Source: Candidatus Babeliales bacterium (GTDB lineage Bacteria; Babelota; Babeliae; Babelales; JANWKD01). From it: a stretch of DNA of 64,000 bases. Below the pieces are notes generated by a model that was given only the letters and a program-made list of their open reading frames with translations, made no database searches and was not told where the DNA came from. Numbering within the stretch: position 1 is the first letter of the stretch; each line of letters begins with the position of its first letter. The position numbers were made by a program, and so were the translations under genes. Location of the stretch: assembly GCA_963722075.1 (NCBI GenBank), contig CAVRJM010000001.1, positions 288,001 through 352,000 of the forward strand, written 5' to 3'. Of the stretch, positions 1-64,000 are shown in pieces.

Positions 1-878
1 CAGAGATCATTTGATAAGAGCGCACTAAATTGTGCCGCAATAAAACGCATTTTTGAAACTAATTGCATTCCCTGTTTGCGGATGTATTTAAAATCATGGC
101 CCATTTCTTTATTAAAAAAAATAACCGCTTCGCCAAGCATCATACCGTTCTTTGTACCACCAAAAGAAAGGATATCAATGCCAACGTCTCGTGTCAGTGC
201 CGCTAAAGAAACATTAAGTGCTGCTGCAGCATTGCAAAGACGTGCACCATCCATATGCACCAGCATATTATTTGTATGCGCAAACGTAGTGATTTCTTGT
301 ATTTCTTGCGGTGTATAGAGCGTTCCTAATTCGGTTGCTTGGGTGATTGAAATGATCGCGGGTTGTACTTTGTGCTGATCGCCGCGATCGATTAATAGTT
401 TTTGAATATCTGCAACCGTAACTTTACCGTCTGCAGACGGTATAGTGAGTAATTTGCTTCCTAGAAATTGTTCTGGCGCGCCGCATTCGTCAACATTAAT
501 ATGGGCAGTTTGAGCACAAATAATTGCTTGATACGATTTGAGTACGCTTGCAAGCCCGAGTACATTTGCTGCTGTGCCAGTAAGCACAAAATAGACTTGG
601 ATATTGTTGCCAAAATGTTTTTTGAATAGTTCTACTGCTTGCTGCGTGTAAGGATCTGAGCCATACGCACCTACGTGATTGGTGTTAGCATCGATGATAG
701 CTTGTAAACAAGCGGGGTGAATGCCCGCATAATTATCGCTGGCAAAGCTTTTTTTTGCTGGGCTGGCCATGTTAGCCATGTTATTTCCTTTCGAAATAGT
801 ATGTTTAGTGTACATATCAATGCTTATTACCATAAGCGTAAAAAGTAATAATAAAAGTTGATTTCGAATAATACTCAT
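1..878 (-). CDS. ltaE: Low-specificity L-threonine aldolase (PLP-dependent), 3' end truncated by the window edge; alternative start at 779
   Basis: Manual minus-strand translation gives SFASDNYAGIHP...GAYGSDPYTQ...HINVDECGAPE...TQATELGTLYT...HMDGARL. Not in the ORF track because it runs off the window. Confidence 0.9.
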   Translation of the reverse strand, partial: MSIIRNQLLLLLFTLMVISIDMYTKHTISKGNNMANMASPAKKSFASDNYAGIHPACLQAIIDANTNHVGAYGSDPYTQQAVELFKKHFGNNIQVYFVLTGTAANVLGLASVLKSYQAIICAQTAHINVDECGAPEQFLGSKLLTIPSADGKVTVADIQKLLIDRGDQHKVQPAIISITQATELGTLYTPQEIQEITTFAHTNNMLVHMDGARLCNAAAALNVSLAALTRDVGIDILSFGGTKNGMMLGEAVIFFNKEMGHDFKYIRKQGMQLVSKMRFIAAQFSALLSNDL

Positions 879-1363
879 AGTTTTCCTTCAAGTAAAACCT
901 GCATAGAATTTGATACAAAATTTGCTTTGAGAGTTGATTCTGGTTTAGATCAAATTCGTAAAAAAAAATTAAGTTTTTTTTAAAAAAATTGATTGGGGAT
1001 TAAAAGATTATTTATTTAGGATAATTATGAGAAGAAGAACGCTTTGAGCGTTTAAGAAAAGGAATAGCCGTTTTTTCAGAAATTTTTGAAAAGAAAATAA
1101 TAGAATTATGTGTGTTGTTGAAGTTGACGTTATTTTGAGAAAAATAAGGCATATAAACTCCGTTTTAGTAATTATAGCTTTATAAGTATTGTACTGCAAT
1201 ATTTCAGATTTGTCAAATTGTATTAAGGATAAAGAAGGGTTTACGGATAAAATAATCTACGAATTTTAAGAGTTTATTTATTGCAATGATATCATTTTGC
1301 AAAGCCTCCAGCAAACCTGAAATCTATCGATTTCAGGGTAGAATTTAGTCATTAATATAAAAT

Positions 1364-1391
1364 TTGACAATTTGTAAATTTTTAATATAAT
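1364..1391 (+). promoter_or_regulatory. Sigma70-type promoter for the WD40 gene pair
   Basis: TTGACA (1364-1369), 16 bp spacer, TATAAT (1386-1391); GGAG RBS before ATG 1431. Confidence 0.65.
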
Positions 1392-1430
1392 AATATATAC
1401 CTGGAAAAAACCTAAAAGTGGAGACTTTTT

Positions 1431-3392
1431 ATGAAATTTATTAAAAAAAGCATAGTGCTACTTATTTTTTCTATTCTGAGTGGCTATAGTTCTATTTATC
1501 CAATGGAAGAAGAGGAAGAAAAAACAAGCGTAGAAATTGCTTATCAATTAGAGCAGGCATTTGTACAGGATCAGAACCAATTTGAAGCTTTAATAGCTTC
1601 TTTATCTCCTGATAATTTTATTGAACATTTAGCTGCTATTGCCGAAATCATACCATTACTTGAAAATTCGGATCTAATTACCCATATATGCTCCACTATT
1701 GTTACTGCAATAACTCAGCAAGAACAAAACAGTGAATTATATAATCAAGCGGTAAAAAATATGGTGCCGGTGGTAGATTTTCTTATTAGAAAAAAAGAGC
1801 TGCCGGGATTATCACAAATTATCGTTTTATATAATATTGATGAGCAATGGGCTGAAGTGTGTAATCGAATTAAAATGTGTATTAATGAATTATTGGCAGA
1901 AAATGCTTCACGTGGCTATGCACTCAAAAGAAAATCAGATACTTCTTTTTATAAAAAACCTGAGACTAAGAAGCAGAAAGCCGAAGCGGATGCGCCACCG
2001 GCTGTAATTCCATCGTTAGTAGCGTTATGTGCCTCTCACGTGGTAAACAATATACGATCAAATAGATATGAAGATAATACTTTTGTTAACAGTTTTGATT
2101 TTGCACAGGAAGCGAAATTATCTGAGATAGAAGATTCATGTCTCGCGCTTCTTTATAAAAAATCGCAAAAGAAAAATAAAAAGGGATTCGGAAAGGTTAT
2201 AAAATGGCTAAATGAGCTTAACTTGTCAGGAACTCAACGAAAAGCATTCAAAAATTATATTGTTAATAATTCAAGATCTATTCAAAGCTTACTTGTAAAG
2301 GCCCAATTACAAACAACATGCAATGAATTAAAATTGCCTTTTGATGTGACCACCATATTTGGTATGGTTCCTTCTTGCTCTGGTAACCTTATAGCGGCAC
2401 AGATTCCCGTAAAAGGAGGCCTGACTTTTTTTAATTGGAAAACAAATACCTCTGTTTTAGCTAAAAAAGAAACCCCTCACATTTTTAAAATGAAATTTAC
2501 TTCTGATGGAAAAAAATTGATTTCTTTTACTTCGTTAACGGGAGAAGCTACTATTTGTGAATGGGATTGCCAAACGGGTGAATGTATTAAAGAAAGAACC
2601 ATAAGCCTACTAGATGGTAATGGTAGATATTTTAATCTGATCGTATTGAATGCTGATAAGAAGCAAGTAATAGTAGGTTTTCCTAATGGTAACATTAAAT
2701 TATACGATATTGAAAATGATACATATGAATCTTTACCGATAACTATAAATGGGTCCATATTACTCCCAAAATTCTCCTCTAATTTATTAGAATTTTCTTC
2801 TAATGGAAAAAAATTAGTTATAAGTACTTATCTTGGCACAAAAATATATGATGTTGAAACATGGGATGAGATCGCACGATTCATCATGCCAATTAATGAA
2901 TGCATACTGAGTGAACACTTCATTGTATTTAAGACTTCTAACAATGCAAATAAAGTGTATAACTTTGAAAGAAAAGAATGTAATGATTTATTTGCAGCAG
3001 TGGATCGTTATTCTAGTAGATTGCTTGCTATTTCTCCCGATGAAACAATAATTGCAACTAATAATCGGCATTCGATATGCTTGTGGGATTGTCAAACAGG
3101 TCAGCTTTTAAAAACAATACAAGGACCAAATGAGAGTATTTATGAAGGTGCTTTTTGCGATGACGGGCAATCATTTATGTGTATATCAGGAACAAATAGC
3201 GTTTATCGTTATAATTTTATTATAAATAAAAAGCTAATGGCTGACTTAGATTTAGAAGCAGTATTATGGATTGAATATATGATACCAGCTGATTTATACG
3301 TTCGTCTTACGGAAATTTATTACAATAATACAAATTTATATGCACAATTGCCGGATGAGCTTAAAAGGCAGTTGAATGTATTGATACGGTAA
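1431..3392 (+). CDS. Secreted WD40-repeat protein with bipartite NLS and BC-box-like motif (putative effector)
   Basis: Signal peptide; repeated WD40 units (ICEWDCQTG, IKLYDIE, ICLWDCQTG); KRK-...-KKQK; PSLVALCASHV. Confidence 0.8.
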   Translation: MKFIKKSIVLLIFSILSGYSSIYPMEEEEEKTSVEIAYQLEQAFVQDQNQFEALIASLSPDNFIEHLAAIAEIIPLLENSDLITHICSTIVTAITQQEQNSELYNQAVKNMVPVVDFLIRKKELPGLSQIIVLYNIDEQWAEVCNRIKMCINELLAENASRGYALKRKSDTSFYKKPETKKQKAEADAPPAVIPSLVALCASHVVNNIRSNRYEDNTFVNSFDFAQEAKLSEIEDSCLALLYKKSQKKNKKGFGKVIKWLNELNLSGTQRKAFKNYIVNNSRSIQSLLVKAQLQTTCNELKLPFDVTTIFGMVPSCSGNLIAAQIPVKGGLTFFNWKTNTSVLAKKETPHIFKMKFTSDGKKLISFTSLTGEATICEWDCQTGECIKERTISLLDGNGRYFNLIVLNADKKQVIVGFPNGNIKLYDIENDTYESLPITINGSILLPKFSSNLLEFSSNGKKLVISTYLGTKIYDVETWDEIARFIMPINECILSEHFIVFKTSNNANKVYNFERKECNDLFAAVDRYSSRLLAISPDETIIATNNRHSICLWDCQTGQLLKTIQGPNESIYEGAFCDDGQSFMCISGTNSVYRYNFIINKKLMADLDLEAVLWIEYMIPADLYVRLTEIYYNNTNLYAQLPDELKRQLNVLIR

Positions 3393-3844
3393 AATTATAA
3401 TAGTTAAATACTTTGAATCTTTACAAATGTTATGGCATTACCTGATACCTGTGGATTACAAACTAAATGGAGATTTTATGAAATTTATTAAAAAAAGCAT
3501 AGTGCTACTTATTTTTTCTATTCTGAGTGGCTATAGTTCTATTTATTCAATGGAAGAAGAGGAAGCAAAAACGAGCGTAGAAATTGCTCAGCAACTTGAA
3601 CAAGCATTTATTCAACAAGATCAAGCGCAATTTGAAGCGATATTGGCTTCAATTACAGCTGTGGATAGTAGCTTTATTGAGCAGCTTGATCGCATTATAG
3701 AAATTATACAATCAGTTGAAAATGGTGATTTAATTACAAATTTGTGTTCAACAATTATTACCGCAATAACGCAACAAGAACAAAATAATGAAATATATCA
3801 GGATGTCTTAAAACGCATGGTGTCCGTTGTTGATTTTCTTATCA

Positions 3845-4991
3845 CAGGACTTACGCAAGAGCATAAGAGTTCTCTTCAAAAGCATAAAATAAACTAGATG
3901 GTGTAGGGGGTTTTGCGACCCGAAAGGATCTGACAGCTTGTTCAGTATTGTCGAAATTATCTTTTACCCGCCTTATGTCGGCTAAAGCATAAGCCCATAA
4001 CACGAAAAGTAAATGCGCACGCTGCATGTTAAAAGAACGCATTTGGCATTCGCTGAATCCAAGAAGTTGTTTGGCAGTTCTATTGAAGCATTCAATTTGC
4101 CAACGAATCTTATATGTAGAAATTAGCTTCTCTTTGCCGAGCTGATGGCTACTGATAAGATACATAATTTTTTCCTTATCAATTTTTAACACATAGAAAT
4201 AACAGGAAAGACCAAAAATAGTGCCGTATCCACAAGCAAATCTGTTATTTTTTTTCAAACGTAAAATTTTTTGCAATTGTCCTGTTTTATTGTTAATAGT
4301 AACAACGCGATTTCTGGGAATTTTCATCAGAAATTTTATTGACCTGTTAAAAAGCTTTGGCAGAAGGTATTCAGTCGCATAATGGGCATCTGCAATTAAC
4401 CAATTAAACCGAATTGATCCTAGAACACGCTCTATAATAATGTAAGCAATTTCACTTTTTGTCTTGTAATTGGTTTCTCCAAATACTTTGCTTATCATAA
4501 TCTCCGCATCAATCGGTATTCTTACTCTGGTATCAGTGATCATGCCAATTACAGACCGTAATCCCAAAGCTGATCTTTTCTCACTACTATCATAAACAAT
4601 TTCTAATCCTTCAATATCGTTAGCATATTGCTTATTTACGGGAGTATCATCGATTATCAAATATCTTTCGCAATTGCTAAGACTTTCTAGAGCAACATTT
4701 TGTAATGAGCTTGTTATTTCTGCTGCATTCTGGGCTGCTTTTTCAACTTCCCTATTGAGCACATCATGCATTATTCCCAGTGTTTCAGAAATATTTGTGC
4801 AAACTTTTCGTGCCGTTGTTTTTAATAAACCCATTACATATTTTGGTGTGCTTGATTCTTCATTTGTATTTGTTATTCTCATTTCGGGTGTCCTTCTTTT
4901 TTGCTTTTGTTGTTTAATTCACAAAATTGAAGCACCCTTTTTTATTTATTTCAAGTCCCAATCAGAACTTTCGACCAATGCGTAAGTCCTG
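3845..4991 (-). mobile_element. Insertion sequence, IS701-like (IS4 superfamily), about 1.15 kb
   Basis: 13-bp terminal inverted repeats CAGGACTTACGCA (3845-3857 and 4979-4991), flanked by direct repeat TTATCA (3839-3844 and 4992-4997). Confidence 0.92.
3851..4882 (-). CDS. DDE transposase, IS701-like
   Basis: IIDDT, WLIADAHY and Y-x2-RW-x-IE-x6-KQ-x-LG motifs; stop codon lies inside the left IR. Confidence 0.9.
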   Translation of the reverse strand: MRITNTNEESSTPKYVMGLLKTTARKVCTNISETLGIMHDVLNREVEKAAQNAAEITSSLQNVALESLSNCERYLIIDDTPVNKQYANDIEGLEIVYDSSEKRSALGLRSVIGMITDTRVRIPIDAEIMISKVFGETNYKTKSEIAYIIIERVLGSIRFNWLIADAHYATEYLLPKLFNRSIKFLMKIPRNRVVTINNKTGQLQKILRLKKNNRFACGYGTIFGLSCYFYVLKIDKEKIMYLISSHQLGKEKLISTYKIRWQIECFNRTAKQLLGFSECQMRSFNMQRAHLLFVLWAYALADIRRVKDNFDNTEQAVRSFRVAKPPTPSSLFYAFEENSYALA

Positions 4992-6616
4992 TTATCAATA
5001 AAAAGCATCTTCAGGCGTTATCTCAAATTATAATTCTGTATAATACTGATGAACGATGGGTCGAATTATGTGATCGTATCAAAATTCATATTAATGAATT
5101 AGTAGCAGAAAATGCTACGCGTGGGTATGCCCTAAAAAGAAAATCTGATACTTCTTTCTATAAAAAAGCAGAGCCCAAAAAACAAAAAGTGGATGGTGAA
5201 GAAATACCATCGTTAATACAATTGTGTACGTCATGTATTACAAAAAATGTACAATCAGGTTCTTATGATTCGGAGAGTGTTGTTAGGATTTTTGATTTTG
5301 CCCTGGAACCGAGATTACCAACGATAGAAAATTCATGTTTAGGTGTATTATATCAAGAAGCACAAGAACAAAATAAAAAAAGTTTTTTAGCAACAGCTCA
5401 GTGGTTAGAAAATCTTAATTTATCATCAACACAAATGGAAGCATTAAGAAATCATATTGTAAATAATTCAAAAGCACTTCGTGCATTATTGCTAAAACTA
5501 GAAGCTGCTACAAAATTAATTACCCAATTTGAATTATTGGGCCCTAGCTATGAATCTGCTTTATCTTCTGATGGAAATGTTCTTGCATTACAAGAGCGGG
5601 GAAATAATATTATTAAATTATTTAACTGCAAAACAGGTAAATTACTTCAGGAAGTGCAAGGGCTTTCAGGTCCTGTTTTTGTAATGGCTCTTTCATGTGA
5701 TGGAAAAAAATTAATTACTAACTCACTGGTAGCTGGTTCTGCTACGTTTCGTTTATGGGATTGCGATACTGCTACTTGCATTAAAGAATATACTTTTACG
5801 AATAATGATTTACTTTCTGCATTGGCAGTAAATGCTAATAAAAAGATTATGGCGTTAGGTTTTGAAAATGGAACGATACAGCTTTATAACATGGAAACTA
5901 ATGGTATTAAAAATTTAATAAGCAAGGGGACAATTAATTTGCTACAATTTTCCGATGATGGTAAAAGGTTAATATCCAGCGCAACTAATGAAACACGATT
6001 GTGGGATCTTGAAACTGATAAAAGCATTATGCTTTATACAAAAAGAATTGATGGTTGCTTATTAAGTGAAAATTTTGTTGCATATAATAGAGGAAATTCA
6101 GCTAAGCTATTTAATCTTCAAACGAATCAATATTACAATTTACAAAGTCGTGATATTTTAAATTATTTTAAATGTATCAAATTACTTGCATTTTCTCCTG
6201 GTGAAACAATACTTGCAACAACTGGTAATAATTCCGGGGCTATTTGTTTATGGGACTCTCAAACTGGTCAACATATCAAAACAATTCAATGTCCTACTAA
6301 TAGATCTATTAGTTCACTCGTTTTTAATAGCGACGGAGAATCATTCATTTGTCTTCCAAAATGTTTCCTTCTACAAGTTGGTGGAGCTTTCGTTGACTTT
6401 AAAGATGTCATATATATTTATAATTTTATTGATAAACAAATATTAGCTGATTTGGATATAGAAACACTATTATGGCTTGGGTATCTTTTAAGCGCTGATC
6501 CAATAACGGTTCAAATGGAAATTTTCCTTTATAATCGAGATTTGTATGAAAAATTACCTGACGAGATTAAAAGATATTTAGATAGTATTAAGTAATATAA
6601 AATTTGAGTCAGAGAA

Positions 6617-7441
6617 TTATATACTTTGAGTCATAGTAATTGCTGGTAAAGCGGCGTCTATTACTTTATTAAAAAGTGCATTTTCAAATTTAATAGTATT
6701 TAAATAATGTACGCATTCAGTAAATTGACCTTCTTTTGCCTTTTCTATGCCAGAATTGAGTAATTGATCCCATTCGCTTTTTTTTAGGCATACGTTCGTA
6801 GTAAATATAATAATTATTGGATCAATGGTATGATCTTTTATGCAATCCTGCATTAATGTGTATAGAAGCATGATACTCTGATTATTAAAAAGAAATTCAT
6901 CTTGAGCTAAATAGCGAGCTATTTTTAAGCTTCTATTGCAAGCAGCTATATAAAATGCCATCGCTTTAAATTCATTAGAGGATAATGATTGAGAGAGATT
7001 AGTTGGCGGAAAATATTCTTTAGTAAAATTAAGGTTGCCGGAAATAATTGCAGTTTCAATTGAGTATTTACTGCCGTTTCGTATCACATGCTGCTTTCTT
7101 GCTTCTTGCAATGCGTGCTCGCGTTGCTCTTTTTTTTCTTCATTAGGTAATAATAATTTAAGACATTTTGGTGGGCCACCATGCTTAGTGACCCATTCCA
7201 ATACATTATTTTGAGTAGCTTTTAATTGTTTATTTTCAGCTTCTAAAGAATTGATACGATCCTTTAGTACTTTGATAACGCCTAATAAGTTATTAATGGC
7301 TGGCACAGCAGCAGTGGAGTCGTCTTTATTAATAAAGAACCAATCACGCTCACTATCTGATTCATCTTCATGTTCCATGCCTGCAGAATAAGACATATGA
7401 AATACAATAAAAAAAAGTACTATTTTTTTTACGCTATTCAT
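6617..7441 (-). CDS. Secreted hypothetical protein with coiled-coil segment
   Basis: Signal peptide ending SAG|MEHED; heptad stretch LKDRINSLEAENKQLK. Confidence 0.7.
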   Translation of the reverse strand: MNSVKKIVLFFIVFHMSYSAGMEHEDESDSERDWFFINKDDSTAAVPAINNLLGVIKVLKDRINSLEAENKQLKATQNNVLEWVTKHGGPPKCLKLLLPNEEKKEQREHALQEARKQHVIRNGSKYSIETAIISGNLNFTKEYFPPTNLSQSLSSNEFKAMAFYIAACNRSLKIARYLAQDEFLFNNQSIMLLYTLMQDCIKDHTIDPIIIIFTTNVCLKKSEWDQLLNSGIEKAKEGQFTECVHYLNTIKFENALFNKVIDAALPAITMTQSI

Positions 7442-7518
7442 ATTACTACCTATTATTTTACCAACTTTTTTTATCGTACCATATTAAAATTAGTAATAAC
7501 AATAGGCAGAATTTTGGT

Positions 7519-8031
7519 CTATTTGGTATCGATTAATTCAACATCAAAAACAAGCGTTGAATTTGCTGGAATAAGATTTCCTCCCACCGCGCGATTGCCA
7601 TAAGCAAGGTCTGCAGGAATAATTAAAAGACGTTTCTCACCAACTTTCATATCCATTACACCTTCATCCCATCCTTTGATTACTTGCCCTACCCCGATAG
7701 TAAATTTGAATGGTTGATTGCGATCGCGGCTGCTATCAAACTTTTTATCTTTTATAGCATTGCCATTCGCATCAGCAAGCCAGCCGGTGTAATGTACCGT
7801 AACGGTGTTCCCTTTAACAGGTTTTTTTGCATTAGTATCGGTTGTTTCTTTTATTACTTCATATTGGAGGCCGCTTGGTAAAGTAATACGTTCTGATTGG
7901 TTCATTGATTTAGTTTCCTGTAATTCTGTTTTTGGTTCTGATGAGGTTTTTTCTTGAGGTTTTTGGTTAGTACATCCTGATTGTATTGGTAGTAATAGCG
8001 CAATGATTACATATGAAATAGTTTTGTTCAT
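7519..8031 (-). CDS. FKBP-type peptidyl-prolyl isomerase (FkpA/Mip-like), probable lipoprotein
   Basis: VTVHYTGWL, FDSS, GQVIKGWDEG, IPANSTLVFDVEL; lipobox-like QSG|C. Confidence 0.93.
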   Translation of the reverse strand: MNKTISYVIIALLLPIQSGCTNQKPQEKTSSEPKTELQETKSMNQSERITLPSGLQYEVIKETTDTNAKKPVKGNTVTVHYTGWLADANGNAIKDKKFDSSRDRNQPFKFTIGVGQVIKGWDEGVMDMKVGEKRLLIIPADLAYGNRAVGGNLIPANSTLVFDVELIDTK

Positions 8032-8112
8032 GATACTTCCTTTGGTAATGTTTTGATTTTCATATACAGAGTAATCAAAACTATAAAGAAATCTAGGCCC
8101 TCATTGCGGGAA

Positions 8113-9174
8113 TCAAATTCTATATAATAAGCGTTCTTGATTTTGCAATTCCTGTACCTTCAAATAAATTTCTTGCTGCTTTAATATATTTTGGCAATTC
8201 ATTGCATGCATTTGTTGTTCCTGTAATCGAGTAATTTCGCGTTGATTTTCCAATTGTTGTTCGAGCAATTTATCACGTTTTCGTTCAAGTAATTCATTAT
8301 GGTAACGAGGGTGATCAATAATTGTTGTATGAATAAATGATAAATCTTCTATCAACGCCGCTGCATTACTAGTAATAAGCGGGTATGTGTATTGAGATGT
8401 TTTTTTTAATAATTTTTGTAGTGAATTTATATGGGAACCAAGAGACTCAATATACGCTATGAACGTATAGGTATTTTTGGCATCACGCATAATAATTTGT
8501 ACGCATGCTTTAGTAAATTTTTTCTTTAGGGCCTTACCGGTGAAGATACTTTTGGAATGGTAGTTAGTGAAAACAAGAGCTAGTTCTTGTTGATATTTTT
8601 TTGAACAGTCTTGAACTTCTTGAGTAAGTAGAAAATATGTTTCATGTTTTGAGAGTGTTTTGTAAATTACCGTAAGTTCGTCGATGAGCAAATCTGCTTC
8701 TTTTTCTATCCCTTTTAATTTTTCAAGAAGGAACCGAGTATGATGATCATAGGTAAAATTAAGGATGCTTTCATATACATATTTTTTTTGTTTCATTAAA
8801 TCAATCAAATCATATTTTAAATCTAATAAAAAACTAGTAAAAGATTTATTATGATCTAAAGAAAGACTCCTTAAAAAATGTTCATAGCTTTGATGAATAA
8901 CTTTGTGATGCCAATGGATAATAAGGTTATTATAATGCTTATGAATGCGTCGATATGTTTGATGCGCTTCTTCATAAATTTGTTCATCTGATTTAGTAAA
9001 AAGCCATTGACCAAATTTATAGATGCCATATCCACATGAAGCTGCAATGGTGGTGAAAACACCTACTTTTGCAATTGTTTCAAGTGGTTTAGAACAATCT
9101 GACTTTGATTTAGGTTTAGTTGCATTAAAAGAGATACAAATAGTAGCTAATAATAATGATTTTCTTATCAACAT
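8113..9174 (-). CDS. Hypothetical exported/membrane-anchored helical protein (paralog of 9195..10283)
   Basis: Signal peptide plus second hydrophobic segment CGYGIYKFGQWLFTKSDEQ, shared with the neighbour. Confidence 0.7.
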   Translation of the reverse strand: MLIRKSLLLATICISFNATKPKSKSDCSKPLETIAKVGVFTTIAASCGYGIYKFGQWLFTKSDEQIYEEAHQTYRRIHKHYNNLIIHWHHKVIHQSYEHFLRSLSLDHNKSFTSFLLDLKYDLIDLMKQKKYVYESILNFTYDHHTRFLLEKLKGIEKEADLLIDELTVIYKTLSKHETYFLLTQEVQDCSKKYQQELALVFTNYHSKSIFTGKALKKKFTKACVQIIMRDAKNTYTFIAYIESLGSHINSLQKLLKKTSQYTYPLITSNAAALIEDLSFIHTTIIDHPRYHNELLERKRDKLLEQQLENQREITRLQEQQMHAMNCQNILKQQEIYLKVQELQNQERLLYRI

Positions 9175-9194
9175 ATGAGGTCCTTTCTGGGGGA

Positions 9195-10283
9195 TTAATA
9201 TTGATATTGATCCATTCTGCGTAACATTAATTCGTGATCTATTTCATTTTTGTTGGTTTCACGTGATGATATTTCTGACTTAATAGCGGGTTTATACGTG
9301 GTTGTCGAGTAACTTGTTATGGTTGTGGGTTGGCTTACGTATACATAATTATTGGTTTTCGAGGTTTTGTAATCATTATAGGAATACGTATTTGACGGTT
9401 TGGTATTGCTATGAGAGCAATAAGAATTATTTTTCTTTTCGTTTGTGTAGTTTTTATTCATTTTTACAATAGCGCGAATTTTTTTAAGATTTTTTATTAA
9501 ATCCGAAACTTTTTGTTCTAAAATGGGATAACCATAAAGGCCTTCCAGAGTTTTTTGTAAATTTTTTATATCTATTCCTAGATGACTTACAAAAATACCA
9601 AAAGGGCGACGATACGAATTTCCATCTTGTATTAAAGGGGTAAACAGTTTATTTAATTTTTTTGTTCTTGCGGAGGAGTCATCTAAATAACAATTTTGAT
9701 AAATATGAATGAATTTTTCGTATTCTTTTAAAGACTTTTTATATAATTGTTTCGCAATAAAATAGGCTTTATTATCTGAAAGCATTTTATAAATAGGATT
9801 AAGCGACTTGATTAAACAGTCGATACGTTTTTGTAACTTGTTCATGGAATTTAAAAGAGGAGTAGTGGCTCTCCATTTTCGACATTCTAATTGATTATTA
9901 TAGTCTTTTAATGTCTCAATTGATGACTGCATCTGATACAAATAACACTCAAATGATAGTTTTTTATCGATGGGAAGTCGTGTTAATAAATGTTCGATGG
10001 TTGGGCAATATATTTCCTGACAATAGGTGGTTATTAATTGGCGATACTTATGTTCTGTTTTACCGTAATAATCACATGCTTCATCATAGAGCTCTTCATC
10101 TGTTTTACTAAAAATCCATTCTCCTACTTTATAAATGCTATATCCGCATGTTGTTACAATAGCGCCAAAGACGGCGGCATGTGCTAAATCAGTTGTGGTG
10201 GATGTATCATACGATTTACATGAGTGTGTTGTGTTGAGACCAAAAAAAATGATAAAAGATAAAAGAAAAGTATTGAGTTTCAT
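9195..10283 (-). CDS. Hypothetical exported/membrane-anchored helical protein (paralog of 8113..9174)
   Basis: CGYSIYKVGEWIFSKTDEE; S/T/Y-rich C-terminal tail. Confidence 0.7.
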   Translation of the reverse strand: MKLNTFLLSFIIFFGLNTTHSCKSYDTSTTTDLAHAAVFGAIVTTCGYSIYKVGEWIFSKTDEELYDEACDYYGKTEHKYRQLITTYCQEIYCPTIEHLLTRLPIDKKLSFECYLYQMQSSIETLKDYNNQLECRKWRATTPLLNSMNKLQKRIDCLIKSLNPIYKMLSDNKAYFIAKQLYKKSLKEYEKFIHIYQNCYLDDSSARTKKLNKLFTPLIQDGNSYRRPFGIFVSHLGIDIKNLQKTLEGLYGYPILEQKVSDLIKNLKKIRAIVKMNKNYTNEKKNNSYCSHSNTKPSNTYSYNDYKTSKTNNYVYVSQPTTITSYSTTTYKPAIKSEISSRETNKNEIDHELMLRRMDQYQY

Positions 10284-10448
10284 GAAACTCCTTCGTGGGT
10301 TAAAATTTCAAATTGAATTTTAATACAATTTTATATAAGTGTAAGTTAATATTAATTTTATAAGAAAATTGGAAAAAAACAAATTTGGCTCATATACTGT
10401 GAGCGATATAATTTTTATAATTAAAAAAACAGTGTAAAGGAACGATGT

Positions 10449-10787
10449 ATGAAAAAATTAATAGTAACAATTGTTCTTATGCCGGCATTATTGAGTGCGA
10501 TGCAAAAACTGCAAACGCCGCCTGCGAGCCCTAAAAAGAATGTACCTTTAGTAACGATTGGCGAATATCATAATCTTGTTCGAGCTTTTAAAAATGCGCA
10601 GACAATAGATGATATTAATGATGGGATCAATAGACTGAATGCATTAAAAATGGACGCTACAAATCAGGGACGGCAAAAGATCGCATATGATTGTGGAAGA
10701 ATGATTGGAAGATTGCAAAGTAGATCAAACAATGATTTGTTTGTTGATCAATTAAAAATGATATCTCTTCAGGAAAAGAAAAAATAG
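10449..10787 (+). CDS. Small secreted hypothetical protein
   Basis: AAAGGAA RBS; signal peptide ending LSA|MQK. Confidence 0.7.
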   Translation: MKKLIVTIVLMPALLSAMQKLQTPPASPKKNVPLVTIGEYHNLVRAFKNAQTIDDINDGINRLNALKMDATNQGRQKIAYDCGRMIGRLQSRSNNDLFVDQLKMISLQEKKK

Positions 10788-10808
10788 AAGTAATCATAGA
10801 AAAGAATT

Positions 10809-10837
10809 AAAAAAGCCAGAATTATTCTGGCTTTTTT
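10809..10837. terminator. Bidirectional intrinsic terminator
   Basis: AAAAAAGCCAGAAT-T-ATTCTGGCTTTTTT between convergent genes. Confidence 0.85.
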
Positions 10838-10838
10838 A

Positions 10839-11969
10839 TTACCCTAAAAATTTCTTAAAAAATCCCGCGATCGATCCATTGGTGGAATCACTAATTTGAG
10901 TGCCAATAAGTTCAGAATATTTCTTTAATGTATCTTTGGATTCAGCAGAAAGAGATGTTGGTATATGGCAAAGAATAGTGATAATTAAATCGCCTTTACC
11001 CTTGCTTCTAAGGCGAGCAAATCCTTTACCAGATATAGTAATTTTATGATTTACTGGCGTCCCCTTAGGAATCTTAATGGTTTCTTTGGTGCCATCGATG
11101 CTTTCAATTTCAACTTGGGAACCAAAAACTAACTCAGGATAGGTTACCATCACATTGCATTCTAAATTATCATTAAAGCGTTTAAATTTTTTATCTTCCT
11201 GTACATTGATCCGTACAAATAAGTCACCCGCCGGACCGCCAAATATCCCTGCGTCCCCTTTACCTGCCACACGCAAATCCGCTCCATCAAAAATACCGGC
11301 AGGAATGGTAACCTCAAAAGTATCTAGTTTTTGAATACGCGTTTGGCCCTTGCAATTTGTGCAGGGAGTAGGAATAGTAAATCCTTGGCCGCCACAGGTT
11401 GGACATGTTTGGCTAAAGCTAAAAAAGCCTTGGCGATAAAATTGTTGTCCAGTTCCTTGGCACGTGGTACAGGTTTCTACTGAAGTGCCTGGTTTTGCGC
11501 CTTTACCTGAGCAGACGTCACATACCACAAATCGATAATAACTAACTTCTTTTTTAGTTCCAATAAACGATTCTTTAAAACTGATAGTAATCTCTTTGTG
11601 AAGATCATGCCCGCGACGAGGCGTTGGGCCTGCCTTTTTACTACTTTTTTTTCTGCCGGCGCCGCCCCCAAATAAGGTTTCGAAGATATCGCCAAAATTC
11701 TCAAAGATATCCTCCATATTCATATCTTGGCCAAAGCCGCCCGTGCCGCCCATATCTGCAGTGCCGTATTGATCATACCGTTTACGCTTTTCGGGATCAG
11801 ATAACACGCTGTATGCTTCAGCAGCAGCCTTAAATTTTTCTTCAGCTTCTTTATTATCAGGATTTCTATCTGGATGGTATTTAAGCGCTAATTTTCGATA
11901 AGCGCTTTTTATTTCTTCAGGCGTTGCGCTTTTGGAAACGCCTAGTATTTCATAATAGTCTTGTTTCAT
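10839..11969 (-). CDS. dnaJ: Chaperone DnaJ
   Basis: J-domain with HPD, G/F region, four CxxCxGxG-type zinc-finger repeats, C-terminal domain. Confidence 0.98.
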
Positions 11970-12017
11970 AGTGAGTACAATATTTAATATATTTAAAGGT
12001 GAATTCTATCTAAGATT

Positions 12018-12110
12018 TGTCATTCTGAGGCCTTTAGGCCGTAGGAATCCAGTTATAAAATAAGGCTTTTATTTATTCACTGGATCCTTACGCTGACGCT
12101 CAGGATGACA
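12018..12110. repeat. REP/RPE-like palindromic element (GTCATTCTGAG/CTCAGGATGAC subtype)
   Basis: Inverted arms TGTCATTCTGAG...ATCCAGT and ACTGGATCC...CTCAGGATGACA; relatives at 28329 and 46555. Confidence 0.85.
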
Positions 12111-12196
12111 TTTTGAATAAATGAAAAAGAGTCAAAGGGAATCGGATTCCTATTATTAATTCTAGCAAGAAATACCAAATATGACAAACTGACCAA

Positions 12197-13849
12197 TTAC
12201 ATTTTTTCTGGTTTACTAAGGCCCAGTAAATCAAGGCATAAGCCAAAAGAGTTTTTGAGCAATAATGTATAGGCAAGCCGAGCACGGCTTAATGTTGGCG
12301 CTTCAAGGTTAATAATACGGTTTTTATTATAATAGCGATGAAATGCATGCGCCAAATCCATAACATAATAAGCGAGTAAATGAGTTTGATAGTTATTGCT
12401 GATCGAAATGAGTAATTCTTTAAGCTCGATAATTTTTTTAATTAAGGTAATTTCATCAGTATCAATTAGCGTTAAATCTTCTGCGGTAATGGTGTGTAGT
12501 TCAGGATTAAGGCTTGCTTTTTGTAAAATACTATTAATGCGAACATAGGCATATTGGATATAATAAACGGGATTTTCTTCTGTTTTCTTGAGCGCAAGCT
12601 CAATATCAAAATCTAAATGGGCATCCGCTTTGCGATGCAAATAAAAGAATCGTGCGACATCTTTTCCTACTGTTTCAATAACTTCTGCTAAATCTACTAT
12701 AGTGCCAGCACGTTTGGACATTCGTAATTGTTGGCCACCTTCTTTAATTGAAACCAGTTGATATAAAATAATTGCTAAATTATCGCCTGAATGCCCTAAA
12801 GCATTCATGATTGCTTGCATGCGGTTGCCGTAGCTATGGTGATCCTGCCCGAGTACCATGATAATTTTAGTAAACCCGCGCTGTAATTTATTTTGTAGAT
12901 ATGCAATATCAGCAGCAATATAGGTATATTGGCCATTAGCGCGCTGTAAGACGCGATCTTTATCATCGCCAAACTGCGTGGAAGTAAACCAGATTGCATT
13001 TTCTTGTTTATAGGTGAACTGTTTTTTTTCAAGCGTTTGAACCGCTTGTTCTACCAATTTATCGTCATGCAATGTTTTTTCTGAGAACCATACATCAAAA
13101 TTAATACCGTAATTGGATAATGTTTGTTTTATAGCAGTTAATAAGCGGTTTTGAGCGAATTGCGCAAAAATGATATCCGGTTGCGTAAGACTGTTGGGTC
13201 CAAATTCTTTTATAAAATCGTGCGCGAGCCCTTTTAAATAATCGCCATGATACGCATCTTCGGGTAATTCTATTACATGGCCCAATGCTTGCTGAACGCG
13301 AATTTTTAGTGAAAGACCTAATTTTTCTATTTGAGACCCGGCATCATTAATATAAAATTCTTTTACCGCATTATGCCCCAAGAAGGTTACAACATTGCCT
13401 AATACATCGCCTATTATGCCGCCACGTCCGTGCCCCAAATGCAAGGGTCCGGTGGGATTAGCGCTGACAAATTCTATGGAAATATGTTCTTTTTTATCCT
13501 GATTATCCAATTTAAAATAATTGGTTTTCTTTTCAAAGAGTTCTTGTGCAGTGGTGGTAAAAAATGATGGAAATAAAAACAGATTTAAAAATCCTGGCCC
13601 AGCGCGTTCTATGCGCTCTACTGCAGGGCTATTAAACTGTCCAATAATTTGTTGAGCAATGGCTACGGGATTGCTTTTAGCTGCTTTTGCTATTACTAAA
13701 GCCGCATTAGAACTTATATCACCAAAGGCCTGCTTTTCCGGGTCACTATTGAGGGTAAAGGTTATGGTATTTAACTGCGGGGCAGTAAGGTTAAATGTGG
13801 TACTTAAAAAATGGTAGAAGGAGTTTTTTAATTGTTCAAAGGTATTCAT
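12197..13849 (-). CDS. argS: Arginine--tRNA ligase
   Basis: EFVSANPTGPLHLGHGR (HIGH motif), MSKRAG, NPVYYIQYAYVRI, C-terminal PEKM. Confidence 0.98.
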   Translation of the reverse strand: MNTFEQLKNSFYHFLSTTFNLTAPQLNTITFTLNSDPEKQAFGDISSNAALVIAKAAKSNPVAIAQQIIGQFNSPAVERIERAGPGFLNLFLFPSFFTTTAQELFEKKTNYFKLDNQDKKEHISIEFVSANPTGPLHLGHGRGGIIGDVLGNVVTFLGHNAVKEFYINDAGSQIEKLGLSLKIRVQQALGHVIELPEDAYHGDYLKGLAHDFIKEFGPNSLTQPDIIFAQFAQNRLLTAIKQTLSNYGINFDVWFSEKTLHDDKLVEQAVQTLEKKQFTYKQENAIWFTSTQFGDDKDRVLQRANGQYTYIAADIAYLQNKLQRGFTKIIMVLGQDHHSYGNRMQAIMNALGHSGDNLAIILYQLVSIKEGGQQLRMSKRAGTIVDLAEVIETVGKDVARFFYLHRKADAHLDFDIELALKKTEENPVYYIQYAYVRINSILQKASLNPELHTITAEDLTLIDTDEITLIKKIIELKELLISISNNYQTHLLAYYVMDLAHAFHRYYNKNRIINLEAPTLSRARLAYTLLLKNSFGLCLDLLGLSKPEKM

Positions 13850-13930
13850 ATTTTTATTACTTTATGAAATTTTACATTTTTCTCAGACATAAACGATAAT
13901 CTTGAGAAGATGTACTATTCTGAAAAAATA

Positions 13931-14013
13931 TGTCATCCCGAGCTTGCGTGGGGATCCAGGCTAATATTAAATCATTATTTAATCTGGATTGCTTCGGCAG
14001 GCTCGCAACGACG
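13931..14013. repeat. REP/RPE-like palindromic element (hybrid subtype)
   Basis: TGTCATCCCGAGC...GGGATCCAGG and CTGGATTGCTTCG...CTCGCAACGACG; reverse-complement sibling of 45806-45885. Confidence 0.85.
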
Positions 14014-14135
14014 GCTATCTAAATTCTATATTTTATAAGCTAAAGTTTAGCATATCATATTCAGCGAAATTTAATAAAATTTATATTTTAATGATATCGG
14101 ATTATACATGGTTCAATATTTATTTATTATTACTA

Positions 14136-14960
14136 TTACATAATACCAAGCAAGTGTAAATCCGCTATGGTTTGTGGTACTGATTTAAATTGAATACCAA
14201 TAAGTCCTTTTTTTGCGGCATTAATAATATTTTTGTATTTATCATCAATAAAAACTAAATGGTTTGCATGGTATCCTTTTTTATTAAGATCTTCTTTAAA
14301 TCGTTTGAAATATTTTTTCTTTGGCTTTTTTATCAGTGATTGGGGGGGAACTGCCGTTTCATCAACCCCATAATCGCTGGTGTACACAAAAATATATGTT
14401 GAAAAATCAGGTATTATATGCTGTTTTACAAACCGGTTAAAAGAAACACTGGATTGATTAGTAGCTATGGCGATCGAATACCCTTGTTGGTGTAATTTTT
14501 TTAATAAAGCAATGGTATCTTGTTTTGGTGTGGCATCATAGATCATTACTTTTAGCTGCTCAGCAATGCTCACCCCTGACTTTGTTTGTTGTTGTAAATC
14601 AGGATAATGATTCACTAACCAATCAATAAAGCGCTCACCATTGTATATTTTGAGTTGTTTTTTTAAAAGTGAACGGTCATAAAGCACGCGGGCTGCAATT
14701 TTGAAGAGTGCTAATTTATGAGTTGCATCACAAAATATTGATAATAAATGGTTGCTCATTTTGTATATGCTATTTAAATGAGTTAATGATGCAATAGGGC
14801 GGTCAAGTAAAACGCCGTCAACATCAAAAACAATAATGGTGTTGTGTGGATTAAATGAATGGTTGCTATCTATTTTTTTATCGGTAGGCCACTGTATGGC
14901 AGCTTGCAGTGCATACATAATTATAAAGCAAAAATAGAATATAAAATATTGTTGTCTCAT
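14136..14960 (-). CDS. HAD-superfamily phosphatase with N-terminal signal peptide
   Basis: Motifs DVDGVL, ATN, KP, FIDD; hydrophobic N-terminus ending ALQA. Confidence 0.85.
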   Translation of the reverse strand: MRQQYFIFYFCFIIMYALQAAIQWPTDKKIDSNHSFNPHNTIIVFDVDGVLLDRPIASLTHLNSIYKMSNHLLSIFCDATHKLALFKIAARVLYDRSLLKKQLKIYNGERFIDWLVNHYPDLQQQTKSGVSIAEQLKVMIYDATPKQDTIALLKKLHQQGYSIAIATNQSSVSFNRFVKQHIIPDFSTYIFVYTSDYGVDETAVPPQSLIKKPKKKYFKRFKEDLNKKGYHANHLVFIDDKYKNIINAAKKGLIGIQFKSVPQTIADLHLLGIM

Positions 14961-14969
14961 ATATTCCTT

Positions 14970-15950
14970 TTAAAATGATAATCGTAATTGCCCTGGTGGC
15001 TGAGATCGATAATAGTTGCCTACGTGTTTTATACCAAATTCTGCCGTAAAAATATCTTTTTTAAAATGTGCAGGTAATGGCGGGTATGGGCTTGCTGCTC
15101 GAATTCCTTGTATGATTGCTTCATCAATCTGATTATTGCCACAGCTTTGTATGATTGAAGCTTGTTGTACAACGCCATCTTTATTAATGGTTACAGAAAC
15201 CCCGGTAATAACCAGCGGCGGCACTTGTGAGTTCATTAAGGTTTGATTACGTCGCCATTCATTTTGCATATACCAAATAATTTTATGCATATAGCTTAAA
15301 TAGCGCATCTCTTCAAAATCTGGACGAATATTTTCATTGCCTTTGCGCTCCATGAGATCATTGCCCCCCTCATTAAGCGAATTTAAAAATCCGCGGGCTA
15401 AATCATTAAACTGTAGCTCTTTTTGTATTGGCCCTTTTGTTTTTTTAGGAGAATCGCTTTGTTGGGTTGGCGGTTGTTCTTGTTTTGCTTGTTTAGAGAA
15501 TGAAGCTTCTACTTGTTTGATGGTAATAGGGTCTGTTATTGGTTTTTGAATGGATTGTTCAGCTTGTACGCTGGTATTCATAATCGGTGTTTCTTGTGGG
15601 GGTGGAGCTTGTTGCATTGGTTCTTCTGATGGTGCATCTTGCGGATCTGGTGGAATGGCTGCTTCAAAATAATCTTCTTCTTTAAAATCCTCTGGGATGC
15701 CCAATTGAGAAGCTCCCGGCTTTAAGGCGGCAACTTCGTGGGGATCAGGTGGCGGCGGGGGAGGGGGTTTTGGCATTTCTTCAAAAACCACGGGGGCACT
15801 GGCCGAATCAGTGAGAGTATGCCAAGGGCGATAATCAGTAGTGATTAAAAAAAGGATAACCAGGAAAAGCAGATTAACGCATAGAGCTATAAGTAAAAAT
15901 AGCCATAAATAGCGGTTTTTTTGGTCAATTTCTGACTTATAACTGCTCAT
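14970..15950 (-). CDS. TonB/TolA-family energy transducer
   Basis: Single N-terminal TM helix, poly-Pro linker, C-terminal INKDG...SCGN..IDEA...IRAASPYPPLP. Confidence 0.8.
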   Translation of the reverse strand: MSSYKSEIDQKNRYLWLFLLIALCVNLLFLVILFLITTDYRPWHTLTDSASAPVVFEEMPKPPPPPPPDPHEVAALKPGASQLGIPEDFKEEDYFEAAIPPDPQDAPSEEPMQQAPPPQETPIMNTSVQAEQSIQKPITDPITIKQVEASFSKQAKQEQPPTQQSDSPKKTKGPIQKELQFNDLARGFLNSLNEGGNDLMERKGNENIRPDFEEMRYLSYMHKIIWYMQNEWRRNQTLMNSQVPPLVITGVSVTINKDGVVQQASIIQSCGNNQIDEAIIQGIRAASPYPPLPAHFKKDIFTAEFGIKHVGNYYRSQPPGQLRLSF

Positions 15951-16046
15951 ATATAATCCTTCTTTTTAACGCTCTTTATAGGATACCTAATAATATAAAT
16001 AAGAGTAAATAAGCTGAAATAATCTCTTTTGAACCTGTAGATTTAA

Positions 16047-16074
16047 TTGACAAATACGAAATTTTATTTATACT
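16047..16074 (+). promoter_or_regulatory. Sigma70-type promoter for the J-domain array
   Basis: TTGACA (16047-16052), 16 bp spacer, TATACT (16069-16074). Confidence 0.6.
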
Positions 16075-16119
16075 AATAAGTAACTATAAATGATCTCAGA
16101 TATTTTAGGGAATAATTAT

Positions 16120-18105
16120 ATGAAAATTAAACTATTATTAGGTATCGCCTTGATGACATTGTCATTGAAGGGGATGCAAGAATCGGATAGAAGTCTTTAT
16201 TTCTATTTTGGATCAAATCCATCAGTTAAAACTGACGATATAAAAACTATCTATGAAAGTATGGCTGCTGTTTATAATCCAGCTAATTATGAGCAAAGTC
16301 CCATAAAGGCGTCAATGCATAAAGAACAAGCAGCAGAATACTTCAGTAAAATGAGCGAAGCATATGAAATCTTATCAGATGTAACAGCTCGCGCCATGTA
16401 TGATGTTTTTGGATTGGAGCGTGCGAAAGCATTTTTAATCAGAAGAGAAGGTTTATTAGCTGGTATTAAAGAAGGAACTGAAGCGTTAAAAGGTCTTATT
16501 ACTCATTGTCATATCCCACAATACTATGAACAATTAAGGACATATCATGAAAAATTATGCACGTTTTGGATTACTGAAATGGCGGGTAGCGATATTGCAA
16601 CTGAGCTCAAACGGGCTGTAGTTAATGCAACATATATGGTTATTCAATTTTTTCATACCAATTATGCACAAAATAAAAATGGTGCTGAAATAATTAAATA
16701 TATCGATCTAGCATTAAATTATGCGAATGATCTTCCTTTAAATGATGCACAGGATCTTACTATTGCTGAAGAGCTTATTCAATTAAGAAATCAGTATCTC
16801 GCTATAGAGCGTGGATCTGGAAGCAATGTAAGTGCTGCGTCTTCTTCATTACCATCAGTAATGGTTGTAAAAAGACCTTTAATAGATAAAAAAAATAAAA
16901 ACAATGCAGTAAAGCGTCTCAAAGGGGCTGATAAATCGCCTCAAAGAAATCCACCAGCTTCTAAAGAAAATGAAGAATTTGAAAGACAAGTTGAGCAGGT
17001 AGGGGAATATCTAAAGGGAAAATCTTTTTTTACTACTACTGGCACTGATGGTCTTACGGTAGAAGAATTTTATACCGAAATTAGTAAGAGATTAGTATTT
17101 ATAAATGATTTACCAAAGAGTATTTCATTAGATAATAAAAAAAAATGTGAGGATTTATTTTTAGACCTTATTAAACGAGCGTTAGATCTGTTGCGATATC
17201 AGTATCGTGAATTTAGATCAGATGCCCATAATCAAGAGGATGCTTATAAATTAGGCATAACATTATGTGAATTTGGTGCAAGGATGGTAAATCATGCAGA
17301 CTTACAATGTTATACTGATTTTTTTAAGGTACGAGAAAAAAACAAAAACGAGCGGGAAGCGGCGATAGAGAAATTTGATAAAGACCTAAAAGCTAATCAA
17401 AAATCTAGCCGAGAATTAACTAGATATATGGGATTAGAGTATTTAAATGATTTATATATTGATGCTATTTCTCCACAGTACCAGAATAAAGCATTAAAAC
17501 ATTTTTATAAGGTCATTAATCGACTATTAAAAGAAAAAAAACCGAAATGGGTAGCCAAAAGGATTTTCCAAAGAGCTCTCATGTTCAAATGGACCGATTG
17601 TTCAAAACATATAGCTGAAAGCGGTATTTTTAGAAAATTTAATAAAATTATTGCTCTTGCTGATAAATTATTTGTTTCAGATTCTGATTTGTTGCGAGAT
17701 TTTTGCAAAGGAATGAAAGAAGAATTAGATGCAGATATACCAGAATCTATTCGGAATGTTAAACAACGTATTATTAATTCTTCCAAAAAAATAAAAAAAT
17801 GGATGACAGATCCTCGGGGTCGCGTCTGCATAAAAACTGCGCAAGGCATACACTCCATTAGTGCTTCTTTAAGTATTAATAGAGATGAAAATAATGAAGA
17901 ACAAGTTTCAATTTTTATAGAATTAATTATTACCTGCATTAATAAGTTAAATAATCTATACCAACAAAATGATGCAATAGAATTGATTGATCATCTATTA
18001 ACAAATTCCATCTTTGCATCTGGCATAGTTATTAGACAATCGATTATAGACACATTTATTGATTTGAAAAAACAAATTATGGAGGAAAAGAAAAATGAAA
18101 ATTAA
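16120..18105 (+). CDS. Secreted pseudo-J-domain protein with bipartite NLS (array member 1)
   Basis: Start re-called at MKIKLL to match paralogs; YNPANY in place of HPD, then EAYEILSD and RAMYDVFG; KRP-...-KRLK. Confidence 0.8.
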   Translation: MKIKLLLGIALMTLSLKGMQESDRSLYFYFGSNPSVKTDDIKTIYESMAAVYNPANYEQSPIKASMHKEQAAEYFSKMSEAYEILSDVTARAMYDVFGLERAKAFLIRREGLLAGIKEGTEALKGLITHCHIPQYYEQLRTYHEKLCTFWITEMAGSDIATELKRAVVNATYMVIQFFHTNYAQNKNGAEIIKYIDLALNYANDLPLNDAQDLTIAEELIQLRNQYLAIERGSGSNVSAASSSLPSVMVVKRPLIDKKNKNNAVKRLKGADKSPQRNPPASKENEEFERQVEQVGEYLKGKSFFTTTGTDGLTVEEFYTEISKRLVFINDLPKSISLDNKKKCEDLFLDLIKRALDLLRYQYREFRSDAHNQEDAYKLGITLCEFGARMVNHADLQCYTDFFKVREKNKNEREAAIEKFDKDLKANQKSSRELTRYMGLEYLNDLYIDAISPQYQNKALKHFYKVINRLLKEKKPKWVAKRIFQRALMFKWTDCSKHIAESGIFRKFNKIIALADKLFVSDSDLLRDFCKGMKEELDADIPESIRNVKQRIINSSKKIKKWMTDPRGRVCIKTAQGIHSISASLSINRDENNEEQVSIFIELIITCINKLNNLYQQNDAIELIDHLLTNSIFASGIVIRQSIIDTFIDLKKQIMEEKKNEN

Positions 18106-20110
18106 ACTATTATTATCAATTCCGTTTATAGTTCTTTCTTTAAAGGGGATGCAACCATCGGATATAAGTCTTTATTTCTACTTTGGATCAAATCCAACAA
18201 TAAGCACTGACGATATAAAAACTATCTATGAAACTATGGCTCCTGTTTATAATCCGGCTAATTATGAGCAAAGTCCGGTAAAAGCTTTAATGCATAAAGA
18301 ACAAGCAGCAGAATACTTCAGTAAAATGAGCGAAGCATACGAAATTTTAAGAGATCAAACCCTGCGTCCAATGTACGATATTTTTGGGTTAAGTCGGGTG
18401 AGGGATTTTTTAAATAGAAAAAAAGATTTATTAGATGGTATAAAAAAAGGAACTGAAGCGTTAAATGGGTTTATTACTTATTGTCATATGCCACAATATC
18501 GTGAACAAATAAAACCGTATCATGAAAAATTATGCGTATATTGGATCCAACAATTAAATGATTGGTTAAATACTGATGTTGTACCCGAGCTACAGCGGGC
18601 CGTTGTCACTACAACATATAACGTTATTCAATTTCTTCACAGCAATAATCAGGTGCAAAATAGTGCTGAAATAATTAAATATATTGATCTAGCATTAAAT
18701 TATGTGAGAGAACTTCTTCCTTTAAATGATGCGCAAGATTCTATTATAGCCCAAGAGCTTACCCAATTAAGAAATCAGTATCAATCTACCCAAAGTTCGG
18801 GATCTGGTTCTGGGTGCCAAGAAAATATAGAAGCGGGAACAATTGGAACAAAAAGACCTTTTGTGTCAATAGATGACAAACATAGAGTAAATAATGCAGT
18901 AAAGCGACTAAGGGAGTCTTCTAACGAATTACGCAACGAAAGGGAAGCAGCTTATAGAAGAGCAAAGGAAATTGAAAAAGAAGTTGAGCAGATCCGAAAA
19001 TATGTGGAAGAAAAATCTTATTTTACTACAGATGGAACCAATGGGCTTACCGTAGAAGAATTTTACACTGAAATTACTAAGCGGTTAACCTTTATGAGAG
19101 ACTTTCCAGAAGGTATGAGTCAGTATATTAGATCAAAATGCGATAAGTTATTTTCAGGGCTTATTATTCAAGTCGTTGATTTGTTGAGAGATCAGTTTCA
19201 TTTATTTAAATCTGATGCACAAAATCAAGATAATGCTTATACATTGGGTGCGGCATTATACCATTTTGGTAAAGATCAGGTAACATATGATTCTTATGAA
19301 TTTCACGATTTAAGACGTGCTCTTTATTCATTTAATTATAACTACTCGCAACAAGCACGAAGATCGCTGGGAGAGCAAATAGAGAAACTTGATAAGGCTT
19401 TAAAAGATAAAGAAAAATCTGCCCTAGAATTAGCTAAGATACTTATAAATAGGTGTAAGTATGTTCATACCCTTGCTCCTCACTATCAAAATAAAGCATT
19501 AAAACAATTTTATAAGATTGCTAAACGAATGCTCGATGAAAATGAATCAGAGTATTCTGTATTGGTAGCAAAACAACTGATGTATATGGCAGCAGCTAAA
19601 TTGAAATGGGTTGATTGTTCACAAAATATAACGTTGAGTGGTATTTATAGGAAATTTAAAAAAATTAATTCTCTTTTTGAAAAATCATTTATTCCTGACA
19701 TGCGAGAAATGCGTGAATTTTGTAATGCAATGAAAGAGAAATTAAATACAGATGATGCAGAATCTATAACTACGGTTAAACAAACTATTATTAGCTCTTC
19801 GGTTAAATTTAAAAAACTAACAAATATTTTTAGTAGTAATCTAAAAATTCAACGAGGTTTACATACCCTTCGCGGTTATATGGGGCCATCTGAAAGGGCT
19901 CAATCGCAAACACCTTTTACTACTTTTATCGCATTGCTTTCTAATTGTGTTCAAAAGTTAATTAAGTCTGATCAACAAAATGACGCTTTGGAATTGATTG
20001 AGAACATATTAAAATACCCAGTATTACAATACTCAATTAGCCAACCGACTAAAGAACAATTCCTTGATTTAAAAAAACAAATTATGGGGGAAAAGAAAAA
20101 TGAAAATTAA
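18095..20110 (+). CDS. Secreted pseudo-J-domain protein with bipartite NLS (array member 2)
   Basis: Alignable to member 1 over its full length; YNPANY; KRP-...-KRLR. Confidence 0.8.
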   Translation: MKIKLLLSIPFIVLSLKGMQPSDISLYFYFGSNPTISTDDIKTIYETMAPVYNPANYEQSPVKALMHKEQAAEYFSKMSEAYEILRDQTLRPMYDIFGLSRVRDFLNRKKDLLDGIKKGTEALNGFITYCHMPQYREQIKPYHEKLCVYWIQQLNDWLNTDVVPELQRAVVTTTYNVIQFLHSNNQVQNSAEIIKYIDLALNYVRELLPLNDAQDSIIAQELTQLRNQYQSTQSSGSGSGCQENIEAGTIGTKRPFVSIDDKHRVNNAVKRLRESSNELRNEREAAYRRAKEIEKEVEQIRKYVEEKSYFTTDGTNGLTVEEFYTEITKRLTFMRDFPEGMSQYIRSKCDKLFSGLIIQVVDLLRDQFHLFKSDAQNQDNAYTLGAALYHFGKDQVTYDSYEFHDLRRALYSFNYNYSQQARRSLGEQIEKLDKALKDKEKSALELAKILINRCKYVHTLAPHYQNKALKQFYKIAKRMLDENESEYSVLVAKQLMYMAAAKLKWVDCSQNITLSGIYRKFKKINSLFEKSFIPDMREMREFCNAMKEKLNTDDAESITTVKQTIISSSVKFKKLTNIFSSNLKIQRGLHTLRGYMGPSERAQSQTPFTTFIALLSNCVQKLIKSDQQNDALELIENILKYPVLQYSISQPTKEQFLDLKKQIMGEKKNEN

Positions 20111-22160
20111 ACTATTATTAGTAATTCCACTTATAATTCTTTCTTTAAAGGGGATGCAAGAATCTGATATAAGTCTATATTCCTATTTAAATGTTCAAAA
20201 TAATGCAACTAGAGAAGAAATAAAAAAAGCATATAAAGATTGTTCTCTTATTTATCATCCAGATAAATATGAACAAAGCTCTATACGCAATCGTATGTCA
20301 AAGCAAGAAGCTGAAGAGCATTTCAAAAAAATTAAAGAAGTATATGAAATTTTAAGTAATAATAAAACACGAAAGATGTATGATGATTTTGGTTTAAAAT
20401 ACGTCCGAAGTTATATTGCTCAGGAAGAAAAGAACCGGCGTGCTGCTGAAGAACCCATGGCCCAGCAACAATCTACCCAAACAGCGTTCACCGCAAAAAG
20501 GTCATCACAAACTCCTAAACAAGACGAAGCCAAGTCAAAATCGGAAGAAGATATAAAGAATGTTCTTGAAGATCTTGAGGCGGGAACTAAGATCATTAAT
20601 AACTTAATTACTGAATTTTATACCTATAGTTTCAGGTTATCAGAATTAGAAGGATATTATAACGAAAAAATTCAAGAATGTATTTCATTATTAAAAATGC
20701 CCAAATACTCAATTATTAGAGACGATATTAAGAAAACAATAATAGATGTATCACAATTATTCATTGGTGTATTACTATTAAAAATGAAAGAAGATCAAAA
20801 TTTGGCTCGTAATGTACTACTCCATGCAGAAGAAATTATGCAGTCTTTATACTTAGGAGTAAATGATTACAGGTTTTTTGCAGATGCTGTAACGCGCGCC
20901 CGAGAAAAATTGGCACCCAGATCGCAACCATATACTCAACAACATACTGCTTTTCAAACAAAACGACCGTCACCACAGGGTCCTAAACAAGCTGATCCTA
21001 AGCGCGTAAAAACAACTGAACCTACTGTTGATTCGAAGTTTAAACAAAGAATCGAATTTATAATTGAAGAACATAAACGTTTTAGCGATTATTTAGCGCA
21101 AGCAAGTTTTTTGAAAGAAAACGTTTTAACCTATCAAGAATTTTCCAATATGGTACAGAAAAAAATTGATTTTATTAAACCATATATAACAGGAATTCCA
21201 GAAAATTTAATTTTAGGATATAAGTTGCGTAATAGCATGTTGAGACATATTTTCCAGGCCATTTTATTATTAAAAGAAAGATACACTGAATTTAAAGAAG
21301 TTGATTGGATCATGGCCTGTGGATGGGGTAAAAATTTATGTAGTTCAGCGTTTTTTATTTATTCAATTTCAGATGATGAAGACAAAGCGGTTGTTAAGGA
21401 GCTTTCTTTGTTAAATTCTTATTTTGATAAAGAGATATTGCATTCAAAAATTAGGAATATAGATTATCACCTTCGTTCAAAAAGCTCGAATATAATTGAA
21501 GATGCGCGATTTGTACTTCACGATTATGAAAACAAAATAATTTCAGCAGATCCTATAATGCAAGATAAAGCCGCAAAGCATTTTTATAAATTTGCCAAGA
21601 AGTTATTAAAGCAATCAGAACGAGCTCTAGCAGTTGAGTTGTTAAATAGGGCACTATACTTGAGATGGTCAAATATAGATGGTATTTACCAAACAATTGA
21701 GAAAATAAAAAATCTACTTACAAAGCTAAATTATTATTCGATTATTGTAACGAATTTTTGTCAAAGTAATAGAAAAAAATTGGAAGAAAATTCGCCAGAT
21801 GCAGCGCTTGCTGTTCAACAAAATATTATTAATAATAATGATCGATTGAAAAATTCGCTTTCATGCTGTGTTATTCATCGATTTCAGAATTTCATATATA
21901 GTACTTTTACAACCACAAACCCTGATTTACTGAACCTTTATTATGATTGTATTCAGTTGTTAATTAATTCTCATTTTTTAAATGAAGCTTTAGAGCTCAT
22001 TAATATCGTAATTTGTCAATACGATCTGGATAAAGAAACACAGGATCGCTTTAAAGAACAATTTGATTTAATTAATCAAATGCAAGAATTAGATAAACAA
22101 CTTGAAAGTCAGCCACCAATGGATTTCAATGATATTAAAGATTTTTTAAGTAAAGAATAA
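20100..22160 (+). CDS. Secreted J-domain protein (intact HPD) with bipartite NLS (array member 3)
   Basis: LYSYLNV...EIKKAYK...YHPDKY...YEILS...RKMYDDFG; KRPSPQGPKQADPKRVK. Confidence 0.85.
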   Translation: MKIKLLLVIPLIILSLKGMQESDISLYSYLNVQNNATREEIKKAYKDCSLIYHPDKYEQSSIRNRMSKQEAEEHFKKIKEVYEILSNNKTRKMYDDFGLKYVRSYIAQEEKNRRAAEEPMAQQQSTQTAFTAKRSSQTPKQDEAKSKSEEDIKNVLEDLEAGTKIINNLITEFYTYSFRLSELEGYYNEKIQECISLLKMPKYSIIRDDIKKTIIDVSQLFIGVLLLKMKEDQNLARNVLLHAEEIMQSLYLGVNDYRFFADAVTRAREKLAPRSQPYTQQHTAFQTKRPSPQGPKQADPKRVKTTEPTVDSKFKQRIEFIIEEHKRFSDYLAQASFLKENVLTYQEFSNMVQKKIDFIKPYITGIPENLILGYKLRNSMLRHIFQAILLLKERYTEFKEVDWIMACGWGKNLCSSAFFIYSISDDEDKAVVKELSLLNSYFDKEILHSKIRNIDYHLRSKSSNIIEDARFVLHDYENKIISADPIMQDKAAKHFYKFAKKLLKQSERALAVELLNRALYLRWSNIDGIYQTIEKIKNLLTKLNYYSIIVTNFCQSNRKKLEENSPDAALAVQQNIINNNDRLKNSLSCCVIHRFQNFIYSTFTTTNPDLLNLYYDCIQLLINSHFLNEALELINIVICQYDLDKETQDRFKEQFDLINQMQELDKQLESQPPMDFNDIKDFLSKE

Positions 22161-22189
22161 AAAGATTTTCTGATAATGGAGAAACATAG

Positions 22190-23845
22190 ATGCGAAGGTT
22201 ATTTATTCTCGTATTACTGCACATTACCTGTTATGCCATGGAAGATCCTTTTCATAATTATACATTAGAAGAGCAATCCAAAAAAGAATTAATTATTACC
22301 ATGGAAATGTATGCTAATAATTTAAAGCATTATATTTCCCTTTATTATGATAATCAGCTCAGTTGTACACAACTTGAAGATTATTATAAGTCGCTACACG
22401 AATGGTTATATAAACAAGGTGAGTTATGCAGAGGTACGCAAATTGCGCCTATTTGTGCAGAGGAAATAATCAAAAATGGTTTTAGCATCATTAAGCTATT
22501 TGCATCACATAAAGAAGCGGAAATGCTTGAAAAAGCGGTTTACTATATTGATTCTCTAGTAAAATATATACGCCAAGGAGATTTGCGATTACATGAATTG
22601 GATCAATTAAAAAACAAGCTCAGTCAAAAATTAAAGGCATCAGTTCAAAAAGGATTGTTAAAAAGAAAAGCTACGCAAAGTCCTTGCTTATCTGTTAAAA
22701 AAAATAAAGTTGATGATGTAAATTTTTTGAAGGAAAAAAATGCTGCATTAAAGAATTACTTAAAAAGAACCTCTTATAATTTGAATGAATTTTGTAGTAC
22801 GGTTACCATATCATTAGATACTATTATCGATTTATTTGATGATCTTCCTGAGCAAAAAGAAAAAGAAGAAAAGGGTTTAAGAGCACAAATACTCGCTAGT
22901 ATTTGTAGAGCAATTTCTTTATTTGAATATCAATTAGAAAAATTTACTCATTATAATAGTAAAACTGCATTTCAATGCATTATTTATATATGTCAACGTG
23001 GATTACCATTTAACTCGATATGGACGCAACTGCAAGAAACGCAAGAAATTTATAAATATAAATTACAATGTATTGAAATAAAAGAACAACAAAGAAAAAA
23101 AGTAGAAGATCTAATAGATGCAATGGGCCAACAATTTCCAATCAGCAAAACGAGCCCGGATCTTAAGAATATTGCAGATGTTTTAATGGCGGAGTGCGGA
23201 AATAATGATGATCTTTCCTTGGATTATCAACAAAAAGCTCTAAAGCATTTTTATAAAGTAACAAAAAAGTTATTCCAACAAAATGATATTGAACGATTTA
23301 CAACGCTGATTAATTGTGTTCTTTCTCAGGCATGGATGGAGGATCTTCATATCATTGATCGTTTTACAAAGATTTGTGATTTAAAAAATAAAAATGACGA
23401 AGCATATCAATGGGTACTAAAATTCAATGCAATTATAAAAGAACATTTTAAGAATGCGCAGGATATTGAATCTTTAAAAAATGCTTTAAACACATTACTT
23501 AATTATCAATCAGATGCTTTTCAGGTAATCAGTCGAATTTCTACCATGATTATCGTTCCTGAAGTGCTTAATGGAAGTGTTACCATAGGCATTAAAGAGG
23601 ATGATCAGCAAAAAAATGATGCAAAATCAATGATTCTTAATCTCTATTATGATGGGGTACAAAAATTAATGGAAGCAGGCTTGTTTGAAGAGGCCGGAAT
23701 TCTTATTAATAGTATAGCAGCTCAGGGTGATGAACTAAAAATAAATGAATTAAGAAACCAACTTGGTGATTGTATTATGGCATCATATGAAGCTACGCTT
23801 TATTTAAATTTACCTGATGATGATGCCGATACTATTATTTTGTAA
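22190..23845 (+). CDS. Secreted paralog lacking the J-domain, with bipartite NLS (array member 4)
   Basis: Shares QKALKHFYK and LNLYYD with members 1-3; KRKATQSPCLSVKKNK. Confidence 0.75.
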   Translation: MRRLFILVLLHITCYAMEDPFHNYTLEEQSKKELIITMEMYANNLKHYISLYYDNQLSCTQLEDYYKSLHEWLYKQGELCRGTQIAPICAEEIIKNGFSIIKLFASHKEAEMLEKAVYYIDSLVKYIRQGDLRLHELDQLKNKLSQKLKASVQKGLLKRKATQSPCLSVKKNKVDDVNFLKEKNAALKNYLKRTSYNLNEFCSTVTISLDTIIDLFDDLPEQKEKEEKGLRAQILASICRAISLFEYQLEKFTHYNSKTAFQCIIYICQRGLPFNSIWTQLQETQEIYKYKLQCIEIKEQQRKKVEDLIDAMGQQFPISKTSPDLKNIADVLMAECGNNDDLSLDYQQKALKHFYKVTKKLFQQNDIERFTTLINCVLSQAWMEDLHIIDRFTKICDLKNKNDEAYQWVLKFNAIIKEHFKNAQDIESLKNALNTLLNYQSDAFQVISRISTMIIVPEVLNGSVTIGIKEDDQQKNDAKSMILNLYYDGVQKLMEAGLFEEAGILINSIAAQGDELKINELRNQLGDCIMASYEATLYLNLPDDDADTIIL

Positions 23846-24464
23846 ATAGCACATTTCCCCATGCAGAACCATCAAACGCTTCAAGCGCGACATGAAACCC
23901 TTGGGTATTAAGCCATTCTTTAACTTCACCATATAATGGTGCATTTTTGTATCGTTGTACCAAATTAATTTCAATGTATAGTGCTGTGGTCTTTCTAATG
24001 AGATCAATGCCGCCCTGTAATGCACTAAGCTCGCCGCCTTGCATATCCAGCCATAAAAAATCTATTTTATCAATTTTGTAACGTTGTGCCCATTGATCGA
24101 GCGTAATAGTAGTTACTTCAATGGGGGTGAAAACTATTTCAGGAGAAAGAAGATCTGTAGGTTCCAGTAAGGAGCTTGTTGCGGTCGATCTGCCGCTGCT
24201 CATGAAAAAATTACGTATACCTGATGTATTGGAAAGGGCTAATTGATAACAATAAATATTGGAATAAGATGCTGATTTTGTCGCTAATTGTGTAAAAAGG
24301 GCTGGGACTGGTTCAAAGGCATGAATAGTGCTTGTGGGCCATATCTGCACCATTTTTATGGAATCACGGCCTATATGAGCACCTGCTTCAACAATGATGG
24401 GATTGGCAGGCATATAGCGGGCGAGTATATTTTTGGGAATATTTTTAGTATTCATATTATTCAT
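23835..24464 (-). CDS. FkbM-family SAM-dependent methyltransferase
   Basis: EAGAHIG, AFEP, ITLD, IDFLWLDMQGGE. Confidence 0.9.
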   Translation of the reverse strand: MNNMNTKNIPKNILARYMPANPIIVEAGAHIGRDSIKMVQIWPTSTIHAFEPVPALFTQLATKSASYSNIYCYQLALSNTSGIRNFFMSSGRSTATSSLLEPTDLLSPEIVFTPIEVTTITLDQWAQRYKIDKIDFLWLDMQGGELSALQGGIDLIRKTTALYIEINLVQRYKNAPLYGEVKEWLNTQGFHVALEAFDGSAWGNVLFTK

Positions 24465-24524
24465 TGACTTTACTAATGGCCGTTACTATCGTAGATACTA
24501 AAAGTAAAAAAGTAGAAGGATACA

Positions 24525-25397
24525 ATGAAAAAGACCCTCACAATAGCTATTTTTATAATTTATTTACAGTTTATCGCATATGGTAATGCCTGGCAATTGC
24601 GGCTTATTCCCCTTACCAAAGATACTATGACAGGGGAGTGGAGTGCTTTATTATGTCATGATCTTCGTTATGGCTGTATGGAATTAAGTAAGCCAATGGT
24701 ATTGGAGGCTGTAAACAGTTCCGAAATTAGTACTTTTTTTTCTGTTGCTACCAATGGATCATATGCCTATAGCGCGCAAGATTTAGAAAAAAAATGCTGC
24801 TCTTTTCGTTTATCTAATGGAGATCTTATTTGCTATATTCCAGTACCGTATATTTCAGCAGGATTAATTAATAAAAAGGCACATGAATCATCTGATCTAA
24901 CTGTTACTAAAAATAATTTTGTCTGGTTGCCTATACATGAGATATTACAGCGGCGCACTATAGTAAAATCGGCTCATGGTCGATCGATAGCATATATGTT
25001 GGAATTGGATATAAAAAAATATTTTAAAGAACATTGGTATACTACCGTATTACCAAAAATGGCTACCGCTCCTATGGCGCCTTTAAAAGATCAACCTATG
25101 AATCTAGCTGCTAAAAATGTTCAAAGACGTTATGAAGTGAGTAAAAAAATGAGTAGCACCAACAGTGTGCCGCACAAAAAACCGGTAGCTTCACCGGTTA
25201 AGGAACCAAAGCAACCACAGCAAAAATCTCAAGTAGCTATCAAAAAAAATATTCCAACTCAAAAAAAGAATCAGTTAGTTATGATCAAAGGGAAAGTCCC
25301 TAATGAAAAACGCGAATTAGTTATGATTAAAGGAGAAATTCCTCCAAATGAAAAAAAGAATCAAATAATTATGATTAAGGGGAACGTTTCTACATAA
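24525..25397 (+). CDS. Secreted Nudix-like (degenerate) protein with C-terminal repeats (array member 1)
   Basis: AWQLRLIPL...W..LLCHD start shared with paralogs; three MIKG repeats at the C-terminus. Confidence 0.6.
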   Translation: MKKTLTIAIFIIYLQFIAYGNAWQLRLIPLTKDTMTGEWSALLCHDLRYGCMELSKPMVLEAVNSSEISTFFSVATNGSYAYSAQDLEKKCCSFRLSNGDLICYIPVPYISAGLINKKAHESSDLTVTKNNFVWLPIHEILQRRTIVKSAHGRSIAYMLELDIKKYFKEHWYTTVLPKMATAPMAPLKDQPMNLAAKNVQRRYEVSKKMSSTNSVPHKKPVASPVKEPKQPQQKSQVAIKKNIPTQKKNQLVMIKGKVPNEKRELVMIKGEIPPNEKKNQIIMIKGNVST

Positions 25398-25430
25398 GTC
25401 GGCATTACCATATAAAAAAAAGGAAGTATT

Positions 25431-26687
25431 GTGAAAAAAATGACATATCAGTTATTGCTGTTTGTTATGGTGTGGTTTCCTCTTACTTATAGTTGGCAAG
25501 GACATGTAATACCTATTGCTTTTGATAATGGTCTATGGAAAATTTTATTAGTGCATGATAGAAATGTGCTTCTTTGGAGTGATTTCAGAAAGGATGGTAC
25601 TGGCTCTCGTAAAAAAGGAAATGTAATTGCGGCTCAAGCATTAGCAGTGCAAACCAATAATATGTATCATGTTAACCCGGCAGATTTAAAATATTTTCCG
25701 ATAATAGAAGAAAAGCGTGGACGGGTTTATTTTGTTAAAGTTCCATTTATCAGAGGTAAAGAACTTTATGAAAATGCCCGCACAGCGGCTAAAGATGATT
25801 TTGCATGGGTGGCTATAGCAGATATTGTTGCTGGTAAGTTACTACAAACACCGCGCGGTAAGCCAATACAAGTAGGTAAAACAACTAAAGAAATTTTACA
25901 ATTTATCAAAAATTATTATGAAGCTATATTAGCAGCATTAACGGAGCCAATTGAAGCAATGCCTTCTGCTAAAAATTGCTGGCTTAATATTCCCGGTGCT
26001 ATTTATTTTTATGAAAGTGGTAAACCGTATTTTGAGTTTACTAATTTTGCGCGCTATCCAGTAGTACTTGATGGTGAGCAGTGGCCTACCACTGAACATT
26101 ATTATCAAGCTCAAAAATTTATTCATCATCCGGATTTGCAAAACAAAATAAGAAACTTAAAAACGCCACGAGAAGCATTAGATTTTGCACGTAGGCATAA
26201 AAATGAAATTGACCCCGATTGGCATGATCGCAGTATTTCTGTAATGCTAACCGCAGTACGTGCTAAATTTAATCAACATGCTACGTTACAGAAACTATTA
26301 GTAGATACGGGGAACGTTACTATAGTAGAAAATGCCGGCCAACATGATAATTTTTATGGTGCCGGTGCTGATGGCAAAGGAAGAAATGTATTGGGTCAGA
26401 TATTGATGCGCGTGCGTGCTGAATTACAAGGTGTTGTTGATCCAGGAGATGATTTTATATGTTACCCAAATGCAGCAGATTATTTTGCTGGTAGTAATGG
26501 TGAGGTATGTACTGCGGGTATTGTAACGAGGCCGCAAACAGAGCAGCGGATGCAGCCTCAAGAAAGTGAACTTGAAAAAAAATTAACAACTCTTAAATCG
26601 GCACTCAATAATCTGCTAGCTTTATTAACAGGATCTAGTTCATCAAGTCGTGGGCATTATTCATTATGGCGAGTTACTAGAAGTTAA
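25431..26687 (+). CDS. Secreted Nudix-like + NADAR (YbiA-family) fusion protein (array member 2)
   Basis: NADAR motifs FTNF, WPTTEHYYQAQKF, AKFNQH, LVDTG..IVE, DNFYG, GRNVLGQILMRVR; N-terminal WSDF Nudix-like module. Confidence 0.85.
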   Translation: MKKMTYQLLLFVMVWFPLTYSWQGHVIPIAFDNGLWKILLVHDRNVLLWSDFRKDGTGSRKKGNVIAAQALAVQTNNMYHVNPADLKYFPIIEEKRGRVYFVKVPFIRGKELYENARTAAKDDFAWVAIADIVAGKLLQTPRGKPIQVGKTTKEILQFIKNYYEAILAALTEPIEAMPSAKNCWLNIPGAIYFYESGKPYFEFTNFARYPVVLDGEQWPTTEHYYQAQKFIHHPDLQNKIRNLKTPREALDFARRHKNEIDPDWHDRSISVMLTAVRAKFNQHATLQKLLVDTGNVTIVENAGQHDNFYGAGADGKGRNVLGQILMRVRAELQGVVDPGDDFICYPNAADYFAGSNGEVCTAGIVTRPQTEQRMQPQESELEKKLTTLKSALNNLLALLTGSSSSSRGHYSLWRVTRS

Positions 26688-26698
26688 AAGGATATCGT

Positions 26699-27556
26699 AT
26701 GAATAGTAAATTATTAATAATATGTTCATTGCTCATTAATTGTTCAATGCACGCGGCAATGATACGCGTTTTACCGGTGACGCTGTTTCAAGGGGAATGG
26801 TATGGACTATTTGCTCATGAATCAAAAGAGCCTGATTTAAATAAAGGATGGACCGACTTTAAGGGATTAAAAGATGATACTCGCAACAATGAAGAACAGG
26901 CCATTGATATTGTTAATAAGCAAACGAATTATACTTTGGCCATAACGCAAGAATATTTTCAGAAATGGGTTGTTGGCGTGGAGCTAGAAAAAAGTTTGTT
27001 ATATGTGATTAAATTCCAGCTGCCAAAAGATTATACATTAGACAAAATACAAGAAACATTAATTCTACTTACACCTAAACAATTCCAATATGATCTATAT
27101 GCATTTATCCCTATTAACAAAATTATTAACAATAAAAAAATATCCCTCTCACTACGAAGAAAAGAAGATATTATTGCTGGAAGAGAAATTGCCTTAATGA
27201 TTAATAATGCACAAATTAATGACGATATCAAAAATATTTTGCAACTTAATTGGTCCAAAATACGTCCAGAGATTATAAAATTAGATTGGAAAAATAAAGG
27301 AATTAGTAGTGAACTCCCCATTGAGGCTAAAAAACCAACCAGCACAAAACCAATGGTGAAAAGCCCAATAGAACGAGAATTGATGAGACTTAAATCAAGC
27401 TTAAATGATTTATATAATGCATTACCCACGCTATCCTATCCTGAGTATGAACCAGAAATATATAAGAAAAAAGAAATGAAAGAACTGGAAGAGCCTGAAG
27501 AAGAAGAAAGCAGAGGTTGGCTCAGTTTGTTCCAGTGGGCTGGGCAATTTCAATAA
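26699..27556 (+). CDS. Secreted Nudix-like (degenerate) protein (array member 3)
   Basis: VLPVT...WYGLFAHE...GWTDFKG; acidic C-terminal tail. Confidence 0.65.
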   Translation: MNSKLLIICSLLINCSMHAAMIRVLPVTLFQGEWYGLFAHESKEPDLNKGWTDFKGLKDDTRNNEEQAIDIVNKQTNYTLAITQEYFQKWVVGVELEKSLLYVIKFQLPKDYTLDKIQETLILLTPKQFQYDLYAFIPINKIINNKKISLSLRRKEDIIAGREIALMINNAQINDDIKNILQLNWSKIRPEIIKLDWKNKGISSELPIEAKKPTSTKPMVKSPIERELMRLKSSLNDLYNALPTLSYPEYEPEIYKKKEMKELEEPEEEESRGWLSLFQWAGQFQ

Positions 27557-27568
27557 AAAAGGATACTA

Positions 27569-28318
27569 ATGAAGAAGCAAATACTGGTATTTTTAACATT
27601 AATTTTTTTTAGCCATCATATGAATGCATGGCAGGTACGCTTATTGCCGGTTACGTATTATGAAGGCGTATGGTATGGATTATTTGGCCATGAAAAGGGA
27701 AGTGCTGATTGGCAAACAGGGTGGACGGATTTTTACGCGCACGGTTTGTTGTGGCAGGATGCGGTAAAGCTTATTATTGGCGAATATAATAAACAAACGC
27801 TTGATTTAACCAATATGACCAAAGAGTATTTAGAGAAATGGGGAGTACCCATCAAATTGAAGTCAGATGTAATGTATTTTGTATATTTTCAATTGGCAAC
27901 ATTACCTGAAAATTTTCAAAATAATCTAACGCAAGCGCTTTATGAAGGTGGAAATATAATTAACGCAGCTGCCCTTATACCAATTGATAATATTATTAAT
28001 AATGAACCTATCAAGATTGAAGATCTTGTATTGAAGGGGGTAGGCCGAGAAATAAGTATGATTACTCTTGATAATATTCAAGTTAATGATGATATAAAAG
28101 AAATTTTACAAAATAATTGGCAACAAGCGCATAAAGAACTTCGTAAAAAACTTTATGAAATAGCTGTCGGAGAACCCGGTTTGGCTATTCCTGAAGAACC
28201 TAGACGCGCTCATGTAGTAAGAAGAAAATTAGGTACTGAACAGAAAACATTGCCATTTACGGCGCTATTAGATTCTTTGCGTACGAAATTACAATCTTTG
28301 CGGCAAGCATTACGTTAA
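27569..28318 (+). CDS. Secreted Nudix-like (degenerate) protein (array member 4)
   Basis: LLPVT...WYGLFGHE...GWTDF; close paralog of member 3 (GREI, NDDIK.IL..NW). Confidence 0.65.
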   Translation: MKKQILVFLTLIFFSHHMNAWQVRLLPVTYYEGVWYGLFGHEKGSADWQTGWTDFYAHGLLWQDAVKLIIGEYNKQTLDLTNMTKEYLEKWGVPIKLKSDVMYFVYFQLATLPENFQNNLTQALYEGGNIINAAALIPIDNIINNEPIKIEDLVLKGVGREISMITLDNIQVNDDIKEILQNNWQQAHKELRKKLYEIAVGEPGLAIPEEPRRAHVVRRKLGTEQKTLPFTALLDSLRTKLQSLRQALR

Positions 28319-28328
28319 ATATAGAAAA

Positions 28329-28490
28329 TGTCATCATGAGGAACTTGCGTCCGACTTCGCCAAGGCTACGACGGATTTCTTAATAGCAAGTGCGTGTCCG
28401 GCGGAGTTTTAACGGAGACGGAACGTAATGATCCAGTGAATAAAATTAAAACATTATAACTGGATTCTTACGCTAACGCTCAGAATGAGA
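28329..28490. repeat. REP/RPE-like element carrying a nested second repeat
   Basis: Reverse copy of the 12018 element with an insert at 28345-28419 flanked by GGAAC direct repeats. Confidence 0.8.
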
Positions 28491-28502
28491 GGCGTTAGCG
28501 CA

Positions 28503-30746
28503 TTATGTTGATTTTTTAGTGCTATAACCACATTCTTTATTAGGACATTGCAAGGTAATTGAACCGTCCTTTTCATATTTTTTAAGTAAATAAGGACTTT
28601 TGCATTGTGGGCACTCTATTTCTTCAATATCATCAAAAATAACAAATTTACATTTAGGGTAATTTTTACAGCCCCAAAATGGTTTGCCTTTCCATTGCTT
28701 TTTGATTATTTCGCCACCATCAAGTGGGCAAGGAAATGATGCTTTAACTTGTTGTATGTACTTACAATCGGGATATCCTGAACAAGCTACAAAAGGACCA
28801 TATTTTCCAACCACCGTGCGCAATGGTTTTCCGCATTGGGGACATTTTTCTTCTAATAATTTAGGTGCTTCCATTGCTACCAATTCTATTGAGCCATCTT
28901 CTTTGCGTTTAAAATTACTCGTGAAAGTACATTCAGGATAATTAAGACACCCAATAAAATGGCCTGCTTTACCAACACGAATAGCCAGGTCCCCCGTTTT
29001 ACATTTAGGACACTTCATGCCAATAGGTTCAGCTGGACGTCTAGCTTCACCACGGAAGGTATCAAGATCTTTTTCAAAAGCATCATAAAATTCTTTTAAT
29101 AAAGTATCACGCTCCAGCGTACCATGGGCAATTTTATCTAAATCACCTTCCATAATCGCGGTAAATTTATAATCCATTATTTTAGGTAAATTTTCGGTGA
29201 GCATTTTAACCACGGTCATACCAAGTTCGGTGGGACTAAACCTTTTTTTACTATCAAGCGTAGTATATTCGCGTGTTCTAATAGTGTTTAAAATAGTCGC
29301 ATAGGTACTTGGGCGCCCAATACCTTCTTTTTCAAGCTCTTTAACTAAGGAAGCTTCTGTAAAGCGTGGCGGTGGTTGGGTAAAATGCTGCTTTGGGGTA
29401 ATTTTTTTCAAATCAAGCGGCGCTTTTGCTTTAATATCTTTTGGTATCACCACTTTTTGTTCTTCTTCATCTTCATCAAGCCCATATACCTTTAAAAAAC
29501 CATCAAATAAAAGGGTAGAACCAGTAATTTTAAAGGTAAATTTATCACCAATTATAGTGACCGTTCGTTGTGCGTATAATGCAGGTTTCATTTGACAAGC
29601 AACAAACCGTTGCCAAATTAGTTCATATAATTTTGCCGCATCAGAAGAAAGATATTTTTTTGCGTATTCGGGTGTAATTGCAATATTAATTGGACGAATT
29701 GCTTCGTGTGCATCTTGTGCTTTACCACCCTTAACATATACGTGCGCTTTAGGGGGTAAATAATTCTTGCCAAATTGTTTATCAATAAAGGTGCGCGCTT
29801 CTTTAAGAGCGACCTCTGAAATGCGCAATGAGTCGGTTCGCATATAGGTGATGAGCGCTACAGGAGTAGTTTCATCCTCAAGCGGAATACCTTCATATAA
29901 ATTTTGGGCAACTTGCATGGTCCTCTTTACCGCAAAACCCAAGCGGTTATAGGCAGCTTGTTGCAAGGTACTGGTCATAAAAGGAGCATTAGGATTTTTA
30001 AGCCGCTGTTTGTCTTCAACACTATCAACGATAAAAGACGTTTTTTTGAGTTGATCTTGAATTTTTTTTGCTTCTGTTTCAGAGGGTATCTCGGCCTTTT
30101 TCTTATTGATATGGGTTAGCGCGGCTGAAAACGTTTCTTTTTCATAACCAAATAACCCGGTAATTGACCAATATTCTTCGGGTTTAAAAGCGCGAATGGC
30201 TTCTTCGCGATCGCAAATTATTTTAAGAGCAACCGATTGAACGCGTCCTGCTGAGAGCCCTTTGGTTATTTTTCTCCATAAAATTGGCGATACTTCGTAG
30301 CCTACCCAGCGATCAAGAACGCGTCGTGCCTGTTGCGCGGCTACCTTTTGCATGTCAATATCATAAGGATGTTCAATAGCCTCGATAATGGCAGGCTTGG
30401 TTATTTCGTTAAAAGTGATTCTATGGATTTTATTCTTATTCTTTATAACCTTTTTAATTTCCTGTGCAATATGCCAGGCAATAATTTCACCTTCTCTATC
30501 AGGATCGGGGGCTAAAAAAACCTCATCAGCACTTTGAGCAGCTTTACAGATATCGTTAATGACTTTTTGCTTATTCTCTAAAACCACATAATCTATGGTA
30601 ATGCCATCGTTCATATCAATACCCAGCTCTTTTGAGGGTAGATCCTTGATATGCCCTATAGTAGACATTACCTTGAAGTCTTTATCCAGAAATTTAGAGA
30701 TGGTCTTAATTTTTGCTGGTGATTCTACAATTAATAATTTTTTCAT
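28503..30746 (-). CDS. topA: DNA topoisomerase I (type IA)
   Basis: IVESPAK TOPRIM, DPDREGE, SAGRVQ, ITYMRTDS, C-terminal zinc ribbons. Confidence 0.98.
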   Translation of the reverse strand: MKKLLIVESPAKIKTISKFLDKDFKVMSTIGHIKDLPSKELGIDMNDGITIDYVVLENKQKVINDICKAAQSADEVFLAPDPDREGEIIAWHIAQEIKKVIKNKNKIHRITFNEITKPAIIEAIEHPYDIDMQKVAAQQARRVLDRWVGYEVSPILWRKITKGLSAGRVQSVALKIICDREEAIRAFKPEEYWSITGLFGYEKETFSAALTHINKKKAEIPSETEAKKIQDQLKKTSFIVDSVEDKQRLKNPNAPFMTSTLQQAAYNRLGFAVKRTMQVAQNLYEGIPLEDETTPVALITYMRTDSLRISEVALKEARTFIDKQFGKNYLPPKAHVYVKGGKAQDAHEAIRPINIAITPEYAKKYLSSDAAKLYELIWQRFVACQMKPALYAQRTVTIIGDKFTFKITGSTLLFDGFLKVYGLDEDEEEQKVVIPKDIKAKAPLDLKKITPKQHFTQPPPRFTEASLVKELEKEGIGRPSTYATILNTIRTREYTTLDSKKRFSPTELGMTVVKMLTENLPKIMDYKFTAIMEGDLDKIAHGTLERDTLLKEFYDAFEKDLDTFRGEARRPAEPIGMKCPKCKTGDLAIRVGKAGHFIGCLNYPECTFTSNFKRKEDGSIELVAMEAPKLLEEKCPQCGKPLRTVVGKYGPFVACSGYPDCKYIQQVKASFPCPLDGGEIIKKQWKGKPFWGCKNYPKCKFVIFDDIEEIECPQCKSPYLLKKYEKDGSITLQCPNKECGYSTKKST

Positions 30747-30907
30747 AGGCCTCTTTTTTTAAGAGCTCAAAATAATTTATATATAATAATAGATTTAGCG
30801 TATTAAACAATATTGTAATTTTTTTTCAATCAATATAGGCTCTTTTTACTTAATAATAAATTAATTATTTTCAAAATGTCAAATATTTGTAAAAAACAAA
30901 GAGGGAA

Positions 30908-31720
30908 ATGCTAATGTTAACTGCAAATGGAAATTCAGGTAATAATGTTTCTAATATTACTAGTAATATTAGGGAATTGCTGGGTATATGGAAAGAGACC
31001 TTTTTTTACCTATTTAATAAGAAGCTTTGGTTGGTAAGCTTAAAAACGGCTTTGGGGACCTACCAGGTGCTTTTTTACCAATTCTGGTGGCTTATAGCGT
31101 TATGCTTGGGTATTCAGCTTCTGGTTTGGAACTACCTGTTTTTAAATCTGACCAGTTATTTATGGCTCTTATCCTGGACTTTTATGGCTCTTATTATTTT
31201 TCTTTTAATACGCGCTTCATTATGTAAAAAGGACTACAATTATTTTCGTAGTTTTATTAAAGCTAATTATATTTTTTTTATTATTATAACCACAGGATTT
31301 TTAACCTGTTGGGAATTTTTGTGGTTAAGCTATATGGAAGGTAGTTATTGGGCAATACTATTGTTATATTTTTTGGTGGTGCCATTATTTTGCATCTACA
31401 CTTTTTTTTATCTTGATACAATTTCCATTAGATTAAAGATAAAAAGAATGGGGAGTGCATTACTATTTCTTTTTTATACATTTCCCTATGTAATGATCAT
31501 TGTATTAGCGACAATTATTCTTTATCTTATTTCAATATTTATGCTGGTACTATGTATGTATGCTTCAAAATACTTTGAAATAATATGGTGGTTTTATCCG
31601 CTGATGTCCAGCCTATTTACACTTGCTGATGCTTTTTTTGCACCAATTTTTTTATCTTTCATTAATACCATTTATACTAAGCAAGTGCATGATCATTATG
31701 ACTTATATGCATTACAGTAA
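30908..31720 (+). CDS. Hypothetical integral membrane protein
   Basis: About six hydrophobic aromatic-rich segments; first gene of a co-directional run. Confidence 0.65.
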   Translation: MLMLTANGNSGNNVSNITSNIRELLGIWKETFFYLFNKKLWLVSLKTALGTYQVLFYQFWWLIALCLGIQLLVWNYLFLNLTSYLWLLSWTFMALIIFLLIRASLCKKDYNYFRSFIKANYIFFIIITTGFLTCWEFLWLSYMEGSYWAILLLYFLVVPLFCIYTFFYLDTISIRLKIKRMGSALLFLFYTFPYVMIIVLATIILYLISIFMLVLCMYASKYFEIIWWFYPLMSSLFTLADAFFAPIFLSFINTIYTKQVHDHYDLYALQ

Positions 31721-31729
31721 GGTAGGTAT

Positions 31730-32440
31730 ATGACTATAATAAGAACATTATTTTTCTATTTCTGTTTTATTATTGCGGTGGTAGTGGCATTGATCCCCTG
31801 CTTTTTCTTATCATTATTGCCTGCTTCAAAGCGGTATGATAATAAAGTATATTTTTTCTTCATGCATCTTTTTTATCGCCTCTGTTTATTTGGTACCTGG
31901 TTACCAATAACGGTAATCGGCAAAGAAAATATGCCTGTTGATGGTTCCATTATAATTGCTAATCATCAATCAGCTTTAGATGTTGTGTTAATCGGTGCTC
32001 TTTTAGGATATAAACCACATTTGTGGATGTTTAAAAAAGAACTCCTTAAAATACCGCTGTATGGGATTATGGCAGGTAGGATGAATGTTGCGGTGGATAG
32101 GGATTCGCCGCGCAAAGCACTTGTTAGTTTATTAGACGGAGTTAGATTAATCAAAGGAACTTCAAGAAGTCTTATTATTTTTCCTGAAGGAGGTCGGTAT
32201 GCTGATGGGAGGGTACATGAATTTTTATGGGGATTTGCTATTATTGCAAGAAAAACGGGGTTTCCCGTTACGCCGGTGCTTATTCAGGATGCATATAAGG
32301 TATACCCTGCAGGAAGTTTTTTTATGAACTATCATCCGATAACCGTAGTAGTTGGTAAACCGTATACATTAGAACCTGATGAATCTGATGAGCAGTTTAT
32401 TGGCCGCATCAGTACTTGGTTTATTAATCCAAAGGGATAA
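31730..32440 (+). CDS. plsC: 1-acyl-sn-glycerol-3-phosphate acyltransferase
   Basis: NHQSALD and IFPEG motifs. Confidence 0.92.
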   Translation: MTIIRTLFFYFCFIIAVVVALIPCFFLSLLPASKRYDNKVYFFFMHLFYRLCLFGTWLPITVIGKENMPVDGSIIIANHQSALDVVLIGALLGYKPHLWMFKKELLKIPLYGIMAGRMNVAVDRDSPRKALVSLLDGVRLIKGTSRSLIIFPEGGRYADGRVHEFLWGFAIIARKTGFPVTPVLIQDAYKVYPAGSFFMNYHPITVVVGKPYTLEPDESDEQFIGRISTWFINPKG

Positions 32441-32443
32441 TAC

Positions 32444-33430
32444 ATGGAATTGCTATTTTCGCTTATGTACCCGAAAATTTTTGCTAGTTTACTACTTATT
32501 ATTATAGCGGCCATATGGTATCGGCTGCGATTATATCAACCAGTGACCTACTTGTATCCGGTAGCAGGGGCGTTATTAACAGCAGGGTATGCATCACGTG
32601 GTAGTTTTCATAAAGTAGTTCTTTTTTTACGCGTAATAAGTTTATTGTTGTTAGCATTGTTAATTACAAAACCGCGTCTTATTGATTACCAATCAATAAT
32701 TCATGGGCAAGGCATTGATATGATGCTGGTACTTGATGTTTCTAATAGCATGCATTTGGTTGATGATCCTTCAAATCCACAAACTCGTTTAGAAGTAGCA
32801 AAACAAGAGGCAATAAAATTTATAGATAAAAGAGAGTTTGACCCTATTGGATTAGTTATTTTTGGTAAAGTTGCGCTTTCCCGCTGCCCGACAACGCTTG
32901 ATAAAAATATTCTAAAATCGATTATTAATGATATTACAATTGGCACCATTGACGGACAAGGAACCGTATTAAATACGGGCATTATAATGGCGGTGAATAG
33001 GCTAAAAGATGCAAAAGGTGTTTCTAAAGTAATGGTAGTACTCACCGATGGAACTCCTTTTGGTGATGATAAAACTGAAGAGCAAGCGATTGCAGTTGCA
33101 AAAAAATATGGTATAAAAATTTATACGATTGGAATCGGTCATGATGGGATTATGTATGTTCATACTCCTTTTGGGCCGCAACCAATACAAGGTGTTGATA
33201 AAGAACGTTTACAAAAAATAGCTCAAGAAACTGGTGGTAGGTTTTTTGAAGCAAAAAAACCTGAAGATATGCAAGCAATATATAACACAATTGATCAGTT
33301 AGAAAAAAGAGATTATGAAACAACGATCTTTAATCATTACTATGAATTTTTTAAACCATTTTTAATTGCGGTATTTCTTACCATTTTTGTGGAATTGTTA
33401 TTAGCCTCATTTATATGGTTTACGGTATGA
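32444..33430 (+). CDS. batA: BatA-like VWA membrane protein
   Basis: MIDAS DVSNSM, LTDG, IKIYTIGIG, IAQETGGRFF; N- and C-terminal TM helices. Confidence 0.85.
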   Translation: MELLFSLMYPKIFASLLLIIIAAIWYRLRLYQPVTYLYPVAGALLTAGYASRGSFHKVVLFLRVISLLLLALLITKPRLIDYQSIIHGQGIDMMLVLDVSNSMHLVDDPSNPQTRLEVAKQEAIKFIDKREFDPIGLVIFGKVALSRCPTTLDKNILKSIINDITIGTIDGQGTVLNTGIIMAVNRLKDAKGVSKVMVVLTDGTPFGDDKTEEQAIAVAKKYGIKIYTIGIGHDGIMYVHTPFGPQPIQGVDKERLQKIAQETGGRFFEAKKPEDMQAIYNTIDQLEKRDYETTIFNHYYEFFKPFLIAVFLTIFVELLLASFIWFTV

Positions 33431-34437
33431 AACAGCTACTTTCTCAAGTGCATTGGGCATCAGCACATAATATAAAATACCTGCCGCTTATTGTAATCGC
33501 AATAGGCATTAGTATATGGCAATATTACAAACGACATTATGCAATAAGCGTACTGGCAAGCCCAGCATGGAGTACACTTTTAATCGCGCATTTTTCGCAA
33601 AGCCGTCACTATATTAAACAAGCGTGTATCATTATAGGCTTATGCATGTTATTTATGGCATTGTTACAACCACAATGGCATAAAAAAGAGGAGCCAATTA
33701 CTCAAAAGGGAAGGGATGTTTTTATTGCGTTTGATATTTCAAAAAGTATGCTTGCTGAGGATGTATCGCCAAATCGACTTACGGCGGCCAAGACAAAAAT
33801 AAAACAATTGATGAGTATGCTTTCATGTGAGCGCATCGGATTAATGCTCTTTGCAGGATCTCCGGTTATTCAATGTCCTTTAACAACTGATTATGATGCT
33901 TTTTTAATGTTTTTAAACCAAATAGATCATAATACGATCTCATCAGGCACAACGGCGATTGATAAAGCAATTCAAAAAGCATTAGAGCTCTTTAATACAA
34001 ACCAAGGCCAAGCTCATAATAAGGTATTACTATTATTTACCGATGGGGAAGATTTTTCCAGCAATTTATCGGCTATCAAAGATGAAGCACAGCGATTGGG
34101 TCTTCGCATCATAACCGTGGGAGTAGGGACTTCAGCAGGAGCACCCATACCATTACTAGATGCAAATCAAGAAAAGCGAGGGTATCAACTTGATGAAAAA
34201 GGTAAAGTTGTTATTTCGGCGTTAAATGAAGGTATTTTAAATAGTTTGGCACACAATTTAAATGGATTATATGTTCAAGTAACCAGCGATGCAACTGATT
34301 TAAAAAAGATTGTTTCTTATATTGAGCATATAGAAAAAGAAAAATTTGAAGATAAAAAGGTGCAGACATTGCAAGAACAATACCATTATTTTAGTGCTAT
34401 TGCGTTTATATGTTTTTTGCTTGAATGGATGCTATGA
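33415..34437 (+). CDS. batB: BatB-like VWA membrane protein
   Basis: DISKSMLAEDVSPNRL, PLTTDY, FTDGED, GVGT..GAPIP. Confidence 0.85.
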   Translation: MVYGMKQLLSQVHWASAHNIKYLPLIVIAIGISIWQYYKRHYAISVLASPAWSTLLIAHFSQSRHYIKQACIIIGLCMLFMALLQPQWHKKEEPITQKGRDVFIAFDISKSMLAEDVSPNRLTAAKTKIKQLMSMLSCERIGLMLFAGSPVIQCPLTTDYDAFLMFLNQIDHNTISSGTTAIDKAIQKALELFNTNQGQAHNKVLLLFTDGEDFSSNLSAIKDEAQRLGLRIITVGVGTSAGAPIPLLDANQEKRGYQLDEKGKVVISALNEGILNSLAHNLNGLYVQVTSDATDLKKIVSYIEHIEKEKFEDKKVQTLQEQYHYFSAIAFICFLLEWML

Positions 34438-35384
34438 AAAAATTTATTTTTATGATTGTTTCGTTACTATTTTTTTTATCTGTTAGAGCGGTGTTTGAGA
34501 CAGATCGCGCAATGAAAGCTTATCATAACAATGATCTTAATGGTGCCCAACAATTATATGATACTCTATTGGTAAAAAACCCTGATCATTATGAAGGTTT
34601 ATATAATTCTGGAAAATTGGCTTATAAACAACAGAATTTTGCGCAATCAGCTGCTTATTTTGAAAAAGCCGCGCATATAAAAACAGCTCCTTCGGGTTTA
34701 AAAGAGCAGGCTTTTTTTGATTTAGGTAATAGCTATGCACAAATAAAAGAATGGCAAAAGGCATTGACTGCTTTTGAACATGTATTAACTATTAACCCAG
34801 ATAATGAGTATGCAAAAAAGACTGTTGAGCGTATAAAACAAATTATCGAGCAGGAGAAGCAGCAACAAGAGCAAGAGAAAGAGAATAACGATAATAACAA
34901 TGATGACAAAAAAGAAGATAAAAAAGAATCTCAAGAAAATAATGAAAATCAGCAACAAGATGATAATCTCCAAGAAAATCAAGACACAAATCAGCAAAAC
35001 AAAAACAAAGAAAATCAAAATAAGTCAAAAGAACAAAGTGGCAATGACCAATCATCAGGGCAAGATAAAAAGGATGAGCCAGATAGTAATCAAGCAAATA
35101 ATCAAAAACAACAGCAACAAGAACAAGATAAGCAATCAAAAAAGCAAGAAGAGCAAAATATGCAAAAGGGCCAGCCTGATAAAAATCAAGCAGGTAATCA
35201 AAAGCGAGATCAAGGGATGTCAGCAATGAATGCTCAAGAAGATAAAAAAGATGCAACCAATAAGGCCGATTATGAAACGCTTTTATTGCAAGCAGTTGAA
35301 CAAGCAGATTCGCGTATGTCAAAATTATTATTGCAGCAACAATTAAATAATGAGGCGTTGCCATATGGTCAAAAAAATTGGTAA
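34425..35384 (+). CDS. batC: BatC-like TPR protein with Q/N/D/E-rich linker
   Basis: TPR motifs (YNSGKLAY, FDLGNSY), low-complexity linker, C-terminal KNW. Confidence 0.8.
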   Translation: MDAMKKFIFMIVSLLFFLSVRAVFETDRAMKAYHNNDLNGAQQLYDTLLVKNPDHYEGLYNSGKLAYKQQNFAQSAAYFEKAAHIKTAPSGLKEQAFFDLGNSYAQIKEWQKALTAFEHVLTINPDNEYAKKTVERIKQIIEQEKQQQEQEKENNDNNNDDKKEDKKESQENNENQQQDDNLQENQDTNQQNKNKENQNKSKEQSGNDQSSGQDKKDEPDSNQANNQKQQQQEQDKQSKKQEEQNMQKGQPDKNQAGNQKRDQGMSAMNAQEDKKDATNKADYETLLLQAVEQADSRMSKLLLQQQLNNEALPYGQKNW

Positions 35385-37053
35385 ATTAACTATTTTTTTA
35401 CTATTTATACCATTTTTTATGCTGTCGGCTCATCAGGAATTAGTGATTCGTGTCATTAATAAAAATGGCCAATCAGTTACCCAACTGAGTATGGGAGTTC
35501 CTTACACCTTACAAATTGAAGTGGCGGGTAATCAAAACCTATCAACCATAACCATTCCTGGGTTAGAACACTTTTATTCTGAATTTTGCGGAGCTAGCAG
35601 AATAAAAGAGATGTCCCGCAGTAAGACTATTTATGAATATGTTATTCGTGCTGATAAACTAGGATCCTTTACGCTCGGACCTATCGAAGTTTCATATTCA
35701 AATGGCAGCATAGTCACTTCAAATGTTTGTTCATTAGAGGTACATAAAAATGAACAGTCGCCGATACATATTGAATTAAAAATAGACGAGCAGCGTTGTT
35801 ATGTGGGGCAACGAATTGGGGGCACCATAGTAATCGATGCACCCAAGGAAATTCAGCTGGTGAGTGTACAAATTCCTCAACTTGATCCTGCTCTAGGTAA
35901 AGTAACAAAGGCAAGTGAACTAACGCATTCATCAATAATAAAAGATGGTAAAAGAGTTGAACAATATGAACTTGCCTTAGAATTTATTATTTCTAAAGCA
36001 GGTTCATATAAAGTACCTCCCATTGAAATAACAGCAGCGGTACCCGTTAAAAGAACAAATTCGATGTGGGGATTTGGTTTATCATATACTAATATGCAAG
36101 AACAATTATTTCGTTCAGAAGAAATGGTTTCATTTCATGTTGAACCGTTACCAGATCCTTCTATTTCGGTGCATGGTGTTGGTAATTTTGATTCATTTTC
36201 TATGAATGCTGATCATGCAACGGCATGTGTAGGAGAAGCAGTTGTGGTGACATTGCATTTGGTAGGAAAAACAGGTGTAGCAGACGTCATCTCATTGCCG
36301 CTTGAATTACCCTCTTGCCTCAAATATTATGAATCAAAATCGTCAATTCAAACACTCTCCAATGGTATGCTTAAAAAATCATTTGAATATATCGTGCAGG
36401 CTTTAGAATCGGGTGATTGTGAAATTCCTGCGCAATTATTTATTTTTTTTGATCCCATTAAAAAAAGTTATCGTAGGTTGAAGACACAAAAAATTGCGCT
36501 TTCTATTACTGCTAATGTAAAAAAAATGAAACCACTAGACGATAGAAGTCCCCAAGAAATGCAAGACGTTTCGTATCTTCCCTTAAATACTGATGGGCCG
36601 ATTATTTATCATGGAATGCGCTCATTATCTCATATCTATTTTGTATTCGCGCTTCTTATATGGGTTCTATTAATTAGTGTATATGGCGTTAAAAAATATC
36701 TATTTTTGCCAAATGGGTATTGGTTTAATAATCGTAAACGTGTTGCAATTAAAGCGCTTAAAAAAAAATTAACTGCTATAAAACAAAATAAGAATTATGC
36801 ATACTTATATACTATTTTTGTTGAGTTTTTTGCTAGTCGATCGGACGTTGCATTGGCAGAAATTGATGCTGATCGTATCAATAAAATACTGAAAGCAGCG
36901 GGGTTTATGGCACCCGCTCTTGAGCAATGGAATAGATTCTTTCAGGAATTAGCTCAGCAGGCATTTTTTAATGCACAGACAGATAAAAATCTTATGTTAG
37001 ATTTATTAAATCGAGCATATGTTTGGATTGATCAATTTGAAGAAAAATTATGA
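35350..37053 (+). CDS. batD: BatD-like protein
   Basis: Signal peptide, beta-rich repeats, GVGNF, FFDP...Y, late TM helix; position in the bat run. Confidence 0.8.
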   Translation: MRRCHMVKKIGKLTIFLLFIPFFMLSAHQELVIRVINKNGQSVTQLSMGVPYTLQIEVAGNQNLSTITIPGLEHFYSEFCGASRIKEMSRSKTIYEYVIRADKLGSFTLGPIEVSYSNGSIVTSNVCSLEVHKNEQSPIHIELKIDEQRCYVGQRIGGTIVIDAPKEIQLVSVQIPQLDPALGKVTKASELTHSSIIKDGKRVEQYELALEFIISKAGSYKVPPIEITAAVPVKRTNSMWGFGLSYTNMQEQLFRSEEMVSFHVEPLPDPSISVHGVGNFDSFSMNADHATACVGEAVVVTLHLVGKTGVADVISLPLELPSCLKYYESKSSIQTLSNGMLKKSFEYIVQALESGDCEIPAQLFIFFDPIKKSYRRLKTQKIALSITANVKKMKPLDDRSPQEMQDVSYLPLNTDGPIIYHGMRSLSHIYFVFALLIWVLLISVYGVKKYLFLPNGYWFNNRKRVAIKALKKKLTAIKQNKNYAYLYTIFVEFFASRSDVALAEIDADRINKILKAAGFMAPALEQWNRFFQELAQQAFFNAQTDKNLMLDLLNRAYVWIDQFEEKL

Positions 37054-37751
37054 AGTTAATACTAGTTTTTTTTATCCTAATTACTGCTTATAGCTCATGT
37101 AATGCCACTGCTCAGGAACTTTTTTTACAAGCAAATAATGCATATAAGAAAGGCAATTTTAGCCAAGCGCTTGATGCATTTAATGCTATTGATAATAAGG
37201 GAGCGGCTGTTTGGTACAATATGGGAAATGCCTATTACCATCTGAATCGATATGTTGATGCGCTTATTGCATGGAAACGAGCATTAAAATATGATGGTTT
37301 TCATTTGATAGATGCTATTAATGCAAATAGTGATTGTGCTTATGATAAACTTGAAATAAAGCAATCGTATGGATATTTGGATTGGGTAACGAAGGAAATT
37401 AATAGACGTTCCCTTTTTTTCTGGCAATTTATTTTTTTATGCTCATTATATGGCTTTTTATTAGTATTATATGGGGTAAAGAATAAAAAATGGTTGATTT
37501 TTATTTGCTTGTTAGTGATCAATAGTACCGGAATAGGATTAATTGTTCGATGGCAAGAGCGGAATTGTCAAACGGGGATAGTTATAAGCGATACGTTTTT
37601 AGTGGCGGGTAATGACGAACAGTTTTCAAAAATAGGAGCATTAAAACCGGGGCAAGAAGTTATTATTAAAGAAAAGAATCAATCATGGTGCAAAGTAGCC
37701 GTTGATAATCAGATTGGATGGATTTTAAATAATAATGTTGAGTTTATTTGA
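37050..37751 (+). CDS. batE: BatE-like TPR + SH3 protein
   Basis: YNMGNAYY TPR, two TM helices, C-terminal W..V....GWI SH3-like domain. Confidence 0.8.
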   Translation: MKLILVFFILITAYSSCNATAQELFLQANNAYKKGNFSQALDAFNAIDNKGAAVWYNMGNAYYHLNRYVDALIAWKRALKYDGFHLIDAINANSDCAYDKLEIKQSYGYLDWVTKEINRRSLFFWQFIFLCSLYGFLLVLYGVKNKKWLIFICLLVINSTGIGLIVRWQERNCQTGIVISDTFLVAGNDEQFSKIGALKPGQEVIIKEKNQSWCKVAVDNQIGWILNNNVEFI

Positions 37752-37763
37752 GTATGCTAAGCA

Positions 37764-38606
37764 ATGAATTATAAAGAATTAACGCAATATTTTTCACCTA
37801 TTTTTGTAATTTCCCTTTCAAGTGTAATGTTCGTCATAACGGGATTATTAATTTTTGAATATCGTTTTTTTAAAGAGCAATCACGGCGCATGCAAGAACT
37901 GCAAAAAGATTATCAACAATATATTGGTGTTTTTAAACAAAATTTATATGCGCAGCAAAAAAAAAATGATGGTGCTCAAAAAGAGATCGTTACCGATGAA
38001 AGTAATAACATTAATCTCGTTAATCGTGAAGCAATGTATCTAAAAAAATCAGCGCTTGCCTTTGGTAAAACACACAATTTAGAAAAAGTTATTAAGCCAT
38101 TGTATGAAGGATGTAGTTGGGATGCTAGTTATGTAGCGCAAGCAATTAATCATCGTTTGGAAAGTGAACCCAAGAAAGTAAAAATAAAACAAGAATCGGT
38201 AAATTATTACCCGGTTGATTTTACCCTATCATGGCCTATTAATAAAAATCAATTTTGGATTAGTTCCCATTATGGACCACGTAAAAACAGTTTTCATTTT
38301 GGCGTTGATCTAGCAGCGCTTAAAGGAACGCCCGTGTATGCTGCTAGTGAAGGCGTTGTTATTGAGGCATCATATACCCCCAAAGGATATGGTAAATCAA
38401 TTGTTGTTGATCATAAGAAATGTAAAACGCGTTATGCGCATTTACATGAAATGTATGTTAAAGTAGGAGACTGGGTTACGCGCGCACGGCCTATTGGAAG
38501 TGTAGGCAAAACGGGATTGGTAAAAGGTAAGAAGCCTGAGCATTTACATTTTGAGGTTATAGATCTATTTGGCAAGCGTATTAATCCTTTGTATATTTTA
38601 AAATGA
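37764..38606 (+). CDS. M23-family metallopeptidase
   Basis: H-x-GVD, GTPVYA, YAHL, HLHFEV, INP. Confidence 0.92.
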   Translation: MNYKELTQYFSPIFVISLSSVMFVITGLLIFEYRFFKEQSRRMQELQKDYQQYIGVFKQNLYAQQKKNDGAQKEIVTDESNNINLVNREAMYLKKSALAFGKTHNLEKVIKPLYEGCSWDASYVAQAINHRLESEPKKVKIKQESVNYYPVDFTLSWPINKNQFWISSHYGPRKNSFHFGVDLAALKGTPVYAASEGVVIEASYTPKGYGKSIVVDHKKCKTRYAHLHEMYVKVGDWVTRARPIGSVGKTGLVKGKKPEHLHFEVIDLFGKRINPLYILK

Positions 38607-38672
38607 ATGATTAAATGAACGTATTAATGAGCTAGAACAAAGCTTATACAAAATAATAATCGAAAGAGCATA

Positions 38673-39548
38673 ATGAATTATATTCATCGTTTTTGGAAAT
38701 GGATGCATCGTCCTAATAAATCAAAGATAGCACAATATATTGAAACAATTGTTATTATTGTTCCTATTGCATTTGTAATACGAACTTATTTTTATGGGTT
38801 GTATCAAGTTCCAACAGGTTCTATGGAAACTACTATGCTTGTTGGTGAGCGTTTTTTTGCCGATAAGTTTACTATTCTTTTTACGCCACTTAAACACGGT
38901 GATATTATTACCTTTAATGACCCAAAATTTGATTATTCGGATAATTATTATATGGATCTTTTCCAGCGCTATGTATGGGGTCCTTCTAATTGGACCAAAC
39001 GGTTGATCGGATTACCCGGAGATCATATTAAAGGCGTAATGGAAGATGGAAAGCCGGTTGTTTATCGAAATGGTCAAAAACTTGATGAGCCATATGTTAA
39101 TAAATTTCCGTTAATTGGTGTTTATGTAGAAGGCAAAATGCCGCCGTGGGAAGTACGCTCATATGATGAAGCGTATAGTTTTGAACAACAACCATATTAT
39201 AGAATGAGTCCGGTTGATGTAGAACTAGCTAAAAAATTGATGGAACGATATGAGCAAGAATGGATGAGAAAACCATATACACCAACCTATGATGGGTATC
39301 GTAATATTGATGAATTTGATGTACATTTGGGCGCTCAAGAAATATGGGTAATGGGTGATAATCGAAAAGGAAGCTATGATTCACGCTATTGGGGACCATT
39401 AGATATAAAATTAGTACACGGCAAAATTCTTATTCGCTTATGGTCAATCGATAGTAATGAATCATGGTTTATTAGTGATCTTATTAAACATCCAATCGAT
39501 TTTTGGACCCGCGTGCGCTGGAGTCGATTCTTCCAATTTGTATATTAA
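38673..39548 (+). CDS. lepB: Signal peptidase I
   Basis: PTGSME, KRLIGLPGD, MGDNR..SYDSRYWG. Confidence 0.95.
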   Translation: MNYIHRFWKWMHRPNKSKIAQYIETIVIIVPIAFVIRTYFYGLYQVPTGSMETTMLVGERFFADKFTILFTPLKHGDIITFNDPKFDYSDNYYMDLFQRYVWGPSNWTKRLIGLPGDHIKGVMEDGKPVVYRNGQKLDEPYVNKFPLIGVYVEGKMPPWEVRSYDEAYSFEQQPYYRMSPVDVELAKKLMERYEQEWMRKPYTPTYDGYRNIDEFDVHLGAQEIWVMGDNRKGSYDSRYWGPLDIKLVHGKILIRLWSIDSNESWFISDLIKHPIDFWTRVRWSRFFQFVY

Positions 39549-39569
39549 ACAACTTTTTTAAGGATAGAT

Positions 39570-40061
39570 TTGATGATTATTATTTCATGTATTAATAACA
39601 TACTGTTATTGGTGTTAGCATTTTTTTTATCAGGATGCCAAAATGCTGATACCAAAAAAGCGCCATCTTTTGTTATTGTGAACGTGCTTGATAAAGAATA
39701 CTTTGATGATTGTCATATCAAGGGATCAGTACATGTTCCTTTTGGTGATTTAAAAGAATATGCACTACAATATTGGGATAAGGATAACACGCAAATAGTG
39801 ATTCATTGCAGCAACTATTCGTGCGGTGCAAGTTTTGAAGGATATAAAATAGTATCGCAACTAGGTTTTAAAAATGTGTGGGCTTTTGAAGGCGGTACTG
39901 CCGAAGCAAAAGAAGCTGGCATTCCAGTGGAAGGACCATGTAGTGAACCGTATTTAAAAGAATATAAAAAACCTGAACATTATGTAGAACGTCAAGCAGT
40001 TGCAACAATTTCTGTTGAAGAATTGAAGAAAAAAATGGAAGAATTTGCGATAAAACCATAA
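39570..40061 (+). CDS. Rhodanese-like domain protein, probable lipoprotein
   Basis: HIKGS, active-loop IHCSNYSCGAS, GFKNV..FEGG; LSG|C lipobox. Confidence 0.8.
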   Translation: MMIIISCINNILLLVLAFFLSGCQNADTKKAPSFVIVNVLDKEYFDDCHIKGSVHVPFGDLKEYALQYWDKDNTQIVIHCSNYSCGASFEGYKIVSQLGFKNVWAFEGGTAEAKEAGIPVEGPCSEPYLKEYKKPEHYVERQAVATISVEELKKKMEEFAIKP

Positions 40062-40093
40062 TCGTGATATTATTGCGTGGGTAAAAGGTGATT

Positions 40094-40167
40094 GGCGGCA
40101 TAGCCAAGTGGTAAGGCATGGGACTGCAAATCCTTGATCCCCGGTTCGAATCCGGGTGCCGCCTCCA
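40094..40167 (+). tRNA. tRNA-Cys(GCA)
   Basis: Cloverleaf GGCGGCA.../TGCCGCC, anticodon loop CTGCAAA, GGTTCGAATCC, encoded CCA. Confidence 0.97.
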
Positions 40168-40194
40168 TGTAGAAGTAAAATCATTGAATTATTA

Positions 40195-40280
40195 GCCGGG
40201 GTGGCGGAATGGTAGACGCAAAGGACTTAAAATCCTTCGGAGGTTTCTCCGTGCCGGTTCGAGTCCGGCCCTCGGCACCA
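40195..40280 (+). tRNA. tRNA-Leu(TAA)
   Basis: GCCGGGG.../CCTCGGC, anticodon loop CTTAAAA, long variable arm, encoded CCA. Confidence 0.97.
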
Positions 40281-40309
40281 GTCATTTCCTTCAGAAATGC
40301 CTGGCAGGC

Positions 40310-40353
40310 CAGTCACGCCATAGCTCAAAATGAGCGAAGACTGTCCGTCATAA
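40310..40353. repeat. Degenerate small palindromic repeat, possibly related to the nested insert at 28345
   Basis: CAGTC-ACGCCATAGCTC-AAAAT-GAGCGAA-GACTG hairpin downstream of tRNA-Leu. Confidence 0.4.
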
Positions 40354-40511
40354 TTTTTTAGTGCGTGAAGAACAAATAAAAAACGAATTTTAAAAAAAAA
40401 TTTGACAAATTTATTACACATACTATTGTACAAATAAGTACTAATATTTTTCACCGTAATAATTAAGGTAAAATAAATAAATTTAAGCTGATAGCTTACA
40501 AAGGAAAGCAT

Positions 40512-40787
40512 ATGAATAAAGCGATGTTAGTTGAACGCATGGCGAAATTATCTAAAGAATCTAAAGCAACTGCTAAAAGATGTTTAGAAGCTTTTATGGA
40601 TGCAGTTGGTGAAGTATTGAAAAAAAATGGGCAAATTACCTTAACTGGATTTGGTAGCTTTTCAGTAATGAAAAGAAAAGCTCGTATGGGCGTGAATCCA
40701 GTAACCCGTAAAAAAATGCAAATTCCTGCAACTAAAGTTCCTAAATTTAAGGCAGGAAAAGAGCTTAAAGGATTAGTTGCTAAATAA
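40512..40787 (+). CDS. hup: DNA-binding protein HU
   Basis: MNKA.L, GFGSF, RKARMGVNP.T, VPKFKAGK.LK. Confidence 0.96.
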   Translation: MNKAMLVERMAKLSKESKATAKRCLEAFMDAVGEVLKKNGQITLTGFGSFSVMKRKARMGVNPVTRKKMQIPATKVPKFKAGKELKGLVAK

Positions 40788-40814
40788 AAATATTTAGTTA
40801 ATCAAAAGCTGGTA

Positions 40815-40853
40815 AGAGGAAGAATAAAAAATTTATTCTTCCTCTTTTTTTTT
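40815..40853 (+). terminator. Intrinsic terminator after hup
   Basis: AAGAGGAAGAATAAA...TTTATTCTTCCTCTT stem followed by a T-run. Confidence 0.85.
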
Positions 40854-40970
40854 GTTTATTGCAACTCTTTGATAATTGTGAGTATACTTTCTATAGCTTA
40901 ATATAGATCGATAAAAATTTTCGAACTATACCTCATTTTTATAGTAAATTGCCAGAATAAGGATTATTGC

Positions 40971-41357
40971 ATGTCCCGCGCTACTAAAGTACAAGCAAAT
41001 TGGTTTGATGTGATGAAAGATAAAATCACTAATTTTTTTGAATCATTTGATTTTTCTAATGAAAATTTGATTCGTATAGCAATTGCAACAGGAATTGGTT
41101 TTGGACTTGGTATTTCGTTTAAAAAATTTGGGTCATTAATCTTTATTGGTATTGTTCTTACAGCACTTTCTTTATATGGTCTTGAACAATTTGAGTTTAT
41201 TACGGTTAATTTAGAAAAAATAAAATTTTTTTTAGGTTTCACGTATAAGGCCACTTTATATGATGTGGTAAATATATATCTTGATTGGATAAAAAATCAT
41301 ATGATTTTATCAGTAAGCTTTTGCATAGGCGTTCTTGTTGGTTATAGAGTAGGATAG
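40971..41357 (+). CDS. FUN14-like small membrane protein
   Basis: G.GF.LG..FKK, hydrophobic helix, I.VN.EK, C-terminal F..G...G pattern. Confidence 0.6.
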   Translation: MSRATKVQANWFDVMKDKITNFFESFDFSNENLIRIAIATGIGFGLGISFKKFGSLIFIGIVLTALSLYGLEQFEFITVNLEKIKFFLGFTYKATLYDVVNIYLDWIKNHMILSVSFCIGVLVGYRVG

Positions 41358-41368
41358 AGGTACATACA

Positions 41369-41911
41369 ATGAACAAAGGGTTTGTAGATGAAATTTGTTC
41401 AATCTTACAAAAAAATAAGGTTATTTCTCCTCAAGAAGCAAATGATTTAAAAAAAAATTTTGCAAACCGATCTCAAATAGCCTTTGATGATTTCTTACTG
41501 GAAGAAGGCTTGGTTACTAAAGAAGACATATTAAAAGCATTAAGTAGTTATTATCAGGTTCCATACATTGATCCCGTTGGCTATTTCTTTGATCACTATT
41601 TATTAGTGAAATTCCCTAAAGATTTCTTACTCAGAAATTTAATAATACCGATTGAAGTCTTAGAAGATACTATATTAATGGTTGCTGCTAATAATCCTTC
41701 AAATGAAAATTTACTGCCGCTTATAGGGAAATATGTTTCCTACGATATTGAATTTCGGGTGGCCATTGCTTCTGAAATTGTTGAAAGCGTAGAAGATTTT
41801 TATGATAAATCACTAACAGATTTGCCGCTTGATGATGAGGCAGTGCCTGAAAAACAAAAAGAAATTGAAAAAGAAGCGCAAGAAATGATTGATGAAAGCC
41901 CTGAGGACTAA
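41369..41911 (+). CDS. Stand-alone GspE/PilB N-terminal domain (MshEN/GSPII_N-like)
   Basis: LLEEGLVTKEDILKALS, VPYID, P......LIIP, LMVAANNP. Confidence 0.7.
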   Translation: MNKGFVDEICSILQKNKVISPQEANDLKKNFANRSQIAFDDFLLEEGLVTKEDILKALSSYYQVPYIDPVGYFFDHYLLVKFPKDFLLRNLIIPIEVLEDTILMVAANNPSNENLLPLIGKYVSYDIEFRVAIASEIVESVEDFYDKSLTDLPLDDEAVPEKQKEIEKEAQEMIDESPED

Positions 41912-41916
41912 ACACC

Positions 41917-43095
41917 ATGCTTGGGGTAGTAGCCAATAAAGACACATCCTCAATCATTCAACAAGTTGACGACATTATTATTGCAGCTGTACAGCGCAAT
42001 GCTTCCGATATTCATTTGGAATCACAGTTACATGGTTTTTTAATTCGCTTTAGAATTGATGGTATTTTAAACGATTATCAACGCATAAATTCATTATTTT
42101 CATTACAGATTATTTCACGAATAAAGATTTTAGCTCATATCAATATAGCTGAAAAGCGCCTTCCACAGGATGGAAAATTTCAAATAACCTACAAAAACAA
42201 TACCATAGATTTGCGTGTTTCGACATTTCCTTCTATTTATGGCGAGAAAATTGTTATTCGGATTTTAGATCGTATTAATCATTCAATTGCGCTTGGTAAT
42301 TTAGGATTCCAAGAAACTATTTTAAAGCAGTTTCAACAGCTTATTAATCATGCCTATGGTTTTGTATTAGTTACTGGGCCAACCGGATCAGGTAAAACTA
42401 CAACACTTTACGCTGCGCTCAAAACTATTAATAGTGCTGAAAAACATATTATCACGTTGGAAGATCCCGTTGAATATCATGTAGAAGGGGTGACGCAAGG
42501 TCAGATACATACTGAAGCTGGTTTTACCTTTGAAAAAGGAATGCGTGCATTATTGCGGCAAGATCCTGATATTGCAATGGTAGGTGAAATTCGAGATAAA
42601 CAAACGGCCCATATTGCTATTGAAGCAGCACTTACCGGGCATTTAGTTTTTAGTACGCTTCACACCAATGGTGCACCAGAAGCAGTGATGCGTCTTATGG
42701 ATATGGGCATTGAGCCTTTTTTAATTAATGCCTCTGTTACGGGCATTTTGGCACAACGATTAGCACGAAAAATTTGCATCAATTGCCGTGTTGAATATGT
42801 TCCTTCAGTTGATGAAAAAGAAATTTTAAATAAATTACCATTTACTATAGAAACTTTATACAAAGGATTTGGCTGTGATTTCTGTTTTCATCTAGGTTAT
42901 AAAGGTCGTATCGGTATATTTGAATTATTACTTATGAATGATGAACTACGTCATTTAATTATTAAAAATCCTAATTTTGAAACCATCCACAAACAAGCAG
43001 TGGCGAGTGGCATGCAAACATTGCTTTATGATGCTGCGTATAAGATGCGGCAGGGGATTATCTCATTAGCTGAATTAATGCGCGTTATTTTATAA
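41917..43095 (+). CDS. GspE/PilB-family secretion/pilus ATPase (without its N-terminal domain)
   Basis: ASDIH, RLPQDG, GPTGSGKTTT, TLEDPVE, LRQDPD, GEIRD, TGHLVFSTLH, CxxC...CxxC. Confidence 0.93.
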   Translation: MLGVVANKDTSSIIQQVDDIIIAAVQRNASDIHLESQLHGFLIRFRIDGILNDYQRINSLFSLQIISRIKILAHINIAEKRLPQDGKFQITYKNNTIDLRVSTFPSIYGEKIVIRILDRINHSIALGNLGFQETILKQFQQLINHAYGFVLVTGPTGSGKTTTLYAALKTINSAEKHIITLEDPVEYHVEGVTQGQIHTEAGFTFEKGMRALLRQDPDIAMVGEIRDKQTAHIAIEAALTGHLVFSTLHTNGAPEAVMRLMDMGIEPFLINASVTGILAQRLARKICINCRVEYVPSVDEKEILNKLPFTIETLYKGFGCDFCFHLGYKGRIGIFELLLMNDELRHLIIKNPNFETIHKQAVASGMQTLLYDAAYKMRQGIISLAELMRVIL

Positions 43096-43210
43096 TAGTG
43101 ACGTTGGATACATAATTCATTGTTATAGTAATTATCATTTATTGTAAAATTAATTCACCTTGATAAAATGATTAATCAAGTTAATAAATGATAATGATGA
43201 AAGGCGAAGT

Positions 43211-43735
43211 ATGATTAAAAAATTTGGTATGGTAATGATATTAAGTGGTTGTGTGATGATGAATATGCAGGGTATGAATGTTTTCAATCCAGAAGAGAAA
43301 GCTGATTTAGAAAAACTAAATTCTGCTAAGGAACAAGAAGCTACTGCAGTGGCGCAAGATGTTGTACAGAAAAAAGATACTAAAAAAAAGTTGGATAATA
43401 AATGTGAGCAAGAAGGTGCCACTGCTAAATATGAAGCATTAAAAAGAGGGGATTGGGATATTTTTAATGAAATATCAGAGAAAGATCCTAATTTAGATTG
43501 CGATTTGCATAAAGCATTAAAAGAAGGAGAGATAAAAATCGCTCAAGAAATTGATAATCGTGATAATTACCGAAAAGCGATTATTAAAAATTATGAAGCT
43601 AACCGGTGGAATCCATTTATGTTACATGTTTTATCAGTTGCAACTGGAGCCGCTATGGTAGGAAGTGCCTGGTTATTTAAAGTATATATACTTGGCGGTG
43701 CTGCAGTACAAGCAACTAATGGTACCGGAAATTAA
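43211..43735 (+). CDS. Secreted hypothetical protein with C-terminal TM helix
   Basis: Signal peptide ending MQG|MN; hydrophobic C-terminal segment. Confidence 0.65.
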   Translation: MIKKFGMVMILSGCVMMNMQGMNVFNPEEKADLEKLNSAKEQEATAVAQDVVQKKDTKKKLDNKCEQEGATAKYEALKRGDWDIFNEISEKDPNLDCDLHKALKEGEIKIAQEIDNRDNYRKAIIKNYEANRWNPFMLHVLSVATGAAMVGSAWLFKVYILGGAAVQATNGTGN

Positions 43736-43740
43736 TCATT

Positions 43741-44091
43741 ATGAAAAAAATAATAATAATTTTTTTATGTATTAGTTACTCTTTTGCAGCTTCAGATCAA
43801 ACGCAAAATCCTCATCAAAAACAAGTTGATTCTTTTATAAAAGCGGTTCGTAAAAAAAATTTTGAATCGATTTTATCAAAAATAAAGGAAGATCCAACTA
43901 TTTTAACCAGATCATATGCACAGTTAAAAGAAGAGAATGATTACGAGCATGCCGAGACTGTTCTTTTTTACAAAACATTATCAGAACCAAGCTTCGATCC
44001 AATTAAAATAGGAGCAGGAGTATGTGTCGGAGCGTGTGGCTTGGCTATAGCGTACTTTGTATTTTGTATTGGTAGGATGATTAGTTTATAG
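43741..44091 (+). CDS. Secreted hypothetical protein with C-terminal TM helix
   Basis: Signal peptide ending SFA; IGAGVCVGACGLAIAYFVFCIG tail. Confidence 0.65.
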   Translation: MKKIIIIFLCISYSFAASDQTQNPHQKQVDSFIKAVRKKNFESILSKIKEDPTILTRSYAQLKEENDYEHAETVLFYKTLSEPSFDPIKIGAGVCVGACGLAIAYFVFCIGRMISL

Positions 44092-44164
44092 GTACTGTTG
44101 TTTAGGTTTTAAATATCTACAAATATACAAAAACTTGGTTCAAATAATATGAATTTGCAAATAT

Positions 44165-44395
44165 ACGTCGTTACGAGCTTGTCGAAGCAATCCAGGTTCT
44201 TTAACATTTTTCAGCTCTTATGACTTTTATTATAATTGTTCAGATAATATAATCTTATTGATTTGATGAGTATAATCCTTATTTATTGTTTGATTAGAAA
44301 TTTATGTTGTGCAATCATCGTTTCTTATATGTTCGAAGATTAAGCTGATTTCATTTAATTTAGCCTGGATTGCTTCGACAAGCTCGCAACGACGT
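44165..44395. repeat. Long-spacer inverted-repeat element (REPIN/MITE-like)
   Basis: 32-bp arms ACGTCGTT[A/G]CGAGCTTGTCGAAGCAATCCAGG with one mismatch, around a ~167-bp AT-rich spacer. Confidence 0.88.
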
Positions 44396-44571
44396 TTTTT
44401 TAAAAACAGACTTTTTAAGCTTTGAGCATATGCTATTCAAAAACTCAATAAATCCTAGCTATTATAAATATAATTAGGTAATAATTTTTTCTAAGCTTGT
44501 AAAAAGATATACATATAGTAATCTATATTAGATTTTATATATACAATAATTACAACGTAAGGGATTTATTT

Positions 44572-45114
44572 ATGAATAAATATACATTTTATATGTTACT
44601 ATTAACTATTTCTGGTATTGCAGGTAATTATGCTGCAGATAACATAAAAAAAACGTTATTTGAAAAACCAGTTGAAACGAACGCAAAAGAAAACGCCAAT
44701 GATAAAGAAAAAATAAATCAAGAAAAAAAATCAGAAAATGGTAAAGCGAGTGCGCATGCCTATCTTTCTTATAGCCAGGGCCATTTAAATTTTGGCGAAT
44801 TTTCTGAGGAAAGGGTTGAAGAATTTTTACAATATATGAAAAAAGATGGCAGATTAAATCCTGTAATGGCGCATTCAATTAAAGATAAAACAAAAGATAA
44901 GGATAAAAATATCGGACAAGAGTTGATATTTTTAAAAAAATTTAAAAAGGCAGTTCGCTTTCAACAAAAAGAAGAATTAAAAAAATTACGGGAAGAAATA
45001 AATAAAAAAGAAGATTCGTCCCCAATTTTAATGGCAATAGTTCTAGGTGGTGTTGCAATGGGCGCATCGGCTGTTTTGGTGGTTGGTGCGGCCTTTATTC
45101 TTTCTCGTAGATAA
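44572..45114 (+). CDS. Secreted hypothetical protein with C-terminal TM helix and basic tail
   Basis: Signal peptide ending NYA; K/E-rich body; TM helix followed by SRR. Confidence 0.65.
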   Translation: MNKYTFYMLLLTISGIAGNYAADNIKKTLFEKPVETNAKENANDKEKINQEKKSENGKASAHAYLSYSQGHLNFGEFSEERVEEFLQYMKKDGRLNPVMAHSIKDKTKDKDKNIGQELIFLKKFKKAVRFQQKEELKKLREEINKKEDSSPILMAIVLGGVAMGASAVLVVGAAFILSRR

Positions 45115-45117
45115 ATT

Positions 45118-45702
45118 ATGATGAAAATCTTACCACGATCATTTTATGCACGTGCTACTGCAAAGGTAGCACGTGATTTACTTGGTAAGAAATTGGTGCG
45201 GGTAATTAATGATACCGTTCTGAGTGGTATTATTGTAGAAACTGAAGCATACGAAATTAATGATCCCGCATGCCACGCATTTCGCGGTAAAACGGTAGCA
45301 AATCACGCGCTCTTTGAAACGGTAGGGCACGCGTATATCTACTTTATTTATGGCAATCATTTTTGTTTTAATATTGTTTCTCGTGCCGATATCTGTAAAG
45401 CGGGTGGTGTTCTAATCCGTGCATTAGAGCCAGTTGAAGGCATCGAAATAATGCAGCAATTTCGACCTACCACCAGTATAAAAAATCTAACTAATGGCCC
45501 GGGCAAATTAGCTCAAGCGTTACATATTACTAAAGAACTGTATGGTGTTGACGTTACTCATAAAGGGCCGCTGTATATTGTTAGTGATGAATCATATACT
45601 CCATTTTCTATTATTTCGGGCGAGCGAATTGGTATTAGTAAAGGGCAAGAAGTACCCTGGCGTTTTTATATAAAAGATAATCCGTTTGTTTCGAGGCGTT
45701 AG
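45118..45702 (+). CDS. mpg: DNA-3-methyladenine glycosylase (Mpg/AAG family)
   Basis: IVETEAY, YIYFIYG.H.CFN, VLIRALEP, NGPGKL, RIGI. Confidence 0.93.
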   Translation: MMKILPRSFYARATAKVARDLLGKKLVRVINDTVLSGIIVETEAYEINDPACHAFRGKTVANHALFETVGHAYIYFIYGNHFCFNIVSRADICKAGGVLIRALEPVEGIEIMQQFRPTTSIKNLTNGPGKLAQALHITKELYGVDVTHKGPLYIVSDESYTPFSIISGERIGISKGQEVPWRFYIKDNPFVSRR

Positions 45703-45805
45703 TAAATTTTTTTTTATTTATTTAAACTAGGTCTGTTCAGTTTTATTTGTTTAATTTCTTAATAAACGCAAGAATTTACTCTATTGATGAAAATTATTAA
45801 GAGGA

Positions 45806-45885
45806 CGTCGTTGCGAGCTTGCCGAAGCAATCCAGGTTTCTTGAAAATTTTAGCCTGGATCCCCACGCTATCGCTCGGGACGACA
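45806..45885. repeat. REP/RPE-like palindromic element (hybrid subtype)
   Basis: Approximate reverse complement of 13931-14013. Confidence 0.85.
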
Positions 45886-45903
45886 ATCATAACGAAAGGG
45901 ATT

Positions 45904-46506
45904 ATGATGAAAAAATTAATTTTTATTGTTGCTTTACTAATGCAACAAGTTTGTCACCCGAATGGCATGATTACGGCAATGCAATCATTGCACGATAATT
46001 TAGTACAGCATGAAGCATTTGCTTCTTTGCAACTTTCTGAACAACATACAATGGAATTTAGCGAGCTTTTTTATAGATTGGGCGAGTTATTAGATGGGGC
46101 ATTGTACAATGAAGAGCTAAATGAAAAAGGAAAAGAATTTGTTGAGCGCTATAAAGAATTTAAGGGAACTGAGCGATTACAGTTTTCGGTAAACATTGGC
46201 CTAAGAGATATGCAAGAAGAAGATACAGTAAAAGATAACGCGCAAAAAATTTTATTAAATATTCGTGATATTCGTACATTTAGTATGCAGCTCACAGAGG
46301 AAGAACAAGTAAGATTTGCGCTCTTTTTAGATGAGGTTTTTGCAGTTGCTCAAAAGGCAATAGAGTCATTTGAAGAAATAATCAATAGTTATGATCAATC
46401 GCTTATGCAATCAATTAGATCAATATTAGCTGAACAGCAGCAAGTTTTGATGTTCTCCTTCCAAATAGATTTTCCGGATTTATCATATACATACATAATT
46501 GGTTAA
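45904..46506 (+). CDS. Secreted hypothetical acidic protein
   Basis: Start re-called after the GAAAGGG RBS (MMKKLIFIVALL signal peptide); the upstream extension is a translated repeat. Confidence 0.65.
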   Translation: MMKKLIFIVALLMQQVCHPNGMITAMQSLHDNLVQHEAFASLQLSEQHTMEFSELFYRLGELLDGALYNEELNEKGKEFVERYKEFKGTERLQFSVNIGLRDMQEEDTVKDNAQKILLNIRDIRTFSMQLTEEEQVRFALFLDEVFAVAQKAIESFEEIINSYDQSLMQSIRSILAEQQQVLMFSFQIDFPDLSYTYIIG

Positions 46507-46554
46507 ATTAGAATTCTAAATTTCTCATTATAAAATTTTGACTTTATTTTATAA

Positions 46555-46631
46555 CTGGATTCTTACGACCTAAAGGTCTCAGAATGACAAATAAACTTTA
46601 ATGTCATCCTGAGCGTAGCGTAAGGATCCAG
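46555..46631. repeat. REP/RPE-like element with arms in swapped order
   Basis: CTGGATTCTTACG...CTCAGAATGACA then TGTCATCCTGAGCG...GGATCCAG; the left arm is nearly the reverse complement of the 12018 left arm. Confidence 0.85.
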
Positions 46632-46663
46632 CTAATATGATATTTATTTCAAAATAACTAGTA

Positions 46664-48379
46664 TCAAAATTCTTGTTCCCTTTTATTCATATATAATCGA
46701 TAATGCATCAAGAAGTTTTTTGCAAGACGTTTAGCCGGTTGCGTATTGCGGGCATGTTCTAATAAAATTACCAACGTAAGAGGTTTATGGTCTTTATAAT
46801 TAAAATAAGCTACAAACCACGCATGCGGTAAGGTGAAATATGAATCACTCTTTTGCTTAGAAAGTTCTGTAACTTGAGCAGTCCCGGTTTTTGCAAACAC
46901 TGTAATATCTTCAATATGACTCACTTCTCTACCCGTACCAATACGAACTACTGATTTCATTGATTTTTGCAAAAATTTTCGCGTAGCAAATAATATATTG
47001 AGGGGTTTAATAGTCACCGGTTCATGCTCTAGAATGCGAGGCCTTACTAAATATCCTTGAAATATACTTGAAATTATACACGCAATTTGAATAGGGGTAG
47101 CTTGTAAATAACTTTGTCCAATAGAACATGATAACGTTTCGCCAGGCCACCACGGTTCGCCTTTTTCTTGCCTTTTCCAACGAGTGGTAGGAACTAATCC
47201 TTCTTGTTCGGGAAACATAATATTTAATTTTTGTCCTAACCCAAATCTAAAGGCGTAATCGGCTAAAATATCAATTGGCATTTTAGTTGCAATTTGATAA
47301 AAAAGAATATTGCATGATTTTGCTAATGCATCTTTGGTAGATAATTGACCATGACCTGAGCGGCGATCACAATAATAATATCTGCCTTTAAAGCGAAAAT
47401 AACCGGGGCAATAGAGGTGATCATGCATGCTTATAATATTATGTTCTAACGCAGCACTGGTAGTGATTAATTTAAAAATGGAAGCAGGTGGATAACATGC
47501 ATAAAATGCACGATTTAAAAAAATATTTTTTTCTTTAAGCGTATTCCATTCATTGACGGGTATAGGATCTAAAAAGATGGAGGGATCGAAATTAGGTCGA
47601 GACAGCAATGCTTTAAGTGCTCCTGATTCTGGATCCATCAAAATAAAAGCACCATTATATTCGGCAGGAAATAAGGATTCAGCTATTTGTTGTAAATTAA
47701 TATCAAGGGTCGTAATAATATTTTGTCCTGCTAGCGCAGCGGTAATTTTGTTTTCTTTAATTTTCACCCCTAATGAATTAATTGTTTTAATTAGTTTTCC
47801 TTGCTTGCCCTGCAACTGATCATGAACTATTTTTTCTAATCCCATTTTACCAATTGGTTCAAGGGTATTAAGTGAACTTAAATGTCCTAAAATATGGCTT
47901 GCCATCTTTTGATAGGGATAATACCGTTTAAAATGATTGGAAATGATAATATTGGGATTATTGGGAAAGAGTTCAATAATTTTGCTTAATTGAGAAAAAG
48001 TTACATCTGAAGCAATTATTACGGTTGAGCCATTTTTTTCTGCTTCCATTATTTTTTCTACGGGTAGTTCAAGAAGTAAAGCCAGTTGTTGCATAATAGG
48101 TGCTTGCTTTGGCGAAATTGTTTTATTTCCTGAACCTTTCCAATAAAGGGTAGTTACGGGGCGATTGGTAGCAAGTAAAATGCCATTACAATCTAAAATG
48201 TTACCGCGGGGCGGGGCGATTGGTTCATTCTTTAGAAAATTTTTCACCCCTCTTAAAAAGAATACGTCCATTTGTATGATTTGTAAGTAAAAAAGGCGAC
48301 CAATAATAATGAAGAGTGCTAGCACCACCCAGTAAATAATAATGCGTACCTTCTTATTAAAATGATAGGTAAAATCCAT
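46664..48379 (-). CDS. mrdA: Penicillin-binding protein 2
   Basis: N-terminal TM, PRG.ILD, SxxK (SIFK), SCN, KTGT. Confidence 0.92.
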   Translation of the reverse strand: MDFTYHFNKKVRIIIYWVVLALFIIIGRLFYLQIIQMDVFFLRGVKNFLKNEPIAPPRGNILDCNGILLATNRPVTTLYWKGSGNKTISPKQAPIMQQLALLLELPVEKIMEAEKNGSTVIIASDVTFSQLSKIIELFPNNPNIIISNHFKRYYPYQKMASHILGHLSSLNTLEPIGKMGLEKIVHDQLQGKQGKLIKTINSLGVKIKENKITAALAGQNIITTLDINLQQIAESLFPAEYNGAFILMDPESGALKALLSRPNFDPSIFLDPIPVNEWNTLKEKNIFLNRAFYACYPPASIFKLITTSAALEHNIISMHDHLYCPGYFRFKGRYYYCDRRSGHGQLSTKDALAKSCNILFYQIATKMPIDILADYAFRFGLGQKLNIMFPEQEGLVPTTRWKRQEKGEPWWPGETLSCSIGQSYLQATPIQIACIISSIFQGYLVRPRILEHEPVTIKPLNILFATRKFLQKSMKSVVRIGTGREVSHIEDITVFAKTGTAQVTELSKQKSDSYFTLPHAWFVAYFNYKDHKPLTLVILLEHARNTQPAKRLAKNFLMHYRLYMNKREQEF

Positions 48380-49311
48380 TAATTACCTGATCCTTTTTTT
48401 TTAAAAGTAAATTGATGAGATGGATGTGCTTGATCACACAGCGTTATTAATTCTTGCGCTGATACGTGAATATATTTCTCGGTACTTCCTAATGTTTTAT
48501 GTCCTAAAAGCTCTTGAATAGCGCGTAAATCAACCCCTTGATTTAATAAATGAGTAGCAAAGGAGTGTCTTAATTTATGAGGGCTAATTGAGCGTTCTGT
48601 TTTTAAGCATCTGCCAAACATATTTATAATTCGTTGAATTGAGCGGCTGGTGAGTGGTTCATTAGCAGTATTAACGAATAAATAATTATGGGTATCAGTA
48701 ATAGAGACGCGTTCTTTTTCTATATATTTAGTGATACTGACGTGCGCTTTAGAACCAAAAAGAACTAACCGTTCCTTATTTCCTTTTCCCTTAATTCGTA
48801 TAATTTTATTATTAAAATCAATATCGTTAATTTTTATATTTATTAATTCAGAGCAACGGACTCCCGTAGCATATAATAATTCAAAAATAGCTTTATCACG
48901 TAATGGTTTTTTGGTAGGTAAATCAGTTTCTTTTACGGCATCTAATAAATGGAAAATTTCATCAACGGTAAGATATATCGGTAACTTTTTTTCAAGACGA
49001 GGGCGAACTAGGTGTAAATTAAGCGCAATATGTTGCTTCAATAAAAATTTTTCAAAAGATTGAAAGGTAGATAATTTACGGGCAATAGAGTTTTTACTCA
49101 TTTTTTTATGATATAACGAAATTAATAAACGTTCTATTATTTGTTTAAAGGGAATTTCAGCGGATTGTTCTTTTATGATTCGCTGCCAAAAATACAAAAG
49201 TTGTGTAAGATCATTTAAATAAGCACGTAATGTATTTTCTGATAAATTTTTTTCAATTTCATTAAAAGTAATGAATTCTGCAATTTTTTCTTCAAAATCT
49301 TTTAAGGTCAT
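48379..49311 (-). CDS. xerC: Tyrosine recombinase XerC/XerD (start 49311 preferred over 49368)
   Basis: LYATGVRCSEL, GKGNKER, HKLRHSFATHLL..G.DLR.IQELLGH, TEKY. Confidence 0.88.
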   Translation of the reverse strand: MTLKDFEEKIAEFITFNEIEKNLSENTLRAYLNDLTQLLYFWQRIIKEQSAEIPFKQIIERLLISLYHKKMSKNSIARKLSTFQSFEKFLLKQHIALNLHLVRPRLEKKLPIYLTVDEIFHLLDAVKETDLPTKKPLRDKAIFELLYATGVRCSELINIKINDIDFNNKIIRIKGKGNKERLVLFGSKAHVSITKYIEKERVSITDTHNYLFVNTANEPLTSRSIQRIINMFGRCLKTERSISPHKLRHSFATHLLNQGVDLRAIQELLGHKTLGSTEKYIHVSAQELITLCDQAHPSHQFTFKKKGSGN

Positions 49312-49454
49312 AATTCTACCCCTAGATAAGCATGAATAAATATAGTTATCTATTTTATTATTTTTCATATTTAAACCTTAATTTACTAACGTATGCAAGA
49401 AAATCTGGAGGTATGCAAAAAATCTTGCTCAAATGATATAAAATTATAAATGTA

Positions 49455-49686
49455 CGTCGTTGCGAGCTTGTCGAAGCAATCCAGCATTCATTAAAATTTT
49501 ACAGCTCATTTCATAAATTTATTTATTATAATGATTCATTCATTCAATGAAAAAAAACTATTTATTAGTTTTATACGAAATAACTTTTTACTTGTTTCAA
49601 TAATTTACTGAGCTTTATTCCATTATTTTCTATAAGTTCGTATCATTTATTATAACCTGGATTGCTTCGGCAGGCTCGCAACGACG
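49455..49686. repeat. Long-spacer inverted-repeat element (REPIN/MITE-like)
   Basis: 30-bp arms CGTCGTTGCGAGC..G.CGAAGCAATCCAG around a ~172-bp AT-rich spacer. Confidence 0.88.
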
Positions 49687-49895
49687 GCTTTTCTAAATGT
49701 TTAAATTTTTAATACTTTTGAGTTAATTTTATAATGCTTAAATAAAAACTCAACAAAACCTGTAAGTTTGATTAATAAAAAATTAATTGAATGCTATTTT
49801 TCAATAAATGAATTACCTCTAAGATCTTGCCGTTATTTATGATCTTGATACATTTACTACAAATGATTGCATAATTACTACATAAATAGGATCTA

Positions 49896-50546
49896 ATGGT
49901 TTCTGATTCATTAATACAAAAGAAAAAATACGCTGCTCAGATTATTAGAATTCTTAAAAAAGCAACCAAAAATTTGCCTGAACCTATGAGTAATCTCATC
50001 AAGAAAGAGTACCATAATGATCCTTTTTTGATCTTAATTAGCTGTTTATTGAGTTTACGGGCTCGTGATACGGTAACCTATCCGGTATGTAAGGAACTCT
50101 TTAAAAAAGCCCGTACTCCGCAGCAATTTATTGATATGCCCTTACATCAATTAGAAGAAATAATACATCGCATTGGTTTCTATCGAAGGAAAGCTCATAG
50201 TATCAAAGAGGTAAGTAAAGATATTCTTAAGCGATTCAACGGCAAAGTTCCCTCTGATGAACAAGATCTTCTTTCAATTAAGGGAGTGGGAAGAAAAACG
50301 GCAAATCTGGTTCGAGGCGTTGCTTTTGATATTCCGGCGATGGTTGTTGATACGCATGTACATAAGCTTTCTAATAAATTAGGATTGGTTTCTACTAAAA
50401 CCCCTGAGCAAACTGAAAAAATGTTAATGAGTATTTTACCGCGTTCTCAATGGATTGAATATAGCAGATTATTAGTGCAATGTGGGCAACATAGCAGAAT
50501 TTGTAAATCATATATCGATTTACTTATTAAAGAAGAAAAAATTTGA
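49896..50546 (+). CDS. nth: Endonuclease III-like HhH-GPD glycosylase, Fe-S cluster motif missing
   Basis: GVGRKTAN helix-hairpin-helix with catalytic K, VDTHV; no C-x6-C-x2-C-x5-C. Confidence 0.88.
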   Translation: MVSDSLIQKKKYAAQIIRILKKATKNLPEPMSNLIKKEYHNDPFLILISCLLSLRARDTVTYPVCKELFKKARTPQQFIDMPLHQLEEIIHRIGFYRRKAHSIKEVSKDILKRFNGKVPSDEQDLLSIKGVGRKTANLVRGVAFDIPAMVVDTHVHKLSNKLGLVSTKTPEQTEKMLMSILPRSQWIEYSRLLVQCGQHSRICKSYIDLLIKEEKI

Positions 50547-50584
50547 TCTAAGAAATATAAATTAAAACTGGAAATAGTACTAAA

Positions 50585-50600
50585 TGTCATCGGGATGACA
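50585..50600. repeat. Collapsed remnant of a REP-like element
   Basis: TGTCATCGGGATGACA: only the two outer ends of the family remain. Confidence 0.55.
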
Positions 50601-50751
50601 AGTCCTTACGAGAGTTATTTAAGCTAAAAGGATTATTCGCTCTGTTTACGTATCGCAATATTTAGCTTTTGACTGAATCGCCCAATAAGATCGATTTAAA
50701 CCAAATTTAGCTTATCAAGAAATAAAGTCGATTTTAATCGACTTTATATAA

Positions 50752-50792
50752 AAAAAAATAGGCAATGATTGTTGCTCATTGCCCATTCTTTT
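50752..50792. terminator. Bidirectional intrinsic terminator
   Basis: A-run, GGCAATGA...TCATTGCC stem, T-rich run, between convergent genes. Confidence 0.65.
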
Positions 50793-50836
50793 TAATGTGC
50801 TTAATTTCATATGTTGTTTGCGTAAAAAGCGGCCGA

Positions 50837-51148
50837 TTATGCGCGTTTAGTAGTTCTGCGTTTGTGGCTTGCTTTTTTAGCAGTAGTTCTTTTATGAGAA
50901 GCTCGTTTTGTCGTTTTGCGTTTGCTTGCTGCTGATTTACGACGCTTTGGTGTTTTTGCTCCCATGAACGCAGCTAATCCTGCTAATCCAGTTGCTTTTC
51001 TTTTATGCGTAGCTTTTTTTCTTGCAGCAGTTTTTCTTGCTGTAGTTTTTTTAGCTGCAGTTTTTCTTGCTGTGGTTTTTTTCGCTACTGCGCGTTTTGT
51101 TGTTTTCTTAGCTGTGCTTTTTTTCGCGCTTTTTCTTTTTGTTACCAT
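50837..51148 (-). CDS. Histone H1-like (chlamydial Hc2-like) basic nucleoid protein
   Basis: K/R/A/T-rich pentapeptide repeats (KKTTA, RKTAA); TAAGGAG RBS. Confidence 0.85.
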   Translation of the reverse strand: MVTKRKSAKKSTAKKTTKRAVAKKTTARKTAAKKTTARKTAARKKATHKRKATGLAGLAAFMGAKTPKRRKSAASKRKTTKRASHKRTTAKKASHKRRTTKRA

Positions 51149-51296
51149 TGCATCTCCTTATTTGAGATTAATAGTTATTTAATTAACCCTACAATTTAAA
51201 TGTAACGGTTATGCGCGCCATAAGTCAACATTTTTTAAAACAAATTTGAAATATTTTAATAATTTTTTATTATAAAATTTCTACTTTGCAATAAAA

Positions 51297-53009
51297 TTAC
51301 AGGTTTGTAACGTCATTTTTTGCCTTTTGAAGTAACATTTCTAATGTAATGCCTTGTTCTTGTTTTCCGTCATTAAAACGTAGTGTTATAGTATTATTTT
51401 GCTGCTCTTTTTTACCCAATACTAACATCCATGGTATTTTATCAAGTTGAGCATTTTTAATTTGAGCGGAGATTTGATCTGATGATTCATCCATCTCTAC
51501 TCGTATATCATGCTCTTTTAGAGCAGTAAGAATGGTTAGTGCGTAGGGTTTTTGTTCATCAGTAATGGTTAAAATGCGAACCTGTATAGGAGCAAGCCAA
51601 AAAGGCAAATGCCCTTTAAAATGTTCCAGAAGAATTCCAAAAAATCGTTCTAAGGAGCCGTAAATTGCCCGGTGCACCAAAATAGGGCGTTCTTTATTAC
51701 CAGAAGGGGCAATATAACTGAGGTTAAAGCTTTCCGGTTGAAAAAAGTCAACCTGTATAGTGCCGCATTGCCATTCCCGTTCCATTGAATCCTTAATACT
51801 AAATTCAATTTTAGGGCCATAAAAAGCACCTTCACCCTCTTTTATTTCATAAGGAATATGTAATTGTTCTAAGGAGTCAGTGAGCGCCTGTGTTCCTTGC
51901 TGCCATAATTCGTCACTTCCCATTGAATTGGCCGGTTTAGTTGAAACCGCTACACGAACATTTTTAAAATTAAATGGTTTATATACGGCAAATACCAAAT
52001 TAATCATGGCGCTAATTTCGTCTTTTAATTGCGCTGGCGTACAAAAGATATGAGCATCGTCTTGAGTAAAGGCACGTACACGAAAAAGACCATGTAAGAC
52101 TCCTGATAGTTCATGGCGATGTACTAAGCCAAATTCAGCCAGTCGTAACGGAAGATTACGATATGAACGTGGTCTTTCTTTATATAATAATATGGCGCCC
52201 GGGCAGTTCATCGGCTTAATGGCATAACTTTTATCATCAATAAAGCAAAAATACATATTTTCTTTATAATGGGCGTAATGACCTGATTGTCGCCATAAAT
52301 CGTCAGTTAGTAATATAGGAGTAGCAATTTCTTGATAATTGCCTTTTTTTAAAAATGTCTTGATATACTCAATTAAAATATTAATAACAGCTTTGCCTTT
52401 AGGGTGAAAAAAAGGAAATCCAACACCTTCTTCATGAAACGAAAAAAGATCTAATTGCTTACCTAATTTTCTATGATCATACAGGGAAGCTTCCTCTTTG
52501 CGTAGTTCATAATTGATAAGGTCTTGTTCCGTTAAAAAAGCAGTTCCGGCGATACGCTGCAATGCTTGCTTAGAGCGATCAGCGCGCCAATAGGATCCTG
52601 AAATGGAAAGGAGTTTAAAATATTTAATTTCGCCGGTTGAAGCAACATGGCCGCCGCGGCATAAATCACAAAAATCGCCTTGGCATGAAAGCCCCACCGT
52701 TTCTCCTGGAATGGAATCGATTAATTCTAATTTAAAGGGATTTCCAGCAAATAGCTTTCGCGCTTTGTCTTTAGCAATTTCTTCATGAGTTATGGGATAA
52801 TTTTTTTCTGAAAGCTCATGCATTCTTTTTTCAATAAGCGCTAAATCTTCTTCTTTAAAATTACGCTTTGGTAGCATATCATAAAAAAAACCTTCTTCAG
52901 TTGCTGGACCAATTGTTAAAATGGTATCGGGGAATAATTCTAAAACGGCGTGTGCTGCTAAATGGGCCGCTGAATGGCGTAAGATTTGTAATTTTTCTTT
53001 ATTTTCCAT
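51297..53009 (-). CDS. thrS: Threonine--tRNA ligase lacking the N-terminal TGS domain (start 53009 preferred; 53030 possible)
   Basis: RHSAAH and DLCRGGH editing motifs, DHRKLG, KPMNCP, FTQDDAH, GEGAFYGPK. Confidence 0.97.
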   Translation of the reverse strand: MENKEKLQILRHSAAHLAAHAVLELFPDTILTIGPATEEGFFYDMLPKRNFKEEDLALIEKRMHELSEKNYPITHEEIAKDKARKLFAGNPFKLELIDSIPGETVGLSCQGDFCDLCRGGHVASTGEIKYFKLLSISGSYWRADRSKQALQRIAGTAFLTEQDLINYELRKEEASLYDHRKLGKQLDLFSFHEEGVGFPFFHPKGKAVINILIEYIKTFLKKGNYQEIATPILLTDDLWRQSGHYAHYKENMYFCFIDDKSYAIKPMNCPGAILLYKERPRSYRNLPLRLAEFGLVHRHELSGVLHGLFRVRAFTQDDAHIFCTPAQLKDEISAMINLVFAVYKPFNFKNVRVAVSTKPANSMGSDELWQQGTQALTDSLEQLHIPYEIKEGEGAFYGPKIEFSIKDSMEREWQCGTIQVDFFQPESFNLSYIAPSGNKERPILVHRAIYGSLERFFGILLEHFKGHLPFWLAPIQVRILTITDEQKPYALTILTALKEHDIRVEMDESSDQISAQIKNAQLDKIPWMLVLGKKEQQNNTITLRFNDGKQEQGITLEMLLQKAKNDVTNL

Positions 53010-53131
53010 AAGTTCCTTTTTTACGCTCATTTGAGAATGGGCGTATAGTATGTAATTATATAGTGATTATTTTGAATGAATCTAGTAAATAATCTGGTTA
53101 TTAACAATAAAGGGTAAGAAAAAATAGAATA

Positions 53132-53148
53132 TACTGCCTTAGGCAGTA
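53132..53148 (-). terminator. Candidate attenuator hairpin over the leader stop codon
   Basis: Minus strand TACTGCC-TAA-GGCAGTA followed by TATTCTATTTTTTCTT. Confidence 0.6.
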
Positions 53149-53240
53149 GTAGCTAAAGGAGTGGTGATGTAAAGCGTATTTTGGAAATAAACAGCTTTTG
53201 AAAAAATAGAGGAATTATACAGTGATTTGTAATAATCCAT
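53139..53240 (-). CDS. Putative thrS leader peptide (33 aa, Thr-rich end)
   Basis: AAAAGGAG RBS 7 nt before ATG; MDYYKSLYNSSIFSKAVYFQNTLYITTPLATTA*. Confidence 0.7.
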   Translation of the reverse strand: MDYYKSLYNSSIFSKAVYFQNTLYITTPLATTA

Positions 53241-53401
53241 AAAAAAACTCCTTTTAGGATTAAAGTAGCATATACGTATATAATAACAAATACCTATTTT
53301 TTTATCAAATAGTATTTCATTTAAATGGATAGAATTAACTATTGCAAGGGATCTCTTTTTCTTTTTATGTTAAAATTGAGTGGTAATTAGGTGAATTAAC
53401 T

Positions 53402-53935
53402 ATGAAAAAAAAAGAAGTAACTATACCTTCCTGCGATTCGCGACCACGGGTGTATACTATTGGGCATTCGACACGTCCGTTAACAGAATTTATAGAGATA
53501 CTCGATCAGTATACTATTAAAAAAATAATTGATATTCGTACGATTCCAAAATCGCGTCATAATCCGCAATTTAATACCGATCATCTTAAAAAGTTATTAA
53601 AATCTCATTATGTGCATATAAAAGGATTAGGTGGATTGCGTCACCCTAAAAAAGATTCAATTAATCAAGGATGGCACAATAGTTCATTTAGAGGTTTTGC
53701 TGATTATATGCAAACCAAAGAATTTGCGGGTAGCCTTGCACGTCTTATAAAATATGCACAAAAAAATCCGGTGGTCATTATGTGTGCGGAAGCGGTTCCA
53801 TGGCGCTGTCATCGTTCGCTGATTGGCGATGCATTATTAATTCATGGCATTGATGTGGTAGATATTTTTAGCCAAACAGCGTGTAAACCACATACATTAA
53901 CTTCGTTTGCACGGGTATCAATTACGTACCCGTAG
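53402..53935 (+). CDS. DUF488-family protein
   Basis: YTIGHS, DIR..P.SR, LGG.R, MCAEA.PWRCHRSLI. Confidence 0.85.
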   Translation: MKKKEVTIPSCDSRPRVYTIGHSTRPLTEFIEILDQYTIKKIIDIRTIPKSRHNPQFNTDHLKKLLKSHYVHIKGLGGLRHPKKDSINQGWHNSSFRGFADYMQTKEFAGSLARLIKYAQKNPVVIMCAEAVPWRCHRSLIGDALLIHGIDVVDIFSQTACKPHTLTSFARVSITYP

Positions 53936-53980
53936 AGTTATTGAAATATATGAACCATTTAACCAGAGTAAGGAAATGTA

Positions 53981-55387
53981 ATGACTGGAGAAAAAATCTA
54001 TCTTTTGGATACTAGCGTTTTGATATATGACCCAGAATCGCTTTTTAGTTTTGATAAAGCATTAGTGGGAATTCCAATAATAGTTTTAGAAGAATTGGAT
54101 AGATTTAAAACAGAAAATACTGAGCGAGGTGCGTCAACGCGAGAGGTTATACGTAAATTAGATGAGTTGCGCTTGCGTGGTTCTTTAAAAGATGGGGTTC
54201 ATTTAGAAGGTGGTGGTACCATTCAAGTATTATTTTTGCCCAGCGACCCCTATCCCTCTCCGCTTAAATTAAATATTGCTGATAATGAAATTTTAAAAAT
54301 ATCATTATGGCTTAAAAATAATGGCTATAATGTTGATTTTATTTCTAAAGATATCAATGCACGCGTGAAGGCAAATTCCTTAGGTATTAAATCAAGTGAC
54401 TATATCAAAGAAGAAGAAAATATACACGATAAAATTTATAAAGGATGGATGCAGTTTGATGTTCCATCAATTCAATTAAAAAAAGATTTCCCTGATATTT
54501 TACCGGAGCTTATAGAAGAAAAAACTATTATTCAGAATCAATTTGTATTATTAAATAGTAAAAATAATCCATATAATTATAAAATTTATCGCTTTACCGA
54601 TAAACAATTTATACCGGTGCATGCTCCTGATTTGCGTTGGGCATTGCAACCACGTAACCCGCAGCAATTGATGGCTCTAAATTTATTGTTTGATCCGACC
54701 GTTTCGTTGGTATGCTTGGTAGGCCCAGCCGGAACAGGAAAAACATTTCTAGCGTTACTGGCCGGATTGCATCAAGTGTTAATGCAGGATTTATATCGAA
54801 AAATGTTAATTTCGCGTCCAGTGATTCCCCTTGGGCCTGATATTGGCTACCTTCCCGGTACTATTGAAGAAAAACTGCATAGTTGGATGCAGCCTATGTA
54901 TGATAATATGGAATTTATTGCCTATTCAGCTAATAAAGCCGTACAAATAGCGCATCATTTTGAAGGACAGGAGTATTATACCGGTAAGGATAGAAATCGA
55001 CGACGCAAAAAAGAAGCTCATGTAAAAGAGGTTAATCATAAGCGGGTTCTTGCACCGCTTGATCAGTTGACGCGTGAAGGACGTATTAGCTTAGAAGCAA
55101 TTACCTATATGCGCGGTCGCTCCATTCCATTCCAATATATTTTAATTGATGAAGTACAAAATTTAACCCCCCATGAAGTTAAAACACTCATTAGCCGTGT
55201 GGGCGAGGGAAGTAAGATTGTATTAGCAGGGGATCCATACCAAATTGATGCACAGTATTTAGATTTTAGTAGTAATGGATTGGTAGTTGCTAGTAATAAA
55301 TTTAAAGGGGAATCAATTGCGGCAACGGTGTTTTTAGAAAGTAGCGAGCGAAGCCCATTAAGTGAATTAGCAAGTAAATTGTTGTAA
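53981..55387 (+). CDS. PhoH2/YlaK-type PIN-domain + PhoH ATPase
   Basis: LDTSVL PIN, SKDIN.R, GPAGTGKT, YMRGRS, DEVQNLT, GDP.QID. Confidence 0.93.
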   Translation: MTGEKIYLLDTSVLIYDPESLFSFDKALVGIPIIVLEELDRFKTENTERGASTREVIRKLDELRLRGSLKDGVHLEGGGTIQVLFLPSDPYPSPLKLNIADNEILKISLWLKNNGYNVDFISKDINARVKANSLGIKSSDYIKEEENIHDKIYKGWMQFDVPSIQLKKDFPDILPELIEEKTIIQNQFVLLNSKNNPYNYKIYRFTDKQFIPVHAPDLRWALQPRNPQQLMALNLLFDPTVSLVCLVGPAGTGKTFLALLAGLHQVLMQDLYRKMLISRPVIPLGPDIGYLPGTIEEKLHSWMQPMYDNMEFIAYSANKAVQIAHHFEGQEYYTGKDRNRRRKKEAHVKEVNHKRVLAPLDQLTREGRISLEAITYMRGRSIPFQYILIDEVQNLTPHEVKTLISRVGEGSKIVLAGDPYQIDAQYLDFSSNGLVVASNKFKGESIAATVFLESSERSPLSELASKLL

Positions 55388-55515
55388 TGCGATAAGAAAA
55401 ATTGGTACAAATAAATGTAGATTAGAAAATTAATTTAGAAAATGAATTAATACAATTAAAACAAAAATTAACTAACTTGCATGAGGAATTAAAATAATAA
55501 AAAAAAGGGGAGAAT

Positions 55516-56121
55516 ATGAACTTAAGGGTACTAATAGTATTTATACTCTATACAGGAATGTTGTTTAGCAAAACACCAAAAATTGATCCAAAAATTATGC
55601 AAGAACAGCACATGCAAATGAGAAATTTTTTACAAAAAGCAGTAGATGAAGAAACGGTGGGAAAATATCCTGAAGGGTTACCGTTTAATTTATTAAAAGA
55701 ACATTATCAGATTAAAAATAAAGAAGGAAGAGTGTGGCAATTGCGCCCTTTGGATGTAGCACTGGAATTTGATAAGCCTACGCTTCTCAGCCAATTACTT
55801 GAAAAAAATATTGAGCAAGCAGTTTGCATTCCTCGTTCTATGATGCTATTTAATGCAATTGATCGTAATAAACATAATTGTGCGCTGTTCCTCATAAAGG
55901 AAGGTAAATTCAATCTTAATGCTACTGATTTTCTAGGAAGAACGCCCTTAATGTTTGCAGTATCTAAAGATTATAAGATTGCAAAAGCATTAGTAAGAGC
56001 AGGGGCGCAGCTGGATATAAAAGATAGTTACGGTAAAACCGCAGAAGATTATGCGACCACTAAATGTAAAACTAAATTGCTTACTCCTAAAGATTCAAAA
56101 GAGGGATGTGGTATTAATTAA
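55516..56121 (+). CDS. Secreted ankyrin-repeat protein
   Basis: Signal peptide; GRTPLMFA, LVRAGA..DIKD..GKTA. Confidence 0.8.
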   Translation: MNLRVLIVFILYTGMLFSKTPKIDPKIMQEQHMQMRNFLQKAVDEETVGKYPEGLPFNLLKEHYQIKNKEGRVWQLRPLDVALEFDKPTLLSQLLEKNIEQAVCIPRSMMLFNAIDRNKHNCALFLIKEGKFNLNATDFLGRTPLMFAVSKDYKIAKALVRAGAQLDIKDSYGKTAEDYATTKCKTKLLTPKDSKEGCGIN

Positions 56122-56190
56122 GCTTTGGTAATTCTTTTGAAGTGGCATATTATAAACTCACAGTGGTAAAAATATTTGCATGTAAAAAGT

Positions 56191-56407
56191 TGTCGTTGCG
56201 AGTTTACGAAGCAATCCAGGTTTTATTAAAATTTTTCAATTTAAAAATTTATTGTAGTTTATTTGTTAAGATAAATTGTTGTTTGTTGATGTGATCTTAA
56301 TTAATAAAAAAATTATTCTTTTTTGTAAAGAGTTTGCTTATATACTTCTCTTATTTTTCTTCACTTATTATTTTTAGCCTGGATTGCTTCGTAAACTCGC
56401 AACGACG
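56191..56407. repeat. Long-spacer inverted-repeat element (REPIN/MITE-like)
   Basis: Perfect 29-bp arms GTCGTTGCGAGTTTACGAAGCAATCCAGG around a ~157-bp AT-rich spacer. Confidence 0.88.
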
Positions 56408-56476
56408 TGCTGTTGTTTATAGTACTTGAGCAAGGTAACATGTTAAAGACGTATAAAAGCACAAGAAATTCTTATA

Positions 56477-56683
56477 CTATTCTTCATTAATTTTACTAAA
56501 AGGATGACAAGAAAGTAGCCGTTTGCAGATTGCACACAACGCCTTAAATAGCGATTTTTGACGTAGTTGTTCGAGTGCAAAATCACCACATGAATGAAGA
56601 AAGCGACATGATGCGATGCCCAGAAAAGGGCGCATAAGTTTTAATAGCTCAACCAGTAGATAATTAACTATTCTCATGGGCAT
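56477..56683 (-). CDS. yidD: Membrane protein insertion efficiency factor YidD
   Basis: CRF..SC..FA, RLLSCHPF; lies downstream of rnpA. Confidence 0.85.
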   Translation of the reverse strand: MPMRIVNYLLVELLKLMRPFLGIASCRFLHSCGDFALEQLRQKSLFKALCAICKRLLSCHPFSKINEE

Positions 56684-56993
56684 GCGTTATAATTTTTTCT
56701 AATTGATTAAAAGAAAGAGTCATAGCTGGTGTGGATATCAGTATAAGATAATCACGGGGCCCCTCATACAATTTATGCTGGTAAAAGATAGATTTTAAAC
56801 GGCGCCGGATACGATTTCGCTCTGGAGCATTCCCGCTTTTGCGGGGTGTTATGATTAAAATACGGGCGGATGGTTCCTGTTTAGGAGCGCCCTTTATTAC
56901 TAATCCGTGATCAACGAGAATAGTTCGAGCAGTTTTAAATAGTTCTTGAATCTCTTTTTTTTTAAAACTGCTTAACGATTTGAAGAAAGACAA
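56664..56993 (-). CDS. rnpA: Ribonuclease P protein component
   Basis: K.GNA.ERNRIRRRLK motif; lies downstream of rpmH. Confidence 0.9.
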   Translation of the reverse strand: MSFFKSLSSFKKKEIQELFKTARTILVDHGLVIKGAPKQEPSARILIITPRKSGNAPERNRIRRRLKSIFYQHKLYEGPRDYLILISTPAMTLSFNQLEKIITHAHENS

Positions 56994-57006
56994 AGGAAAA
57001 ATATCC

Positions 57007-57141
57007 TTAAACGGTGAGGCGTTTTCTGCCCTTTGCGCGTCTGCGGTTAACTATTTTTCTTCCATCTTTGGTAGCCATTCTTTTGCGAAATCCGTGTTTT
57101 CTGCTTCTTTTGAGGCGGCTTGGCTTATAGGTAACTGACAT
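57007..57141 (-). CDS. rpmH: 50S ribosomal protein L34
   Basis: Manual translation [44 protein letters not shown]; too short for the ORF track. Confidence 0.97.
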
Positions 57142-57228
57142 AGTAATATCCTTTAAATAAACAATAATAAGTAGCTTTTAGTATAGAGAAATAATTAATT
57201 TTTTCAATGGAATGAAGGGGGCGATCCG

Positions 57229-58302
57229 CTATTTATTCCACTTATAGTAGGTATAATAAGCCAAGGATCCTAATAAAGCCGTTCCGCTAAGCATATCTAT
57301 GGCGTTTCTAAAGATTCCTCTTTTAGTGCTCGGGCAAGCTTTTATGCGAGCTTCTACTTCTTCTACTGATGGTTGAAATGGGTGTAAATCCTTCTCTAAA
57401 TCTATTAGGGTCTCTTGTTGAGGGTTGATAATTTTTGAGAGATCGTTATGGTCACGTTCTTCTCGAATTGTAATTTTATCTTGGTAAGGAAGATTTAATT
57501 TTTTATAAATTACGTTCATTATGCCAACGGTTTCATGACGTTTTTCTCTGGTCATACTGTATAAAATATTTACATGGGAAATATATCTGTTATTAGTTTC
57601 AATTAAATAAACATTATTATCTTCTCGATTTTTAATAAGAGCGCAATATAATTTACGGGCATCATTAATAGGTGTTTCAGGATCATTTTGATCATGCAAA
57701 ATAATGACTGGTATGTTTGGTGATAGTTTCGATGCCGATGAAAGTGCTTGTTTGCCCCATGGATTATAAGTAGGAAAGAATGCTTTAGTTACCCACGGAA
57801 TCCAAAAACGGGCGAAGGGAAGGTAAGTAATTGGTTTTATCATTCTTTCAGCATTATGCAATATAGCATTATTGCCATTGCCAAGTACAGCTTGTAAAAC
57901 AACGGCAGCAACCTTTTTATCTTGATTTATTTGTTCTTTTTGAGCTAACCAATTGATGATTGTTGCAGTTCCTTGAGAAAAACCAAATAATACTTTTTTG
58001 CCTACGAGTTCTGGTTTAGTTTTTTCAAAATTCCAAGCAAAGTTTTTTAATTGATCATTAAAATGCCTAATACAATTTCCCTGGCCTAAATCAATTTTAT
58101 ATCCTTTTATTGTGTTGCATCTTTTAATGGGAAGATATAAAAGAGCATTATCATCAAAATCCTCGCCGCCGCATCCATTTTGCCCGTGTAGAGTAATATA
58201 GCCAAGAACTGTTTTTTCAATTACTTCTTCTTTTTCCATACAATTGATAGAGGTAAATAAAAATAATGGTATTGAAAAGAAAAATACATAAATAATTTTC
58301 AT
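57229..58302 (-). CDS. Secreted alpha/beta hydrolase with C-terminal membrane anchor
   Basis: LHG oxyanion motif, GFSQG nucleophile elbow, NDP Asp, SH His; signal peptide INC|MEK; TM followed by KWNK. Confidence 0.78.
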   Translation of the reverse strand: MKIIYVFFFSIPLFLFTSINCMEKEEVIEKTVLGYITLHGQNGCGGEDFDDNALLYLPIKRCNTIKGYKIDLGQGNCIRHFNDQLKNFAWNFEKTKPELVGKKVLFGFSQGTATIINWLAQKEQINQDKKVAAVVLQAVLGNGNNAILHNAERMIKPITYLPFARFWIPWVTKAFFPTYNPWGKQALSSASKLSPNIPVIILHDQNDPETPINDARKLYCALIKNREDNNVYLIETNNRYISHVNILYSMTREKRHETVGIMNVIYKKLNLPYQDKITIREERDHNDLSKIINPQQETLIDLEKDLHPFQPSVEEVEARIKACPSTKRGIFRNAIDMLSGTALLGSLAYYTYYKWNK

Positions 58303-58491
58303 ATTTAGACCTAATCAATTAATTAAATAATAGTAATATTATAATATTATTATAATTAGCAATTTTGTCAAATAGGGCGGCCATTTCAAAAACTGCCGCC
58401 TTGTGCAAACAGGATACCTAAGCTATACTTAATTATGTATAAAAATAACTATAAATATTACCTAAATCACTGGTTTTAAAGGGTCATTTCT

Positions 58492-61101
58492 ATGGTACCA
58501 GAAAATCACCAAAAATTACCGACTAATATTAAACCGATTTTAATTGAGGATGAATTAAAAACCTCGTTTCTTGATTATGCAATGTCGGTTATTGTAAGCC
58601 GTGCTATTCCTGATGTGCGCGATGGGTTAAAGCCAGTACATAGAAGAATTTTATATACCATGGCCCAGTTGGGTTTTTATCATAATAAGCCTTATCATAA
58701 ATCAGTTCGTATTGTCGGTGACGTGCTTGGTAAATATCATCCTCACGGTGACCAAGCGGTCTATAATAGTATGGTGGGGTTGGTACAGCAATTTTCCAAG
58801 CGTTATCCGCTTCTTGATGGTCAAGGTAACTGGGGATCAGTTGATGGCGATAATGCCGCAGCTATGCGATATACTGAAGTACGAATGGCTAAAATAGCAG
58901 CCGAAATTCTTGCTGATTTAGATAAAGAAACGGTGGAATTTGTACCCAATTTTGATGAATCAACGGTTGAGCCCGTTATTTTGCCCAGTAAATTACCTAA
59001 TCTCTTGGTTAATGGGACTTCTGGTATTGCAGTGGGTATGGCTACGGCAGTGCCACCGCATAATTTATCTGAAGTCATTAATGCATGCCTTGCGTATTTA
59101 GATAATGAATCTATCGCTGATGAAGAATTATACGAGCTTATCCCAGCTCCTGATTTTCCAACAGGGGGCATTATTTGTGGGCGTGCGGGCATTGTTCGGG
59201 CATATAAAACGGGGCGCGGCAACCTTATTTTACGAGGCGTTGCTACTGTCGAAGAAACTAAAAAAGGCAGTGCCATTATCATTACGGAGCTTCCGTATCA
59301 GGTTAATAAAGCAGAACTTGCGATTAAGATTGTTGATTTAGTTAAAAATAAAATTATTGAAGGCATTTCTAATATTAGAGATGAATCTGATAAAAAGGGA
59401 ATGCGCTTAGTAATTGAAATTAAAAGAGGCGAAATGCCTCAAGTGATGCTTAATCAGCTCTATAAATTTACCGCATTGCAAAGTACGGTATCTATTTTAA
59501 TGCTTGCGTTACTTGATAATAAGCCGTTGGTATTTACCCTGCGCCAATTGATTCATGAATTTGTTATGCATCGTCATGAAATTGTCTATAAGCGTACCGT
59601 TTACGATCTTAAAAAAGCTGAGATGCGAGAGCATATTTTAGCCGGATTCATTATAGCCTTACAAAATATTGATGAGGTAATTGCGCTCATTAAAAAATCA
59701 CGCTCTGCTGAACAAGCTATCAGTGAATTAAATAAACGATTCTTGCTGACGCCTGAGCAAGGAAAAGCAATTCTTGAAATGCGTTTGCAACGTTTAACCG
59801 GTCTTGAACAAGAAAAGATTTTCCATGAAATGGAAGAATTAAAGCGCTTGATTGCTTATTTTAAATTAATTATTAATGACAGGGCTGTCCTCAAAGATGA
59901 AGTTAAGCGAGAATTAGAAGGAATTAAAGAGCAATATGGTGATGCACGCCGCACTAAAATTGAAGGACCGCTTGATATTCTTACCGAAGCGGATTTAATC
60001 CCTGAAGAAGATGTGGTGGTTACGTTAACTTCCAAAGGGTACATAAAACGAGTTCCGGTTGAGACCTACGGTGTTCAGCATCGCGGTGGGAAGGGTAAAA
60101 TGGGTATGGCTGCTTTAGAAGAAAGCGGTGATATTATGCAAGATGTGTTTGTTGCTAAAACCCATGATGAACTCTTATTCTTTACCAACCTTGGGCGTGT
60201 ATATAGCTTGAAAGTATTTGAAATTCCTGAAGGATCTCGTATTGCTAAAGGGCGCGCTATCATTAACTTATTACCATTAACTCCCGATGAACGCGTGGTG
60301 AAATTGCTTCCTACTCGAGACTTAGATAATAAATTCCTCGTGATGGTAACTAAAAATGGCATTATCAAGAAAACTGATGCGGCAGAATTTGCAAAAATTA
60401 GAACGTCAGGAATTCGCGCTATTACCTTACGTGAGCATGATGAATTAGTATTTTGCAAATTAAGTTCCGGTGAAGATACCATTATTTTAGCCACTGCCAA
60501 AGGGCAAGGAATCCGTTTTAAAGAAACGGAAGTTCGTGAAATGGGCCGGCAGGCGGCCGGCGTTATGGGTATTCGCTTAAAATCAAAAGATTATGTGGTT
60601 GGATTAGAAGTTATTTCTGGGGAGCATGATATCTTATTTGCAACTGCTCATGGCTATGGCAAACGAGTAAAACCAGAAGATTTTAGAGTTGCGCATCGAG
60701 CAGGCTATGGCGTGCGTACCATACCAACTACCGAACGCAATGGTGATGTTATTGGATTAACCATAGTAACTGATAATTCACATGTATTATTGATTGATAC
60801 AACCGGTAAAATTATTCGTTTATCGCCATCAGAAATTCGCACTATGGGACGTCAAGCTAAAGGCGTGCGTCTTATTAAATTAGATGAACATCAACGGCTA
60901 TCGGCAGTTGTTTCATTTGAAGAAGATCAGAATAATAATCATAGTGAAGAATCTAATCCAGCAACAGTTACTAATACTGTAGAGCCAAAAAAACAATTTA
61001 TTGAATATGCAATGGATGAATCGCTCTATTTTGAATCTGATACTGATGATGCTGAGATTGATTTAAATGAATTTCAATCAGATGATAAATTGCAATTTTA
61101 A
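58492..61101 (+). CDS. gyrA: DNA gyrase subunit A
   Basis: [26 protein letters not shown], GyrA box QHRGGKG, acidic tail. Confidence 0.98.
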
Positions 61102-61104
61102 TCT

Positions 61105-62172
61105 ATGAAAAATCTGCTGATACATCTTTCTTTGGTGGATGGCATCGGGCCTGCAGCAATCACCGCTATTATGAATTATGCTGCGGGGTATGCTGAAAGC
61201 GATGTCTATCTTTTTTCTACACATGATTTTATTAAAGCCGGATTGAGTGAAGCAGCTGCTATAAAAGTAGTAGCTGCATTACAAAATAAAGCTCTGCTAG
61301 AACAAGAATTGGAATTGGCACAGCGGCATGCTATTACGCTGGTAACTATTTTGGATGAATCATATCCCGCACTTTTAAAGCAGATTTATTTACCACCGGC
61401 GGTTTTATATAGTAAAGGAACGCTCCCAGCACATAAATCATTAGCCGTAGTTGGTTCGCGCAAAGCAAGCTCCTATGCACATCGGGCGGTCGAACTACTA
61501 TTACCACCCCTTATTGAGGCAGGTTGGATGATTACGAGTGGTGGGGCTTTGGGAGCCGATACTATTGCGCATCAATTAACGCTGCAACAAAAAGGAACCA
61601 CCGTTGCCGTTTTAGGTGCTGGCTTATTACGCTTATACCCGCGCGAAAATAAAAAGCTTTTTAATGAGATAGTGGCAACCGGCGGTGCATTAGTGAGCCC
61701 GTTTCCCCTACAATTTGAACCATTGCCGGGCAATTTTCCGGCACGCAATCGTATTATTGCAGGATTAAGTATCGGTTGCTTAGTGGTGCAAGCTGCGCAC
61801 AAAAGTGGTGCCCGTATAACTGCTCAATACGCGCTTGAGCAAGGAAAAGATGTTTTTGCTGTACCCGGCCTTCTTGATGATCCGCTGCAAGCAGGATGCC
61901 ATGAACTTATCCAACACGGTGCTAAATTGGTAACCAGCGCTGCTGATATTGCTTCAGAATTTAATGAACAAATAGCGGAAGTACCTGCACCAAGCCCAAA
62001 AATTGATACTATATCAGATCCTTTTCTAACCTTATGCAAAAGGCCTACTTCATTTGAAGAACTGCTTGTGCATACCAATCTTTCAAGCATTGCCTTGCAA
62101 GAAAAACTGTTCCATTTACAACTTGACGGTAAAATTGAACAAAATTTTGCTGGTTTGTGGCAAGCGCTTTAA
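61105..62172 (+). CDS. dprA: DNA-processing protein DprA
   Basis: AVVGSR, SGGALGAD..AH, FPARNRIIAGLS, SGA.ITA, VFAVPG. Confidence 0.95.
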   Translation: MKNLLIHLSLVDGIGPAAITAIMNYAAGYAESDVYLFSTHDFIKAGLSEAAAIKVVAALQNKALLEQELELAQRHAITLVTILDESYPALLKQIYLPPAVLYSKGTLPAHKSLAVVGSRKASSYAHRAVELLLPPLIEAGWMITSGGALGADTIAHQLTLQQKGTTVAVLGAGLLRLYPRENKKLFNEIVATGGALVSPFPLQFEPLPGNFPARNRIIAGLSIGCLVVQAAHKSGARITAQYALEQGKDVFAVPGLLDDPLQAGCHELIQHGAKLVTSAADIASEFNEQIAEVPAPSPKIDTISDPFLTLCKRPTSFEELLVHTNLSSIALQEKLFHLQLDGKIEQNFAGLWQAL

Positions 62173-62236
62173 CGCTTAAAATATTGACTTAAAATTGCCT
62201 GATCCGTTAAGGTTAACCAATATGGAAAGGCATGAT

Positions 62237-62347
62237 ATGAAGCAAATTATTTTCTTTTCTTTTTTAGTGTTATTGCGTGAGCATCAACTATGCTGTCATA
62301 AAAATAAACAAAATGCGATTCCTATTTTGGGAGCGCCGTTATTATAG
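62237..62347 (+). pseudogene. 36-aa ORF, little more than a signal peptide (remnant or micro-protein)
   Basis: GGAAAGG RBS; MKQIIFFSFLVLLREHQLCC resembles the next gene's MKYPFLWLLVFLSMNNQLYC. Confidence 0.35.
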
Positions 62348-62366
62348 GTAAAAAAAGGAGTACTGT

Positions 62367-62813
62367 ATGAAATATCCGTTTTTATGGTTATTAGTTTTTC
62401 TTTCAATGAATAATCAGTTGTATTGTTTTGAAAGAATAAAGAAATTATTGCAAGATTTTACCAAAACAATAGAAGAGTATGCAACCGAATCTCAAGAAGC
62501 TGAAAAGAAAAACCCCTCACCAAAAAAAAAGGGTTTGTCAGAGAAAGAATTTGAGAAATTACATGAAAAAGTAAAAGAAACGACCGAGCGCCATTTGAAA
62601 CAAGAAGCTGCACAAAAAGAAGCCGAAGAAGAAGAAAGGCAACGCAAAGAACAAGAAGCTAAAAAAGAAATTAAATCTCGCCAAAGAATATTAAAAACTC
62701 AGCTTATTCCTATGTTGCAGGGAGAACAACCAAGCAGTTTTGAAGATTTGCACGGTTCATTGACTGATTTAAAAGATAAATTAGATAGTTTATTGGTGAT
62801 AATGGAAAAGTAA
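62367..62813 (+). CDS. Secreted E/K/R-rich helical protein with C-terminal leucine helix
   Basis: AAGGAG RBS, signal peptide, charged helix, LTDLKDKLDSL. Confidence 0.7.
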   Translation: MKYPFLWLLVFLSMNNQLYCFERIKKLLQDFTKTIEEYATESQEAEKKNPSPKKKGLSEKEFEKLHEKVKETTERHLKQEAAQKEAEEEERQRKEQEAKKEIKSRQRILKTQLIPMLQGEQPSSFEDLHGSLTDLKDKLDSLLVIMEK

Positions 62814-62831
62814 TTAAGGGAGTATGAAATA

Positions 62832-63845
62832 ATGAAGAACTTTAAAAGACTTATAGCCATAGGGTCTATTAGTTTACTAGGTACTATATATAGCATGCAG
62901 AAGCCATTAGCAAAAGAATATGAAGCATCAGGAAAAAAGGAGCTTCAAGAGGCTTTTAAGCAAGCATTGCTTTATGAAAAAGAGGCGACTGAGCGTGCTC
63001 GAGAGACAAAAATAGAGGCTGAGAGACAAAGAAGAGAGCAAGAGAAAACTCGTGAAATGGCAGAGTGGCTTCGCGCCGAAGAAGAGCGAGCTGAGGTAAG
63101 AAAATTAGAAGAGAGGCGTCGCGAACAACAACGTGCCCGAGAAAAAAGGGAAGAAGAAAAAAAGTTGCAGCGAGAAGAAAAAATGGCTGAAATGAAAAAG
63201 CATATTCATAATTGGGAGCAATTTCTTGAAGAAAGTAGAGGTAGGGCTGAACAGAAAACAGGAATCACCTTGGAAGAAATAGAGCAAGAGGTAACTCGAG
63301 AGGCAGAAGAAAAAAGAAAAATTGAAGAACTAACATTACAAGCAGATGAAGCAAGAAGGGCGGCAGAGGAAGAGCGACGAAGAGCTGAACGAGAGGAAAG
63401 TCGAAAAGCATTAGCATATGAAAAAATGCAAGCTGAACTAAAGCAAGCAGAGCAGCAATGGATGCTTGAGCAATTAGCAGCGGAAAAATTAAAAATAGAA
63501 CAAGAACAAGAACGGCAAAAGCGCGCTGAACAAATACGAAGACTGCCTCAAGGAGAAAGAAAAGAAGCTACAAAAAGAATGAGGCGGGAAATAGAAAAAG
63601 AAAAATCGCGAGAAAGAGGAAGAAAAGCTGAAGAGCGAAAAAGATTAGAAGAAAGAGCTGCTGAATTGGCTGATATTTTGGAATTGGCCAAAACGTCAGA
63701 AGAAAGAGAAGAAGAACAACAGCAAGCAGAACTTGAAGCGCGATTAGAACAGTTACGACCAAGAGGTAATAAGCCTAATTTGCCTCAATTACTCGAACAA
63801 TTAAGGAATAAGCTTACTATGATTACTTCTACCTTGTCTCGTTAA
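62832..63845 (+). CDS. Secreted E/R/K-rich long helical protein with C-terminal leucine helix
   Basis: Signal peptide IYS|MQK; about 280 aa of alternating E and R/K patches; LEQLRNKLTMI. Confidence 0.75.
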   Translation: MKNFKRLIAIGSISLLGTIYSMQKPLAKEYEASGKKELQEAFKQALLYEKEATERARETKIEAERQRREQEKTREMAEWLRAEEERAEVRKLEERRREQQRAREKREEEKKLQREEKMAEMKKHIHNWEQFLEESRGRAEQKTGITLEEIEQEVTREAEEKRKIEELTLQADEARRAAEEERRRAEREESRKALAYEKMQAELKQAEQQWMLEQLAAEKLKIEQEQERQKRAEQIRRLPQGERKEATKRMRREIEKEKSRERGRKAEERKRLEERAAELADILELAKTSEEREEEQQQAELEARLEQLRPRGNKPNLPQLLEQLRNKLTMITSTLSR

Positions 63846-63853
63846 TTAGATTT

Positions 63854-63887
63854 CCGATACGACAAATAGTAATTTTTGTCGTATCGG
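63854..63887 (+). terminator. Intrinsic terminator-like hairpin
   Basis: CCGATACGACAAA / TTTGTCGTATCGG 13-bp stem followed by TGATTCTTTT. Confidence 0.75.
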
Positions 63888-64000
63888 TGATTCTTTTAAT
63901 TGGTCGACTAAAAAATTGAAATTTTTATTACTTTTGGTACTCTGAATATACATTTTACTATGCAATTTCTATATTTTTGGAGAATTTTGTCATGCCAGTA

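Follow-up and report, generated by a model that had tools for sequence, protein, structure and literature searches.

Do the secreted proteins encoded here share a junction at which methionine stands directly behind the signal peptide, and what could such a junction be for? The question arises from the window, that is, the whole 64,000-nt stretch of DNA analyzed here, in which an earlier note had listed 11 junctions between a signal peptide and a Met. All 11 are present in the sequence as written; they are given below together with junctions beyond that list and with the genes needed for comparison (a slash marks the junction).

1431..1505, forward strand: WD40 protein (1431-3392), signal peptide 1431-1502 and junction Met codon 1503-1505, SIYP/MEEEE
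3478..3552, forward strand: IS-truncated paralog of the WD40 protein at 1431 (ORF 3427-3897), same signal peptide and junction, SIYS/MEEEE
7376..7441, reverse strand: gene 6617-7441, signal peptide and junction Met, YSAG/MEHED
10449..10502, forward strand: 112-aa orphan (10449-10787), signal peptide and junction Met, LLSA/MQKLQ
16120..16176, forward strand: secreted J-domain protein 1 (ends 18105), signal peptide and junction Met, SLKG/MQESD
18095..18151, forward strand: secreted J-domain protein 2 (ends 20110), signal peptide and junction Met, SLKG/MQPSD
20100..20156, forward strand: secreted J-domain protein 3 (ends 22160), signal peptide and junction Met, SLKG/MQESD
22190..22240, forward strand: 551-aa orphan (ends 23845), signal peptide and junction Met, TCYA/MEDPF
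26699..26749, forward strand: gene 26699-27556, junction beyond the 11, INCS/MHAAM
27569..27622, forward strand: gene 27569-28318, junction beyond the 11, FSHH/MNAWQ, with an atypical His at -1
34425..37751, forward strand: BatC, BatD and BatE, exported housekeeping proteins that serve as an internal contrast, ordinary sites VRA/VF, LSA/HQ and ATA/QE
38673..39548, forward strand: signal peptidase I (Peptidase_S26), one of two genome copies
43211..43276, forward strand: doubtful member, NMQG/MNVFN, with a lipobox LSGC upstream of the Met
58237..58302, reverse strand: alpha/beta-hydrolase-like protein (57229-58302), signal peptide and junction Met, SINC/MEKEE
62832..62897, forward strand: 337-aa orphan (ends 63845), signal peptide and junction Met, TIYS/MQKPL

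Positions 3478 and 16120 were taken as start points, and the ORF caller used here extends both ORFs upstream. In 5 of the 11 window cases, the first choice of a cleavage predictor blind to Met fell on the junction, and in 3 more the junction was among its lower candidates. Because a lipobox lies upstream of its Met, the protein at 43211 is more probably a lipoprotein, cleaved before Cys. The junction at 1431 is doubtful, as Pro at -1 is contrary to the -1 rule for signal peptidase I; the paralog at 3478 has Ser there. A paralog of gene 27569-28318, at 24525, reads AYG/NAWQ, without the Met. For gene 6617-7441, LNG/MESPED is preserved in a same-genus ortholog, and the 551-aa (22190-23845) and 337-aa (62832-63845) orphans each gave 0 matches among 120 other genomes of the order. 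The signal peptidase I encoded at 38673..39548 is presumed to be the enzyme cutting these signal peptides. The earlier note had also stated that the envelope proteins of the window lack the Met, and this holds: BatC, BatD and BatE have the ordinary sites given above, and the FKBP and rhodanese proteins are lipoprotein-like.

At the level of the whole genome (1.47 Mb, 1445 ORFs, each called from its first ATG), the junction pattern is real and far beyond chance. The bacterium, a parasite of protists, falls in the Dependentiae/Babeliales according to its GyrA matches. Among signal-peptide-like ORFs, called by a heuristic rather than by SignalP, a crude cleavage predictor that is blind to the + side and misplaces known E. 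coli sites, such as that of DegP, gave Met at +1 in 132 of 555 predicted sites, versus 0-27 at each of 17 other offsets. Across all 1445 ORFs, Met accounts for 3.5-4.5% at residues 18-22 versus 1.9% overall, and [AGSCT]-M-[EDQN] at residues 15-34 occurs 210 times in 207 ORFs versus 28.6 expected, about 7-fold. The junction motif is L/S/I-x-A/S/G, then M-E(>Q,N,D)-x-P, with P or S at the last place: residues -3/-2/-1 match the signal peptidase I profile, Glu is enriched 7.8-fold at +2, where it lies far above Asp, and Pro 5-fold at +4, whereas in high-confidence signal peptides without the Met, Glu reaches only 1.5-fold at +2 and Pro 1.7-2.1-fold at +3 to +6. Met-[E/Q/N/D], the substrate class of eukaryotic NatB, is found at 98 of the 132 junctions; L, I, F or Y follows the Met in only 8, and Gln occupies +1 in only 23 of the 555 sites. 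The 132 junctions belong to 102 sequence families, 70 of them singletons; therefore, paralogy does not explain the pattern. The motif-bearing class, class M, comprises about 130-200 of the 1445 ORFs, approximately one gene in seven, and a literature search found no published description of a Met-first junction. A search of RNA runs found none that contains the DNA of this genome.

The composition of this class supports the distinction that the earlier note had drawn between effector-like and housekeeping exported proteins. Class M consists of orphans and of ankyrin, WD40, C2H2, J-domain and CaaX-ended proteins, and housekeeping envelope proteins have ordinary sites. Among 75 class-M ORFs scanned, 50 have no Pfam match and 19 carry ankyrin, WD40, C2H2, J-domain or Sel1 domains, versus 3 of 85 other signal-peptide ORFs with eukaryote-type domains, and envelope housekeeping families account for none of the 75 versus 10 of the 85 (Fisher p=0.0017). 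Of 217 class-M ORFs, 9 end in a CaaX-like box, versus 3 of 1228 others (p=5e-6). However, the Met-first code is not exclusive, because other secreted effector-like proteins (DOT1, PLA2_B, one ankyrin and one J-domain protein) have ordinary sites. Substrates without the Met and with diverse +1 residues are equally common in the genome (121 high-confidence cases), and the signal peptides of both groups are alike.

With the same pipeline, the rule was detected in 8 of 18 sampled Dependentiae genomes and was absent from G006 (0/29), G007 (0/22), G024 (0/44), G016 (0/31) and E. coli (0/29). G054, in which 94 of 177 ORFs are signal-peptide-like, combines a large secretome with only 7 cases of Met at +1. 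Of 20 homologs from genomes where the rule is absent or weak, 17 have a signal peptide that lacks the Met and 1 has the Met. Of 33 N-terminal columns compared in homolog pairs, that of the Met is the most conserved (101/201), conservation being 0.24-0.46 in the other columns and 0.24-0.42 within 12 residues. All 11 orthologs of the 57229 hydrolase have their own signal peptide, of similar length, and 8 of them, in families f1, f5, f11 and f19, keep Met-Glu at 25-43% identity while signal peptides and linkers vary; the three Met-less rows are each nested among Met-Glu rows in the tree, and a sister subfamily (14 rows) has signal peptides and the junction Met in none. Within families the Met state is labile: in rule-positive genomes, the protein paired with a class-M protein is itself class M in 74 of 181 pairs only, and no more than 14 of 42 clusters consist wholly of class-M proteins. 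All 16 genomes examined, whether rule-positive or rule-negative, have secretins, and the number of signal peptidase I copies varies independently of the rule, G014 being positive with one copy and G007 negative with two.

Based on these findings, we tentatively propose that the junction sets a mature N-terminus that is under selection in host-directed effectors and is most likely proof against the N-degron pathways of the host. An ordinary Sec-type signal peptide would be cut by signal peptidase I at a site with L, S or I at -3 and A, S or G at -1, immediately before the selected motif Met-Glu(>Gln,Asn,Asp)-x-Pro/Ser, and because the motif adjoins that site, the exported protein would begin with Met-Glu or the like. 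The motif marks a large, fast-evolving class of putatively host-directed proteins in this genome, a class shared with some related lineages only. Degron N-termini, as summarized in the section of the source used here, comprise unacetylated small, basic and bulky hydrophobic residues, D/E/N/Q/C and Met-hydrophobic (PMC11735805); the GASTC degron pathway is described there for human cells, and protist hosts may differ. The N-terminus exposed by the cut would look like the start of a protein synthesized in the eukaryotic cytosol, so that the released protein probably begins like one made in the host cell, and it would be read by no known N-degron pathway, Met-E/D/N/Q being predicted to depend least on shielding. 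Host NatB may acetylate it. On this proposal, effectors leaving the bacterium through Sec would survive in the host. Against this proposal, NatB acts mainly on ribosomes, on nascent chains, whereas a bacterial effector would arrive after translation, and a literature search found no report of acetylation or stabilization of a bacterial protein arriving post-translationally. Also against it, the Met is labile in families, some effector-like secreted proteins lack it, and G054 has only 7 Met at +1. The motif, with Glu far above Asp at +2 and Pro at +4, moreover exceeds the need of degron avoidance, and because it is longer than such avoidance needs, a recognition site fits it better.

The main rival to a degron-proof N-terminus is an export tag, wherein Met-Glu-x-Pro would be read in the periplasm after cleavage and would sort proteins into a second step, either across the outer membrane by type II secretion or across the host vacuole membrane. 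This is possible, although we consider it rather unlikely. It would account for a motif that is extended and position-specific, absent from signal peptides without the Met, class-specific inside one genome, and lineage-specific, as a lineage-specific reader would predict; since the signal peptides are alike between the classes, the information would lie after the cut. However, no candidate reader was found, secretins and signal peptidase I copies are distributed independently of the rule, the motif is missing from other secreted effector-like proteins, and we know of no N-terminal signal for type II secretion. Type II is the sole secretion system detected in Babela according to the portion of the genome report cited (PMC4378268), and the cited part of the PEXEL literature offers the analogy that Plasmodium effectors and vacuole-resident proteins are distinguished by their mature N-termini (PMC10653839). 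Cleavage itself might also favor the motif, if Met-Glu at +1/+2 were the fastest or cleanest local substrate of signal peptidase I, to which rapidly evolving proteins drift while conserved proteins retain inherited sites. A lineage-specific +1 preference has a precedent in the Bacteroidetes Q-rule, as far as the cited text describes it (PMC5837995), signal peptidase I is encoded twice in the genome, and the rule is strongest among young proteins; but substrates with diverse +1 residues are equally common, the peptidase copies do not track the rule, and the association with eukaryote-type domains and CaaX ends would go unexplained, which makes this account improbable.

Other explanations treat the Met as a present or former start codon. 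Shine-Dalgarno (SD)-like sites of at least 4 bases stand upstream of ATG1 in 59% of class M and upstream of the internal Met in 1%, and 88% of internal Mets are without any SD-like site, the same as a control codon; therefore, the internal Met is not a start. It is thus scarcely credible that the internal Mets are the true starts and the signal peptides chance translations of AT-rich upstream DNA, even though Ile-, Leu-, Phe- and Lys-rich peptides are expected from such DNA and the ORF caller always picks the first ATG: the peptides are built of an n-region, an h-region and a -3/-1 site, the three J-domain paralogs differ by substitutions that preserve hydrophobicity, the 11 hydrolase orthologs each have a signal peptide of similar length, and the AT-rich G007 and G016 lack such a pattern in the same pipeline. 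Two products per gene, the internal ATG giving a cytoplasmic form without the signal peptide, would suit a junction codon that is always ATG and is often followed by an A-rich codon (GAA 41, CAA 15, AAT 13 of 132), but this is very unlikely given the scarcity of SD-like sites and the lack of an obvious use for a cytoplasmic ankyrin, WD40 or CaaX protein inside the bacterium. The alternative raised in the earlier note, signal cassettes prepended to genes that kept their own start Met, is not borne out: only 15 pairs among 233 class-M genes share 5′ DNA without mature homology, with short matches, the internal ATG has no SD-like site upstream, and Glu is the residue after the junction Met in 39% (51 of 132) but after real starts in only 5-6%, where Lys, Asn and Ile lead. 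The bias for Glu also opposes a functionless fossil, in which once-cytoplasmic or acquired genes extended 5′ into AT-rich DNA and kept the old initiator Met, as do the cut site abutting the Met exactly, the retention of Met-Glu in the hydrolase orthologs together with its Met-less, signal-peptide-bearing sister subfamily, the Met-less signal peptides of homologs in rule-negative genomes, the equally large G054 secretome with almost no +1 Met, and the failure to find shared 5′ modules among class-M genes. A secreted J-domain paralog reads NWA/MEQEEPTYYDILGV, with the canonical DnaJ start at most 2-3 residues from the same point, two further paralogs without a signal peptide begin no more than 5-10 residues from the junction, and many class-M genes are young orphans, as fossil starts would predict; on balance we hold this origin to be quite unlikely.

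The degron-proof N-terminus that we tentatively favor has partial counterparts in known systems. Lipoprotein sorting (the +2 rule; the Bacteroidetes lipoprotein export signal) concerns proteins cut by signal peptidase II, whose +1 residue is a lipidated Cys; there, residues right after the signal-peptide cut likewise set the final destination, whereas class M is without Cys at +1 and a lipobox occurs only in 43211. Legionella effectors have no cleaved signal peptide and are injected by way of the Dot/Icm type IV system. Class M resembles them in its ankyrin and other eukaryote-type domains, its C-terminal CaaX and its amoeba-associated bacterium, and differs from them in its Sec signal peptides. 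Legionella AnkB combines an F-box with a CaaX farnesylated by host enzymes, in the excerpt cited (PMC2916131), and for the phylum considered here the cited part of the Babela report mentions no injection system (PMC4378268).

Like the Bacteroidetes Q-rule, in which Gln at +1 of signal peptidase I substrates is cyclized to pyroglutamate, as outlined in the cited extracts (PMC5837995, PMC10653852), the Met rule is lineage-restricted, places a strongly preferred residue directly after the signal peptidase I cut, emerges from genome-wide statistics and is patchy among relatives. However, the residue here is Met, followed by Glu, Gln, Asn or Asp, with Gln at +1 in only 23 of 555 sites, and no modifying enzyme is known for the Met-first class; the Q-rule, in the same partial account, spans most substrates in any compartment (PMC5837995), whereas the Met rule applies to an effector-like subset and not to housekeeping envelope proteins. 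The PEXEL of Plasmodium, RxLxE/Q/D, is cut by plasmepsin V in the ER according to the passage drawn upon (PMC10653839), its mature N-terminus ending in x-E/Q/D; in both cases a specialized cleavage motif lies just past the ER/Sec targeting stretch, and the mature N-terminus marks, or here would mark, host-exported versus resident proteins. PEXEL belongs to a eukaryotic parasite, whereas the organism here is a bacterium, in which signal peptidase I presumably makes the cut and Met is the key residue; the likeness is one of analogy, not homology. Finally, consistent with the NatB class and the N-degron rules as given in the cited section (PMC11735805), 98 of the 132 junctions would expose Met-Glu/Asp/Asn/Gln and 8 would expose Met-L/I/F/Y.

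Directly after the signal peptide, Met was found at the +1 position far more often than at any other offset in this genome (1,466,044 bases, 4 contigs, ~35% G+C), and the 11 Met junctions that the earlier note had listed in the window are all present in the sequence as written. GyrA assigns the genome to Dependentiae/Babeliales: its best 40 or so matches (67-81% identity) are mostly Babeliales, Dependentiae or candidate division TM6, while in other phyla the identity drops to 54% or below. A purine-rich SD-like stretch lies upstream of the first ATG in all 11 listed genes, and two further junctions occur at 26699 and 27569. Two of the listed cases are weak, namely 1431, with Pro at -1, and 43211, which is probably a lipoprotein and carries the sole lipobox (LSGC) among the 11. 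The envelope proteins said to lack the junction do lack it: BatC (VRA/VF), BatD (LSA/HQ) and BatE (ATA/QE) have ordinary sites, and FKBP and rhodanese are lipoprotein-like.

Features of the window beside the junction genes
1431-3392: WD40 gene
3427-6595: second copy of this WD40 gene, interrupted by an IS; its N-terminal piece (3427-3897) retains the signal peptide followed by MEEEE
3851-4882, minus strand: DDE transposase, the IS in the second copy
5435-6595: ORF with the propeller part of the second copy
16090-22160: tandem array of three secreted J-domain paralogues (671, 671 and 686 aa), with an 11-base overlap between each stop and the next start
10839-11969, minus strand: canonical DnaJ near the J-domain tandem
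24525-28318: four tandem paralogues with a common motif past the signal peptide (NAWQLRLIPLT and similar); Met precedes the motif in two and is absent in one, a within-family switch of junction state
25440-26687: one of these four paralogues, with a NADAR domain
32444-40061: BatA-E-like operon (VWA, VWA, TPR, BatD, TPR-SH3); after it, in the same orientation, come an M23 peptidase, signal peptidase I and the rhodanese lipoprotein
41369-41911 and 41917-43095: type II/IV secretion ATPase as two adjacent ORFs, the MshEN N-domain and the T2SSE core, with the doubtful junction gene 43211 directly downstream of the core

The genome-wide counts rest on 1445 ORFs, called by a greedy longest-ORF procedure with the first ATG as start, which over-extends some starts, and several paralogues scored as having no signal peptide are actually class M, i.e., ORFs with the junction Met. 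The signal-peptide predictor is a crude heuristic that reads residues only up to -1, and its 555 signal-peptide-like ORFs contain membrane proteins and some cytoplasmic false positives. Met stands at +1 of 132 of these 555 predicted sites (23.8%), compared with 0-27 Mets at each of 17 other offsets. The size of class M varies by definition, being 132 in the Met-blind set, 174-217 in the motif-based strict sets and 207 by tripeptide. The signal also appears with no signal-peptide model, as Met makes up 3.5-4.5% of residues 18-22 versus 1.9% overall across the 1445 ORFs. Likewise predictor-free, [AGSCT]M[EDQN] occurs 210 times in 207 ORFs at residues 15-34, where 28.6 are expected from the rate beyond residue 75, and a hydrophobic core precedes the tripeptide in 198 of these 207. 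Under the identical pipeline, 200 kb of E. coli K-12 gave Met at +1 in 0/29 sites and a tripeptide ratio of 1.2.

The residue following the junction Met (n=132) is mostly Glu (51), Gln (18), Asn (16), Asp (13), Lys (9) or His (5), and Leu, Ile, Phe or Tyr in only 8. In the profile aligned on Met (174 strict ORFs), Leu (64), Ser (24), Ile (21) and also Cys occupy -3, Tyr, Phe, His, Trp or Asn -2, and Ala (84), Ser (43) or Gly (32) -1, while past the Met, Glu is enriched 7.8-fold at +2 and, after any residue at +3, Pro 5-fold at +4. High-confidence signal peptides of the non-M ORFs, those without the junction (n=121), show a mixed +1 (Ser, Gln, Asp, Thr, Asn), Glu at +2 only 1.5-fold enriched, and Pro 1.7-2.1-fold spread across +3 to +6. 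A nucleotide-level motif was rejected, the codons for Ala at -1 and Glu at +2 being near genome usage. The 132 junction ORFs fall into 102 families, 70 of them singletons, and class-M genes are clustered along the chromosome, with 57 adjacent pairs versus 22.8 expected. At C1:154560-159603, on the same contig as the window, about ten consecutive small class-M genes (92-188 aa), mostly without detectable mutual similarity, suggest a nursery in which secreted proteins diverge rapidly.

Class M thus defined has a Sec-type signal with a signal-peptidase-I-like site, followed by M-E/Q/N/D-x-P. Its signal peptides have a median length of 21 and an n-region of 5 residues with 2 Lys/Arg; a distinct type was rejected, since length, n-region and hydrophobicity are the same as in other signal peptides. 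The +1 residue is by definition Met, not the Cys of a lipobox, the Tat pattern RR-x-hydrophobic-hydrophobic occurs in 2 of 202 strict class-M ORFs, and the hydrophobic stretch precedes the cut with polar residues after it, unlike in type IV prepilins, whose genuine N-termini (QGFTLIEL) belong to separate genes. Two Peptidase_S26 genes supply signal peptidase I (window 38673-39548 and C1:1297849-1298550); a second copy as dedicated enzyme was rejected, as copy number (1-4 matches) does not track the occurrence of the rule of Met at +1 among genomes.

The junction is restricted to an effector-like class. Pfam was applied to the 160 signal-peptide ORFs within C1:1-450,000, of which 75 carry the junction and 85 do not. 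Eukaryote-type domains, expected from the earlier note to be enriched, occur in 19 of the 75 (ankyrin 9, C2H2 zinc finger 4, J-domain 3, WD40 2, Sel1 1) and in 3 of the 85 (Fisher p=6e-5), whereas envelope families, the housekeeping contrast, account for 0/75 and 10/85, respectively (Fisher p=0.0017). Among the remaining junction ORFs, 50 have no match, beta-helix, metallophosphatase and a weak hydrolase match are found in one ORF each, and two polytopic membrane proteins are chance matches. The 85 non-junction ORFs comprise envelope proteins (FKBP, thioredoxins, PBP, TonB, DivIC, M48, BatC), hydrolases, several cytoplasmic false positives and 55 ORFs without a Pfam match, together with effector-like proteins (DOT1, PLA2_B, one ankyrin, one J-domain). 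The DOT1 protein (C1:434868-435530, at 4868-5530 of locus L022, minus strand; 221 aa) has a histone-methyltransferase domain (E 2e-20) and a signal-peptide-like N-terminus, and the Met junction is absent from it.

A scan of the final 12 residues of class M revealed no residue favoured at a fixed position, as expected of a C-terminal sorting signal, except Cys at -4, and this enrichment led to an unplanned result. CaaX-like ends are present in 9 of 217 class-M ORFs (~7 families) versus 3 of 1228 other ORFs (p=5e-6), reading CLLS, CLIS, CLLN, CIIN, CLVS (twice), CILF, CVLW and CILM, and several of the genes lie in one cluster at 812-826 kb of C1.

Class-M genes with CaaX-like ends, by contig
C1:812523-826230
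C1:980472-982682
C1:1328018-1328227
C3:20045-20461
C4:15299-15535

Prenyltransferases of the eukaryotic cytosol act on CaaX boxes, and Legionella AnkB makes use of such a box (PMC2916131). The class-M ends, as C-terminal sequence motifs, point to prenylation by host enzymes and provide independent evidence that part of class M may act on the cytosolic side of host membranes.

The rule is found in only part of the phylum. The 40 phylum members available for comparison all belong to a single order. Samples of 37-200 kb from 18 other genomes of the order were run through the identical pipeline; those of G005, G009, G010 and G021 are small and say little.

Met at +1 in sampled relatives (genome, GTDB family where given)
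G001 (f1): 17/77, clearly positive
G003 (f1): 23/97, clearly positive
G020 (f17): 24/92, clearly positive
G022 (f19): 14/73, clearly positive
G014 (f11): 13/64, clearly positive
G053 (f12): 6/43, clearly positive
G125 (f3): 11/42, clearly positive
G059 (f14): 14/72, clearly positive
G006 (f3): 0/29, none
G007 (f4): 0/22, none
G024 (f21): 0/44, none
G016 (f13): 0/31, none
G009 (f6): 0/20, none; small sample
G054 (f6): 7/94, weak or too small to judge
G008 (f5): 3/40, weak or too small to judge
G021: 1/16, weak or too small to judge
G010: 1/16, weak or too small to judge
G005: 2/19, weak or too small to judge

The tripeptide ratios of the eight positive genomes are 3.6-10.4, and the distribution is patchy, with both states within family f3 (G125 positive, G006 none). 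Positive genomes are larger on average (1.1-1.8 Mb vs 0.8-1.2 Mb). G+C content as the cause was rejected (0.28-0.40 in positive, 0.30-0.47 in negative genomes), as was secretin as a correlate, which is present in 16/16 genomes.

The Met is retained in orthologues. Homologue pairs were compared where mutual coverage reached 60% or more (n=201). Of these, 101 conserve the junction Met (17/20 at 50-90% identity, 22/41 at 35-50% and 62/140 below 35%), the highest value among 33 N-terminal columns, the others scoring 0.24-0.46. In rule-positive genomes the partner belongs to class M in 74 of 181 pairs, against a base rate of 27% among signal-peptide ORFs; in negative or weak genomes it does so in 1/20, although the signal peptide is kept in 17/20. 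All members are class M in 14 of 42 clusters. Therefore, the Met is favoured, not fixed, and lineage-dependent. The orphans 62832 and 22190, both with the junction, stayed unmatched when 120 other genomes from the order, same genus included, were searched (E<=1e-6). For transcript starts, the sequencing runs listed for window 15900-24000 are 5 DNA metagenomes, with no RNA run among them. Homologues of the alpha/beta-hydrolase-like protein (57229-58302) occur in 29 of 121 genomes, and Met-Glu is retained at the junction in 8 of the 11 rows of its orthologous clade (100/100 support), with signal peptides and linkers unrelated in sequence. Each of the three Met-less rows is nested beside a Met-Glu row, and in the sister subfamily (14 rows) the signal peptides end at ordinary sites. 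Read most simply, this tree gives Met-Glu an early origin within the clade, in a lineage that was secreted beforehand, and two or three losses.

Such a history argues, for this family, against fossil start codons. Shuffling of signal cassettes, prepended to intact genes that kept their own start Met as the earlier note had offered for an alternative, was rejected. Across 233 class-M genes only 15 pairs share 5′ DNA without mature homology, over 24-117 bases that mostly precede the coding part; signal-peptide regions vary as much as the mature proteins do, and shared cassettes are absent. Fossil start codons appear unlikely, and we give no better chance to a simple preference in cleavage context. 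Of the 132 genes, 59% have an SD-like site of at least 4 bases ahead of the first ATG and 1% have one ahead of the internal Met; in 88% the internal Met lacks an SD-like site of any length. These figures are identical to those at the +1 codon of non-M signal peptides, and second residues at real starts are Lys, Asn and Ile, with Glu at 5-6%. Therefore, routine dual initiation, with the internal Met as another start, is very improbable, and an artefact of mis-called starts is scarcely credible. Fossil start codons, cleavage context, dual initiation and artefact all fit the data less well than the following two.

Met-Asp/Glu/Asn/Gln N-termini are the substrates of NatB, and the junctions (E 51, Q 18, N 16, D 13 of 132) agree with this specificity only if the cut precedes the Met. 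We infer that it does so directly, and that class-M proteins act in the host. PMC11735805 describes that the Arg/N-degron pathway is fed by basic, bulky hydrophobic, Asp, Glu, Asn, Gln and Cys N-termini and likewise by Met-hydrophobic ones, that signal-peptidase products can be N-degron targets, and that NatB shields only a subset of its own substrates. By elimination among these degrons, Met-Glu and the like would be the safest N-terminus for a protein arriving in the host after translation, with which the rarity of hydrophobic +2 residues and the prevalence of Met-Glu agree. Evasion of host degrons is therefore the reading that we rank first, as a plausible but tentative one, and we rate it no higher because the motif, with Glu far above Asp and Pro at +4, exceeds what the idea needs. 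This extended motif fits instead a recognition site, and the Met-Glu-x-Pro junction could possibly be an export tag for sorting, with the nearest precedent in the PEXEL work (PMC10653839), a reading to which we give a smaller weight. The two are compatible and not mutually exclusive. Joining them, we propose, with considerable reserve, that signal peptidase may serve as a tool of molecular mimicry, wherein hundreds of Sec-exported effectors in part of the Dependentiae would be cut to begin with Met-Glu/Gln/Asn/Asp, the one kind of N-terminus spared by eukaryotic N-degron pathways and open to capping by host NatB, while the M-E-x-P junction may double as the ticket for the step from periplasm to host.

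Dependentiae are widespread parasites of protists. A simple junction that can be counted, and that sets an effector-like class apart from housekeeping exports, gives a sequence-based list of candidate host-directed proteins for genomes that cannot be cultured, and a directly testable idea of how the products of signal peptidase would evade the N-degron pathways of the host; it also warns that cuts in this phylum may be misplaced by predictors whose training used model bacteria. Its patchy occurrence, under which a single GTDB family contains both states, provides natural contrasts in the search for a reader or host factor. Dependentiae genomes are reported to carry signal peptides in up to 44% of genes and to lack an injection system, and two genome papers of cultured members report many signal-peptide-bearing ankyrin proteins (PMC6561590, PMC4378268); the word "methionine" has 0 occurrences in the main texts of both. 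No description of a Met-first rule was found in the open-access literature searched. The closest known system is the Q-rule of Bacteroidetes, which resembles the present one in that the residue next to the signal peptidase I cut, at +1, is particular to the lineage. However, Gln is at +1 in most Q-rule substrates, compared with 23/555 here (Met 132/555), and the Q-rule holds irrespective of compartment, unlike the Met rule, judged by the distribution of envelope families described here. Therefore, the Met rule is a different rule of the same kind, and if mimicry and ticket both hold true, it could represent a bacterial counterpart of PEXEL, namely a sequence code listing the host-cytosolic effectors of an uncultured phylum.

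Follow-up and report, generated by a model that had tools for sequence, protein, structure and literature searches.

Bipartite basic motifs in orphan J-domain and WD40 proteins of a Babeliales bacterium as candidate host nuclear localization signals

In this study, we analyzed basic motifs in a 64,000-nucleotide stretch of DNA, here called the window, from the 1.47-Mb genome of a member of the Babeliales (Dependentiae). Its ArgS protein is most similar, at 52-62% identity, to those of Babeliales/Dependentiae MAGs. Our main proposal, drawn from sequence, is that the four J-family proteins J1 to J4 are Sec-exported, host-directed proteins of a protist parasite whose conserved motif most likely acts as a classical nuclear localization signal (NLS) read by host importin-α, a reading that we hold to be about evenly poised between right and wrong. 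WD1, a WD40 protein encoded in the same window, is probably a host-directed, Sec-exported protein too, with less support than the J family. The earlier note on this DNA had taken six such genes for a candidate nucleomodulin set, and our analysis partly supports that view, with nuclear import itself as a prediction. Dependentiae are widespread protist parasites whose handling of the host is almost wholly uncharted. If the motifs work, the orphan J-domain family, several WD40 proteins and a cluster of C2H2 zinc-finger proteins form a short list of candidates for the host nucleus.

Motifs and genes of the window

The classical bipartite NLS, of the nucleoplasmin type, has the consensus KR-x10-12-K-K/R-x-K/R. 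All six peptide strings named in the earlier note are exact translations of the DNA at their positions (plus strand, as are all features below except an insertion sequence). Its claim that they follow the consensus KR-x10-12-K(K/R)x(K/R) holds for five and fails for J2. The motif of J1 (KRPLIDKKNKNNAVKRLK, 16870..16923) fits KR-x12-KRLK, that of J3 (KRPSPQGPKQADPKRVK, 20961..21011) fits KR-x11-KRVK, and that of J4 (KRKATQSPCLSVKKNK, 22661..22708) fits KR-x10-KKNK, although in the family alignment the downstream cluster of J4 is aligned with a middle KKNK of J1 and not with its KRLK. In J2 (KRPFVSIDDKHRVNNAVKRLR, 18851..18913) the spacer has 15 residues and thus lies beyond the 10-12 of the consensus. 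The motif of WD1 (KRKSDTSFYKKPETKKQK, 1926..1979; residues 166-183) fits KR-x12-KKQK, and the last one (KRKSDTSFYKKAEPKKQK, 5135..5188) lies in the disrupted gene WD2. Since an insertion sequence (IS) interrupts WD2, the proposed six genes come down to five intact genes and one disrupted. The placement of the motifs in inter-domain linkers is suggested by two proxies: order-promoting residues are scarce around them (3rd to 23rd percentile within each protein, the 3rd being that of WD1), and the J-family motifs are placed in an indel-rich stretch of the alignment. P, S, Q, and N abound in the spacers, which are sometimes acidic.

J1 (16120..18105) consists of a signal peptide (MKIKLLL...LKG, followed by MQES), a J domain, a helical region, the linker with the motif, and a C-terminal helical domain of ~380 aa without a known family. 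Its longest ORF begins at 16090, and the start at 16120 is favored by the paralogues and by a promoter-like site at 16047-16074. J2 (18095..20110) shares its first 11 nt with the end of J1, has a J1-like architecture and is 49% identical to J1. J3 (20100..22160) carries a signal peptide, a J domain, an acidic/Q-rich insert, a helical region, the linker with the motif and the C-terminal domain. J4 (22190..23845) has a signal peptide (…CYA, followed by MEDP), a helical region, the linker with the motif and a C-terminal domain homologous to those of J1 to J3, and is without a J domain. Pfam DnaJ scores were 34.2, 33.4, and 66.4 bits for J1, J2, and J3 against a cut-off of 27.8, with none for J4. 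The HPD tripeptide, which J-domain proteins require for stimulation of Hsp70, is intact in J3 only (YHPDK), whereas J1 and J2 both read YNPAN, with NPA in place of HPD. An NCBIfam search with J3 gave DnaJ-type matches only, all below cut-off, and a PDB sequence search with the J family gave only marginal J-domain matches, from the second J domain of P0006. No match to J4 was found in 40 relatives. In other searches for relatives, the word-indexed ones recovered the query alone, one metagenome scan recovered only the contig of P0009, and the ESM Atlas searches gave no usable match or merely weak TPR-like leads (<0.9). A search for RNA records covering the J array returned none.

The J-family motif is real and under selection. 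An extended motif is present in nine of the ten family members, namely J1 to J4, three metagenomic homologues and two proteins from related genomes, at an identity of ~20%; the one member without it is a 287-aa protein that consists of the C-terminal domain alone. The local-shuffle probability per family protein ranges from 0.0025 to 0.073, and in five members the motif opens with KRP. As had been proposed, the basic clusters are kept while the linker around them diverges: between J1 and J2, 12 of 21 motif residues are identical as against 5 of 43 in the remaining linker (337/681 overall), and between J1 and J3 the figures are 7 of 19 and 2 of 42 (175/741 overall).

Translation, profile matches and paralogue alignment show WD1 (1431..3392) to be an intact ORF of 653 aa, ordered as a signal-peptide-like N-terminus (ending ...SSIYP, followed by MEEEE), a helical region, the basic motif, a conserved IPSLVALC box (~2007-2042) and a WD40 propeller. 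Residues ~330-600 gave many WD40/beta-propeller Pfam matches with E-values of 1e-10 to 1e-5, all under the family-specific cut-offs. The linker and box region had no match in a PDB sequence search, and the N-terminal region had none in 40 relatives. The IPSLxxLC box fits a BC-box regular expression, but an F-box/SOCS (BC) box reading was rejected, as Pfam returned no F-box or SOCS match even at E ≤10.

The N-terminal fragment of WD2 (3478..3846), comprising a signal peptide and the helical region, is 73% identical to WD1 across the aligned part and is truncated by the IS. This element of ~1.15 kb (3834..5002, minus strand) is bounded by terminal inverted repeats (3834-3857 and 4979-5002), with TTATCA repeated at either junction, and encodes a DDE transposase (3851-4882, minus strand; Pfam DDE_Tnp_1, 60 bits); the genome holds seven full, near-identical copies (99.7-100%) and one partial copy. 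The C-terminal part of WD2 (~5003..6595) contains the basic motif, an IPSLIQLC box and a WD40 propeller (PF00400, 38.6 vs. a cut-off of 27; ANAPC4_WD40, 42.3 vs. 22.9). Its frame is open from ~5003, and the nominal ORF start, a GTG at 5189, lies downstream of the motif at 5135-5188. WD2 is a pseudogene. The only distant paralogue of the pair, WD3, has LLKKSDSLFFEYASTEQKIR at the homologous place, without the bipartite pattern, but keeps the neighboring IPSL box; the motif of the WD40 proteins is thus of recent origin, and conservation lends its function no support. The case for an NLS is accordingly weaker in the WD40 pair than in the J family.

Motif frequency in the genome and in relatives

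The proteome used for counting comprised 1298 crude ORF products (90 aa or longer, with ATG as the sole start codon), of which 761 were assigned to a signal-peptide class by a crude, home-made hydrophobicity rule that also flagged evident cytoplasmic enzymes. Strict matches numbered 14 in the 1298 products, against 4.9 expected from a global shuffle and 6.1 from a local one (30 residues, composition kept). Among the signal-peptide-like proteins there were 13 strict and 21 extended matches vs. 3.23 and 6.22 expected, and none of 100 local shuffles reached either figure; the remaining proteins had 1 and 4 vs. 2.84 and 5.11. Collapsing families left 11 strict and 16 extended matches in the signal-peptide-like class (3.1 and 5.75 expected; 0 of 200 shuffles) and 1 and 4 in the rest (2.58 and 5.0 expected). 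Twelve of the 13 strict-motif proteins have a signal-peptide-like N-terminus. Setting aside the window's own motif proteins, 9 strict matches remain in 8 signal-peptide-like proteins, with ~3.2 expected. K and R content is slightly higher in the remaining proteins than in the signal-peptide-like class.

Spacing between KR and K[KR]x[KR] follows the same division. In the signal-peptide-like proteins, spacers of 10-12 residues occur 13 times and those of 13-15 residues 10 times, compared with 2 pairs at 7-9 and between 1 and 6 in each bin above 15; the remaining proteins show no peak and a single pair at 10-12. In this genome, then, the motif is rare and specific to the signal-peptide-like class. 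The earlier note had held that equal frequency in cytoplasmic proteins would speak against nuclear targeting; what is found in this genome is a ~4-fold excess in the signal-peptide class alone. By chance, a window of this size should hold about 0.25 matches, and the significance at window level is modest because the six motifs were chosen by eye.

Replication was sought in 2.0 Mb in total from four related genomes. Signal-peptide-like proteins in 400 kb of each gave strict/extended counts of 0/4 in G003 (1.57/3.45 expected), 2/2 in G020 (0.53/1.27), 3/6 in G022 (0.87/1.27), and 2/4 in G001 (1.73/3.0); over 800 kb of G001 the counts were 4/8 vs. 2.3/4.62, reached by 18 and 11 of 100 shuffles. 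Pooling the spacers of the four relatives gives a histogram without a peak at 10-12. The class-specific excess is thus not clearly reproduced in these relatives, which counts against its generality.

Nuclear import and the alternatives to it

From these observations we infer a route in which the signal peptide would lead the protein through SecYEG and be cleaved after an A, S, or G residue, leaving a Met-Glu or Met-Gln N-terminus, and in which a secretin-type system or vesicles might carry the protein out of the bacterial cell. In the host cytosol, KR...K(K/R)x(K/R) in its flexible linker would bind the minor and major sites of importin-α, leading to import. Once in the nucleus, J3, with its intact HPD, could bring host Hsp70 to the target of the C-terminal helical domain, and J1 and J2, with NPA for HPD, and J4, without a J domain, could bind the target without Hsp70 stimulation. 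The Sec signal peptides are indicated both by the hydrophobicity rule, which over-calls, and by inspection, with A, S, or G at -1. The step into the host cytosol is a weak point of this scheme: the only secretion components found were two secretins and two T2SSE-type ATPases, and a search of the genome for the type III/IV secretion markers VirB4, VirD4, and FHIPEP found none. Should the scheme be true, Sec-route effectors could be directed to the nucleus by host-type signals without an injection machine, and the proteins would offer a handle on the step that carries them beyond the periplasm.

It is conceivable, though in our judgment unlikely, that the motifs are a by-product of Lys-rich low-complexity linkers and of selection by eye, in proteins that stay in the envelope or periplasm, out of reach of importin. 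The four relatives without a clear excess or spacer peak, WD3 without the motif and the crudeness of the signal-peptide rule would all be in keeping with this, as would the number of proteins (88 to 214) that in silico NLS predictors flag in the ordinary bacterial genomes quoted in part of one source (PMC13311002). Local shuffles that keep composition, however, expect 3.2 matches where 13 are observed, the excess persists after family collapsing, and nine of ten J-family members keep the motif at ~20% identity while the remaining linker is 5-12% identical. Moreover, proteins that combine a signal peptide with a J domain, WD40 repeats or C2H2 zinc fingers seem ill-suited to a periplasm, where we know of no partner for a J domain.

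The basic element might also be functional in another capacity, by binding acidic phospholipid or nucleic acid or by aiding penetration of a host membrane. Membrane-active and lipid-binding segments typically contain basic clusters, at least one further membrane has to be crossed with no injection system found, and an excess among signal-peptide-like proteins is equally compatible with a role in translocation. The form of the element fits this less well, with two short clusters at a preferred spacing of 10-15 that are neither amphipathic nor uniformly basic, spacers of P, S, Q, N and at times acidic residues, and the KRP start of five family members, which the nucleoplasmin signal shares; we consider such a role rather improbable. 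A dibasic processing site, cleaved after export so that the N-terminal J or helical module is freed from the C-terminal domain, would suit an inter-domain, low-complexity linker, and KR is a classic site of this kind. Yet the Pro that follows KR in five members disfavors cleavage of the Kex2/furin or trypsin type, and one cleavage site needs no second cluster at a fixed distance, so that processing appears to us very improbable.

Known systems and other candidate effectors

Returning to nuclear import as the preferred reading, the motifs resemble classical bipartite signals in the exact consensus fit of five of the six, in surroundings poor in order-promoting residues and in the KRP with which several of them, like nucleoplasmin, begin. 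They differ in that their carriers are bacterial and have Sec-type signal peptides, and their binding to importin-α and import are predicted. Polyomavirus T antigens possess a J domain, and large T antigens offer a close likeness in plan, as pathogen proteins that pair an N-terminal J domain with a classical signal located in a linker and exert their function in the nucleus of the host, a role predicted for the proteins described here. No sequence relation extends past the J domain, however; the bacterial proteins have an uncharacterized helical domain instead and have lost HPD in two of four copies. Large T antigens carry mono- and bipartite signals, the latter with crystallographically validated linkers of 11-21 residues, according to part of the source, a range that includes the J2-type spacers of 13-15 (PMC10807245).

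HopI1 of Pseudomonas syringae is a J-domain effector described as hijacking Hsp70 of the host within one particular compartment (PMC8982422). Unlike the J family, it enters the host through type III secretion and goes to chloroplasts; the proteins studied here have a Sec signal peptide and a nuclear-type motif, with no type III marker in the genome. Nucleomodulins such as Orientia Ank F-box proteins, Listeria LntA, and Mycobacterium Rv1988 are exported and exert their action inside the nucleus of the host; some of them carry classical basic signals, and some rely on general export signals (PMC7819608; PMC13311002). Their delivery and localization have been demonstrated experimentally, whereas our proteins are known as sequences. 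None of those covered in these partial sources comes from Dependentiae, and J domains are mentioned there solely for a plant target gene family. Our literature search found no paper that ties Dependentiae or Babeliales to nuclear signals or to the host nucleus. Chromulinavorax destructans, of the same phylum, is likewise predicted to have a very large secretome, in which orphans and repeat proteins abound, but the accessible part of its description mentions neither nuclear signals and J-domain arrays nor a Met-Glu motif after the signal peptide (PMC6561590). The same source describes, in part, a cultured relative as an intracellular parasite with signal peptides in 44% of CDS, including most ankyrin proteins (PMC6561590).

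A broader and more tentative proposal, which we regard as possible but doubtful, is that the genome encodes a large host-directed effector system without type III/IV secretion, in which the Met-Glu/Gln N-terminus left by Sec cleavage marks the class. A subset comprising the J-domain array, several WD40 proteins and the C2H2 cluster would then enter the protist nucleus by classical NLSs, as a first Dependentiae nucleomodulin arsenal with J-domain proteins working like polyomavirus T antigens. Within such a system, the Met-Glu/Gln N-terminus may resemble a native eukaryotic start and so give protection in the host cytosol. Two further sets of proteins in this genome also speak for nuclear import as such. 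Among the clustered zinc-finger proteins of the eukaryote-type C2H2 kind, all six contain RKRK(R)/KRKR, a pattern found in 21 of the 1298 products proteome-wide, and four of the six have the same kind of signal peptide. In addition, three tandem exported WD40 proteins carry a C-terminal bipartite motif followed by an acidic tail.

Basic motifs in the WD40 pair and the J array

The earlier note had proposed that six secreted proteins from two unrelated families carry bipartite nuclear localization signals and constitute a candidate set of nucleomodulins. All six peptide strings were recovered as exact translations, at 1926-1979, 5135-5188, 16870-16923, 18851-18913, 20961-21011, and 22661-22708, and their carriers do belong to two unrelated families, namely a pair of neighboring WD40 genes (WD1 and WD2) and a tandem array of J-domain-family genes (J1 to J4). 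The proposal needed amendment in two respects. The consensus KR-x10-12-K(K/R)x(K/R), here termed the strict motif, fits five of the six motifs but not that of J2, whose spacer is 15 residues, and although all six motif strings are present, the WD2 gene is not intact but split by an insertion sequence (IS). Spacers of 13-15 residues, allowed in what we term the extended motif (spacer 10-15), are acceptable because crystallography has validated linkers of 11-21 residues in polyomavirus T antigens that carry bipartite signals (available part of PMC10807245). Judging from composition and from the indels of the alignment, the motifs appear to lie in linkers.

WD1 (1431-3392) encodes an intact WD40 protein of 653 aa. 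The N-terminal fragment of WD2 ends at ~3846, where it is cut by an IS of ~1.15 kb (3834-5002) that is bounded by inverted repeats (3834-3857 and 4979-5002), shows a TTATCA repeat at both junctions, and carries a DDE transposase gene on the minus strand (3851-4882). The remainder of WD2 continues 3′ of the IS from ~5003; the GTG nominally taken as the start of this downstream ORF lies 3′ of the motif. Since the genome holds seven full, near-identical copies of the IS (99.7-100%) in addition to one partial copy, the disruption of WD2 is recent. The sole distant paralogue of the pair, WD3 (contig 1, 1303545-1305524), has LLKKSDSLFFEYASTEQKIR at the motif position, without the bipartite pattern. 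Thus, the motif is common to two close copies only, and conservation gives it no support in the WD40 proteins. An IPSL(V/I)xLC box just 3′ of the basic motif (2007-2042 and 5207-5242) is kept in WD1, WD2, and WD3 (as IPSLxxLC beside the motif position of the last); it matches a BC-box-like regular expression, and no F-box or SOCS-box Pfam match to it was found even at E up to 10.

The products of J1 (16120-18105), J2 (18095-20110), J3 (20100-22160), and J4 (22190-23845) are alike in having a helical region and a linker along with a ~380-residue C-terminal domain that belongs to no known family. The Pfam DnaJ domain scores above threshold in J1, J2, and J3 and is absent from J4, and the HPD tripeptide is retained in J3 alone, J1 and J2 having NPA instead (16186-16420 and 18161-18395). 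The array is a putative graded decay of co-chaperone function, from HPD through NPA to loss of the domain. The proposal that basic clusters are kept while the linker diverges was borne out by the alignments: J1 and J2 are identical at 12 of 21 motif positions vs. 5 of 43 elsewhere in the linker (337/681 overall), and J1 and J3 at 7 of 19 vs. 2 of 42 (175/741 overall). This conservation island within the array confirms the pattern and is the strongest sign of selection on the motif.

The J family comes close to being an orphan. When J4 was the sole query, nothing matched in 40 relatives; profile searching yielded four outside proteins (the metagenomic homologues P0006 to P0009) among 1.84 billion representatives and, among 261 genomes from the order (our own included), three more loci in other genomes. 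One of these loci, in G051, was left out of the ten-member set as a doubtful relative (E 2.6e-4, different architecture), and no such motif was seen in it by eye. Nine of the ten members examined carry the extended motif: J1 to J4, P0006 (KRPLSSTTKKRAIKKPR), P0007 (KRYQIYTPKSQPDQKRHK, at the C-terminus), P0008 (KREARSEHYIISKNVARKRQK), and homologues from the same genus (KRPVESPISSSNLTHPSKKQR) and the same family (KRLIEEAMKKHAPPVKKRK). The sole member without it, P0009, is a protein of 287 aa comprising the C-terminal domain only. The sequences are about 17-28% identical to J3, and the chance per protein of bearing an extended motif under local shuffling is 0.0025-0.073. The motif of the J family is very probably a real, selected feature. 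P0006 contains two J-domain units in a single 859-aa protein; for both it and P0008 the longest contig on record is 7797 bp, so that they may be neighbors, as J1 to J4 are.

Motif frequency in the proteome and in relatives

The arginyl-tRNA synthetase of the source genome (1.47 Mb, four contigs, ~34% G+C) shows 52-62% identity to its counterparts in Babeliales/Dependentiae MAGs vs. ~40% to those in other phyla, which places the genome in the former group. ORFs were called crudely, from ATG starts, with a minimum of 90 aa and greedily by length, which gave 1298 products; a simple hydrophobicity rule flagged the N-termini of 761 of them as signal-peptide-like. Thirteen of the 1298 products contain the strict motif, 14 times in all, as compared with 4.9 matches expected from whole-protein shuffling and 6.1 from shuffling within 30-residue windows. 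Flagged proteins account for 13 strict and 21 extended matches (3.23 and 6.22 expected; 0 of 100 shuffles as high), whereas the 537 unflagged proteins, in which K + R content is slightly higher, have 1 and 4 (2.84 and 5.11 expected). Of the 13 proteins with the strict motif, all but one are flagged, and that one resembles a ribosomal protein. Collapsing paralogues by BLAST clustering left 11 families with the strict and 16 with the extended motif in the flagged class (3.1 and 5.75 expected; none of 200 shuffles as high) and 1 and 4 in the unflagged class (2.58 and 5.0 expected). Without WD1, J1, J3, and J4, there are still nine strict matches in eight flagged proteins vs. ~3.2 expected. In flagged proteins, the distance from KR to K[KR]x[KR] also peaks: 10-12 residues separate 13 pairs and 13-15 residues another 10, vs. 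2 pairs at 7-9 and 1-6 per three-residue bin beyond 15; no such peak was seen in the unflagged class. Equal motif frequency in cytoplasmic proteins, named beforehand as the result that would count against the proposal, is therefore not what this genome shows, the excess being confined to the flagged class.

Replication of the excess in relatives was weak. When flagged proteins from 400 kb of each of four related genomes were subjected to the same class test, the strict/extended counts were 0/4 in G003 (1.57/3.45 expected), 2/2 in G020 (0.53/1.27), 3/6 in G022 (0.87/1.27), and 2/4 in G001 (1.73/3.0). G022 alone is conspicuous, and there the unflagged proteins are somewhat high as well (2/3 vs. 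0.75/1.32). Extending G001, a member of the same genus, to 800 kb gave 4/8 (2.3/4.62 expected; equalled in 18 and 11 of 100 shuffles), and when spacers from the four relatives were pooled, no peak appeared at 10-12. The lack of a clear excess or peak in relatives suggests that the motif excess is so far peculiar to this genome and not order-wide.

A Met-Glu/Gln class of signal-peptide-like proteins

Of the 761 flagged proteins, 144 have a small residue followed by Met-Glu or Met-Gln after the hydrophobic region (with A, S, or G at -1 in 120 of them, and often Pro at +4), and 163 have a looser form, with Met-Glu/Gln within 16 residues after that region, vs. ~3% of random 16-residue windows. This start is found in all six proteins bearing the original motifs (e.g., 1431-1510, 16120-16185, 18095-18160, 20100-20165, and 22190-22245) and in the outside J-family members with known N-termini. 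It is also common in the same family (42/210 in G003 and 39/185 in G001) and less so in two further families (15/218 and 12/189). The extended motif is present in 11 of the 144 vs. 8 of the other 617 flagged proteins (Fisher P 1.5e-4, paralogues included).

Among 66 soluble members of the Met-Glu/Gln class from the first 800 kb of contig 1, 16 had a Pfam match at E 1e-5 or better, 15 of them eukaryote-type (three J domain, four WD40, five ankyrin, and three zinc finger). The last is a toxin domain, Ntox21 (33 bits, cut-off 25), which ends a 1134-aa protein (contig 1, 530638-534039). In contrast, the 22 matches among 66 random flagged proteins without this start include three ankyrin and one Sel1, the others being periplasmic or plainly cytoplasmic enzymes. 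The contrast indicates that the Met-Glu/Gln subclass is distinct, and the cytoplasmic enzymes that the signal-peptide rule over-calls. The start may serve to mark host-directed proteins for sorting or stability. As for the export route, the genome holds two secretins and two T2SSE-type ATPases, and no match to VirB4, VirD4, or FHIPEP was found in it. J domains are not known to have a partner in the periplasm, which favors a role in the host.

Several other flagged proteins carry the motif, including one with an internal J domain and exported C2H2 zinc-finger proteins. The products of three WD40 genes in tandem (contig 1, 793668-800974), exported proteins of ~670-680 aa, have it at their C-termini, followed by long acidic tails; an LPxEL box precedes it there and also ends WD1, WD2, and WD3. 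Six C2H2 zinc-finger genes are clustered ~62-72 kb before the window (contig 1, 216260-226289). Four of the six products have the same type of signal peptide and Met-Glu start, and all six contain an RKRK(R) or KRKR cluster, vs. 21 of 1298 proteome-wide. The C2H2 family was matched in only 1 of 14 well-known control genomes. The clustered zinc fingers are eukaryote-type DNA-binding domains on predicted exported proteins.

Possible function and further proteins

The best explanation overall, though one to which we give even odds, is that the motif would act as a classical nuclear localization signal for host importin-alpha. The case for a nuclear signal rests on the two-cluster form, the spacing, the KRP start, the position in what appears to be a flexible linker within J-domain proteins that are exported, and the companion proteins with zinc fingers or WD40 repeats. 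It is stronger than this for the J family and rather doubtful for WD1. Weighing against it are the weak replication in relatives, the search for VirB4, VirD4, and FHIPEP that gave no match, and the frequency of NLS-like strings in bacteria at large. The same residues could instead be a basic element interacting with membrane or lipid, or a dibasic processing site. Chance matches combined with choice by eye would be a further explanation, and NLS-like strings are indeed common in ordinary bacteria, lenient predictors flagging 88 to 214 proteins per genome (portion consulted of PMC13311002).

Chromulinavorax destructans, a relative in the Dependentiae, is an intracellular parasite of a flagellate, with signal peptides on 44% of its CDS and on 78% of its ankyrin proteins (sections seen of PMC6561590). 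Our literature search found no paper tying Dependentiae or Babeliales to the host nucleus or to nuclear signals. As a kind, effectors that carry nuclear signals of the host type are already known; the closest functional analogues, all without sequence kinship, are the polyomavirus large T antigens, which combine a J domain with a classical signal, HopI1 (PMC8982422, in part), a Pseudomonas syringae effector with a J domain, and bacterial nucleomodulins in general (PMC7819608, likewise in part). New here are the phylum, a J-domain family that is an orphan, and what appears to be a reliance on the Sec route.

Two other proteins deserve mention. A LigD 3′-phosphoesterase domain protein (151 bits; contig 1, 455340-456023) has a hydrophobic N-terminus and a strict motif at residues 38-55. 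Within the window, a signal-peptide-like protein (25431-26687) has a NADAR domain (113.7 bits, cut-off 35.1) behind an N-terminal region without known family, and the preceding gene (24525-25397) seems, by eye, to have the same N-terminal region.
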